From contig CM075977.1 of NCBI GenBank assembly GCA_038087875.1, positions 56,544,001-56,608,000 of the forward strand: a stretch of 64,000 nt of DNA, read 5' to 3'. Made by a program: the position numbers and the translations under genes. The number at the start of each line of letters is the position of its first letter. Within the stretch, counting starts at the first letter, position 1. Under the pieces are notes generated by a model, which did no database searches, was not told where the DNA came from, and was given only the letters and a program-made list of their open reading frames with translations. This DNA is from Malacoraja senta (Eukaryota). Below are positions 1 through 64,000 of this stretch, piece by piece.

Positions 1-422
1 CGGGGTGTTGTTCCCGAACGTGCTTCAGCCCCTTTGTTAAAATTCGACGAAAAAAAGATGGCGTCGTTTTTTGAAAAAATCGGGAAAAAAAAGATGGCGT
101 CGTTTTCGGAGAAAATTTTGGAAAAAAAGATGGCGTCGTTTTCGGAGAAAATCGGAGACATTCGGAGAAAATCACATTTGGGTTGGGGGGGGGGTGGATT
201 TTATTAAAAAACGTGTACATAAACAGGACAGAATTTAATCAGGAGTGGCTATTCGTGAAGATAAATGTCATCTCTTTGGAAATGGCGAAAAAGGTGGGCC
301 TTTCCGCGCGCCGTGTGGGCGCGGGGCGGTATCAAAGGCGGGAAAGTCAAGCAGAACGTTGGACGTACAGACGTACAGCCGTACAGACGTACGACAGCCA
401 GAGAGTTTTAAAAGTGTATAGA
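1..422 (-). mobile_element. 5' end of a non-autonomous Helitron-like element, running off the left edge
   Basis: The minus strand begins TCTATACACTTTTAAAACTCTC, similar to the 5' ends at 3160, 4059 and 24423. It contains three 36-bp-spaced AAGATGGCGTCGTTTT units. The 3' end is outside the window. Confidence 0.5.
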
Positions 423-600
423 TATGATATATGATATGATAGATATATGGGAAACTGCAAAGAAAAGATGAGGAAACCTGTTCTAGAATTGCAAATGATT
501 GTCATGAATTTGCTTTGCTGTGGAATATCTTCTTCCCTGCAGGTATTTTTCTGTGTGAATGTCAGTAATGTAAAGCACTGATTTCTTTCATCGAAAGATT

Positions 601-1452
601 GGGTGGGCGGCGTGACTCACGTCGCAACGGCCTCTGCAGTCCGTCTGTCTTTTAAAAAATATTTTGTCTCGTTTGAGTGTAGTTATAGTGGGTTTTTTTA
701 ACTGGGTATGTGTGGGTGGGGGAGGGGGTAAACTTTTAAACCTTTTCCCTGTACGGAGGACCCAACCTTTCTCTGTCGGGTCTCCGTTGTCGTTGGAGCC
801 TAGCACGGTGGAGCAGCCTCCAACCGGAATGACCTGGGGCTCCAGTCGCGGAGCATGCGGACTACTTACCATCGCGGAGCTGGCCGAGTTCGGAGCGGGA
901 GGAGCTGTGGTGGCGCGCTGCTGCGGCCTGACCCTGGAGATTCGGAGGCTCCAGCCGCAGGTCTGGTGGACGGTGACATCGGGAGCTCGCGGGTCCCTGG
1001 TGGGAGACCGCTTTTCGGGGCTTCCACAACGGCTACTTCTCCCGCCCGAGTTCCGGGGTTGAAAATGACCTGGAGCGGGGCCTTACATCGCCCGGCGTGG
1101 CTTTAAATGGCCGCGGGACTTGCTAGAGCCCGCCTGGGCTCCAACATCAAGACCCGGAGCGTGGCCTTGCATTGCCCAGCGCGGCTTTAATGGCCGCGGG
1201 ACTTATTTACCATCGCCCGCCGGGGGCTTTGACTCTGACATCGGGAGGAGAATGGGGAGTGCAGGGGAGAGATAAGACTTTGCCTTCCACACAGCGAGGA
1301 GGAGATTCGCTGTGATGGATGTTTGTGTAAATTGTGTTGTGTCTTGGTTCTTCTACTTGTTTGTATGACTGTAGAAACCAAATTTCGTTTGAACCTCAAT
1401 GAGGTTCAAATGACAACAAATAAATTGTATCATTGTATCATTGTATCATTGT
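601..1452 (+). mobile_element. GC-rich non-autonomous retroposon, structured family, copy A
   Basis: No credible ORF. Family hairpin at 1286-1319. 3' stem-loop TTTGAACCTC-AAT-GAGGTTCAAA, then AATAAA and a (TTGTATCA)3 tail typical of TPRT products. Confidence 0.7.
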
Positions 1453-2637
1453 AAATACATAAACATAGCCACTAATATTTGATTACAAGATGACAAATTA
1501 AGGAAACAATCAATCTTACTAATCATTCACTTAGCTTGAAATGTGGCCCTAATTTCAGTGTACATTTCTAAAGCCAATATTAACCCCATCTGCAGGAAAA
1601 TTGTGTCCGTCTATATTTTCAAATACTGCAAACAGCATTTTGTAATTTATTTTATTTCAGTACACATTTGGTAATTATGACGTTTTTGGGTTGTGTATTA
1701 ATCGTAACATCAAAAACATATGAGGCGACAATCTTTTATTCTGCAATAAAAACAGACTTGACAGGTGACAGCAGTATGTACACTAAATTCCTCGCCCATC
1801 GATGTCTTTCTATTCTCGTTGCTTCATTAAATTTAAATTACTCCTGTTAGTGAGAACTTGACAACAGACTTGAAGTCAGTAAACCCTTCAGAATATCATT
1901 AGATTAAAATTTCTACTGCATGTTACAGGGTAAGTAAAAACAGTGGATTGTGCAAATAGGCTTAGTTCATTTCTAATGAAATCCACAATAGTATAGCATT
2001 TCCAAGGCCAGGATTAAAGCATATTCCAATAGTTTGACTCCGTGCTGCTTAAACTAAATTTCTGAAACCAATCGGAACCGGCACTATATAGCAAATTATT
2101 TATTTTTAAATTCACATCAGGAATTTGCAAAAGTTATACATTTTTAACATCTGTTAGCTGGCGAATTAATCTTAACATAAAGTCATTCACATTGAGTACT
2201 TGCTTTATCTTTACAGAGAGCCTACCAATTTGAAATATTAATTTCTGGTTTGTCATTGGTGATATAGCTGAGTTGAAAATACATTGCAGCAGCTGAGATG
2301 GGACCTTACCTCCCACGCCCTGTGTGGCACTCTGACTGTTCCGTGGTCGGCTGCAAGAGATGCCCCAGGCACAGAGATTGAGTGGTGGCCGTGTAAGGCA
2401 AGGGGCGGTCTTCGCGGGTCGATATGTCGGGATCGAGGTGTCAGTGGAGTGGGCCGTTAGAGGCCCTGCAGCAGCCTGGAGCTCGAATGGATCAGGTGCT
2501 GCTCCAAGAGGCTGAGCACACAGATCAGATCCAACCTGCAATGGCACGGAGCGAAGGAGCACCAATGGAGGACATCAACATCTCCTGACCAGGTCAGGAC
2601 AACGGGCCTTTATTCCCAAGTTAAGACTACATTCATA

Positions 2638-2735
2638 ACAACTTTGACTTTAGACTTTAGAGGGACAATTTATAGAAGCCAATTAACCGACAAACCTCTA
2701 GGTCTTTGGAGTGTGGGAGAAAACCGGAGCAACCG
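2638..2735 (-). mobile_element. V-SINE (HE1-like) fragment
   Basis: Matches the 3' half of the fuller SINE copies (agggacaattt...aagccaattaacc...tctttggagtgtgggag). Confidence 0.65.
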
Positions 2736-2740
2736 GTTAC

Positions 2741-2883
2741 TAGCCAGGGGCCACAGTTTAAGAATAAGGTGTAAGCAATTTAGAATGGAGATGAGGAAAC
2801 ACTTTATCACACAGAGAGTTGTGAGTCTGTGGAATTCTCTGCCTCGGAGGGCGGTGGAGGCCGGTTCTCTGGATACTTTCAAG
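2741..2883 (+). mobile_element. CR1/HER1-like LINE 3' fragment, left part (continues at 8466)
   Basis: RGHSLRI...FITQRVVSLWNSLP, the CR1 ORF2 C-terminus. The sequence resumes after the 2884-8465 insertion. Confidence 0.85.
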
Positions 2884-3159
2884 CAAAGATCATAGAGCGG
2901 AGCAAGATACTCCACTCCTGCGTAATCCAATGCACTAAGCTGTAGTACGTAACGGAGCTTAACAGCTGCCATCTTGGAATGCTCAACCCGACTTCCGTTA
3001 TGCCTCCTGCAGTGTCATCAGTAATGTAGGGGAACAGTATGTGTGTGATATTGCTCATCTATCAATTCACATATTTTAGTTAATTTTATTTTTAAATGTT
3101 TTCCCCCCTTAATCTATCTGTTTCTGCCCATTTCCCTCCCATCCTTCCTCCCCAGCGTA

Positions 3160-4740
3160 TCTATATTACTAAAAGTCTGATCTTAACCACTTCCTGTTGT
3201 TCTGTATATTAATGTTAGAAAAAATGCTGCCACTTACGGCTGCGATTTTTGGCCATTTTACTCAGAGTCCCCCTCCGATGCGCAGGACAAGAGGATTTTT
3301 CCCATCGATGAAAAATAAAAGAGTTATTAGTGTTTTAAAAATGTTGAGATTCTCTCTCCTGAAGGCCACGCACCTTCCAGAGGGACTATAAAACCCGGAA
3401 GTGTTGAGTGCCTCAGCCAGTCTCTGCAAGAAGGGGGAGCGAGAGGGTCACGTCTCTCAGTCTGAGCTGTGAATAACACTGAACACATGTCTACTAAACT
3501 GTGAGTGGTTTTACTGATCTGTCAGTGCCCTTAATGTGGTTTGAAACTATAGTTTGGAAATGCTAAAGCTGTGTTGACTTTGGTTTGGAAATGTAAAAGC
3601 TGTGTTGCCTTTGGTTTGGAAATTCTAAAGCTGTGTTGCGTTTGGTTTGGAAATGCTAAAGCTGTGTTGCCTTTGGTTTAGAAATGCTAAAGCTGTGTTG
3701 CCTTTGGTTTGGAAAAGCTAAAGCTGTGTTACCTTAGGTTTGGGAATGCTAAAACTGTGTTGCTTTTGGTTTGGAAAAGCTAAAGCTGTGTTGCCTTTGG
3801 TTTGGAAATGCTAAAGCTGTGTTGCCTTTGGTTTAGAAATGCTAAAGCTGTGTTGCCTTTGGTTTGGAAATGCTAAAGCTGTGTTGCCTTTGGTTTGGAA
3901 AGGCTAAAGCTGTGTTGCCTTTGGTTTGGAAAGGCTAAAGCTGTGTTGCCTTTGGTTTGGAAAGGCTAAAGCTGTGTTGCCTAATTAAAGTTGCCTTGCC
4001 TAATTAAAGTTGCCTTGCCTAATTAAAGTTGCCTTGCCTAATTAAGGTTGCCGTGCCTTCTATATAATTAAAAGTCTAATCTTGACCACTTCCTGTTTGC
4101 TCTATATATTGATTGTAGAAAAAACGCTACCACGTATGGCTGTGATTTTTGGCCATCTTACTCAGTCCCCCTCTGCTCATCAGGTGCCGAGGATGTTTCC
4201 CATCGATTAAAAATAAAAGAATTATTAGTGATTAAAAAATGTTGAGATTCTCTCTCCTGTCAATCACACCATGAAGGCCAGGCCCCTTCTGGTGGGAGGG
4301 GGAGGGACTATAAAACCCAGAAGTGTGGGCGTGGCCCAGTCTCTGCAAGATGGAGGAGGGAGAGGTCACGACTCGCTGTCTTTAGTGGCCTTGCACCCTG
4401 CTCGAAATGGTATGAAACTGCACTTGAATTTGGTGGCCTTGCACCCTGCTTGAAATGGAATTTCAAGGAATAGCCGTGAGTCAACTGCCAGCCCATCAGC
4501 CGTGAGTGAGTGAGCTGCCAGCACAACAGGCTTAAGTGACTGAGCTGCCAGCCCAAAAATCCATTCGGCCCACAATGTCCATATTAGCCCTCTGGAAACC
4601 AGTCCCTTCAGCCCACAACACCCATACTAGCACTCCAGAAAGCCCCCCCCCCCCCCCACTGGCCACCACTATAGGAATTGGTGGAGAGGTGGAATATTGC
4701 GTTGGGGGAGCCGCCCTCCCATGTGATGCTGGGACCCAAC
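3160..4740 (+). mobile_element. Non-autonomous Helitron with a duplicated 5' end and internal minisatellites; 3' end lies in the assembly gap
   Basis: Starts A|TCTATATTACTAAAAGTCTGATCTTAACCACTTCC, with a second copy of the 5' ~200 bp at 4059. The last bases GGGACCCAAC are the left arm and loop of the 3' hairpin seen complete in the 23149-24423 copy. Confidence 0.75.
3552..3981 (+). repeat. 31-bp minisatellite, about 14 copies, inside the Helitron
   Basis: Tandem unit GCTAAAGCTGTGTTGCCTTTGGTTTGGAAAT, followed by about 4 copies of TAATTAAAGTTGCCTTGCC (3982-4058). Confidence 0.95.
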
Positions 4741-4881
4741 NNNNNNNNNNNNNNNNNNNNNNNNNNNNNNNNNNNNNNNNNNNNNNNNNNNNNNNNNNNN
4801 NNNNNNNNNNNNNNNNNNNNNNNNNNNNNNNNNNNNNNNNNNNNNNNNNNNNNNNNNNNNNNNNNNNNNNNNNNNNNNNNN
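4741..4881. other. Assembly gap (run of N)
   Basis: Run of n characters. Confidence 1.
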
Positions 4882-5153
4882 AGAGATAAATAGATCTCAA
4901 AGTTCCTTCTCATGCATCAGAAGCAACTTTGATTTAAAAGCAACACTCTATTTCTCTCTTTATCTTGTTTGTCAGATGATGTACATAAACCATAAAGGCA
5001 TTTATATTTATAAATATATACATATAAATATATGCATATATATAAATATATTAATTCACAAATTTCAAATTCCTTAAAAAAAGTTGACAAGTACTTTAAT
5101 GGGTTCATGACTAACATAGTATCAACAGCAAATATTAAAAAAAAGATAGCATA

Positions 5154-5567
5154 AAATTAAATGTGGATTATGGAAATGTCGGAGACCCTACACCTGGAAA
5201 GAATCAGACTTGTCTTAATGGACAAACAAGAACTTTTTGTTAGAATATGGTCTCCATTCATTGACTATTTGAAGGGGTAAATCGGTTCGGCACGGGAACC
5301 TAACTGAAGCTTGCTTAGGATTAGATGAAAAGTTATACTCTATAATCTACGAACCTATCTCCAATGATGTATTATTAGTAAATCAATCCACTCTTTTTTT
5401 TTAATCTTGATATTTGTGGGTTTTTTTCTTTCTTTCTTACTTTCTATAAAAAAAAACTAGAAGCAGAATCAATCCACAATTGATAATATTAATAATGTAT
5501 GATTGATATACATGAAATGTTTTTACCATAATATGTTTTTGCTTCTAATAAAAATATTAATAAAAAT
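5154..5567 (+). mobile_element. 5'-truncated L1-clade LINE (ORF2 C-terminus and 3' UTR)
   Basis: 5161-5280 encodes MWIMEMSETLHLERIRLVLMDKQELFVRIWSPFIDYLKG*, a fish L1-type C-terminal motif. AATAAA and an A-rich tail follow. TSD AAAAAAAAGATAGCATA at 5137-5153 and 5568-5584. Confidence 0.75.
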
Positions 5568-5673
5568 AAAAAAAAGATAGCATATTGATGGCAAGTTTTC
5601 GAAAATGGCATCAGAATACACAAATACATTTTGTGTAACGGTTGTTGCGTGGTGTCCACCAGTGACCTGGTTG

Positions 5674-7065
5674 CAGGCACGTGCCGTGAGTAATTACTCA
5701 GGGTAGGTAGTCAGTCAGTCGGCTTTTTAAAAAATAACTTAAACCGCGCATGCGCAGATTGTTCTCTCCGTAAAAATAAAAATAAAAATAAAGACAGTAA
5801 CAATTCAATTTGCCAAAGGCTTCCAAGTCTCCTTGATTCTGAATTATTGAAAGGGTGTGGGGGTGAAGGGTGACGGCAGGTGGAGAGATGGTGGGAAAAA
5901 CGAGAGCACACAATTGTCATCTTATTGAATGACCACACTTGTTCAAGTGACCAATTGGGGGGAGAGTTCCTTTCACAGCGTGTGGAGAGTCTGACCAGGG
6001 GTAAAGTTGCGGGGAGGGCAGGAGTGTTGAGAAGGACGGGGTCAGGGATAATGGCAATAACTCACTCACTCCGGGCACGGAGCCACTGCAGCTTGGGCTG
6101 CGAGCGGCCGCCGGGACCGGACAGCAGAGCTAGCCACCACTTCAGCGCCTCCTGCCGGCCCGCTCACCTTTGGCAGTGCTCTCCGTTTGAACACCGCTCA
6201 CCTGCCGCTCGCCGCCTTCGCTCATGTCAGCCGCTTCCCGCAAATCCTTAAATTCCCACAGCCAAGTAACCTCAATCGTGCTGTCGGAATTTAAGGATTT
6301 GCGGGAAGCGGCTGACATGAGTGAGTCCAGCGAGCGGCAGGAGAGAGGTTTTCAGACGGAGAGATGCCAGAGGTGAGCGGGGGCCGGCAGAAGGAGCTGA
6401 GGTGGCAGCCGGTTCTGCTGTCCGGCCCGGTGGCCGCTCGCAGCCACCCTCCCCGACCACAATGCAGTGGCTCCATGCAAGGATCGTCGCAAGTGTGTTA
6501 CTGGCATGATCCCGATCCCCTCCTTCACAACGCTCCTGCCCTCCCCGCAACTTTACCCCGGGCCAGACTCCCCAAATGCTGTGAAAGGAACTCTCACTTT
6601 CCGGGCCCCACCCCAGGAAATACGGCATTTAAAATCATATAGCACCAAGAAATGTACTTACCACATTATCGGTACACAAACTCCATTCTTCTCTCTTTGT
6701 TTCTTAAAATACGCTTAAGATAATGGCAATCCATATTTGAAAAACCCGCTAAGAAACTAGCGCTGCGCATGCGCAGTAGGCTGCTGCGCCTGCGCAGTAC
6801 AGCAAAGGCAGAATTTCAGCTGCCTTCAGCCCCGCTTGTCATTGACGGCTCCAAGCAGCGCTGACGGCACGTGGGCTGCACAGACCTTCGCGTGTTGCAA
6901 GTGCTGCGGATGAAAGGCACGGAGAATTATGCCTACCTAAGAGATCGATCTCTTAGATAGGCATAATTCTCCCATGCCTTTACTATTTATATTTAGTAAT
7001 TACCATGTTATAATTTTAGTCAGGGTAGGCAGTGCCTATCTTGCCTACCCTGACGGCACTGCCTG
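5674..7065. mobile_element. Non-autonomous hAT-like fold-back DNA transposon
   Basis: Termini CAGGCACGTGCCGT and ACGGCAC-TGCCTG, 8-bp TSD CCTGGTTG (5666-5673 and 7066-7073). Long internal inverted repeat 5962-6262 / 6280-6595. Confidence 0.75.
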
Positions 7066-7503
7066 CCTGGTTGGCACAGTAAGTGCACATATTTCTTATT
7101 CCTTTCCATGTTTATGAATACCACATGGAACAATAAAATTGCAAACACCATTTCCACCATTGAACTGAGTGGACACCGCAATGCACGTTGCACGTTGCAC
7201 ATCATACACACAAATGCACACTAAATAAAATGTCCGTTTTGGTGGACCAGAAAATGAACGTTACATTATTAGCGAAAACCAAGCATTTTCACTGATGTGA
7301 TCTAACGGTACATTACCTTATGGATCTGAGCGCCATAGATGGCCGATGATTCATCAGAACATTTGATTTGGGCTGTTTTTTTGGTAAGTGAAATGTCTCC
7401 GTAACAGTCGTTGTGGAGCTTCCCGAAGTTAACACGAAGGAATGAAGTTGGCGAATTGAAGATTGGCTCAGTTTCTTGGTTTTGATGACCAATTTATGTC
7501 AAA

Positions 7504-7513
<10 letters not shown>

Positions 7514-7548
<35 letters not shown>
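7514..7548 (+). repeat. (CA)n microsatellite with (TA)n flanks
   Basis: Direct reading. Confidence 0.95.
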
Positions 7549-7551
<3 letters not shown>

Positions 7552-7981
7552 GTATATATATATACACACACATATATATATACGAAATCCTAATATTGTG
7601 AATAAAATATCCATGAACACATGTCAAGATATTTTTCCATTCTTTCATTCTATATTAGTGTAATACAATGTAGTGCATACATACCTACATAATTAAATTC
7701 AGCTGATAAGTTGGTCAAATAACATGGGGACCTTCTTGCTTTTTTTGAGACATTGATTTTTAAAATGTGAATCTCATAATGACACATTTGTGGGTCAGCA
7801 GTATATTAAACCAACCCCCTCAATTTCAAATAATTCTAAATTGAACTTCATTAACAAGGAAAACACTTTTTATTTCCGTCATTCATGGTGATATTTACAT
7901 AATTGACATCATTTTGTGTGCGAGATATACAGGGTTGCAGTGTTTCGCATATCAGCTAACCAATGAAAGTGATGTAAAATT

Positions 7982-8362
7982 GCGGTGTAGAAGATCTTGT
8001 CGACGAGTATTCTGGACTCACTGTCGACATCCGAAATTACAGAAAATATCATATAGGATTAACTAATAAGAAAAATTTGATTATAACTACATACCTGCAG
8101 AATGGATGATATACCACTTCAGTGCACTTGTTTTCAGTTGTGGGGAGACCTGTATATTGAAGATGCATTTTGCCTCTAATATGTCAATTTACCTTAAATG
8201 TAGAAGAGATTATTAAAATCTTCTTACATAGACCCTTTAAGTATTTTCTCACCTTTCTTTGTTATTGGGGAACCGGAAGAAAGACAGGTCGGGTCATCTA
8301 CATTGTCGATTACAGCAATTTATAGCAGAACAGTGAGCTGTAGATGTAGATGTGGCCGCCAT
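7982..8362 (-). pseudogene. Degenerate two-exon THAP zinc-finger N-terminus of a transposase
   Basis: 8362-8253 reads MAATSTSTAHCSAINCCNRQCR*PDLSFFRFPNNKE(R)|gtgag. From 8030 down it reads (R)CRQ*VQNTRRQDLLHR after a mutated acceptor (tttcgg). This fits the THAP pattern C-x4-C...FFRFP...RCxxW. Two in-frame stops. Confidence 0.75.
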
Positions 8363-8465
8363 GACAGTAGTCGAGGCAGCACATCAAAATGGTATGAAAA
8401 ATCACACATGACGTACTACGCTTTTTTCGCCAAGTGGAGTATCTTGATCCACTCTATGATCTTTG

Positions 8466-9050
8466 CTTTCAAGAGAGAGCTAGATAGGGCTCTTGAAGAT
8501 AGTGGAGTCAGGGAATATGGGGAGAAGGCAGGAATGGGGTCCTGATTGTGGATGATCAGCCATGATCACATTGAATGATGATGCTGGCTTGAAGGGCCGA
8601 ATGGCCTACTGCACAAGAGTCTATAGTCTATTGTCACCCAGAGAAAATTCGCTGGAGTTTAGAAGGATGAGAGGGAATCTTATAGAAACATATAAAATTC
8701 TTGGATTGGATAGGGTAGATGCAGGTAAAATGTTCACGATGTTGGGGGAGTCCAGAACCAGGGGTCACAGATTAAGGATAAAGGTAGGTCATTTAGGACT
8801 GAGATGAGGAAAAAAATTGTCACCCAGAGAGTTGTGAGTCTGTGGAATTCTCTGCCACAGAAGGCAGTGGAGGCCAATTCACTGGATGTTTTCAGGAGAG
8901 AGTTAGATTTAGCTCTTAGGACTAAGGGAATCAAGGGATATGGGGAAAAAGCCAGAACGGGGCACTGATTTTGGATGATGAGCTGTAATCATATTGAACG
9001 GCGGTGCTGGCTTGAAGGGCCGAATAGCCTTCTCCTGCACCTATTTTCTA
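8466..9050 (+). mobile_element. CR1/HER1-like 3' ends: the rest of the 2741 copy plus a second copy from about 8645
   Basis: FKRELDRAL and SLEFRRMRGNLIETYKIL...RTRGH motifs, with the GGGCCGAATGGCCT 3' stem-loop. Confidence 0.85.
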
Positions 9051-9052
9051 AA

Positions 9053-9172
9053 AGCCACGTGGTCACAGGGAGAACGTACAAACTCAGTACAGAAAGCAAA
9101 CATAGTCAGGGTCGAACTTGGGTCCCTGGCACTGTAAGGTAACAACTCTACCACTGTGCCACTGTGCTGCCC
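9053..9172 (-). mobile_element. V-SINE 5' (tRNA-derived) fragment
   Basis: Minus strand GGCAGCACAGTGGCACAGTGGTAGAG...GTTCGACCCTGAC, with box A- and box B-like motifs. Confidence 0.7.
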
Positions 9173-11917
9173 TTGAATCATATAAAATGGTTCTGGAAAC
9201 ATGGGGACTCTTGTGTACTGTCTCAGTACAATCTACTATTCCTACACTCTTGTACTTAGGAATGATGGTGCTTATGTGCAGTAAGATTTTTTTAATGAAC
9301 TGTATGCAAAAATGGAATTTCACTGTACCTAGGTACATGTGACAATAATGTAACATTGAACTGTGTCTTTTTGGTTGCACAACAAACTTCACTTTTTTTG
9401 TATTACGGTTTTACTTTATGATAAGAATTTAATTGTTCCATTTTCAGTACATTTGACAATTAAACACTCTTGACTCTTGAAATCTGTCAGGCCATTTATT
9501 TCAATGGAGCCTTAATGGGTCAAGGAAGAAAGATAAATAATGATTTACCATTACACGTCTCATTTGTTTACATCTGACGCGCAAATGTATCTGTAAAATC
9601 ACAAAGCATTTTTTCAAGCTAGTAATAGTAATATAATGTTTCATGGATGTTATTAATGGTACGGTTTATATTCCATTAGCTTAATTATGGGTAGTGAGGA
9701 TATATATTCGATGAAATGAAAGACTCATGGCTAGTGTACATAGAGTGATACTATATGTGTAGCTCCAGAAAGCAGACATTTCTGACTTACAGAGAAATCA
9801 GCCAACAGACAGTTCTCAGGAATAATATAACCAAACACAATAATATAATAATATTCATCATTTAAAAGTGCAAAAACGTAATTTTATTTTTTAAATTATG
9901 TTTAATTGGTCTCTTTTATTAATATTTTTTGATGTAATTCTGAATATGACTGACATTCAGAATCATCGGAAAAGCTTGACAAGTTTGGCTTGCCATCAGG
10001 TGAAGTTTGCTGGTAATATTTCAATGTTCTTTTTTCTTGTTATGACCCATGTTGTCTCTGTCACAATCATGAGGGACCCTGGGATTAGCCAGAATCCTGT
10101 TATTCGGCTCCAGAAATGGTGTTAAACAGCAAGATTACCTTTACTGCTGCAGACATTGTGAAGGAATGATAAGGTAGTACTGTCAGGTCAATGTGGTTCA
10201 GCCAATAGTGTCTGCAATGTGGTCGCATACAGCAAAATCCAGGCGAGAGTATAAAAGACATTTTTATTTCTTTGAAGTTTCTGCAGAGATATGAAACATT
10301 TTCTTCTGTCATACATATCTTTGGGCATGAGTCTTTTAAAGGTTTTGCATCTGAAACTTATGCTTAAGGGTGTCACATGATATCATGCCATTGATCCATT
10401 TCCTTGCAGGCACACTTCAACATTTCTGCCATAAATGCAAGGTACTCTCTAAAAGTAATATTTAGATATCAGACTAAATTGTAAAGATGTCTAAAGCATT
10501 TTGTTTCAAATGGCAAATATCACTGGGAAACCAGTGAGGAACAGGGACTAATCAGATCACTTCATTTAAATTTTCAATTTAATTAATTCCTCAATGGCTA
10601 ATCTGAGGAAATACCAAGATGAACTCATGATTTCTTTGACAAGTTAAGATTTCTCAAACTGTTTTTCTCCACTGAGTCCTGACTGCTCCCCAGCTGAAGA
10701 CACCTTCATTCCCTCAATCCTGCTGCACTACTCATTACTATTTCTGACCTTGCAATTAACTCTGCCTCTAAGTAGTTCCAAGTTTCATTTTCAAGTTTGG
10801 CTGCTCAAGTATGTGGGAGATTGCTGAAGAATACTCTGGTAATAAAATATGCTGTGCATCACTGTATCAAATCATAGTGCTCTATTGGTAGTGCAGTGTT
10901 GGTACGTCAACATTTTGCTTTTGCTATTTGCTTTGTAAAATTAATTGTAATTTAGGCTTATTTAATGTGATTGCATTACTGTATTAAGTAAGACATTGCT
11001 CTTGTAAAGCTCCATTTCTTGCAATTTGGTAAGCCAAATCGCTCAGTCCAAAATGCATCAGAGAACAAACTATCAGATGATACAGAGCCACCTGCTCATA
11101 AATCATACCTTCATATTTGCACAAATAATTCATCTACAACTCAAATCAGAGCTGATTTATTGGTGCAAGGTGCTATTGCCTTGTCTGAAGTGAGAGATGA
11201 AAAGGAGGGGGTGGATACCCTGGTACCTTACAGTGCCATTTATCATCCAAGTAATAATTTATACTGTGACTTCTTAAACAAAAGGTTATTTCTGCATCAC
11301 CTTTCTGTCCAAATTCTGTGTCCTTGACATGGGAGAGTAGGTTACACTTTCACTGACTTTTTAGCTCTTTGAAATTGGAATTGAACTTTCTGCAATTTGT
11401 GATCTATTTTCAGATATTTACATTTTTAAACTCTGGCTGTTATCCTGTCAAAGTGTTTTTAAAGGTCTATGATTCTGTTGCGGAATTAGTCGCCAGATAT
11501 AATGTTAATGTGGCACCAAAATTAAGTTTCATAAATTTATACCATATGAGTGGCTATATAAAGGTGTCTTCAGAATTTGTAAGTCAACCTTGGATCCTTG
11601 CTTTGACTAATGGAGTGGTTTGGTGGTTAATTAGGTACCATAAATAATCCCCGGTGTAAGTGATGGCAGGAGAATTGAAGAGGAGTTGATGGACATGAGT
11701 AGGAGAGAATAGTTACAGGGAAACAAGTTTGGAAATGGGACTAATAGGAATGCTCTGAGAGCCACCATAGCCTCAAAGGGCCAAATGGCCTCCTTCCTTG
11801 TCATGGGAAAATATGAGATATAAATATTTTTTTATATACCCAACCCTTATTTCATCCCTGACATTGATGCTAATGAACTTTTAAAGGTTTAATATTATCA
11901 ACCTGTCATATTGATTA

Positions 11918-12210
11918 TTTAGTTTAGTTTAATTTAGAGATACAGCACGGAAACAGGCCCTTCGTCCCATCGATCCCCGTACACTAGCATTATCCGACGA
12001 GCAACAATTTACAATTATACCAATCCAATTAACCTACCAAACCTATACGTCTTTGGATTGTGGGAGGAAATCAGAGACCCCGAAGAAAACCCACGCAGGT
12101 CACGGGGAGAACGTACAAACTTCGTGCAAACAGCACCTGTAGTCAGGATTGAACCCGGGTCTCTGGCGCTGTAAGGCAGCAGCTCTACCACTGCTCCACC
12201 GTGCCGCCCT
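11918..12210 (-). mobile_element. tRNA-derived V-SINE (HE1-like)
   Basis: Head GGCGGCACGGTGGAGCAGTGGTAGAG...GGGTTCAATCC, V-domain TTTGTACGTTCTCCCCGTG, CR1-type tail with (TAAAC)n. Confidence 0.85.
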
Positions 12211-13140
12211 CTTTGATGCCACCACCGATTCTCTTTGAACATCCAAAATTAAGTGTGCTTTTACTCGCATTTGAGACTTAAGGTTGCACTTTTATCACAT
12301 TTATATCTAATTTTTAAAGAAAGAGAGAGAAAATATAGGAGAGGGCATAACTGCAAACTTACTATTCACATTGTCATGTCATACTTGTTACAGCTGTACG
12401 TTGCCCAATAAGTTGCAGTAGTGATTCAGATTCCAAGTCATGTTTTACTTTCTTGTTGTATAACTTTCAGAACTGGGCACCAAGAAAATGCTGAAGCAAG
12501 TGCGTAGTTTATGTTTGGTTACAGAGAACTGCATTTTTCCATGATGAGACTCAGAATATACAAGAAATACTAGATATGCATGCATTTGAAAAAAAAAGCT
12601 CCTTCCAACATAGAAAAACTCCAGTGACACCATGATCTAATGAAATGCAAACCTTACCCTTCTTTCCTTTATACCAGTACCATTTTCTAGGATTGTTCTT
12701 TCTTCCGAAACTTTTAAGACACTAATTTAGGTTCTCATAGCAAGAAGAGTAAGCAGTTCCTGCTTAGATAAATGAAACGCTGCATCCCAATTGATCAAAA
12801 TTTGATGAAAAATCTTTAAACACGACATCAAACAAACTCTGAACTATAACAGCCTATTGCACTTTATCTGTTTATTTATGTGTATATATATATGGTCTAT
12901 GCAATATAGACACACTGAACTTCTGTATTTATGCTTACAATATTCTGTTGTGCTGCAGCAAGCAAGAATTTCATTGTCCTATCTGGGACACATAACAATA
13001 AAACACTCTTGACTCTTTTAAAAGACAATTGGACTTGTACGTGTATAGGACACAACAAAGTGCAGCTGCCCATCAAATAAAGTTCTGTCAGAATAGAGAC
13101 TCCACTGCAGTGAAGGCAAAGATCGAGGAAAGTATGAATT

Positions 13141-13900
13141 AATCAGAATCAGAATCAGAATCAGATTTTATTCGCCAAGTATGTTTTGCAACATACGAGG
13201 ATTTTCACTGGCCAGGTCAGTCATACAATTAAAAGCAACAGACTCAAAAACACATTGAACATGAACATCCACCACAGTGACTCCGACACATTCCTCACTG
13301 TGATGGAAGGCGAAATAAAGTTCAAGTCCTTCCTTTGTTCATCCTCGGTCGGGGGCCTCGAGCCCTCCGTTGACGGGACGGTCTTAACTCCCGTAGCTGG
13401 CGGCGTTCAGGCCCTCCGCGTCGAGGTGTTCAGCTCCTGCATCGGGGGGATGTCATCTCCAATGCGCCGGGCGATCGAACCTCGCGTCGGGGCTGGACGA
13501 ACCTTCTGCGGCGTTGGAGCTCCCGACTCAGCCTCTCCCGAGACTGCGAGCCCTTGTTGGTAAGTCCACGGTGGTCGCGGTGGGAGCGATCCCAGGCAAG
13601 GGATCCGCTCCGATGTTAAGTCCACGCCCCGCGGTGGGGCTCATGACAGTCCGAGGCGGCTCCCAGCTCCAGCGATGGTAGGCCGCAGAGCCCGAAGAAT
13701 GTGATCCGAAAAATGATCACATCTCCGGGAAGGTAAGGACTTGAAAAAAAGTTTCCCCACATCCCCCCCCCCCCCCCCCCACACACATATTAAACAAACC
13801 GAAGAACATGAAAACAAACAGACGCTAAAAATAACAAAAAGTTGAAAAAACGAACAGACTGCCGGCAGGGCTGGCCATCGCCCCGGCGCCCCTGGTGGTC
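13141..13900 (-). mobile_element. GC-rich non-autonomous retroposon, structured family, copy B
   Basis: Family hairpin at 13268-13307. 3' stem-loop GTATGTT-GCAA-AACATAC, then AATAAA and a (TCTGAT)n tail. Homologous to 53576-54865. Confidence 0.75.
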
Positions 13901-13916
13901 ATTACTGTGGCCTTAA

Positions 13917-14372
13917 AGGGCCTGTCCCACGAGCATGCGACTGCATGCGGCAAGCACGACCAAACCGGAAGCGGGGGCCGCGCGAAGGTCGAGTGATCCC
14001 CGTACAGGTCCGGTCCCACCAGCATGTGACTGCATGCGGCGAGCGCGACCAAACCGGAAGCGGGGGCCGCGCGGTGGTCGAGTGAGTGACGTGAAGTTCG
14101 AGCGAAGTCCGCGTGTGACGTACGGCGTCAAGACGCTGCGTACGGCGTCGAGACGCTGCGCATGCCCGTCGAGGTGGTGTGTATGGTGTCGAGGCGGCTG
14201 CGGGTCGGCAGGCCGTTGCCGCGCAGAAATTTTGAACAGTGTCAGTTTTTCGGAGCCCAGGGACCAGCACCGCACAACTCCATACGGCTCCGGCAATCGA
14301 AGTGGGACCGGCCCCGCAAGGCCGTAAGGCTCAAGCGACCACGTTAGGTCGCATGCTGGTGGGACAGGCCCT
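13917..14372. mobile_element. PIF/Harbinger-type MITE 1
   Basis: TIR AGGGCCTGTCCCAC.AGCATGCGAC with TAA/TTA flanks. The left subterminal ~60 bp is duplicated internally. Confidence 0.8.
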
Positions 14373-14630
14373 TTACTCATTTAAAATGAATATACCTGAG
14401 AAATCATTAATTTTGGTGGAAAGAGGCTTAACCTATTTGTACAGCATTCCTCTGTATGCTATTATCAACAGAAACATAAGCATATTCATTATAATGTGGC
14501 CATTGCCCTGCCAACATAGATGACTCCAAGACATGTGAAGTGCTAGTTCACTGGTGTCATCATCAATTACATGATGTCTTAAGAATATCAATATGATCCT
14601 TCACTCACATAGGTCATGGGTGTTCATATA

Positions 14631-17526
14631 CAGTGCATTCAGAAAGTATTCAGACCCCTTCACTTTTTCCACATTTTGTTACGTTACAGCTTTATTTTTA
14701 AATGGATTAAATTTTTTTTTTTAATTATCAATCTACACACGATACCCCAGAATGAAGAAGCGAAAACAGGTGCTTAGAAATTTTTGCAAAGTAATTAAAA
14801 ATAAATAACTGAAATATCACATTTACATAAGTATTCAGACCCTTAGCTATGACACTCAAAATTGAGCCTAGGTTCATCTTATTTCCATTGATTATCCTTG
14901 AGATGTTTCTACAACTTGATTGGAGTCCACCAGTGGTAAATTAAATTGATTGGACATGATTTGGAAAGGCACACACCTGTCTATATAAGGTCCCACAGTT
15001 GACAGTGCATGTCAGAGCAAAAACCAAGCCATGAAGACGAAGGAATTGTCCGCAGATCTCCGAGACAGGATTGTGTCGAGACACAGATCTGGGGAAGGGT
15101 ATAAAACTATTTCTGCAGCATTGCAGGTCCCGAAGAGAACAGTGGCCTCCGCCATTCTTAAATGGAAGAACGTTGGAACCACCAGGACTCTTCATAGAGC
15201 TGTCCGCCCGGCTAAACTGAGCAATCGGGGGAGAAGGGCCTTGGTCCGGGAGGTGACCAAGAACCCGATGGTCACTCTGACAGAGCTCCAGAACTCTGTG
15301 GAGATGGGAGAACCTTCCAGAAGGACAACTATATCTGCCAAGCGTCATGTCAGGAGGAAACCAGGCACCGCTAATCACCTGGCCAATACCATACCTACAG
15401 TGAAGCATGGTGGTGGCAGCATCATGGTGTAGGGATGGTTTTCAGCGGCAGGAACTTGGAGACGAGTCAGGATCAAGGGAAACAGGAATGGAGCAAAGTA
15501 CAGAGAGATCCTTGATGAAAACTTGGTCCAGAGTATTCTGGATCTCAAACTGGGGCAGAGGTTCATCTTCCAACAGGACAACGACCTTAGCACACAGCTA
15601 AGACAACGTAGGAGTGGCTTCATGACAAATCTGTGAATGTCCTTGAGTGGCCCAGCCAGAGCCCGGACTTGAACCTGATCGAGCACTCTGGAGGGACCTG
15701 AAAATAGCTGTGCATCGACGCTCCCCATTCAACCTGACAGAGCTTGAGAGGAACTGCAGAGAAGAATGGGAGAAATTACCCAAATACAGGTGTGCCAAGC
15801 TTGTAGCGTCATACCCAAGAAGACTTGAGGCTGTAATCGCTGCCAAAGGTGCCTCAACAAAGTACTGAGTAAAGGGTCTGAATACTTATGTAAATGTGAT
15901 ATTTCAGTTATTTATTTTTAATTACTTTGCAAAAATTTCTAAATACCTGTATTTGCTTTATTATTATGGGGTTATCATCATCGGCGGTCACTCGAAACGA
16001 GTATGACTGTCCTCTCCATAAGAGTCGTCTACTTCTGGGTCTGCAGATGTCTGTCGAGGCCGATCCGCTCACCTTGGTACAACGTGGGCAGTGGAGACTG
16101 GCAGTGTTTGTCGTCGAGCCCCCTTCTCTCTCTCCTTACGGTGCTGTTGCTTTGTCTCTGCGACACGGCGTAGTTCCATTTCGTGACTTGCAGCTCCTTC
16201 CTGTACGGATTTCCTCCAGGAGCATCTGTCCAGTGCAATGTGCTCCCAGTTGCTCGATGTGATGTGGAATTTCTTCAGACTTCTTGATGTTGTCCTTGAA
16301 GCATTTCTTTGGCCCGCCGGGGGCTCGCCGACCTTCCTTAAATTGAGAGTACAGGATTTGTTTACGGAGGCGTGTGTTGGAAATGTGGAAGACATGGCCA
16401 GTCCATTGAAGTTGGTGCTGCATTATTGTGGTGATTTATCTGGTCATGTTGGCTTCCTCCAAAACGCTGATGTTGGTGTGTTTGTCCTCCCAGCTGATCC
16501 TCAGAATCTTTCGTAAGGATCTTTGATGATATTGTTCCAGGGCAGCAGACATGATATTCACCGCACGACAACTCCAGGAAAAATGCCGTGAACAATGGTA
16601 GCCTTTGTACATGGCCTTCATAGACCTGACAAAGGCTTTTGACTCGGTAGACCGCCATGCTCTTTGGAGCATACTATCAAGGTATGGTTGCCATTACAAG
16701 TACATCAGAATATTGAGGCTTCTACATGATGGCATGTCGGTCACAGTGCTCAGCAACTGCGGCTCTGAGTCTGAGCCCTTCACTGTGGGAACGGGGGTCA
16801 AACAGGGATGCATCATCGCACCCACCCTGTTTGTCGTCTTCATTGCTGCCATACTTCACCTCATTGGTGAAGCGCTGCCACAGGGGATTCCAATCCTCTA
16901 CAGAACTGACGGTGGTCTCTTCAACCTTAATAGGTTGAAGGCCAAGAGCAAAGTCAGTTACACCGCCATCATGGAGCTTCAGTACATGGACGACTGTGCC
17001 ATTGCAGCACACTATGCAGAAGACATCCAGGGCATCCTGAATGCCTTTGCCAAGGCATACAGAGCCATGGGCCTAGCCTTAAATATCAAGAAGACCCAGG
17101 TCCTACATCAACCTCCACCCAACCAGCCGTCTACCCAGCCAACTATAAAAGTGGACACCACTCTTGAAAATGTTGACCACTTCCCCTACCTTGGCAGCAT
17201 TCTTTCCTCAAAAGCTGATATTGACTCTGAGGTCAACCATTGCCAGCGGAGCCTACGCCAGCCTCAGGAAAAGAATCTTTGAAGACCGAGACCTAAAGGC
17301 TCAAACAAAACTGCTGGTCCACAGAGCCGTTGTCCTCTCCACCCTGTTGTATGGAGCCGAGTCATGGACCACCTACAGCAGGCACCTGAGAGCCCTGGAA
17401 CAATTATGGGGTATTCTGTGTAGATTGATGACAAAACAAAATGATTTTAATCAATTTTAGAATAAGGCCTTAATGTAACAAAATGTGGGAAAGATGAAGG
17501 GGTCTAAATACTTTCTGAATGCACTG
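14631..17526 (+). mobile_element. Defective Tc1-like (IR/DR type) transposon, interrupted by an RTE
   Basis: TA|CAGTGCATTCAGAAAGTATT...AATACTTTCTGAATGCACTG|TA. Inner DRs near 14826 and 15872. Transposase remnant 15031-15868 (MKTKELSADLRDRIV...GEGYKTIS; VKHGGGSIMV; QQDND; WPSQSPDLN) with a deletion, stops and frameshifts. Confidence 0.92.
15973..17402 (-). mobile_element. RTE-clade LINE, 5'-truncated, with an inverted 5' segment
   Basis: TSD ATTATGGGGT (15963-15972 and 17403-17412). The 3' part is on the minus strand (15973-16543; ALEQYHQRSLRKILRISWED, (TGA)n tail). The RT part is on the plus strand (16544-17402; AFIDLTKAFDSV, GVKQGCIIAP, QYMDDC). Confidence 0.88.
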
Positions 17527-18100
17527 TACATTTCTTAGTGATGCAGAAACACAGTTTGTTTTACGTTCATGTGATCTAAGACACTCCCTTTGGATATTAA
17601 TGAATAAAGTGCTAATTCTATTCTTTGAATGAGGATGGGAGGTGATCAGTGGTGAAGAATTATTATCTATAATCTCTCCCACATTACTCATATGCACACA
17701 GCTTTGGCATTTAATTTTTTTTTAACGATATTGTGACTTTTGTTTGGGCAACATGCTGGGACATGTTAGGGTGTGATAGGTACTGTTGGTCCTCCTGCCT
17801 ATCAGAAGAACCCAGTGTCCAATCCATGGTATTAAGATAAGCTTTGGAAGAAAGTCTTGTGAACACTTGACGAGCCCAAATCATGGGAGGACACTTCCTC
17901 CTCGTGGTTCCAGTAAGTTAACTTCACTTGCAAAATCTCTTATATTTTCCTTGATCCATTTTTACTGAGTATGATACCTGTGATAGGGCCCCAATTTGAT
18001 TGACATAAATATCTAATTACTACTTGCACTGCGATATAACTATGAGTCATATTAGGTGGTGTGACATAAAAGTGCTATTTCTGTTTTGGAGCTGAGTCAT

Positions 18101-18258
18101 GGAATAGGTGACATAGAAACATAGAAGAAGGGTCTGAAGAAGGGTCTCGACCCGAAACGTCGCCTATTCCTTCGCTCCATAGATGCTGCCTCACCTGCTG
18201 AGTTTCTCCAGCATTTTTGTCTACCTTTGATTTTTCCAGCATCTGCAGTTCTTTCTTG
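18101..18258 (+). mobile_element. Penelope-like element terminal (pLTR) fragment
   Basis: GTCTGAAGAAGGGTCTCGACCCGAAACGTC...GATGCTGCC...CTCCAGCATTTTTGT, the same unit found beside the GIY-YIG remnants. Confidence 0.75.
18131..18165 (+). ncRNA. Minimal type I hammerhead ribozyme motif (Penelope type)
   Basis: Stem I GGT/GCC, core CTGAAGA (18134-18140), stem II GGGTC-TC-GACCC, GAAA (18154-18157), palindromic minimal stem III, GTC cleavage triplet ending at 18161. Confidence 0.65.
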
Positions 18259-19194
18259 AGCATATTGGGGAGAATCATCTAATATAAATAGTACTTTTAG
18301 GTCACATCATCTAATAGAAATAGCAAAGATTTATAATTTATCTCTTTTATCAGATCAGATGACTTTTGGGCTGAATAAAATGACCAACATTGTTGCTTTT
18401 GAAAAATGATTTTCCCACTTGAACTATAAGGTAATATAAGATCATTTTAATTTCAATTGATGAGTAGTGTTTTCTTGTCGATTGCTTTATAATAATAAAT
18501 GCCATGAAATGCTGATATATGTATTCCGAATTGCATTACACTGCTCCAATTATCTTCGTAATCTTGAGATATTAGGCTGCAATTGTTATTTGGTGGAGAA
18601 AACATGTTCTGTACAAAATACAAACTTAAAGAGGTGCACCTTGAAATTCATCATTGGTAATGTTAAATGCTGAAAAAAAGTTATTGCTGTGTATTAAAAT
18701 ATACCCAAATTCAATTCCACAGAGCATAAGGCACAGCTGCTACAATTTGGGATTTAGAGCTGCTGTCCAAAGTTCAACCACGCCAAAATTAATTAAAATA
18801 CATGACATCTTACAACCTAATTACTATTAATTAATTATATTTCATTGCAACAATTAGTGCTACTAATTAATAATACATATATAAATTTTAACTTTTAACT
18901 TTTCGAATATAGATATAAGGGCTAAATTTTCCCGAAATTGATAAGCTTTATCTTTCCCTTTCCCAGTAAGGAGTCTATCTGCTTGACCTTTGATTGACCT
19001 ACCAGAAACAAGGTACCAGAGTGGCACCAGCTTCAGGCATCTTCGAGAAGGGAATGACAGTGGATCTTTGGCAGCATTACAAAATCTTTTGAGACCCTTT
19101 TGGGACCTTGTAGAATACCCTATCATGTCTCTAGCCTCAGTCAGTAATCCAGAACGAGCCTTGCCTCAGCAGTAGAAATCAGTCAGGAAACCGA

Positions 19195-19290
19195 GATAGG
19201 ACACAAAGTGCTGGAGTCACAAAGCAGATTAGGCAGCCTCTCTGGAGAACATGGATAGGTGACATTTTGGGTCAGACCCTTCTTCGGACA
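19195..19290 (-). mobile_element. Penelope pLTR fragment with a degenerate hammerhead
   Basis: Minus strand CCGAAGAAGGGTCTGACCCAAAATGTCACCTATCC. Confidence 0.6.
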
Positions 19291-21319
19291 GGAAACCCAG
19301 CTGTGTTTGATCAACTCACAAGTCATTCTTTGAGTGCTCTGCAATATTTCCTGTGGGAAATCTGAACAATGCACATCTGCATCATTAACATCTCTTAGAG
19401 GTGACGTTTCTGTATGATCCCGGGCAGGTCCCTCTCTCAGCCACTTCTCTGTTGGTTTCAGATGGTATCAATACAAGATACCAATCACAAAATGCAACTG
19501 GGTAGACATGTTTACAGGACGGGGAAATATAAGGTTCAGCACACAAGGCAGAACAGAGGTTACGTCGGGATAATCAGTTGCAAAATTCTTCCATACAGAT
19601 CGGATTAATGTTTTTTCACATTGGCAGAAGTTCAGATATTTCAAAATATTTTATTTTGCAAATTGCTGTAATTGTAACTTCAAAGTAGAAGGTAACTATA
19701 TGAAAAAGAGAAGTGCATATTTTTAATAAGCACTTCATTTATATTTAGAGGACAGATTTCCAAGTAGGATATAATCTACATGAGAAGTGGCAGTTTCTTT
19801 GGGATATACTGGAATGTTCTCATGAGGCTGCATGCATGTCACTTTGTATTTCTTGACACTTAATGGCATCAGAATGATCTCTTGTTTGTAAAAGGCTGAA
19901 GATTGAGCCCTATTTCTTTGCTAAGTGAGCATCGTAAGTTGAATTAGCGTTAGATTTTCTCCTTTGCTACACACAATCTTTGACATGGTGTTTAATAGTG
20001 TTAAGCCTACCGCTGCTGATCTAAACGATGACCCTCGCATCTCCATGATAGCGAAACGTCTCTCTGATGTGAATTCATGGACCCGGAGCATTAAGGTAAT
20101 TTTACCCTGGATAGTTGAGTTGCGTCTTTTTTTACCCCGCGGAAATACTGTGAAGAATACAGATTTTGACCAAATGACAGAGCGTGGAGGGTACAATTAG
20201 GTGCATTAAATTAGAATATGACAAAAAGCCTATCTAAATATTTGTCCCAATGTTACCTATTCAATGTAATGATCTGTTCATGAAGTGAAAGCAGACAACC
20301 ACGGGCACTTAATTTTCTGAATAATAGGTGAGTTTTCATGATCCTTTATCAGCTTTGAAGGGATAATTGAGGACATGGTGTAAATTGTCATAGGTCAAGA
20401 TTTGATGATTTGGTTTATAATCTAGGATTAGACCTTGCTTCATTTCCATTTTACACAGAATTAACTCTATGAATACTCAGCATGAACTGCATTTTTTTTT
20501 ACTCAAGACAGGCACCAACAGAGCTCTTGCATTGGATCAAATGCCTGCATTCCCAGCTGGGGAATGGAAAACAGAAAGATGTGAGGGGAATGCAATATGC
20601 TGAATTATTAATAATGCCATTTAAAGTAATAAATAGGTATCATTTATTTCTATAAAGGAAACACAGCAGCACTGGGTTAATGTGGCTGTATAAATGTCTG
20701 TGCAATGTACAGTAGTAAAACCCCATGATCCCACGATCTTTAATTAGATTTGAGCCAGTAAATATCTTGTGATTAATCAAAATGGGTTGTTCTGCATGTA
20801 GTATAAGTCACCTTCACAGATGGGATGCAAATGTCTGCATTGTTTGCTGAAATTATTTTGTCTCTTGTCACCTATTTCCATCGCTGGAAAGGATCGGCAA
20901 GAGAAATGAATCATTTGTTATTTCATTGTTCAAACTAGCCAACCATTAAACAAAGCACCCCCGATGTGACGGGAACAAACCAAGAATGCCAAGCTGAGAA
21001 GGGACTGACATGCTTGTACTTGGCGCGTATGAATGGCCTTGCTATTACAGCACAGTTTCATATGCTGTTGTACGTTTTGCCAACATATGTACGTTTCATA
21101 TGACGTACATTAGGTGTAAAATCCTGTAATGACCACATTGTACGTTTTGCTGTTTAGATAAGACTAAAATCCCAGCAATAATTTGGGAAACAATTTTCCC
21201 AGTGGGCACTAAAACACCCAAAACTGTTAACCCAATATTTCTACAGCAGCTGTTTCATTTCGTAGATGAGTGGAAAGATTTCTTGCTCTATGTTTATTTT
21301 CCAATTACTTTGTTGAATG

Positions 21320-21650
21320 ATGCAGCTAGTGGAGCTGCTGCCACACAACCGCAGCATCCTGTCTTTCATCCTGACCTCTGGCCACTATCTATGCAGAATT
21401 CAAACATTCTCCCTCTGACTGTTGGTGTTTACATCAGGTGCTTTGGTTTGCTCCGGAATCCTAAAGACGTGTGCTTGTCGATTAATTAGCAACTGTAAAT
21501 TTGCCCTCGTGTGTAAGTGAGTCGTGGAATCTGTGGGGATTGATGAGAATGTGGAGAAAATAATTAAAAAAGGATTTGTGTAGATTAATGTAAACTGGTG
21601 CTTACAGTGCAGAATCGATGGCCGAAAGGGCGTACTTCCATGCTGCATAA
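21320..21650 (+). mobile_element. Old, diverged V-SINE
   Basis: Diverged match to the SINE head, V-domain and tail (ctaaagacgtg...taaatttgccct...ggccgaaaggg). Confidence 0.55.
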
Positions 21651-21831
21651 CTATGAATGAGTGAATGCTGCAATACTGGGAGGAGTATAAAAAAAGTGCA
21701 TGCAGTGGGATTAGAGGAACCCGAGTAGCCCGATGACGAACAATGTCTACAGGAAGCATGTTCGTTGTGCATGGAGTCTCTCCAGAGCCAAAGACATGCA
21801 CTTCTGACAAGACTTACCAGGGAAGACTCTG

Positions 21832-22012
21832 AGAATAAGAGTGCAATCTCCTAGCCTGCCCAATCTCTCCCTATAGCTCAGGCCCTCGCACCCTGGCAAT
21901 ATCTTCGTAAATCTTCTCTGCACTCTTTGCAGCTTAATGGTATCTTTCCCATAGCAGGGCGACCAGAACAGGACACAATACTCCAAGTGTGGCCTCACAA
22001 ACATCTTTGACA
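21832..22012 (-). mobile_element. CR1 LINE fragment
   Basis: VRPHLEYCVLFWSP...LQRVQRRFTKILPG...LSYRERL. Confidence 0.85.
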
Positions 22013-22014
22013 AT

Positions 22015-23146
22015 TATACATTGGTGATCATTTTCCAATGTTCTATAGACTCTAGATCAGTTGCTGTGGACTGGAGGGTAGCTAATGTAACCCCACTTTT
22101 TTATGAAAGGAGGGAGAGAGAAAAAGGGGAAATAAAGACCAGTCAGCCTTACATCAGTAGTGGAGAAGATGCTTGAGTCGATTATTAAAGATGTTATAGC
22201 AGTGCATTTCGAAAGCAGTGACAGGATCGGTCAGAGTCAGCATGGATTTGTGAAGGGGACTTGCTTGACTAAGTATGCTTGACTAATCTTCTGGAATTTT
22301 TTGAGGATATAACAAGTACAACGGATATGGGAGAGCCAGTGGATGTGGTGTATCTAGACTTTCAAAAAGCCTTTGACAAGGTCCCACACAAGAGATTAGT
22401 GTGCAAAATTAGAGCACATGGTATTGGGGGTAGGGTTGAGATAGAGAACTGATTGGCAGACAGGAAGCAAAGAGTAGGAATTAACGGGTCATTTTCAGAA
22501 TGGCAGGTGGTGCAGTGGGGTGCCGTAAGGCTCAGTGCTAGGACCAGTTATTTACAATATATATTGATGATTTAGATGAGGGAGTTAAATGTAACATCTC
22601 CAAGTTTGCAGATGAAACAAAGCTGGGTGGCAATGTGAGCTTCGAGGAAGATGCTATGAGGCTGCAGGGTGACTTGGATAGGTTGGGTGATTGGGCAGAT
22701 GCAGTATAATGTGAATAAATGTGAGGTTATCCACTTTGGTGGCAAAAACACAAAGGCAGATTATTATCTGAATGGTGTCAGATTAGGAAAGGGGAATTGC
22801 AACGAGACCTGGGTGTCCTTGTACATCAGTCTTTGAAAGTAAGCACGACTCACTTACACACAGCAGGCAGTGAAGAAAGCAAATGGCCTTCATAGCAAGA
22901 GGATTTGAGTAAAGGAGCAAGGAGATCCTACTGCAGTTGTACAGGGCCCTGGTGAGACCGTACCTGGAGTATTGTGTTCAGTTTTGGTCTCCTAATTTGA
23001 GGAAGGACATTCTTGCTATCGAGGGAGTGCAACGTAGGTTCACCAGGTTAATCCCAGGATGCCGGGACTGATATATGATGAAAGAATGGGTCGACTGGGC
23101 TTGCATAGACTGGAATTTAGAAGGATGAAAGGATATCTTATAGAAA
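22015..23146 (+). mobile_element. Degenerate CR1/HER1-like LINE RT region (continues at 25011)
   Basis: DWRVANVTPLF, SQHGF, YLDFQKAFDKVPH, ISKFADETK and VRPYLEYCVQFWSP in shifting frames. Confidence 0.9.
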
Positions 23147-23148
23147 TG

Positions 23149-24423
23149 CTAGACTAAGTGGGACCCGTTGGGTCCCAGTCACATGGGAGGTCTGGTCCCC
23201 CAATGCAACCCATTCCCCAATGCAATATTCCACCACTCACCTGTTCCCCCAACGCAATGGCAGGAGCGTTCTGTAGCCGGGGGATGGGAATGGCTTCAGG
23301 CAGGAAGCGTCCTGCAGCCAGGGGAGGGGGACGGCTTCAGGCGGGGCATGTAGGGTGTGGGGGAGGGGGGCTGTGTGGGGGAGGGTGTGTGTGGGGGGGG
23401 GGGGTGTGTGTGGGGGGGAGGGTGTGTGGGGGTAGGGGAGGGGGTGTATGTGGAATGGGGAGGGGTGTTGATGGTAGGGGTATGTGGGGTAGGGGGTGTG
23501 GGGAGGGGGTGTGTGGGGGAGGGGGTGTGGGGGGAGGGGGTTTGTGGGGGACGGTGTGTGTGGGGGAGGGGGTGTATGTGGGGGGGAGGGGTGTGGGTGG
23601 AGTGGGGGAGGGGTGTGTGGGAGAGGGGGTGTGGGGGAGAGGTGGTGTAGGGGAGGGTGGGGTGTTGGGGAGGGGGTTGTGGGGGAAGGGGTGTGTGTGG
23701 GGGAGGGGGTGTGGGGGAGGTGTTGTGGGGGAGGGAGTGTGTAGTGGAGGGGGGTGTCGGGGAGGGGGGAGGGTGTCGGGGTGGGGGAGTGTGGGAGGGG
23801 GGTTGTTGGATGGAGGTGTGTGGGCTCACCTGTTCCCGGCTCCAGCTCCGACTGCACTCCCTGCTCCAGGACCCGGCTCCGGACTCACTCAGCTGCTCCC
23901 GTCCCCAGCGCCTGTCGCGCTCACAGCCCCCGCCCGCACCCGCGGACACAGCCCGCCCTCACCCACGAGCACAGCCCGCCCCCGCCCGTGAACACAGCCC
24001 GCCCCCGCCCGCGAACACAGCCTGCTCCCGCCCGCGAACACAGCCCGCCTCCGCCCGCGGACCACAGCCCACACTCCGCTGCTTCAGCTTTATTCTCGGC
24101 GGCTTGTGGACGGGCGGCTTCTAAACGTGCTCACGGACTCAGCCCTGCCTCCGGGGATTTATTCTTCAGCGGGTGCCGGAAGGGTCGTTACCTTCATGGA
24201 GAATGACAGGCGAGAAGACCAATCTGCTGATCTCACGATTTTGTAAACCTTCATAACTTTTGTAATCTTCCACCGATCGGAACAAAACTTGGTGCGCTTG
24301 GAGCAGAGGAGAACGGTGAGTAAGGTGGCGAGTAATCCTAGCGATATAGGGTGGCGTTTTTGCTCAAATTTAAAAACATCGCAGACCGGAAGTGGTCAAG
24401 ATGAGAGTTTTAGTAATAGTAGA
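23149..24423 (-). mobile_element. Complete non-autonomous Helitron
   Basis: The minus strand starts TCTACTATTACTAAAACTCTCATCTTGACCACTTCC. It ends with an 8-bp-stem hairpin TGGGACCC-AAC-GGGTCCCA (23159-23177) followed by CTTAGTCTAG. No TSD. The interior is a G-rich tract plus a ~23-bp minisatellite. Confidence 0.8.
23340..24075 (+). repeat. G-rich low-complexity tract (23340-23820) and CACAGCCCGCCCCCGCCCGCGAA minisatellite (23920-24075)
   Basis: Direct reading. Confidence 0.9.
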
Positions 24424-24439
24424 GATAGATAGATAGATA

Positions 24440-25010
24440 TAGTTTAGTTTAGAGATACAGCGCGGAAACAGGCCCTTCAGCCCTCCATCAATACTGTCCT
24501 ACACACACTAGGGGCAATTTACGCATACACCAAGTCAATTAACCTACATACCTGTACTTCTTTGGAATGTGGGAGGAAACCGAAGATCTTGGAGAAAAAA
24601 CACGCGGTCACGGGGAGAACGTACAAACTCCGTACATCACCTGTAGTCGGGATCGAACCCGGGTCTCCAGTGCTGCAAGCGCTGTAAGGCAGCAGCTCTA
24701 CTGCTGTGCCACCGTGGCCGCCCTAAAAGTTCCGTTGGCCCACCGAATCCGCGCCGAGCAGCGATCATCGCACACTAGCACTACAACTCCTACGCATACT
24801 AGGGACAATTCACAATTTTACCAAAGCCAATCAACGTACAAACCTGTACATCTTTGGAGTGTGGGAGGAAACTGGACCTCCCGGAGAAAACCCACGTAGG
24901 TCACGGGGAGAATGTACAAACTCCGTACTGACACCACCCTTAGTCAGGATCGAACCCGGGTCTCTGGCGCTGTTATGCAACAACTCTACCATGCGCCACT
25001 GTGCCGCCCC
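24440..25010 (-). mobile_element. Two tandem V-SINE copies (about 24440-24722 and 24731-25010)
   Basis: Each has the head GGCGGC..GTGGC(A/G)CA..GGTAGAG...GGGTTCGATCC and the V-domain. Confidence 0.85.
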
Positions 25011-25380
25011 TGTAAAATTCTTAAGGGATTAGACAGGCTAGATCCAGGAAAAATGTTCCAGATGTTGGGAGAGTCCAGAACCAGGGGTCACAGTTTAAGA
25101 ATAAAGGGTAGGCCATTTAGGACTGAGGTGAAGAAAAACTTTTTCTCCCAGAGAGTTGTGAATCTGTGGAATTCTCTGCCACAGAACGTAGTGGAGGCCA
25201 ATTCACTGAATGTTTTCAAGAGAGAGTTAGATTTAGTTCTTACCGCTAATGGAATTATGGGATATGGGGGATAAAGCTGAATGGGGTACTGATTTTGGAT
25301 GATCAGCCATGATCATATTAAATGGTGGTGCTGGCTCAAAGGGCCGAATGGCCTACTCCTGCATCTATTTTCTATGTTTC
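25011..25380 (+). mobile_element. CR1/HER1-like 3' end (continuation of 22015-23146)
   Basis: KILKGLDRLDPGKMF...RTRGHSLRIKGRPFRTEVKKNFFSQRVVNLWNSLP, 3' stem-loop and (TCTATGTT) tail. Confidence 0.88.
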
Positions 25381-25384
25381 TTAC

Positions 25385-26058
25385 AATGACGTGGCAACAT
25401 CTGTACTCAATTCCCTGGCTCATGAAGGCCACCTTCACCACCTTATCTAACTGTGATTCCACTTTCAGGGAACATGGTACTTCCACTCATACATCCCTCT
25501 GCTGTACAAAACTCACCAGGGCCCTAACTATTCACTGTGAATGTCCTGCCTTGATTTGACTTTCCAAAATGTAACACCCCACATTTATCTGAAATAAACA
25601 CCATTAGTCATTACTCAGTCCACTTGTCCAGTTGATCAAGATCTCGTTGAATTCTTAATAATAATATTCACTAACTACAGTTCCAGTTATTTTTGTGTCA
25701 TCTGCAAACTTATTGATAATGTCGTGTACATTCTCATCCAAATCATTGACATAGATGACAAATAGCGATGGGCTCAGCACTGATTCCTGAGGCATACCAC
25801 TAGTCACAGGCCTCCAGTCGAAAAACAACACACCATCACCCTGAAGCTATTTCTGCATTCAGTTTGCTAGTTCTCCCTGAATGCCATGCAATCTAGCCTT
25901 ACAGAGCAGCCTACCATGTGGAGTCCTTATCAAAGGCCTTTATTAAGTACATGCTATGACTACGTCCCTGCCCTCATCAACCTACCTTCCTGATTACTTC
26001 TTTAAAAAAACGGAATCAAATTCGTGAGATACAATCTCCCACACACAAAACCATGCTG
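25385..26058 (-). mobile_element. Older CR1 RT fragment
   Basis: The minus strand has degenerate QHGF, KAFDK, GMPQESVLSP and KFADDTK motifs. Confidence 0.7.
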
Positions 26059-26854
26059 TCGTGGTGAAAGTGATTATATAAATGCTACCTTATCCTGATG
26101 CATAATTTTTAAATCATTTCTTTGAGTGTGCATTTGTCAAACTTGATATTAACTGTAGATATCTAGCTGGTAGTGAGATAATTCTAAATAAATCATCATA
26201 TTTAGCACATGTTTGCAGGAAATGATACCTGTGGATATCTGTTCAATTCCGAAATGCAGATTTTATTTTTCTTGAAATTATCTGATATATCAAGTTCCAC
26301 TCAATTCCACTTGTCTTATATCATCCTATTCTATGAAAAAATATGTAATTGTGCTAATGCAGGTAAATGTTTTGAGCATTCGTTGCTTTATTCTGCGGCT
26401 ACAGCAAGATTTGAGTAGTTCTTTTTAAAATTTATTTGGTGTATGTTATTAACATAATATCAACAATGATTATAGAACTAGTGTCTTAAAATAGTTTACT
26501 ATACCTTACAAATATGCTGAATCTCAGAATGTTGACATTTAACATTTACAAATGAACTAACAATATGTATAACTGAGGAAGCTTTGAACAATAACATTTA
26601 CCATAAAGGAGATCTTGGTGAATTGGATGATAGGTGTATTTCTACTCATCTTTTACTGATCATTTGATTAGCAGAAGAGCTGCAGAAGCCACACAAGCAT
26701 TGTGTGAATACTGTTTACGCCATTTATGCTGTGTTTTATGCTATGACTTCCAGGGCTATGATGGATCAATAGAGATGCTATTGTTTTTAATGTCCCTACA
26801 AAGCTATACCTACCACCTATCTCTCTGTTGCTAATCCTAAAGAAGTGAGGCTTA

Positions 26855-27365
26855 AGGGCCTGTCCCACCAGCATGCGATTGCATGTGGCAGTTCGCGCTA
26901 AGTTTGCGGTAAGTACGCGCTAAGTACGCGCAAAGTTTGCGCGTGACGTAATTTACGTCAAACTCACCAATCAGCTGGGCAGGAGACGGGCCGACTGAAT
27001 TTGGACGTAGCACGGCGTGGGACGGTGACGTCATCGCGCAACGGCACGCCGGTCGGTGACGTCATCGCGCAACACCACACGCTAGGCGTACGCCATCATG
27101 ACGCTGCGTACGACGTCAAGATGCTGCGTACGTCGAGACGCTGCGTACGCCCTCAATGCGCCTGCAGGCCGACAGGCCGTTGGCGCGCGGAATTTTCGAA
27201 CAGTGCAAGATTTTTGGAGCCCCGCGCGATGTCGGGACCAGCCCCGCACAACTCCGTACGCCTCCGCCGATCGAAGTGCGACTGGCCCCGTGAGGCCGTA
27301 CGCCTCAAGCGACCATATTTGGTCGCGCTAGACGCATGCTATCGCATGCTGGTGGGACAGGCCCT
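26855..27365. mobile_element. PIF/Harbinger-type MITE 2
   Basis: TIR AGGGCCTGTCCCACCAGCATGCGAT, TSD TTA (26852-26854 and 27366-27368). Related to MITE 1. Confidence 0.85.
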
Positions 27366-27458
27366 TTACTCTGCACTATTTTCCTGCAGATCTGGGAAGT
27401 AATGGGAAGCAAATGATGATGAGGTGGGGGTGGGGGGGGGTGATAGAACATTTCTGTC

Positions 27459-28279
27459 TCAAAGTCAAAGGACAAAGGACATTTATTGTCACATAAACCA
27501 ATTGGTGCAGTGAAATTTGAGTTACCATGCAGCACACAAATAAGATAAACACAACACTTTAGAATTTAACATAAAACATAAAAAACATCCCCCCGCAGCG
27601 GAATCAACGTTTCCCGCTGTGAGGGAAGGCACCAAAGTTCTGACCTCTTCCTCTGTTCACACGTGATTGGGGCCTATTGAGGCCTCCGCAGTTGCCGCTA
27701 CGGGCCCGATGTTTCAGGCCCTCGAACGGAAGAACACTCTCAGCAGCCCGGAGCCTCCGAATCAGCCGCTTCCTACCGGGGACCGCGGCTCCCGAAGTCC
27801 ACAGGCCGAGCTGTGTGGAGATTCAACACTGGTGACCTCGGCGAGAGATCCCAGGCTCCGCGATGTCAAAGTCAGCGCCGCCCATGGCTGGAAGCTCCAC
27901 AGACCACTGCTCCACGGTGTTGAAGTCGGCAGTCGCAGCACTCCGGAGCTCCAACACGGCGATTCCCGGTAAGGCATCGCTCGCTCCGCGATGGAATCCA
28001 GTGCTGCGCCGCTGCTGAAGCTGAAGCTCTGGCCGGTTTCCGGCAGGAAAGGCCATGCCAATCCAGATGGTAGGCCGCAAGGAGGGGGTGAAGATGCGGT
28101 TCGGAGGATAGGCGCATCCTCGACCAGGAAGTGACTGAGAAAAACGGTTTCCCCCCCTCCCCCCACATAAAAAAGACTAAAGACCTCAAAAAACAAACTT
28201 TAAAACAGATTAAAAATAACAAAAAGATGATAGGACAGACAGCTGCAGGCGAGGCAGCCACACTCGATGGCGCCACCAG
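27459..28279 (-). mobile_element. GC-rich non-autonomous retroposon, structured family, copy C (Rex1-type tail)
   Basis: Head GGTGGCGCCATCG, family hairpin 27588-27626, tail AATTTCACTGCACC...GTGACAATAAA plus (GTCCTTT)n. Confidence 0.75.
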
Positions 28280-28659
28280 TCACCACCACTCATTTGTAAT
28301 AATGAGGGAAACAAGGGGATCACAATAAGGAGGGTGTGGAACGTGAGCTGGTAACAATGTGGCTCCCGATGATTACACCAGATTGAGACTAGAAGTTTGA
28401 GGAATAGAACGGGGAAGATGCAGAGGGAGGGATGTTTTTACATGACCCCAGAAAACATAATTCTTTGAATGCCACATTTTAAATCATTGACTACTCAGCA
28501 TTTGTTAGGATAACACTGAGGTGCCAGTCCAGATCATATCCAGGTCTCTGGTGTGTTGAACATAAAGCAAATATGCAGGTTTGGTTATGATATGATTGTA
28601 TAAAAATAACAAATGTGGAATGCCAATTGTTTTCAGAATGTATATTTAGATTTGCTTAT

Positions 28660-28757
28660 AGAAACATAGAAATTAGGTGCAGGAGTAGGCCATTCGGCCC
28701 TTCGAGCCTGCACCGCCATTCAATATGATCATGGCTGATCATCCAACTCAGTATCCC
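28660..28757 (-). mobile_element. CR1/HER1 extreme 3' fragment
   Basis: Reverse complement of the GAAGGGCCGAATGGCCTACTCCTGCACCTA tail. Confidence 0.75.
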
Positions 28758-28782
28758 ATTATAAGCCATAATTCAGAATAAT

Positions 28783-29823
28783 TAGCAATGTTACAAAATT
28801 TTGAGATTTTACAAATAAAGTCTGCAATTTATCCCATCAGATAAAGCATAAAAAGAAGTTTAATTTGACACTTAATTCACTTTCATATCTTCAGTATTAA
28901 AAAAGTTATGGCCATTATCATACTCAGAAATTAGCATCTAGTTCCCTATTGCTTTTCCATTGACTTAACACAAAAGCTGTGATCGAGGACAGTTAAAAGC
29001 CCATAACTTTCTTAAAAATTATGATAACTGAAAGAAATTTTCAGTTATTATAGATTGAAGCATTCTGAAACAAACATGAAACAATCTTACTTCGAAGACA
29101 TGAAAGTAAAACATATAAATAGTTAGTTACCTAATTGTAGCTAATTACAAAATTCAATTACTAGATCTAAACATCTATCAATTTCTTAAGAATAGATTAA
29201 CATTTTTAAATAGCCTAAGTGTCCAAATAACATTCACACAATAATTCACAATATAACATAATTTTTATATCTAATTTTCATGAATTTACAGGCCAAATGG
29301 AAGGAATTGAATGTTTAATACCTGTAAATTAATGGGGATTTAAATCATCTTGTGAGTGAGGATTTCTGGAACGCGATCTTTTGGAACGTTCATTTGCGGT
29401 GAATTTAACCCCGTATTGGCATGAAAAATACTGCCGTTAATTCGGGGAATAAAATCACCGTGTCGCATGAAAAAATGTGAATTAAAGGCTTCTTAAGAAG
29501 CACTTTTATACATTTAAAGAAACCACTTTCGTTTACCTGTCCCGTGTGTGAAATCCGTCCCCGTTATCGGCGTTGACGCTTCAGGAGCTGATTTTAAAAT
29601 TACTCTAGTGCTGACATTGACGATTTAATAAAAATAAAAAATACACAAATCGCCACTAGGAACGATTTGTCAGCCAACGCTTGTACTCCAACAAAATATT
29701 AACCAGGACAAGGGAGGAGAAACCCGCGTTTTAACCCCGCCCCCCCTTAAAGGCGCCAAAATCGCGCACACGGCCAGTGGCAGAATTACAGCGCGACTGA
29801 AGGTAAGTTTTGTAACATACCTA
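28783..29823. mobile_element. Non-autonomous TIR DNA transposon with an apparent 7-bp TSD
   Basis: Termini TAGCAATGTTACAAAATTT and AAGTTTTGTAACATACCTA, flanked on both sides by GAATAAT (28776-28782 and 29824-29830). Confidence 0.65.
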
Positions 29824-30697
29824 GAATAATCAACTCAAAATTCAGATTTTTGAGAAGAGTTTTCTCAGAGGTTCAAAATATTTTTACTTAAAACTGGACA
29901 CCTCGATAAATGAACTGAATTATATCATGCATGCAATCTGATAAATGATAAAAAAGCAATTGGAAAAACTTTCTGAAACTTTCTGAAAACATTTTGTTGT
30001 ATCTACTCGGAAAACTGGATTAGAAAAAAATGTATTAGTGCCTGTTTTTACATTTAAATCACTTGCACTGTTTTAGGTATGGTCATGACTATTTCCTCTT
30101 TTAATCCAAGTTTGGAAGTTAGAATGGGTACTTCCTATTACCTGTCACCCAATGCAGGACATTATCAATGGGCAGAGCGCACATTAATTACTTACCAACA
30201 GAAATTGGCTCAAAAGGTCATAACCTGTGACCTTCATTTTAAATCTCAATAAAATGAGTACATCATTGCTGAAAGTAGTGAATCGTGTGATTTAAAGTAT
30301 CCCTGGTGAGACATTGTTTTTATATTTTATCATTCCCCCTGGTCTTTTTAATGTAGTCAAATTTCCAGGCAATGGAAAGACTGTGGCCATATTAGATAAT
30401 TTCAGAGCTCTATACTTATTAAATAAAAGATATTGCATGTTGCAGTGTGACATTTATTAATATTGAAAATACCTACAGGCATCACAGGTACTCGAGTTAC
30501 TCATACTATTTCCAGGAAACCGCATTCACTTGTATATTTACCGCAGCAAATAATAGATATTGGGTGCTCACATTCTAGTTCCACAGACTAGGTACAGGCT
30601 TATGCAACTCATTCCAAAAACATCAGTAAATATTTCAGAATGCATTTGACAAGCCTTAGATGGCATTAACACATCACTTTGGATTAAACAGTTATTC

Positions 30698-31300
30698 TTA
30701 GAACATAGAACAGCAGAGCACAGGAACAGTCTCTTCGGCCCACAATGTCTGTTCCAAGCATGATGTCAAGATAAAGCATCTCATCTACCTACACACAATC
30801 TATATACCTCCATTCCCTGCATATCTATGTGCCTATCTAAAAGCCTCTTAATCACCACCATCATATCTGCCTCCACCACCACCCCTGGCAGTGCATTTCA
30901 TCACCTTCTATCTAAAAAATACCTGCCCCTCACATCTGCTTTAAACTTTGCCCCTCTCATCTATGTTCTCTGGTCTTTAACATTTCCACCCTGGGAAAAT
31001 GGTTCTGACTCTCCCTTCTATGCCTCGCATAATATTATATACTTCTACCAGGTCTCCTCACAATCTCTGGTATTCCAGAGTAATCAAAACAAGTTTTTTC
31101 CCAAAATGCTCCCTAATCCAGGCAGCATTCTGGTAAACCTCTTCTGCACCTTCTCCATTGCCTTCACATCCTTTTTATAATGGAGCGACCAATACAGTTT
31201 TCCAAATGTAGCATAACCAAAGTCTTATAGACATTCATCATGACTTTGTGACTCTAGCACATGGCACATGTCCCAACCAATGAAGGCACGCATACCATTC
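30698..31300 (-). mobile_element. Diverged CR1 3' fragment
   Basis: Reverse complement of the CR1 ORF2 end and 3' UTR, with a (TTCTATG) tail at the left. Confidence 0.7.
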
Positions 31301-31699
31301 TTGTGCCCAAACATGACAAATGTCCATTATTTTCTGTGTAGCCTTACGTTATTTAAAAGGGAGAGCAAGTACAAGGATCTCACCACCAACATTATCTTTT
31401 GGTTGATTTCATTAGTTGCAATTTTAAAAGGGAATTTTGTTGATCTAAACAGTAATGGCCACCCCACAACGTCACAACAATCAGTCACTTCCTGTTCGTG
31501 GGATTAAGGGAATGTATAAGTTATCAACATGAGCAGCGGAATAAATTATGCATCATATAATGTAATACTCCTGATAAACTATGTATAGCATATCAACTTC
31601 TAGCGATTAAAGCTAAGGAAACACATTAGCAATGCGGTTATAGAACGGACAGAATTACTGGTAGGATCAAAATATAATTAATTTGTTTTCCTTAAAACA

Positions 31700-32380
31700 A
31701 AAACAGAAAATGGTGGAAATCTCAGGAGTCAGGGAAGAGAAACAAAATCAATGTTTCACATCAAAGACATTTAAAAAGAACTGAAAAGGAGACAAACAAA
31801 GCTTGTAAAACTGCAAGGACAGTGGGAAGGCAGATGTCTCTGATAGGGTGCAGTCAGGGTGAGCATGGGGATGAGTAGACACAAGGAACTGCAGATACTG
31901 GAATCTTGCCTAGAACACAAAGTGCTGATGTGAGTCAACCTGTCAGGCAGCATCTCTGGAGGGAAATGGACCTTAAGAAGGGTCCCAAGCTGAAACGTGC
32001 CTATCCACAACCTCCAATAATGCTGCCTGACCCGCGGAGTTACAACAGCACTTTGTGTACTGAGCATGTTGATATGCTGTAAACAGTTATTTGGCCATTA
32101 AGTGAATGGGAACAGCAAGAGAGTTAGAACATAGATAAAAGAGTTAAACAAAAGAATGTAGGCGTTGTGAACTGCTGAGTAGCAGGAAATGCTCATGTCC
32201 TCCAGTCCCTGGGAGATAAGAAAGGAAAGGGTGGAAACAATAACAGGCCAAATTGTTATAACAGATGTATGACTTACACAAACCAAGAAATTAAGTTATC
32301 TGAAGTTGTAAAATTCAATATCAAGTCCTGAAAGCTGCAATGTGCCTCGGCATAAAATTAGATGCTGTTCCTCAAGCTTG
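31700..32380 (-). mobile_element. Penelope-like element remnant (GIY-YIG C-terminus and pLTR pieces)
   Basis: 32296-32380 on the minus strand reads RKLEEQHLILCRGTLQLSGLDIEFYNFR*. pLTR pieces occur in both orientations at 31875-32060. Confidence 0.65.
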
Positions 32381-32384
32381 CGAT

Positions 32385-33050
32385 GGTTTAGTGGTTCTTT
32401 TATTTTCATATGTACCGAGGTACAGTGGAATTCTTCGTTTGCATACAGTTCAGTAAGATTATTGTCATCCCTGATTAAGTACCAAATGCATAAAAACAGC
32501 CCACTGAGTCCATATGCAAGAGTCACCAGTGTTTTGGCGCCATTTTCGAGGTCCCAGCAAGAGCTGGCCATAAAGGCTTGTTGCAGCCATCGCCTCCATC
32601 CGGATCATCGGCACACCGTCGTCTCTCTCCTCACCCGGCCTTCAGCCTTGGTGCTCTGGGGGCGTCTCCTGCAGCTGACCTTTAGGGCGCGGAAGGTAAG
32701 ACTTCCGATTCTCCTTACCGACCCTTTGTCCAGCGTTCGTCGCCGACTCTCTCCACCCTCCGGTTCTCGGTCTTTGGGGGCTTGCAGGAGACGAGCTTTG
32801 GAGCCACTCCAGGCGGGTTCCCTGGTTCCATAGCAGACGAGCCAGGCCTTTAGCCCTTCGGGAGCTTCTCTCCGACCCTCCCCCCCCTTCTTTCTCTACT
32901 TCCCTCCCTCCCTTCTCTCCTTCCTCCCTTCTCTCCCTCCCTCCCTTCTCTCCTTTCCTCCCAGACACATCACGCACAGACAACTAACACACACATTTCA
33001 CGCACAGACAACTAACATACACACAACTATCACACACACACAACTAAGTT
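32385..33050 (-). mobile_element. Non-coding retroposon with a Rex1-type 3' stem-loop tail (different body from copies A-E)
   Basis: The minus strand ends AATTCCACTGTACCTCGGTACATATGAAAATAAAA. Its 3' part resembles 9180-9360. GC-rich, no credible ORF. Confidence 0.55.
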
Positions 33051-34521
33051 AGGATGGGGTAGAAGCCAGTGCCTCCCCAGCCATTGACCTCACCGCACGT
33101 CACTGAAGTTAAGCTTTACCTTTCGCAAATGGGCATTAAAAATAAAGCACCAGACTTTGAAAGGAAATAAAAGATACATAACAGCCACAATCTGGAAACA
33201 GAAACAAAAGTATAATCCTGAAAAGCAGTGTGAACTCGCAAATAAATCTTTTATATCAAAACGTGACTGGGGCTTAATAGCAGTAATCAGGGTAATATAT
33301 TTACAACTGAAAGTGATGAAGTAAAGCAGCTTAACAAAAATTATGAAGTTACTATGTGCTGTATTGGGAAAAATTTGATTTCATAACAAAAATAAAGTTT
33401 AAAATTATACATTTTATAGGATTTGAATAGAACTGTTTTATATGCGGTCTGTTGATGACTGCAATGCTCCTTTTGACTGGTGTGATAAATACACATGACA
33501 AAATGATGCCAACCTAAATAAGAAACTCTGGGCTGATGAGATATTGTATTGTTGAATTTTCTAAAAATATTGTTTAGATTGGATACCCATGAAAATGTTC
33601 CCGAATGCCAATGTAAACGTAACTTTTTAATTTGCTTTTGTTCTCAGAGATTTCAATCAATTTTATTAACGCCTTGATTTGCTTGGAATATGGAATGTAC
33701 ATCATTTAATCCATTTATTTGCAATCATTTGTCACTACATTTCCTTGAATATAACTTCAAAATTACCCTACTTAAGAATTACAATTGGGAGAATACTTTT
33801 GTTTTATATATTCAATAAAAATGCATTAAACTGTCCTCTAAGATGTTAAATCATTATTTTTTCTTAACCAGTTGGATCAAAAAAGCCCTATGTTGCACAC
33901 AGAACCATTCATTCATCTAATTTCAACCAAACTTACAGGCGCATTTCAGATTTAAGGATTATATATTTTTACCCTGGTTTAATAATGGGAACTGTATAAT
34001 ACTGCATTTATTGATTTGCTTAAATTCAAAGCCTTTCTCAAATCTAAACTTTAAAATAATAATTTAGTATTTAGCATAAGACCTGCTTAAAATACTGTAA
34101 AGCAAAGGTTTATCTGCAGCTAAAGGGAAATTGGTATTTGTGATTTTAATTGAAAAAATAGACAAAATGTTATTGTGTAATTATCTTTGTGCTCATGCTG
34201 ATATTCAATTTGTCTTTCTAAGAAGTACCAGGCTTTTTATATAGGATTACTTAATTGTTAACAAAGGATGTTTTGTAATTATTATTTAATTTTAACTGGA
34301 GGATATTCGACTTTACATCATTTTGTTTTAGTTTTGCTGCATCCAATAGACACAGGCATTTAATGTCAATTCAGTACGGGCATGTGTTTTTTTTAGTTTT
34401 CAGACCAGCTACTCAGCTGGTGCAATAAAGCAAATTGTGATAACCCGCACTTGGAAAATGTTGCAAATCTGGCAAAAGCTATTTTGCCCACGGGAAAGGG
34501 TTGCTTAAAAATGGAAGCAGT

Positions 34522-47821: not shown

Positions 47822-48224
47822 TAACTGTTTGGGTGGAAATAATATGCTGCATGACATATATTTGCAGTGAGCAGGATATCCAAGCTAATCTTTCTCTCTT
47901 CACTAAAAATACTTTATTCTGTACATTTTCTATTTTGGGGATGAAAACAGAAAATGCTGGGAATGCACTGTAGTTCAGACAGAGTCCATGGAAAGAGAAA
48001 TGGGACCTTTTGTTGGAACTGGGAAAGAAAGAAAAGCTGTTTTCATTGAAGGAGTGACTATTCTCTGCTACTGCAAACTAACTTGTTTTTCCCTCTCCCC
48101 CAATTCTGTTGAAGGGTCAGAGATCTGGGTGTTTCCAGCAATTTTAATTTTAATTTCAAATTTCCAGCATCTACTGTTTTTTAATTTCCATTTATATATT
48201 TTTGGATCTGGTCTTATCCATATA

Positions 48225-49060
48225 TAAATAAAGATGCAAAGTGCAGGAATAACTAATCGAGTCATGCAGCATTTCTGGAGAACATAGATAGGTATTTGGT
48301 CTGGACTCCAGACGGATTGTGGTCAAGGAATGTAGGTGGAGGATAAGGGGCAAAATAGGTGCAGGTCCAGGTGGGCCACAGGGGAGAGAGGAGGGATGAA
48401 GAAAGTTGGGTGGGGGAAGAAGGGGAGGGGGGGGGGGGTTTGTGTAGTTACCTAAAATTGGAGAATTGGATGTTCATCTGGATGCAGTACATGAGATTAG
48501 AGGAGGTTGCTGAGCATCACCTCTAAACTTTTTTTACTGCAAATTGTGTTCCTGACATGACCTCTTGTATATTGGCGAGATCAAGCATATACTCGGTGAT
48601 CATTTCGCTAAGCACTTGCACTCGGTTCGGCAAAGCCTGCTGGATCTCCTGGTTGCTAACTATTTTAACTCCTCTTCCCATACAGACCTTATGGTCCTGG
48701 GCCTCCTCCATTGCTGGACTGAGGCCATACGCAAACTATAGGAGCAGCACCTTATGTTCCACTTGGGTAGCTTTCAACCCAATTGCGTGAAAATTGAATT
48801 TTTCAATTATAGAAAATTCTGCAAATCAGCCCCCCCCTTTGTCCCCTATCCCTCCCCATTTCTTCCCCCTCCCCCTCTCTCCTGTGAGGACTCACACCTA
48901 TTTCTCCCCTTCCCCTCTCCCTCCCCTTCTACCAACATTCTTTCTTGTAGCTTCACACTTTGCAACTCTCAATCCTGTTGACCATCGCCTTTTCATCTTT
49001 CACCTTTGTCCAACCACCTGCCTATCAAATACCTCTGGCACCTGTATCCCGACCTGAAAG
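48225..49060 (+). mobile_element. Penelope-like element remnant (GIY-YIG endonuclease) with an inverted upstream piece; resumes at about 51290-51590
   Basis: From about 48561, degenerate LLYIGEIKHILGDHFAKHLHSV, VANYFNSSSHTDL and RKL*EQHLMFHLGSFQPN...IEFFNYR. An inverted 3' piece lies at 48225-48480. Confidence 0.72.
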
Positions 49061-49074
49061 GTTAACATATGGTA

Positions 49075-51288
49075 CTCGCTGCCGTTTGGAAGAATGAGGG
49101 GGGACCTTATTGAAACGTACAGAATAGTGTAAGGCTTGGATTGAGTGGACGTGGAGAGGATGTTTCCACTACTGGGAGAGTCTAGGACTAGAGGTCATAG
49201 CCTCAGAATTAAAGGACATTTTCAGGAAGGAGATGAGGAGGTACATGGAGTCACAGATGGAGCAGCAGGAGGTGCAGGGACAAGATGGAGTCACAGATGG
49301 AGCAGCAGGACACCAGACACCTTAGGCAGGGGCTTCGGACTATAACTAAATACCGGAGCACCCTCCCCCCCCTTACCGGAAGTGCCAGCACCTCCCTAGC
49401 TGATGACCTGAACTCTTTCTATGCACGTTTCGAGACAGGCAACATCACCCCAGGCGTGCCAGCTAACAACAACACCGCCCGCGAGCTGGCCAGCGAGGCT
49501 GGAGGGAGGTCCTCCGCTGGGGATGGATACACATTCTCATTGCCCGAGCACGACGTGAGGAGGGCTCTGACACAAGGGCTCTGACACACGTGAACACGAG
49601 GAAAGCTGCTGGCCCAGATGGCATATCTGGGCGAGTATTTAAGTCCTGTGCTACTCAGCTAGCTCTGGTGCTCAATACAATATTCAACCTCTCCCTGGCC
49701 TAGTCCGTGGTCCCTGCCTGCTTCAAAAGATCCATCATTGTACCTGTCATGAAATGCTTTGAGAGGCAGGTCAAGAACCACATCTCACAACAAGGACCCG
49801 CTACAGTTCACATACCGTCCGAACAGATCCACGGACGATGCGATCTCCCATGCACCCCGCTCTCTCTCACCTTGACAGCCAGAAGGGGGGCTATGTGAAG
49901 ATGCTGTTCATTGACTTCAGTTCAGCCTTCAACACGATAGTCCCCACCAGACTTGCTGAGAAGCTGCTGGAATTGGGGCTCAACACCCCCCTGTGTGCCT
50001 GGGTCCTGGACTTTCTCACCGACAGGCCCCAGGTAGTCAAGATGGGAGAAAATACATTGAAGACCCTCACACTGAGCACAGGATCCCCCCCAGGGTTGCA
50101 TCCTCAACCCCCTACTGTACTCCCTGTACACACATGACTGTGTGGCCAGGTTTAGCTCCAACTCTGTAATCAAGTTTGCTGATGACACTGTGGTGGTGGG
50201 CCTGATCACCGAAAATAATGAGAAGAGCTGATCTGGCACTCTGGTGTCAGGACAACAGCCTCCTCTTGAATGTCAAAAAAACGAAGGAGCTGATCGTGGA
50301 CTTTCGGAGGGCACAACATCCGAGGACGTACATGCCACTGAAGATAAATGGGGATAATGTGGATAGGGTGAGCTGCTTTAAATAGCTGGGAGTCCACATC
50401 TCAGAGGATCTGACATGGACATCACACGCTGCCACACTGGTGAGTAAGGCAAGGCAGCGCCTTTACCACCTCAGGCAATTGAGGAAATTCAGTCTCTCTG
50501 AGGATCCTCCAGTGCTTCTACTCAGCGGCTGTAGAAAGCATCTTGTCCGGAAACATCACAATCTGGTTTGGGAACTGCGCTGCCCAGGACAAGAAGACTC
50601 TGCAGAGAGTAGTACATTTGGCCAAACGCACTGTGGGAACTACACTCACCCCTCTGCAGGAACTATACATCAGAAGGTGCAGATCCAGAGCCAGCAACAT
50701 TATGGGGGACCCCTTCCACCCCAACAACAGACTGTTCCAGCTGCTACGGTCAGGCAAATGCCTCCGCTGTCATGCTGTGAAAACAGAGAGGATGAGAAGG
50801 AGTTTCTTCCCAGAGGCCATTAGGACTGTAAACTCTCATCTCACCAGGGACTAACTTACTGTACCAATTTACTGTTGTGTTGTGTCTTTTTAAAATTGCA
50901 GTTTTTTTCTCACAATATGTAATTACTGATTCTGTTCTATTCTGTTTTGTAGGGTTTTTTTTTGCACAATCCGCAAGCATTGCCACTTTTCAATTCACTG
51001 CACATCTCGTATGCGTATGTGACAAATAAACTTGACTTGACTTGAAACATTTCTTTAGTCAGAGGGTGGTGAATCTGTGGAATTCTTTGCCACAGAAGGC
51101 TGTGGAGACCGTCAGTGGATATATTTAAGGCAGAGATGGAAAGATTCTTGATTAGTACAGGTGTCAGAAATTATAGGGAAAAGGCAGAAGAATGGGGTGA
51201 GGAGGGAGAGATAGATCAGCCATGATTGAATGGCAGAGTGGACTTGATGGGCCAAATGGCCTAATTCTGCTATCACATGATCTTATGA
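49075..51288 (+). mobile_element. CR1 3' fragment split by a Rex1/Babar insertion (parts 49075-49240 and 51046-51288)
   Basis: VDVERMFPLLGESRTRGHSLRIKG, resuming at FFSQRVVNLWNSLP after the insertion. Confidence 0.8.
49241..51045 (+). mobile_element. Degenerate, 5'-truncated Rex1/Babar LINE
   Basis: [39 protein letters not shown] and RSFFPEAIR, with many frameshifts. 3' stem-loop plus (CTTGA)n. Confidence 0.88.
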
Positions 51289-52235
51289 AACTTCACCAAT
51301 TCCTTTTTCTAGAGATGATGCTGCTTGACCCACTGAGTTACTCCAGCATTTTGTGCCTGTCTTTGGTGTAAACCAACATCTGCAGTTCCTTCCTAGACAT
51401 ACCACATATTACCTGACCGGCTTTGTTTTAACCCTCCTCTCTTTCAGCGCCCCCCCTTTCCCCTTCACAATGTCTGAAGAAGGGTCCAGACCCAAAACCT
51501 ACCAATGTTCTCCAAAGATGATGCCTGACCCGCTGATTTATTCCAACACTTTGTGTCATCTTTTGTAAACCAGCATTTCTTTCCACATATAAATGTTCAC
51601 ATCAATTGAATTCAACCACACAGTGGATAAATTTGTAGCAATTTCTCATTTTCTGATCTCACATACAAGTAACTTTATCTGGCATAGACCGTTCCCAAGT
51701 GAAGATTGTGCCCATTGGACAATAGGCCCAGGCAATTCTATGCACAGTTTATCTTGGTGCACCTGATATTTGTCCGGGGTCAGTGATGCACCTAATGGCA
51801 TCACCAGTTACACACGGCATATTACCTCTGTACTGATGTAAATTGGAGACTTTGGATGCAGTCCATGACCTTGCTGAACACTCACAGTAGTCACTGGGAG
51901 TTCTTTAATCGGTGTTCACTTTAAACGGACACTCTGTTCACAGCAAGAGATCAGATGGGACAGGTTCACGATTCACTGCAGGCTGCATAAACACCACCAA
52001 AGTTCACTGAATGTGCTTAGACTAACAGGGAGTGTGTGTCTAGCATGAAGCTGCCACAAATCCCATTAAGTGGGACCTCAAGTTGTGATACCATGGCAGC
52101 TCTCCATTAGCAACCTATTCCAGCTGATTATAGAAGTGTCCTCAGCAAAAGCTGTAGCCACACCAGAATCGATGAAGAATAATATCTGCTCTAAATGAAA
52201 ATGCATTTGAACAAAATATGTTCAACATCATTATG

Positions 52236-52445
52236 CTGAAGAAGGGTTCCATCACCTGTCCATGTTCTCCAGAGATGCTGCCCGACCTGCTGAGTTGCTC
52301 CAGAACTTTGAATCTTTTTTTTATAAACCAACATCTGCAGGTGATGTTTCGGGTCGGAACCCTTCTTCAGAACCCGAAACGTCACCTATCCATGTTCTCC
52401 AGAGATGGTGCCTGACCCACTGAGCACTCCAGCCCTTTGTGCCAA
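52236..52445. mobile_element. Cluster of Penelope pLTR fragments in both orientations, including a minus-strand hammerhead motif (52340-52370)
   Basis: Minus strand CTGAAGAAGGGTTCCGACCCGAAACATCACC, with + strand copies on each side. Confidence 0.65.
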
Positions 52446-52724
52446 CAGTCTGAAGGTGGCTCATCTAGGGTAAGAGCTTCTTGTGGGTCATCTGGACATC
52501 TGTATTGACTCAAAGGAAAAGGGATCAATCGTACAAGGGTCGCTGTGATGCAGCACTAGAACTATGAAACCCACATATATGTGGTGAAATGGGAGAACAC
52601 TGAGCTGTATTATTTCAACTAAAAATATGATTTATAAAGTCTTATTATTTGACTTTTTCTATTAAAATGATGTTGAACATATAAGCATTGTTCAACTGCA
52701 TTTAATTTAGAGCAAATATTATCT

Positions 52725-53025
52725 TTAGACTTTAGAGATACAGCGCGGAAACGGTCCCTTTGGCCCAATGTGTCCGTACCGACCTGTGATCACCCTACAC
52801 TAACACTATCCCAAATATTAGGGACAATTTTACAACTTACCAAAGCCAATTAACCTACAAACCTGTACATCTTTGGAGTGTGGGAGGAAACCGGAGCACC
52901 CGGCAAAAACACGAGGTCACAAGAAGAACGTACAAACTCCATTTTGACAGCACCCGTAGTCAGGATCGAACCTGGGTCTCTGGTGCTGCAAGCACTATAA
53001 GGCTGCAACTACTACGGTGCTACCC
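52725..53025 (-). mobile_element. V-SINE (HE1-like)
   Basis: Same structure as 11918-12210. Confidence 0.82.
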
Positions 53026-53267
53026 TTAATCGCCCTTCATCGATTTTGTTGTGACTGTTGCTGGCATTGCTGTAGACATTCAGACTGTTGGCCATGGCCA
53101 GTGGAAAGAACATTGTGGGATGAGTGGCTGTGGGACACAGGTGAATATGCTGCTTAGGAGGTTGATGTGGGGAGTGAATTGTGAAAGGAGACATCAATGC
53201 GCTGAACCTGCCACCCGATGGTGTCCTGGGACTAGGGTGCGACAATCAGTTGGCATTCAACCTCCTG

Positions 53268-53433
53268 ACGAGAGAGCTAGATAGGGCTCTTAAAGATAGC
53301 GGAGTCAGGGGATATGGGGAGAAGGCAGGAACGGGGTACTGATTGGGGATGATCAGCCATGATCACATTGAATGGCGGTGCTGGATCGAAGGGCCGAATG
53401 GCCTACTCCTGCACCTATTGTCTATGTCTATTG
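53268..53433 (+). mobile_element. CR1/HER1 3' end
   Basis: GAGAGAGCTAGATAGGGCTC...GGGCCGAATGGCCTACTCC. Confidence 0.8.
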
Positions 53434-53575
53434 ACACAATGCAAACCCACCGACAGATTTTAAATCTCTAGAGTTTGCTCCCTGCTGTGATCAATCTTCT
53501 CTCTGAAATCTGCACATAGTGCAATTTAAGCAGGACTCTGTTCACACTGAAAGCAAGAATGAATGGGTGTTTGGA

Positions 53576-54865
53576 TACCACCGGGTGCGCCGTACAATTG
53601 GCAGCCTCGCCAACAGTCTGTCTGTTTTTTAGTATTTTTTAGTTATTTTTAGTGTGTTTTAAAAGTTTGTGTAAATGTTCCCTGGTTTCTTTTATGTGGG
53701 AGGTGGGGAAGGGGGTCGGGGGAAACTTTTTTCAGTCTCTTACCTTGCCAGAGATGCGATTGGTTTTCGGGTCGTCTCTCCGGTCGCTCTGCGGCCTAAA
53801 GGGCCTGTCCCACTTGGGCGACCTAATCCGCGAGTTCTGGCAAGTTTGCCCTCGACTTATACTCGCAGCATGGTCGACACGAGGTCGTAGGAGGTCTTTG
53901 TAACTCTCCTTCATGCTCGAGAGTGGTCTCCACGTACTCGAGGCCTCAGCGTTTTTTTCAATATGTTAAAAAATGCCCGCGAGTAAAGGTCGCCATGGAA
54001 AAATTCGATACTTTTTTTACTCGTAGGTTTAGTCGTAGTAGGTCGTAGTAGGTCGGGATGTTAGTCGTAGGTAGTCAAGGGTAGTCGTAGATACTCTTCA
54101 TCATTGTCGAAGTGAGGTCGAAGGAGATCGAAGGAGGTCGTCTTCACTCTCCACTATTCGGTGTCCAATTTTCCCGAAGTTAGTCGTAGCTAGTCGAAGC
54201 TAGTCTTCAACATAGTCAAAGGAGGTCGAAGGAGGTCTTCTACATAGTCAAAGGAGGTCTTCAACTTGTCATTTTTTCAAACTCTTCTAAACTCGCCAAT
54301 TAGGTCGCCCAAGTGGGACAGCCCCTTAACATCTTGGGGCTGGAGGCCTCCTCGGGACTGACTTTGAGCCCCACCGCGGTGCGTGGACTTACCATGAGGG
54401 CCGATCCCTTGCCTGGGATCGCTCCAACCGCAGCCTGCAGATTTGACCATCAAGGGTTCGCAGTCTCAGGAGAGACTGAGTCGGGAGGCTCCAACGACGC
54501 AGAGGTTCGACCAGCCCCGAACTGCGGTTCGATCGCCGGCGAGGGGGAGCTGAGATTTCTCCCCCCCCCCGATGCAGGAGCTGATCGCCCCGATGTGGAG
54601 GGCTCGACCACAGGCTACGGGAGTAAGATTGTCCCATCAACGGAAGGCTCGAGGCCCTCAACCACGGGAGAACAAAGAAGGGAAGAGATTGAACTTTTTT
54701 TTCGCCTTCCATCACAGTGAGGAATGTGGAGGAGTCACTGCGGTGGATGTTTATGTTAAAATGCATTTTGGGTGTTCAGTTGCTTTTTATTTGTATGACT
54801 GACTTGGCAAATGAAATTCCTCGTATGTTGCAAAATTCCTCGTATGTTGAAATTCCTCGTATGTT
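53576..54865 (+). mobile_element. GC-rich non-autonomous retroposon, structured family, copy E (interrupted by MITE 6)
   Basis: Colinear with copy B. Family hairpin at 54708-54747. The end stutters AAATTCCTCGTATGTT three times. Confidence 0.75.
53800..54326. mobile_element. PIF/Harbinger-type MITE 6
   Basis: TIR AGGGCCTGTCCCACTTGGGCGACCTAAT, TSD TAA (53797-53799 and 54327-54329). The interior is the reverse-complement relative of MITE 4. Confidence 0.85.
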
Positions 54866-57602
54866 CCTCGGGAAAACATGTCTTTCCTCCTACAGTAAAG
54901 AAAAAAGCGTCAAAGAATCATGTCTTGTTGCTGCTAATGGAACATGATCTGCTCATGTGTGGCATCTCTCTGCTCATGCCTGATAACAGTTTCTTTATAT
55001 GCAGTATTGCTTTACTACTGGGGAACCTTGAACTGCTCCTGGTTTATTGGTTTATTATTATCACGTGTACGAAGTTACAGTGAAAATTTTTGTGTTGCGT
55101 AATATTCTGCCTAATCCTACCATACATAAATACATCAAAATTGTGCTAAGGAGAAAAAGTAGGTTCAGTAAGTAACTGAGGTAGGTTCCCACGCAGGTGG
55201 TTGGGATAGTTTTTTCACTGTTAGATAGTCCTGGTCCAGGGATCAGAAACCCACCAGAACTTTCATATCCAAATACCCATGCCCAACAGAACAGTCATCT
55301 GCTCACAAATTATGTCTCAATGTATAATGAGGGCATTAAGCAGGACAACAGTTAGTACTGCTGCCTCAAGGTCCTAACTTAAAGCATTGTCTATGTTGGG
55401 TTTGCACATTCCCCCTGTCGACACCCCTGTGGGTTTTCACTGTCTGCTCCAGTTTCTTCCCACATCTCTTCGATGTGCTGGCAGGTTAATTAACTCCTGC
55501 AAATCATGCATTCATTTACATTAGTGGCAAAGGGATTAAATGGACATGTGTGAAAGAGTTGTTTGCAGGGCTCAAAGGAAATAAGGAGAGGAGGAAAAAG
55601 GGGACCAACTTTTGGAGATTGCTCCCTTGGGAGCCAACATGAACCCAGAGGGTTGTAAAAGGAAAGACATCAAGCTGCTCCCATGTAGCACAGGTCAGAC
55701 ATCTATCTACATGATGGTGAAAGTGCAGAGAAGCAGAAAGGTTTTCTGTGGCTCTGCTTGTGCCTTTACAGCCTGAACCAGCTGTGTGGTGGGACTGTTG
55801 CCCATACATAGCCAAGAGGTATGCCTAACAGGCAGGGCAGAGGACATGACCATTGGCTCTGTGCAACCTCCTATGGGAGCTGTTCTAAGCTGGACTCTGC
55901 TGAGCTCCCAGTCAGTCCTTGCATTCCTTGCCGGGCCACTTGTCAGCTCACTCCCGATCTCACTGTGTGTCTGCTTTATTTGTGTCATCCCATTTTGTCG
56001 CCCTCATCCGCGTTGGATGGGACAGTGGCGAATCCCTGGTCTCTGACGTACGTCTGCACCAGATTCCCTGCAGCTCAAGCGAGACTGCTGGATCCTCATT
56101 TCTCCCCCACAAACCCAATCTGTTCATCCCTCACAAACCCAATCTGTTCATCGTGCCAGTCTCTTAGATGGTTCTATAAATGAAAGTAACCTTTCTATAA
56201 ATGAATGTAACCTTAAGGAGAATATCACCATTCTCCTCCTCCACTTTTTCCTCTAGTGCCCTCTTCCTGTTCTGTTTCCACTTCTAGGCAATGGAGGTTG
56301 GGGTACCATGTGACCTATTCCAATCCCTTGTTTAAGCAGACAAGACAGAACATAGTTGAAGTTGAATGGTAATGCAGGAACACGGATGTTAATAATGATA
56401 CTTATGGATGATTGAATCAAAGGGAATGTAATGATCGCAATGAAATGTTTGTCAGTGAACACACCTAACAGATTACTGATGAAATTTATTGCTGAAGTGG
56501 TTTAGAGATTGTTAGCCCTGCTACCCATGATTTGTGCGATTATGTTCCCAATATGGGTCAGGCAGTTCAAATGTGAGAGCCCTCTTTGCAGTTCTGCTTT
56601 TTCAATGGACTCCCTCTTATTTGTCTGTCCTTTTCTTCAGCAGAACAGATAAAGGACATTAGATTTCCTTTTCATTATTGTCTCTCAACGGGTATGACCT
56701 GTCTGTGGCAGCATTCTGGGGAGTGCAATGATTAAAGTGAGGGTGGTGGTGGATGTAAGTGGATGTAAGTGCTTGTTTCTGTTCCCCTCTCACTGCTCTC
56801 TTCCATGGAATCCACAGTATGTGTTGCAACTCTCGGAGTTCCAAGAGGAGTGTGTCTTTGAGGGCTGATACCATTCTCTGATTGTTGCATACAAATTGTA
56901 GTCTCCTGTGCCAAATTGAGTGAGTTTCCATTGGGAATTATGCAAGACCATTTTAATGTAAAATCCGAGATTTAAACTAACATAACGCTATTTCTAATGT
57001 TTTTGTGGCCAATTTTATTGCTTTTCTGCTGAGATTCACTAGTTGTTGGCACTATAAGCAGTGTTTTTTTGTGCTCAATAAAGAGTGAAATTCATATTCC
57101 AAGCAGTATGGTTCTATAAATGTAATTTATTTATTTTTCTGGCCAGAGCTTAATTAATCATTCTTTAAAGAGTCCGGTGCTGTAAATATAATGAATGCTC
57201 ACTGATTCACTTTTTACGCGGGCCGTTGTAATCAGCAAAATGAATTCCTTGCAATTATCCTCATGGCATCCAATGCCAAAATACTTTAAATGCTGGGGTT
57301 TGGAAGTCCACATCCAAGGGATGTTTCTCTCAGGCAAAAAAAACTTGTTGTTTAATACCCATCATTTAGATATTTTAAGCAAAAGTAACAGCAGTCTGAT
57401 TTTTGACACACGCCAAGAACTACGTATTTGTAAACTCTGGCTCTCCTGCCAATCACAATGCCAATCTGTCAGCCACCATTTAGACAGTTGCTTTACTAAC
57501 GTGCTTCACAGTGACATCAGGCAGCCTTGACATCATCGTGATTGACAAGTGGCTTTTCCATCACAAATAGTTTGGGGGGTTTTCATATTTTGTGTAGATT
57601 GT

Positions 57603-57988
57603 TTAGAAATATATAAAATTCTCAAAGGACAGGCTAGATGCAGGAAATAAAATTCCCATGTTGGAGGAGTCCAGAACCAGGGGTCACAGTTGAAGAATAA
57701 GGGGTAGGCCATTTAGGACTGAGGTGAGGAAAAACTTTTTCACCCAGAGAGTTGTGAATCTGTGGAATTCTCTGCCACAGGAGGCTGTGGAGGCCAATTC
57801 ACTGGATGTTTTCAAGAGAGAGTTAGATTTAGCTTTTAGGGCTAAGGGAATCAAGGGATATGGGGAAAAAGCAGGAATGGGGTACTTATTTTAGATGATT
57901 TTAGATGTCAGCCATGATCATATTGAATGGTGGTGCTGGCTCGAAGGGCCGAATGGCCTACTCCTGCACCTATTTTTCTATGTTTCTA
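57603..57988 (+). mobile_element. CR1/HER1 3' end
   Basis: Same subfamily as 25011-25380. Confidence 0.85.
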
Positions 57989-58261
57989 ATGGGTAAAATT
58001 ATACGGCCAGTGCATGGAATGTAGAAACATGGAAGCATGGAAAATAGGTGCAGGAGTAGGCCATTCGGCCCTTCGAGCCAGCCCCGCCATTCAATATGAT
58101 CATGGCTGATCATCCAGAATCAGTACCATCCACTACCTTCTGTGGCAGAGAATTCCACAGATTCACAATATAGGGGAAGAAAACTTATTTTCCAACTATA
58201 CCTTGCAGAGGCATTTCCCTTATTGTGTATCTGCACACTGTAAATGGATCGGTTGTAATCA

Positions 58262-58858
58262 TATAACCATATAACCATATAACCATAACAGCACGGAAAC
58301 AGGCCATCTCGGCCCTTCAAGTCCGTGCCGAACATAATTTTTTTTTTTTTTTTTTTTTTACATTTTTATTTTTTATTTTTTATTTAAATTAAAAATAAAA
58401 TACTTTCCCCTAGTCCCATCTACCTGCACTCAGACCATAACCCTCCATTCCTTTCCCGTCCATATACCCATCCAATCTATTTTTAAAGGATAACATCGAA
58501 CCTGCCTTCACCACTTCCACTGGAAGCTCATTCCACACAGCTACCACTCTCTGAGTAAAGAAGTTCCCCCTAATGTTCCCCCTAAACTTCTGTCCCTTAA
58601 TTCTCAAGTCATGTCCCCTTGTTTGAATCTTCCCTACTCTCAATGGGAAAAGCTTATCCACGTCCACTCTGTCTAACCCGCTCATAATTTTAAAGACCTC
58701 TATCAAGTCCCCTCTTAACCTTCTGCGCTCCAAAGAATAAAAACCTAACTTGTTCAACCTTTCTCTGTAACTTAGTTGCTGAAACCCAGGCAACATTCTA
58801 GTAAATCTCCTCTGTACTCTCTCTATTTTGTTGACATCCTTCCTATAATTAGGCGACC
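58262..58858 (-). mobile_element. Young CR1 3' fragment inserted into a Rex1-type 3' UTR
   Basis: Open frame MLPGFQQLSYRERLNKLGFYSLERRRLRGDLIEVFKIM...FFTQRVVAVWNELP and a (TATATGGT)n tail. The host sequence resumes at 58859. Confidence 0.88.
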
Positions 58859-61800
58859 AATCGTGTACTGTCTTTCTGCTGACTGGTTAGCATGCAACAA
58901 AAGCTGTTCACTGTACCTCAGTACATGTGACAATAAACTGAACTAAACTAAACTCAACTAAACTAAACAGTGGTCATGTGAGTAAATCATACAACTCGAG
59001 TACCCTTTGCGCCTGTTTATACTCTTTCATCATATTTCGTCCCATACCAACTAAAATGTGTGCGTTGTTCCCAATTTTCCGGCAACTGCAGCTTTGCAAT
59101 TGGTCCTTGAAAGCTGATGCTGAAACAAAAAAAACAGTGGCAAAGCATATTACCCAGATGATGCTTCTGCAACGTTTTTTTTTTCATAAGCCACAAAAAA
59201 ACCCTGAAATAGACGTAAATTTAGAAACAGACTCACCTTTAGTTAGTATGTAATGGGTCCCCTCATCTCTTCTACTCATACTTGCTGTGAATAGATCACA
59301 TTTAGTTTTTGATGCAGTAATATAATCATGTTCTTTCGTGGTTCCTCTGTGGTGTTAAAAATAAACATCAATTTTTCTCATTTTAGTCAATTGAGATTTT
59401 TTTCTAAGCCATTTATTGTGACTTGTCACATTGACAATAAAGTATTCAATTATTGAAACACCATAATTTATGCAGCAGAGTGATGAAACTTTGATTGTGG
59501 TTTTATCGCATAATAATTAATCTTTCTTTAAGTAAAACTTCATTGTCCTAGAATCATTCCTACTTATCATTACTTTTTATTGTCAGTTTATTGGTCAACT
59601 AATTAGACATGACAACAATGAGGATCAACAGTCCTAGTATTTACAGTACTCATTGATCATTTTCTCATCAATGTTATTGAACCTCTGCACTGCCCATTCT
59701 TCCTGGTCCTTCGAGGTCTTGAGTCAGATATTAGATATAAAATTGACCTTCCAACTCTTTGCGACCCACTGTTGCAGAAGGTGGGCTCTGCATCGAATCA
59801 CCATTTTGTATTTCAAACTGGCGGTGGGGGGGGGGGGGGGTTATGCCTGATTCCCTGTCAATTGTAGCAATACAAACGCCCATTAGTTAATTTTACTTCT
59901 TAACATGAATAATATCTGTGTGTTTGAAAAATAGCATTCACTTGATGAAAATGAGAAGAGAATATTTGTGTGTTTGGTGTCCCACGGATTCTTTAAAATA
60001 TTGGATCATGTTGTGCACATTAAACCACGATGGGCAGAATATTCACATTTAACCAGCGTTGCTTAAACTGCAAAGTGAAATAAAGGAAAAATAAGATTTA
60101 TTGCACCTGAGAATTTCTGAAATTTGCTATAAAATCTATTGGGATTGTGCACTGCTATGCTGCGACAAGTAAGAATTTCATTGTTCTGTTGTCGGTACAT
60201 ATGACAGTTAAACACTTTTGACTCTTGACGTTGATTTAAACTTTCACATCAAGGCTAATATAACATAAAATGTATTATGTCACAGCATGAGATAAACATA
60301 TCCATTATTTCCATTGATACTGAAACTGGAACAATTTTTCAAAAAGCAGTATTTCCCCTAACCCAAGCAGCAAGCACCCTGCAGTTTTGCCTCCACTGTC
60401 ACGAGGTTGTGTTCACTAGTTATGCCATTGTAGGCTTTAAATTGCCTTGTTTGTTCGGTATGAGCACAGAAACAGATGTTGCCCCACTGCACAGTATCAT
60501 TTACAATATCTCTTGGTGCTGAATGGAGGACCTCCCAAGCTACCAGCTGATCTGTCTACAAAATTGGATGGCTGCTTCTGATATATGTTAAATACATGAA
60601 AGGAAATGGAAGATTGATGACATTTTCTGCATCTTGTTTTTATTTTTTGTGCACGATTGATTTACAGAAAGGTCTTTTAATTTGTCAGCTGAAACCAGAG
60701 AAGCCTGTGTTTCTCCCTTGACAGTCATAATCTGACTATTACTTTTGTCATTTAATAATTATCATCATGATTGCTCAAAGCGAAAGCAGCCTAACCCCCC
60801 ACATGTAGCTGGTACTGTAAGGTAGAGCAGATTTGTCATTTATGATCTGACCACAAAGTCACATTTTGTGCTCCATTATCATGATTAACTTCTACATAAG
60901 ATATGCTTGCCCAATTGTCATTTGTGATACTACATCAGGTTCTGACTGCCATGCTGCCAGGGTGAAACTCAACCAATGGAATGTGACCATGTTGCATGTA
61001 TACTAACCACTACACTTGCAGTTCACAGTTGTGCACTGTGGTCATGAAATTTATATTTGTATTGTCTGATTTCTTAAGCAAATGGTAATGTTTCACATGT
61101 CATCCATCATTTCCCAAACACATACTAAAATGGTTTATGTACAATGTCTTTCTTGTGGCTGCGCACAGCATGAGGGTGGAAGGTAGACATTTTATCATAC
61201 GCTGCAAAGTTTCGCTGCCAGAACACTGCCACTTAGAATCTATCGTGTCAGGTGCCTTGTGGCAATCCGCAATCCTGGCTGCATTTTGGATCTGCAGTTG
61301 TGTTCTGGGTTCGTAACCAACAAACCGATTTGACTCTGCCTGATTATAGTAACGAAGGCAGTCCAAAAGAATATGCACAGACTCACTGTACGTCACATTG
61401 AATCACCGCGCTGACCACACAGAGCTGACCGAAGCTTCATTCCTTTAGACAAATGCACGCTTAAGGAAAAACCTCCTGCGAGAATGCATCCCATGCCACT
61501 TTATTTTCTGTGCACGCTGCAGCAGATTTAATGTTTACTGAAAGAACAGTTGCTGTTTACTTTGGTTTAGCACTTTCAGTTTTTTTTAAACTTCCTTTTT
61601 TAACAACATCGCAGTGCTCAAAATCGTGAACAAAACTTACTTTTGCTATTCCCTTGAACACAGGTGCTGAGTTTTACAAATGTTCGGCATGGAATGGGCC
61701 GGTATCCAATTTTTCCACTTTCAAGAGAAAATCAGACAGAATCAAGTTGCAAAGTGCAGTATCCAGATATGCTGTTAGAAATAAGTCAGTTTTGATTACA

Positions 61801-62205
61801 GTGTGTGTTGCAACCTTAGACAGGAGCTACATGCTGATATGCATTCTATCAGAATGATTTACGAAAATTATGCACAATTTTCCCATAGGAATTCTCCCTC
61901 AAACTGCCAGGATAAATTGCCGGAAATTAGCCATAAAATCTGTCGAGCAGGGAACAAAAGGTGAAGGCCACTGGGATAGCAAGGACATTGGGTTTATAGA
62001 GACTTCAAGAATAAGATAGTAACTTCATATGGAACAGGTTTTTGAACTGAATCTTAAAACCGTTGCCTGCCAAATTTACTGAAGGGAAACCACATCTCTC
62101 TCTTTGTGTTGAAATCGGAAAGTCTAGTTCTTAATTATGAAACATTAAATGTGCTAATAATCTTAACAATTTTTCCAGAACTAGTTTGAAGTTATTGTGA
62201 CTTAA

Positions 62206-62213
62206 ACCTCTCT

Positions 62214-62245
<32 letters not shown>
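62206..62245 (+). repeat. (CT)n microsatellite in the polypyrimidine region of the exon 5 acceptor
   Basis: Direct reading. Confidence 0.9.
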
Positions 62246-62250
<5 letters not shown>

Positions 62251-62267
62251 TTAACTCATTCTTTTAG

Positions 62268-62446
62268 GAAGTGCAGTAGATGAAGCCTTTCGTTTAAGCA
62301 GTTCCTCTATGATCATCCGATCAGTCAAAGAGGATATCACTTTATACTCGAAGGACGAACCAAAAATCAAACTGAGAAAAGGGGACTGGTTAGCCCTTTA
62401 TCCTCAAATTCTCCACATAGACCCAGAGGTTTATGAAGATCCTGAG
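62268..62446 (+). CDS. CYP7B1: CYP7B1-like, K-helix exon (exon 5 equivalent)
   Basis: Acceptor ttttag|GA after a (CT)n tract, donor GAG|gtatgt, 179 nt ending in phase 0. GSAVDEAFRLSSSSMIIRSVKED...RKGDWLALYPQILHIDPEVYEDPE contains the ExxR motif (EAFR). No heme-binding exon was seen before base 64000. Confidence 0.92.
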
Positions 62447-64000
62447 GTATGTGATGCCGTACTGCTCTTTTATTCCTGCAGCCAGACAGCAACAACCAAG
62501 CCTGCTGTTCACATATTCCTATTGCTCTTTCTTCCAGAAAGAAAAAAATCTTATGTCTTTTGTATAGTGTGTGGTCCAAGACCTGCAGGTCATTGAATTT
62601 ACTGTCTTAGTGGAGAATATGGGAATGAGATTGAGTAGTGTTACTTTGAAAGGATTAACATTAAACTGTGAATTGATTGGCTTGAAGTCAAGGAAACCCT
62701 TGGCTGTTGTCAGATAATGAATCACTTGATGACCAAGAGAAAGAATAAAGAACGGAGTCAGTAACAAATAAACTGCACTGTTTAGATAATTATAACAGGG
62801 CATCATTGTGTGCAAAAATCCTTTATTAGCTGTATGTTGCGTTATATCACTTCATAAGGATTCTCTCCTTTCTTGATCAATTGATACGGTAGCATGAGCT
62901 TGAGATTGTAAAGCTATCGCTCTGCACTGAAGCTCTAAGGGTAATTGTGTCATTGCCTTGTATTTTTTTTCTCTGCAGCCAGAGTTAATGAATATCAAAG
63001 ACTGGAAATTAATCCACCCTGGCTCAGCTTTAATGTGGCTTCAGAGATTCGCCACCTGCATGCAAATTAAATGCAATCAGATTCTACATTGCATTTGGTG
63101 AATTGTTGCTGGTACCAGCATTAACACTAAATTATCATCTGAAGTTGGAAAGGAAAGATGATTGGTTCGGCAGCAGCTATCTTTTTAGTCTCACGGTGAC
63201 CTTCTATTGTACTTGTACATATGAATATATTAAAATTAGTCATTAGTATTAATTGACAGTTTCTCTTCAGGATTTTAAAAAAAATGGATCCAACCAGTGC
63301 TTAATTTAGAATAAATTCTTAATTCACTAAATTCTTGTCAAACTCACATTGGGTACAGCTATACAATTTTGTTCATACTGCAGTGTAATGATGCTCTTCC
63401 ATAAACATTGTCATGCATCCTTTCTCGGATTACAATGACACATACCATGTGGTCTACCCAAATTAAACCACAACCTGCTAATTGTCCCTGACCATCTCTA
63501 ACTAAATTTGTATTGTTTATTAAAACAAAACCTAGGGTCAAGGAGGTGAAATATTCTCAGGATTAGGACGTGGATTATAAATATTCATTGATGTTTATTG
63601 TTGCTTGAACCCTAGTAATCCACTCCCAGATATCCATTAATCTCTAACACTAGAATGAGCACTAATTCAAGTTTGGAGATATAATTTTACAAGTTTCAAA
63701 TTTATGTCAAGAAACAAATATTTATAAAATGGTTATATGCCAGTGATTTACTCAAATGATTATGCAAGGCAGAGACTTCTTTCAGTTTATAAATCCATTA
63801 GAATCCCAAGATTATATGATGCCGAGGGTATATAAAACTTGATTATTCCACAGGTGAAGAAGAATTTTCGTGTGAAATCAAGAATCACTCCTTCATAGAA
63901 GAAGTGGTGGAAATAGGGAGCTTCTCGTTCCAACAAACTGTGGTTGCTGCATCAATTTAAATTTTCACAGCCAAGATCAGTATTTTTTAGATAATGGAGA

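Follow-up and report, generated by a model that had tools for sequence, protein, structure and literature searches.

The window, a stretch of 64,000 nucleotides from a skate-like genome, carries five insertions (copies A to E; Table 1) that are confirmed as members of a single superfamily of non-coding, non-autonomous, LINE-dependent retroposons of 0.76-0.85 kb. The places and the order of parts that an earlier note, made from the sequence alone, had assigned to the five copies were verified for all of them, with small corrections. The insertion of copy A extends over 594-1452, of which the first seven bases (AAAGATT, 594-600) are additional 5' sequence; the true start of the C-type elements lies 3-4 bases further upstream than given at first, with (C)GAG preceding TGGTGGCGCC, and a 13-base partial duplication of the 5' end of copy C puts its start at ~28291. 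Copy E is interrupted by an unrelated 527-bp TIR element (53800-54326) with TAA on each side, its conserved box is split at 53799/54327, and at its 3' end the arm of the terminal hairpin is repeated in tandem. The GACTT..ACATCG modules described in the earlier note exist, although only in loose form: the bodies of copies A-D contain CATCG 2-5 times, against ~0.4 expected, and E has none. Tandem Repeats Finder reports the 3' microsatellite only, and the body of copy A contains one 55-base internal duplication (1067-1121 and 1151-1204). An assembly gap at 4741-4881 lies outside all five copies and thus has no bearing on the finding.

Table 1. Features of the five family copies, in window coordinates
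Feature	Position	Strand	Remarks
Copy A (A-type), complete insertion	594-1452	+	element proper 601-1452; empty site
Copy A head	601-649	+	GC-rich 5' end, small stem-loop GCGAC-UCAC-GUCGC, then CTGCAG..GTCTGTC
Copy A T-rich stretch, then G-tract	650-733	+	G-tract ends in GGGGTAAAC (712-733)
Copy A hairpin 1	754-786	+	RNAalifold helix; fold z -3.5
Copy A conserved box	795-806	+	GGAGCCTAGCAC (GCGGCCTACCATC in other subfamilies)
Copy A CpG-rich body	807-1285	+	loose ..ACTT..(A/C)CATCG.. modules; CpG observed/expected ~1.0
Copy A hairpin 2	1286-1319	+	one T missing relative to the family's 13-bp stem
Copy A L2-type 3' end	1388-1453	+	terminal hairpin 1388-1410, AATAAA 1419-1424, (ATTGTATC)n 1424-1453
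Copy B (B/E-type)	13141-13900	-	head 13851-13900, hairpin 1 13691-13729, box 13674-13686
Copy B 3' side		-	hairpin 2 13268-13307, terminal hairpin 13175-13197, AATAAA 13167-13172, then (GATTCT)n
Copy C (C-type)	27459-28291	-	head 28233-28291, hairpin 1 28090-28121, box 28066-28078
Copy C 3' side		-	hairpin 2 27588-27626, terminal hairpin 27489-27513, AATAAA 27482-27487, then (TGTCCTT)n
Copy D	44183-45066	-	C-like body: hairpin 1 44868-44899, hairpin 2 44340-44378; start ~45066
Copy D tail		-	junction ~44260-44265; different LINE tail 44204-44265; (TTGA)n 44183-44203
Copy E (B/E-type)	53576-54865	+	head 53576-53624, hairpin 1 53748-53783, hairpin 2 54708-54747

The family is very abundant and recently active. 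Searches of its own genome yielded 4,000-11,000 first-look candidates per query, with 11189 for the C type, 5869 for the A type and 6665-7130 for the B type, and the best 40 scored matches are nearly all full length, with fixed ends and 83-93% identity; thousands of candidates combined with full-length best matches exclude a chance origin. For the A type, 30 full-length genomic copies show 91-93% identity, and the divergence of individual copies from their own majority sequence is 4% for the A type and 6% for the C type. The empty site of copy A is preserved in a contig from a related organism (run X17) that joins window position 593 directly to 1453. The 5' ends are precise: the opening bases are GGGTGGG in ~19 of the 29 other A-type loci and GGTGG(G/A) in another 3, some copies have four extra 5' bases (GATT), and most genomic matches to an extended B-type query start within a few bases of 13900. 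The short 5' duplications resemble those that template jumping produces at an RNA end, no target duplication of 6 or more bases was found above chance, and one family copy (locus L043) is 5'-inverted. In its dispersed high-copy insertions with fixed ends and evident insertion events, the family has the properties of a mobile retroposon.

LINE-derived tails and a tail swap

The 3' ends, described from the outset as LINE-type, indeed align with the 3' ends of L2-like LINEs of the same genome. The match covers the last 50-60 bases and involves different LINEs, near-identical partners not being among them: the tail of copy B resembles the 3' end of the LINE in locus L025 (z 8.9), the tails of copy C and of the element in L027x resemble that of a LINE within the window at 49746-51040 (z 5-8; copy C, z 5.2), which encodes RVT_1 and ALKBH8_N domains, and the tail of copy A is of the L2 type. 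What the family shares with an autonomous LINE is a terminal stem-loop plus a short tandem repeat, which is the recognised L2-clade signal, and L2-clade ORF2 proteins require their own 3' stem-loop (PMC4176376).

Copy D has a swapped tail derived from another LINE type, and this chimera has spread. The junction is spanned by at least seven further genomic copies, C-type copies match copy D only as far as that point, and the same tail type also follows a different LINE-like coding end in locus L004. Tail exchange by template switching is known in SINEs, for example, passerine TguSINE1 (PMC5729268), where, as in the copy D type, one body takes on another LINE's 3' end and the resulting chimera goes on to spread; the copy D type differs in linking an L2-type tail with a second LINE type on a body that is not of the Pol III kind.

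Because the tails are clearly derived from LINEs, the elements might be viewed as internally deleted LINEs, with the head and hairpin 1 representing the 5' UTR of an L2-like LINE, hairpin 2 and the tail its 3' UTR, and the hairpins being inherited UTR structures. Some LINE 5' UTRs carry repeated promoter units, which the CpG-rich modular body resembles, and the fixed 5' end along with the Pol II-type features would fit a LINE promoter. However, a model of hairpin 2 finds no match in more than 10 sampled 3' UTRs of L2-like LINEs, so that this hairpin appears to be part of the element's own body, the similarity between element and LINE is confined to the last 50-60 bases (for the 3' side, which was compared), and one body bears the tails of several LINE families plus a second LINE type. 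This origin is, on balance, unlikely.

Head, coding capacity and transcription

As the earlier note held, there is no credible ORF: all three sense frames are broken in all five copies, no frame is common to the subfamilies, and a protein query derived from an ORF found no relatives. The view that these are not tRNA SINEs was also borne out because, for copies A, B and C, Rfam returned nothing at the gathering score or at E up to 10, and there is no conserved box A/B. Heads derived from tRNA, 5S RNA, 7SL RNA or snRNA were considered and gave no Rfam match. The A type contains 7 runs of T4-T7 and the C type 9, the first at base 50-55, and AATAAA lies 20-25 bases from the element end; these runs, the AATAAA in the tail and the lack of Rfam matches jointly speak against a head of the Pol III, tRNA or ribozyme kind.

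Poly(A)+ RNA extends over the entire element and leaves the flanks uncovered, with first mates favoring one strand by 4-25:1 under an uncalibrated library strand rule. No start pile-up at base 601 was reported in this RNA, and of the reads extending to the 5' edge, about half continue into varied upstream sequence, so that read-through, not initiation at the head, accounts for much of the RNA seen. The strand bias could alternatively come from sense copies acting as poly(A) sites of host transcripts.

Reads entering varied upstream flanks, with no reported pile-up at the head, would also be expected if the GC-rich head were a small self-cleaving RNA, similar to the HDV and CPEB3 ribozymes, that frees the 5' end from host read-through transcripts, and the string CTCACGTCGCAGC in the A-type head recalls the P3/L3 core of the CPEB3 ribozyme, a likeness that we take as a lead only. 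Nevertheless, such a head is very improbable. No Rfam ribozyme family matched at E up to 10; single-sequence folds give a plain nested 5' stem-loop with a z that is not significant, and a P2 or P1.1 partner cannot be drawn; the 5'-most bases vary by subfamily (GGGTGGG, GACCACC, GAGTGG), with no covarying partner and no consensus fold; and the GATT extension is more readily explained by a variable start of transcription than by an exact cut. The nested double pseudoknot (P1, P2, P3, P1.1) that begins at base 1 of HDV-like ribozymes is not found conserved across the subfamilies. Even less can be said for a standard Pol III SINE with a tRNA-derived head decayed past recognition: the C-type head loop ATCGAGT is a partial box B-like string, but it is not kept in the other subfamilies, no tRNA, 5S or 7SL match was found, several Pol III terminators (T4-T7) occur from 50 bases in, and the elements are 0.8 kb long with poly(A)+ RNA over the full length. 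In the strict sense, a SINE has a small-RNA-derived head with an internal Pol III promoter and is free of internal T4+ terminators, and this family shows neither feature.

Two internal hairpins and their covariation

The pairing of both internal hairpins is maintained through compensating changes between subfamilies, as claimed in the earlier note for hairpin 2, and to an even greater extent in hairpin 1. In the set of 9-10 related subfamily representatives, 97.7% of the hairpin 2 cells are paired, compared with 26-59% in slid controls, and both sides have changed in 3 of the 13 pairs; for hairpin 1 (the RNAalifold helix), the same is true of 8 of the 11 pairs. In each case, the observed score was reached by 1 of 500 shuffles. 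Both hairpins are stable, with a fold z ranging from -2.5 to -5.3, with -4.6 for the family form of hairpin 2. Also as described, the stem of hairpin 2 is kept while the loops differ, in both length and sequence. Two of the arms quoted for it, however, are private to the copies in the window and do not represent the subfamily majority, which is TCCATCACAGCGA/TCGCTGTGATGGA, a perfect 13 bp, for the A type and ...CAGTGG/CCGCTGTGGGGGGA for the C type.

The compensated pairs of hairpin 2 are 12/49 (A-U to C-G, two transversions), 21/39 (A-U to G-C) and 19/41 (C-G, U-G or U-A). The last of these sits on paired CpG sites, and singly decayed forms are common among A-type copies, so that neutral decay of both arms could yield the change from C-G to U-A through U-G. 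The hairpins as a whole can scarcely be chance inverted repeats or remnants of DNA-transposon terminal repeats with an apparent covariation produced by CpG decay, given that pairs 12/49 and 21/39 are not CpG decay, that hairpin 1 has 8 compensated pairs, that the stems stay paired while the loops vary, and that the hairpins occupy fixed internal positions of a LINE-tailed retroposon and occur nowhere else in 307 kb. Within the same 307 kb, the covariance model of hairpin 2 matches family copies only; together with the compensated pairs, this restriction contradicts a trivial TIR remnant, one of the outcomes that the earlier note had named as fatal to its proposal.

Proposed mechanism and relation to known retroposons

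The best explanation, and a probable one, is that the family is a superfamily of non-coding retroposons mobilised by LINEs in the following manner. Transcription of a few source copies, most likely by RNA polymerase II, would begin at base 1 of the GC-rich head, and the transcript would end after AATAAA and the short microsatellite. The final 50-60 bases, comprising the terminal stem-loop, the GACAATAAA-like box and the microsatellite, would be a copy of the 3' terminus of an L2-like LINE of the CR1 group, whose ORF2 protein would recognise the tail and reverse-transcribe the RNA at a nicked target, with a target duplication of no or few bases. The head, T-tract, G-tract, hairpin 1, CpG-rich modules and hairpin 2 would constitute a portable body of the element's own that has been joined to several different LINE tails. 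We infer that selection acting on the source copies maintains both hairpins as RNA structures, probably because they stabilise the RNA or help to assemble the transposition particle.

The earlier suggestion of an undescribed class is not supported in that form: the elements are built like a LINE-tail-dependent non-autonomous retroposon, a known kind, of which the family is an unusual variant with a LINE tail, no tRNA-type SINE head and two internal hairpins. Tentatively, a bolder reading can be entertained, namely, an undescribed skate superfamily of Pol II-type structured retroposons in which the hairpins might be functional RNA modules (for example, for docking of LINE or host proteins) that let the body use tails of several LINE clades, making it a cartilaginous-fish counterpart of SVA with sequence-specific LINE tails.

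In the tail, a close parallel is offered by the L2-clade SINE/LINE pairs (eel UnaSINE1/UnaL2; zebrafish ZfL2-1 and ZfL2-2), in which the non-autonomous element likewise ends in the terminal stem-loop and short repeats of its partner LINE; these pairs have partner-specific tails and are mobilised by a stringent-type ORF2 protein (PMC4176376). The L2-clade SINEs, however, have tRNA-derived Pol III heads and a length of 100-400 bases, whereas the skate elements are 0.8 kb long, with a head that has no small-RNA match, internal Pol III terminators and two further conserved hairpins outside the LINE-derived part. In the SINE superfamilies with a conserved central domain (the V-SINEs, with elasmobranch HE1 among them, as well as CORE, Deu and Meta), a middle segment is also kept across subfamilies while the heads or LINE tails change; those domains are conserved in sequence across animal classes, behind tRNA or 5S heads (PMC4824008, PMC5499810). 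In the skate family, by contrast, the conservation observed mainly involves compensated base pairs within one skate group.

Textbook non-autonomous retroposons are mostly short Pol III SINEs, and long LINE-dependent non-coding elements of the Pol II type are known chiefly from SVA in apes. The hominid SVA elements are composite, Pol II-transcribed, L1-mobilised non-coding retroposons and share several traits with the skate family: great length, lack of coding capacity, GC/CpG richness, repeats in the middle part, a poly(A) signal, absence of a Pol III promoter and the need for a LINE in trans. Unlike the skate elements, they are built of Alu and HERV-K pieces and use the relaxed poly(A) route of L1; the skate family has no recognisable donor pieces and has sequence-specific L2-type tails, so the likeness does not imply kinship in sequence. 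Being abundant and young, swapping LINE tails and keeping two internal hairpins through compensating mutations, the family offers a natural system for asking what, besides a LINE tail, a parasitic RNA must have for stringent L2-type LINEs to copy it. The family also matters for the annotation of skate genomes, where some ten thousand copies or more, about 1% of the DNA in order of magnitude, would otherwise be labelled 'unknown'.

Architecture, coordinates and size of the family

The family to which the five copies A to E belong is best read as a LINE-dependent non-coding retroposon of the Pol II type, in which a portable structured body is combined with exchangeable L2-type tails. Its tails match those of LINEs, one tail has been swapped, its copies behave as insertions and its hairpins covary. 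In such an element, Pol II would be the transcribing polymerase, a LINE recognition step would be involved, and hairpins 1 and 2, the internal RNA hairpins of the body, might contribute to RNA stability or bind a LINE or host protein.

The earlier note described five copies with a common order of parts, and both direct reading and alignment of the five places bear this out, with a BLAST search within the window recovering precisely copies A-E. The places of the copies hold, but the C-type start does not: the true start is (C)GAG, 3-4 bases further upstream. Similarly, the hairpin stems stand, whereas two of the arms quoted for them reflect private mutations of the window copies. The sole assembly gap lies outside all copies and therefore has no part in the family finding. 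The element that interrupts copy E, inserted within the conserved box, looks like a PIF/Harbinger-type MITE.

Parts of the element and features of the window
Feature	Position (strand)	Character	Basis
Head	5' end	~45-50 bases, GC-rich, ends CAG(T)CTGTC	five-copy alignment
T-rich stretch	directly after head		five-copy alignment
G-tract	before hairpin 1	ends GGGG(A/T)AAC	five-copy alignment
Conserved box	after hairpin 1	GCGGCCTACCATC; copy A variant GGAGCCTAGCAC	five-copy alignment
CpG-rich body		450-550 bases; loose ..ACTT..(A/C)CATCG.. modules	
Hairpin 2	just upstream of the T-rich region leading into the LINE-derived tail	preceded by (GA)ACTTT..GCCT, followed by TGTT	five-copy alignment
3' part		T-rich stretch, terminal hairpin, GACAATAAA-like box, microsatellite	
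Copy A	594-1452 (+)	A-type	
Copy B	13141-13900 (-)	B/E-type	
Copy C	27459-28291 (-)	C-type; 13-base duplication at 5' end	
Copy D	44183-45066 (-)	C-like body, other tail	
Copy E	53576-54865 (+)	B/E-type, interrupted	
TIR element in copy E	53800-54326	527 bp, non-coding; 24-bp terminal inverted repeats AGGG(C/G)CTGTCCCACTTGGGCGACC; TAA on both sides	
LINE fragment	16605-17400 (+)	5'-truncated RT piece, 3' side also cut off	
LINE	35207-36535 (+)	RVT_1 plus ALKBH8_N; 5'-truncated; ends GACAATAAAGG(AATTG)n	
LINE	49746-51040 (+)	5'-truncated; ends GTGACAAATAAA(CTTGA)n; tail most like C-type	
tRNA-like skate SINE	~12000-12215 (-)	common SINE (GGCACGGTGGAGCAGTGGTAGAGCTGCTGCCTTACAGCGCCAGAGACCCGGGTTCAATCC...), unrelated to the family beyond a short shared word	
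GC-rich stretch	22001-24200	54% GC, GC skew 0.40; several overlapping 150-277-aa ORFs, both strands	
Assembly gap	4741-4881	sole gap in the window	

Genome searches (1.94-Gb vertebrate assembly, 40 hits scored per query) gave 11189 first-look candidates for the C query, 5869 for the A query and 6665-7130 for the B query in the own genome, counts that are somewhat inflated by duplicated locus pairs in the assembly; nearly all of the 40 scored hits per query are full length at 83-93% identity. In five pairs of comparison loci (L013/L014, L016/L018, L021/L022, L034/L036 and L038/L041), the element and near-identical flanks are common to different places, and these pairs reflect either segmental duplication or redundancy among haplotype contigs. 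The distance from the majority sequence is 4% for the A-type and 6% for the C-type.

The 5' ends are well defined. A-type copies begin with GGGTGGG in ~19 of 29 other loci and with GGTGG(G/A) in 3 more, most C-type copies begin with GAGTGGTGGCGCC, and lengthening the query by 60 bases leaves the start of most B-type matches no more than a few bases from 13900. In three copies, the first 13-25 bases are repeated, as template jumping by the reverse transcriptase on reaching the RNA end would produce.

LINE-derived tails and covarying hairpins

Many L2-like LINE fragments are detected by tblastn in the window and the fetched loci, and their 3' UTRs end like the family elements. The last 70 bases of copy B match the LINE of locus L025 at z 8.9, with a common GTATGT..ACATAC stem and TTGGC(C/G)AATAAA, and the tails of copy C and L027x match the LINE at 49746-51040 at z 5-8, in agreement with the LINE-type 3' end that had been proposed. 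The alignments confine this similarity to the last 50-60 bases. The ORF2 proteins of the L2 clade require their own 3' stem-loop (PMC4176376). In copy D, a C-like body extends to ~44260-44265 and is followed by another tail (..CAGCACTTTGG..ATAAATAAA, (TTGA)n), which in locus L004 comes after a different LINE-like coding end. C-type copies match just up to the D junction and seven other genomic copies span it, so that the chimera itself has transposed.

The main rival explanation is that of a deleted LINE, with hairpins derived from its UTRs. On the 3' side this has become less likely, with hairpin 2 absent from the LINE 3' UTRs sampled: a covariance model of this hairpin run over 307 kb finds 71 strong hits, all in family copies, and none in LINE 3' UTRs. 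Derivation of the 5' arm from the end of ORF2 (..NSFFPxAIRLLN codons) is likewise rejected for the LINEs sampled, the local alignment being at chance level (z <=2.5). Hairpin 2 thus belongs to the family's own body.

That the hairpins are chance inverted repeats is contradicted by their pairing. In an alignment of ten representatives of distinct subfamilies, hairpin 2 has standard pairs in 97.7% of 129 cells, compared with 26-59% when the partners are slid, and 3 of its 13 pairs are changed on both sides, namely 12/49 (A-U to C-G), 19/41 (U-A to C-G via U-G) and 21/39 (A-U to G-C); pair 13/48 occurs as U-A, U-G and C-G. The covariation score is attained by 1 of 500 shuffles. The stem is kept while the loops differ, as the earlier note held, with loops of 0 to 17 bases. 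The sites of pair 19/41 are paired CpGs, and single-decay forms are frequent in A-type copies, so this change could be neutral; CpG decay cannot explain pairs 12/49 and 21/39. The covariation of hairpin 1, predicted by RNAalifold from nine representatives, is stronger, with 8 of 11 pairs compensated and the score again reached by 1 of 500 shuffles. Single-sequence folds of both hairpins have z from -2.5 to -5.3.

Insertion history

A contig from the DNA run X17 of organism F, a related organism, joins window 410-593 directly to 1453-2100, with flanks ~2-3% different. This is the empty site for copy A and fixes the insertion at 594-1452. The insertion is recent; four extra bases (GATT) came with it, and any target duplication is no longer than 3 bases (AAA). 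In a set of 60 copies, target-site duplications of at least 6 bases are no more frequent than in the shuffled-pair control, which fits integration of the CR1/L2 group. The interspersed repeats of the window are 80-99% identical to those of a single Leucoraja erinacea locus, L061, in which L2-like LINEs are present and no copy of the family is found. This identity places the source of the window among the skates or their close relatives.

In a family copy at L043:742-1450, the 5' part is inverted from the exact element 5' end and joined to the direct-orientation 3' arm of hairpin 2, which looks like a twin-priming-like product broken inside hairpin 2. A C-type copy at L016:2321-2694 (duplicate L018) and an A-type copy at L045:2354-2737 each lie tail-to-tail, in opposite orientation, against the truncated 3' UTR of a LINE, from one family in both cases, and the two contacts fall within ~11 bases of one point, possibly a preferred target.

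Transcription, alternative origins and novelty

A decayed tRNA head is contradicted by the present tests, in line with the view that this is not a standard tRNA SINE. No Rfam family reaches its gathering score anywhere in the window. When copies A, B and C are searched with E-values of up to 10, the only matches are hairpin-shaped and at chance level (mir-503, mir-999), and none is to a tRNA, 5S, 7SL, snRNA or ribozyme. In the family majority sequences, CpG observed/expected is ~1.0 and a single AATAAA lies 20-25 bases before the 3' end; T4-T7 runs number 7-9 and set in at base 50-55. Vertebrate Pol III transcription is terminated by T4-T5 runs, and a full-length Pol III transcript is therefore unlikely. 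Kinship to the common tRNA-like skate SINE via CCTCACAGCG was rejected, this being a short word shared within the tRNA-like part of that SINE. An HDV/CPEB3-like ribozyme head, suggested by a 12-base resemblance of the A-type head to the CPEB3 ribozyme, is rejected because P2, P1.1, a conserved P1 and a consensus fold are all absent, MAFFT and RNAalifold yielding just a weak 5-pair helix. In many folds the head forms a 5' stem-loop, and with it a small hairpin of the GCC..GGC type (in A, GCGAC..GUCGC). The absence of a credible ORF is upheld, with no reading frame common to the subfamilies; the 130-144-aa ORFs of the GC-rich body are not conserved between them, and the A-type ORF, used as a protein query, has no matches.

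In X20, a poly(A)-selected, paired-end RNA run of organism F, the element is covered from 570 to 1440 and both flanks are empty. First mates favor the minus strand over the plus strand by 4-25:1. If this library, whose strandedness is uncalibrated, follows the usual dUTP convention, the RNA is sense; part of the bias could also come from host transcripts that are polyadenylated at sense copies. No pile-up of read starts at 601 is reported for X20, and 338 reads extend upstream into varied sequence; much of the RNA is therefore read-through. In a second group of 280 reads, GTGGGCGG is preceded by one common upstream string whose last bases are GATTA, and GATT also precedes the head in copy A and L045. 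Together these hint at a source locus that is expressed and whose start varies slightly; such a start fits transcription initiation better than an exact ribozyme cut. RNA depth relative to X17 is ~10x higher in the first third, from the head to the first modules, than in the 3' half, and 60 reads contain a joint that skips 685-767 (T/G-tract); shorter variants are possibly expressed.

The designation of an undescribed class does not hold for the kind of element: non-autonomous retroposons with the tail of a stringent LINE are well known. For the family itself, searches confined to the full-text literature gave no description in skates. The family is unusual in its length (0.8 kb), in lacking a Pol III head, in the modular, CpG-rich character of its body, in having two hairpins that covary and lie outside the part derived from LINEs, and in using several LINE partners.

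Elsewhere in the window, one ORF of the GC-rich stretch (23158-23991) was examined and has no Pfam match; the stretch is similar to a repeat at 4022-4790 of the Leucoraja locus L061.

What the first reader, a model, noticed from the sequence alone, without database searches (positions are those of the whole stretch)
2884..8465. P-element-like THAP transposon in a cartilaginous fish, forming a nest of five element classes
Seen: 33-bp TIRs starting CAAAG (31/33 identical), a perfect 8-bp TSD, and a subterminal inverted motif GTAGTACGT (2942-2950 and 8411-8419). The host CR1 reads through once the element is removed. Inside it are a Helitron (3160), an L1 with TSD (5154), a fold-back hAT with TSD (5674) and a THAP remnant. 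Established: ~31-bp TIRs, an 8-bp TSD and an N-terminal THAP domain typify P elements, which in vertebrates are known mostly from zebrafish elements and domesticated THAP9. THAP12/PRKRIR-related hATs also combine THAP with 8-bp TSDs. Inference: a THAP transposon family was mobile after this CR1 subfamily. The ORF track does not show this element at all.
Basis: partly seen in the sequence, partly recalled or inferred. Interest (0 to 1): 0.75.

Follow-up and report, generated by a model that had tools for sequence, protein, structure and literature searches.

The report
Dead THAP-bearing transposon nested in CR1
This is one old, broken, non-autonomous copy of a multi-copy cut-and-paste DNA transposon that landed in a CR1 retroelement and was later hit by other mobile elements; it is probably P-element-like, but that could not be shown, so it is an ordinary though tidy transposon nest.

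Summary
The structure is real and sits at the stated coordinates. It has 33-bp TIRs that match at 31 of 33 positions (2884-2916 and 8433-8465). It has a perfect 8-bp TSD, CTTTCAAG. The host CR1 3' end reads straight through once the insert is removed.

Public contigs from four coded organisms show that the backbone is multi-copy. Other copies lack the nested hAT-like fold-back precisely, and one lacks the L1-type insert. One copy ends exactly at 8465.

New here: the two ends share inverted similarity beyond the TIR, for about 120 bp, up to an ATG.

The THAP remnant lies on the minus strand (8362 to about 8095). It is plausible but below Pfam's threshold (E 5.7e-4 to 0.005). No transposase catalytic domain survives in this copy.

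No autonomous partner could be reached with these tools, so P versus hAT is unresolved. My odds are about 0.55 P, 0.25 hAT.

The "Helitron" has a credible 5' end only. Its 3' end lies at or beyond the assembly gap (4741-4881), which I did not read across.

The closest precedent is medaka Izanagi, a non-autonomous element with an 8-bp TSD and a degenerate three-exon THAP. The scan's unchecked notes report similar THAP/P-like elements elsewhere in this genome.

The parts
2700..2883 (+). Left part of the host CR1-type 3' fragment. It encodes the ORF2 C-terminal motif ..FITQRVVSLWNSLPRRAVEAGSLDTFK. The last 8 bases (2876-2883) are TSD copy 1, CTTTCAAG.
   Evidence: the CR1 motif is recognised from general knowledge of CR1 ORF2 tails
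2884..2916 (+). Left 33-bp TIR, beginning CAAAGATCATAGAG
2917..3002 (+). Left subterminal region. It is imperfectly inverted relative to 8360-8432 and includes GTAGTACGT (2942-2950), a GCCATCTTG motif and an ATG.
   Evidence: score 17 against 7.5 +/- 1.4 in shuffles, 0 of 1000 shuffles reach it
3160..4740 (+). Helitron-like insert. Two head-to-tail units start at 3160 and 4059 and share about 300 bp of 5' sequence. Unit 1 carries a 31-bp minisatellite (about 3459-4073). The 3' end is not visible.
4741..4881 (.). Assembly gap (N). It was not read or filled, and continuity across it is untested.
4882..5153 (-). Internal backbone, multi-copy in four runs
   Evidence: depth, 27-56 contigs at variable sites, joint 5142->5602
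5154..5566 (+). Nested L1-type retroposed fragment with an AATAAA signal and an A-tail. Its 18-bp TSD TAAAAAAAAGATAGCATA lies at 5136-5153 and 5567-5584.
5674..7065 (.). Nested hAT-like fold-back MITE. Its ends read CAGGCA(C)GTGCCG, its internal inverted arms are about 300 bp, and its TSD CCTGGTTG lies at 5666-5673 and 7066-7073.
   Evidence: joints that skip 1400 bases with 8 shared letters
7074..8252 (-). Right-hand backbone: non-coding or decayed, with a (CA)n/(TA)n stretch at about 7500-7575. It includes candidate THAP exon 2 (8149-8095, ..LKTSALKWYIIHSAG, donor GTATGT).
8253..8362 (-). Candidate THAP exon 1. It runs from the ATG at 8362-8360 through ..HCSAINCCNRQCR, an in-frame stop at 8296-8294, then PDLSFFRFPNNKE. 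The donor AG|GTGAGA has its GT at 8252-8251.
8360..8432 (-). Right subterminal region, the counterpart of 2917-3002. It contains ACGTACTAC at 8411-8419.
8433..8465 (-). Right 33-bp TIR
   Evidence: a contig from run X3 ends exactly at 8465 with an unlike flank (record 31)
8466..8650 (+). TSD copy 2 (8466-8473) and the rest of the host CR1-type 3' end

Best explanation
This is a dead, non-autonomous copy of an old multi-copy cut-and-paste transposon family. About 2 kb of its own sequence survives, in a span of about 5.6 kb.

Shown: a transposase making 8-bp staggered target cuts inserted it into the ORF2 tail of a CR1 copy. A hAT-like fold-back MITE, an L1-type retroposed fragment and a Helitron-like array later inserted into it.

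Inferred:
- The element's 5' end is the right end. About 100 bp inside that TIR it keeps the decayed, intron-split first exons of a THAP zinc-finger domain, the usual N-terminus of the family's own transposase.
- The family belongs to the P superfamily (relatives of Drosophila P, zebrafish Pdre and THAP9). It was moved in trans by a THAP-bearing P-type transposase that recognised subterminal sites, with the inverted GTAGTACGT block as a candidate.
For: - TIRs, TSD and empty-site read-through.
- Multi-copy family in four coded organisms: 15-56 distinct contigs at variable sites, most 85-95% alike. Summed depth rises towards the terminus, as expected for a family rich in internal-deletion derivatives. 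One contig ends exactly at 8465.
- Nested inserts are absent from other copies.
- THAP is the only Pfam family hit (E 5.7e-4 to 0.005). THAP1 is the top PDB match, with CSAxxCxNR...SFxxFP aligned.
- At 8018 nearly all other copies read the base that turns this copy's TGA into TGG. At 8120 and 8275 their differences are synonymous in the proposed frame.
- A 33-bp TIR, an 8-bp TSD and inverted subterminal repeats match the P layout. Pdre2 has 13-bp TIRs, 12-bp subterminal repeats and an 8-bp TSD (PMC10983969). Medaka Izanagi is non-autonomous, with an 8-bp TSD and a degenerate three-exon THAP (PMC2820524).
- The TSD has no central TA. From memory, THAP-bearing hAT-Buster elements prefer one; I did not check this here.
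Against: - No transposase catalytic domain of any kind is present in this copy.
- No autonomous relative was recovered.
- The THAP score is below Pfam's cut-off, and I chose the exon joins by eye. No C-X2-H half was found.
- Exon 1 (phase 2) and candidate exon 2 are out of frame in this copy, and a common +2 variant in other copies does not fix this.
- CAAAG and an 8-bp TSD fit hAT equally well. CTTTCAAG even fits the Ac-type pattern nTnnnnAn.
- THAP also occurs in transposases that are not P-type (PMC10027918).
Confidence: 0.55

Rival explanations
1. It is a non-autonomous hAT element, for example of the Buster/THAP12-like branch whose transposases begin with THAP. A hAT transposase would have moved it. 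hAT transposases also make 8-bp TSDs and recognise ends of the form 5'-YARNG.
For: The 8-bp TSD and the CAAAG terminus fit hAT, and the TSD fits nTnnnnAn. hAT families are far more numerous in fish than P families, and a hAT-like MITE is nested right here. Earlier scan notes report several hAT transposases in this genome (unchecked).
Against: A 33-bp near-perfect TIR is long for a hAT. No BED or hAT dimerisation remnant is present. The TSD lacks the central TA typical of Buster, the hAT branch I recall as carrying THAP (from memory). This is only one site.
Confidence: 0.25
2. The THAP-like exons are not the element's own transposase. They would be a captured host gene start (promoter, first exon, donor) carried by a Pack-type TIR element of unknown superfamily. 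Earlier scan notes describe such captures for other genes in this genome.
For: The layout matches: an ATG about 100 bp inside one TIR, a first exon and a splice donor. Unchecked notes report TDP2, CYB561D2, ZFP36 and BCL7 first-exon captures in 8-bp-TSD elements of this genome.
Against: The inverted similarity of the two arms runs right up to the ATG, so the leader is element sequence and not cargo. Several independent notes describe THAP exons in TIR elements of this genome (unchecked). THAP is the classic transposase N-terminus.
Confidence: 0.12
3. The THAP similarity is chance. The element is simply an unclassifiable 8-bp-TSD MITE-like element with non-coding internal sequence.
For: The score is below threshold. 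The single pieces hit nothing. I chose the pieces after inspecting many frames. The protein database returned no relatives.
Against: The CSAxxCxNR...SFxxFP string starts at an ATG and ends at a consensus donor. The next candidate exon carries the expected Trp. Differences from other copies are synonymous or remove a stop.
Confidence: 0.08

Closest known systems
Izanagi, a non-autonomous P-like element of medaka (Herpin et al. 2010, PMC2820524)
   Same: It is non-autonomous and multi-copy, with an 8-bp TSD and TIRs. It carries a degenerate THAP domain split over about three exons, has no transposase body, and was itself interrupted by another repeat.
   Different: The host lineage differs (a teleost against a skate). 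The THAP sequences are alike only in the generic motifs. Izanagi's P label rests on the same thin evidence, so the likeness does not prove P membership.
Zebrafish Pdre2 / THAP9 and Drosophila P element
   Same: They have an 8-bp TSD, TIRs plus subterminal inverted repeats, an N-terminal THAP, and many internally deleted copies (PMC10983969). Drosophila P has 31-bp TIRs (general knowledge).
   Different: Pdre2's TIRs are 13 bp and unrelated in sequence. Those elements have a demonstrated P transposase, and none is seen here.
THAP-bearing hAT elements (Buster / THAP12-PRKRIR lineage)
   Same: They have an 8-bp TSD, a YARNG-type terminus and a THAP N-terminus.
   Different: I recall that Buster sites favour nnnTAnnn and shorter TIRs. 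No hAT domain remnant is present here.

Membership tests
P superfamily | Transposase with a P-type RNase H-like catalytic domain and GTP-binding insertion (Pfam Tnp_P_element and partners) | tested here: inconclusive
   None of the ten longest stop-free backbone pieces hit such a domain. No autonomous copy could be retrieved. Absence is expected in a deletion derivative.
P superfamily | N-terminal THAP DNA-binding domain | tested here: inconclusive
   Pfam THAP scores E 0.005 to 5.7e-4 and 18-21 bits against a 23.9-bit cut-off. The best PDB match is THAP1 at E 0.35. The C-X2-H half was not found.
P superfamily | 7-8-bp TSD | tested here: met
   CTTTCAAG is present twice. The host repeat has it once.
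P superfamily | TIRs with subterminal inverted repeats | tested here: met
   A 33-bp TIR matching at 31/33, with inverted similarity extending to about 120 bp.
P superfamily | Excision leaves stubs of both TIRs, from staggered cuts inside the TIR | not testable with these tools
   There are no further TIR-stub matches in the window. Scan notes of such scars are unchecked and are not linked to this TIR.
hAT superfamily | 8-bp TSD and a 5'-YARNG terminus | tested here: met
   The terminus is CAAAG and the TSD is 8 bp. Izanagi's authors quote this same YARNG motif as the P-superfamily consensus, so it does not discriminate.
hAT superfamily | Transposase with BED or THAP plus a hAT dimerisation domain | tested here: inconclusive
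   No such domain is present in this copy. No autonomous partner was found.
hAT-Buster (THAP-bearing branch) | TSD preference nnnTAnnn | tested here: not met
   The TSD centre is TC. This is a single site, so the evidence is weak.
Helitron (nested element at 3160) | 5'-TC start after a host A, and a 3' hairpin plus CTRR before a host T | tested here: inconclusive
   The 5' TC follows an A at 3159/3160. Related 5' ends lie at 4059 and about 24423 (-). The 3' end is not visible; it lies at or beyond the gap.
L1-type retroposition (nested element at 5154) | Long TSD at an A-rich target, a poly(A) tail and a polyadenylation signal | tested here: met
   An 18-bp TSD, an AATAAA signal and an A-run, plus a copy without the insert. 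The 39-aa ORF tail has no Pfam hit, so 'L1' is inferred from the insertion signature only.

The most novel reading that the evidence does not exclude
Skates carry a large, formerly very active P-superfamily transposon family. It would have 33-bp TIRs, about 120-bp inverted subterminal regions that include the leader up to the ATG, and an intron-split THAP. It would be shared by several species, making it the first documented mobile P family in cartilaginous fishes. The inverted GTAGTACGT block would be its THAP-binding site.
Probability: 0.45. Interest if true: 0.45.

Novelty: new member of a known kind. Interest (0 to 1): 0.3.

Why it matters
In the papers I read, mobile P-type elements in vertebrates are documented for zebrafish (Pdre) and medaka (Izanagi). 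Elsewhere only the domesticated THAP9 remains. If this family is P-type, then P elements were abundant and mobile in cartilaginous fishes after the CR1 expansion. That would help date when vertebrate lineages lost or tamed P elements, and it would offer natural ends for testing THAP9-like transposases. As it stands, the copy is a dead non-autonomous element with no sign of function. Its main use is as a clean relative-age marker: CR1, then the THAP element, then the hAT MITE, the L1-type insert and the Helitron-like insert.

Tried and rejected
- Protein search with the THAP exons, with X at the breaks (57 aa), and with the longest antisense ORF over the same DNA (87 aa). No candidates came back. 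The length filter (0.55-1.75x) means this says nothing about full-length transposases. I left the third search unused, because it would repeat the same words over a slightly wider length range.
- Exact-pattern scan of metagenome contigs for the TIR: 0 hits, as expected.
- Search for further TIRs or TIR stubs in the window: none. BLAST of every backbone segment against the window gave no other copy.
- Pfam on ten backbone pieces and on the long window ORFs: only LINE reverse transcriptases elsewhere in the window.
- Left-arm 'MPP..CSVISN' as a second, inward-facing THAP start: DNA similarity after the ATG is not above chance and Pfam finds nothing. I rejected it as evidence and keep it only as a hint.
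- Third THAP exon: two candidate frames near 7955-8029 were examined. Neither joins in phase nor extends the Pfam match.
- The search of protein representatives could not be used, because the longest stop-free THAP piece is 29 aa, under the 30-aa minimum.
- Orthologous empty or filled site in relatives: not decidable. No run showed a long, near-identical contig of this locus.
- I deliberately did not lay reads on 2700-4881, to avoid reading the assembly gap. The left arm's copy number is therefore untested.
Full report
**Observation**

- The ends 2884-2916 and 8433-8465 are inverted repeats that agree at 31 of 33 positions. They are the only matches in the 64-kb window, with none expected by chance.
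- They are flanked by identical CTTTCAAG octamers at 2876-2883 and 8466-8473.
- I joined 2500-2883 to 8474-8900 to rebuild the empty site. It aligns without interruption, at about 80% identity, to three other copies of the same repeat in the window (near 8.8, 25.1 and 57.7 kb). Each of these has a single xTTTCAAG at that point.
- The host repeat encodes ..FITQRVVSLWNSLPRRAVEAGSLDTFK|RELDRAL. I recognise this from general knowledge as the C-terminal motif of CR1-clade ORF2, so the insertion sits in a 5'-truncated CR1 tail.
- Hundreds of loose ends in each of four public runs give the same read-through sequence..GGCCGGTTCTCTGGATA before CTTTCAAG.

**Assembly gap**

Positions 4741-4881 are N. Following the operators' note, I did not lay reads on them or infer their letters from other copies. 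Continuity is therefore untested, and the element's length is only an estimate.
- Nothing in my reading crosses the gap.
- The mechanical ORFs 4532-4900 (-) and 4536-4889 (+) run through the N stretch and are artefacts.
- Correctly oriented TIRs, identical TSDs and a host repeat that reads through lie on opposite sides of the gap. This argues that the scaffold join is right.

**Family evidence**

I laid Logan contigs of four runs, from four coded organisms, on 4882-8700 at 80% or higher likeness.
- The backbone (4882-5137, 5585-5665 and 7074-8465) is covered by many distinct contigs. There are 15-56 at individual variable sites, and most are 85-95% alike.
- Summed depth rises about ten-fold from the interior (7186-7313) to the terminal bin (8338-8465). 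This is the pattern expected when many copies are internal-deletion derivatives. These depths are not copy numbers.
- One contig (run X3, record 31) stops aligning exactly at 8465 and continues for 80 letters unlike the CR1 flank. It is therefore an independent copy with the same terminus.
Other TIR-ended copies exist, but their TSDs could not be seen.

**Nested elements**

- *hAT-like fold-back (5674-7065).* It has CAGGCA(C)GTGCCG ends, internal arms of about 300 bp and a perfect CCTGGTTG TSD. In three runs, 18 contigs join 5665 to 7066, skipping 1400 bases with 8 shared letters. This is the exact empty site in other copies of the backbone.
- *L1-type insert (5154-5566).* It has an 18-bp TSD at an A-rich target, an AATAAA signal and an A-tail. 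One contig lacks it. Its short ORF tail has no Pfam hit, so 'L1' rests on the insertion signature alone.
- *'Helitron'.* It consists of two head-to-tail units (3160 and 4059) that share about 300 bp. Each begins TCTATAT.A.TAAAAGTCT, and the first directly follows an A. Unit 1 carries a 31-bp minisatellite. A related 5' end lies near 24423 on the minus strand. No 3' hairpin or CTRR end is visible, and the right junction lies at or beyond the gap, so this label is plausible but unverified.

**Coding remnant**

The remnant lies on the minus strand.
- An ATG at 8362 opens MAATSTSTAHCSAINCCNRQCR, followed by an in-frame stop, then PDLSFFRFPNNKE. A consensus donor follows (AG|GTGAGA, with GT at 8252-8251).
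- A candidate second exon (8149-8095) reads ..LKTSALKWYIIHSAG and ends at a GTATGT donor.
- Read through with X at the breaks, Pfam returns only THAP, at E 0.005 to 5.7e-4 and 18-21 bits, under the 23.9-bit cut-off.
- The best PDB match is THAP1, aligning CSAxxCxNR...SFxxFP. The individual stop-free pieces hit nothing.
- Differences seen in nearly all other copies fit coding ancestry. At 8275 and 8120 they are synonymous in the proposed frames. At 8018 they turn a TGA of this copy into TGG.
- Against this, exon 1 ends in phase 2 and does not join candidate exon 2 in frame. A frequent +2 variant in other copies does not repair that. I found no convincing C-X2-H half.
- I therefore rate the THAP remnant as probable, not established.
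- Ten further backbone pieces show no transposase domain. The copy is non-autonomous.

**New detail**

The arms resemble each other in inverted orientation beyond the TIR, up to an ATG on each side.
- For 2917-3002 against rc(8360-8432), the local score is 17 against 7.5 +/- 1.4 in shuffles, and 0 of 1000 shuffles reach it. After the ATG there is no excess similarity.
A GCCATCTTG / ACCATTTTG block is another.
- So both ends look like 5' ends. This echoes unchecked scan notes of fold-back elements with two inward-facing THAP exons in this genome.

**Classification**

CAAAG and an 8-bp TSD fit both superfamilies. The motif 5'-YARNG, which I know as the hAT convention, is quoted by Izanagi's authors as the P-superfamily consensus.

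Deciding between them needs the transposase, and I could not reach one.
- Two protein searches returned no candidates within the length filter.
- A metagenome scan for the TIR found nothing.
- The window holds no other copy.
- No genome-wide DNA search of this species was available.

Indirect points favour P:
- the long, near-perfect TIR;
- the subterminal inverted repeats;
- a THAP start about 100 bp inside one end;
- no central TA in the TSD;
- unchecked notes of an intron-containing P-like gene and of P-type scars in this genome.

hAT families are much more numerous, and some carry THAP. THAP also travels with other transposase types (PMC10027918). I put P at about 0.55, hAT at about 0.25, captured host exon at about 0.12 and chance THAP at about 0.08.

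**Comparison with what is known**

- Medaka Izanagi (PMC2820524) is the closest match in kind. It is a multi-copy, non-autonomous element with an 8-bp TSD and a degenerate THAP domain in three putative exons, and it was itself split by another repeat. It was called P on the same circumstantial grounds.
- Zebrafish Pdre2 (PMC10983969) shows the authentic P layout in a vertebrate: 13-bp TIRs, 12-bp subterminal inverted repeats and an 8-bp TSD.
- This element is therefore a new member of a known kind, in a lineage where I found no published report. My literature search was limited.

**Verdict**

This is a real, well-delimited and correctly dissected transposon nest. The order of events was CR1, then the THAP-bearing TIR element, then the hAT MITE, the L1-type insert and the Helitron-like array. 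The P label is the best guess but is unproven, and there is no evidence of present function. Interest is modest.

The scan had already noted similar THAP/P-like elements on other DNA of this genome (s1-191409, s1-187657, s1-140616). All are unchecked first-reader notes.

Noticed in passing
window 4532-4900 (-) and 4536-4889 (+): Two ORFs of more than 110 aa in the mechanical ORF list run straight through the N gap (4741-4881). They are artefacts of translating N.
   Followed up: yes
window 3459-4073: A 31-bp minisatellite of about 14 or more units, followed by a short repeat (gcctaattaaagttgccttgcc x3-4), lies inside the first Helitron-like unit.
   Followed up: partly
window 24176-24423 (-) and 23167-23247 (-): Another copy of the Helitron-like family, with 5' end TCTACTATTACTAAAAC.., is colinear with 4059-4292 and 4674-4740. 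I did not use it to infer the gap.
   Followed up: partly
window 5674-7065: The nested hAT-like fold-back belongs to an extremely abundant family in all four runs. Its summed word depth is 10-100 times that of the THAP-element backbone.
   Followed up: partly
window 8242-8493 (run X1, record 7): One 286-nt contig, about 86% alike, crosses the right TIR end and runs 28 nt into the CR1 flank. It may be a second insertion at the same CR1 site, a duplicated composite, or an alignment artefact.
   Followed up: no
window 2972-2984 and 8383-8393: A YY1-like GCCATCTTG / ACCATTTTG block sits in the inverted subterminal region of both arms, upstream of each ATG. It may be part of the element's promoter.
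   Followed up: no
window 16605-17279 (+) and 35288-36220 (+): LINE reverse-transcriptase ORFs (RVT_1, E 8e-20 and 2e-23). The second also matches ALKBH8_N.
   Followed up: partly
window 7349-7447: Some other copies (one contig each in runs X15 and X2) skip 97 bases here. This is an indel polymorphism within the family backbone.
   Followed up: no
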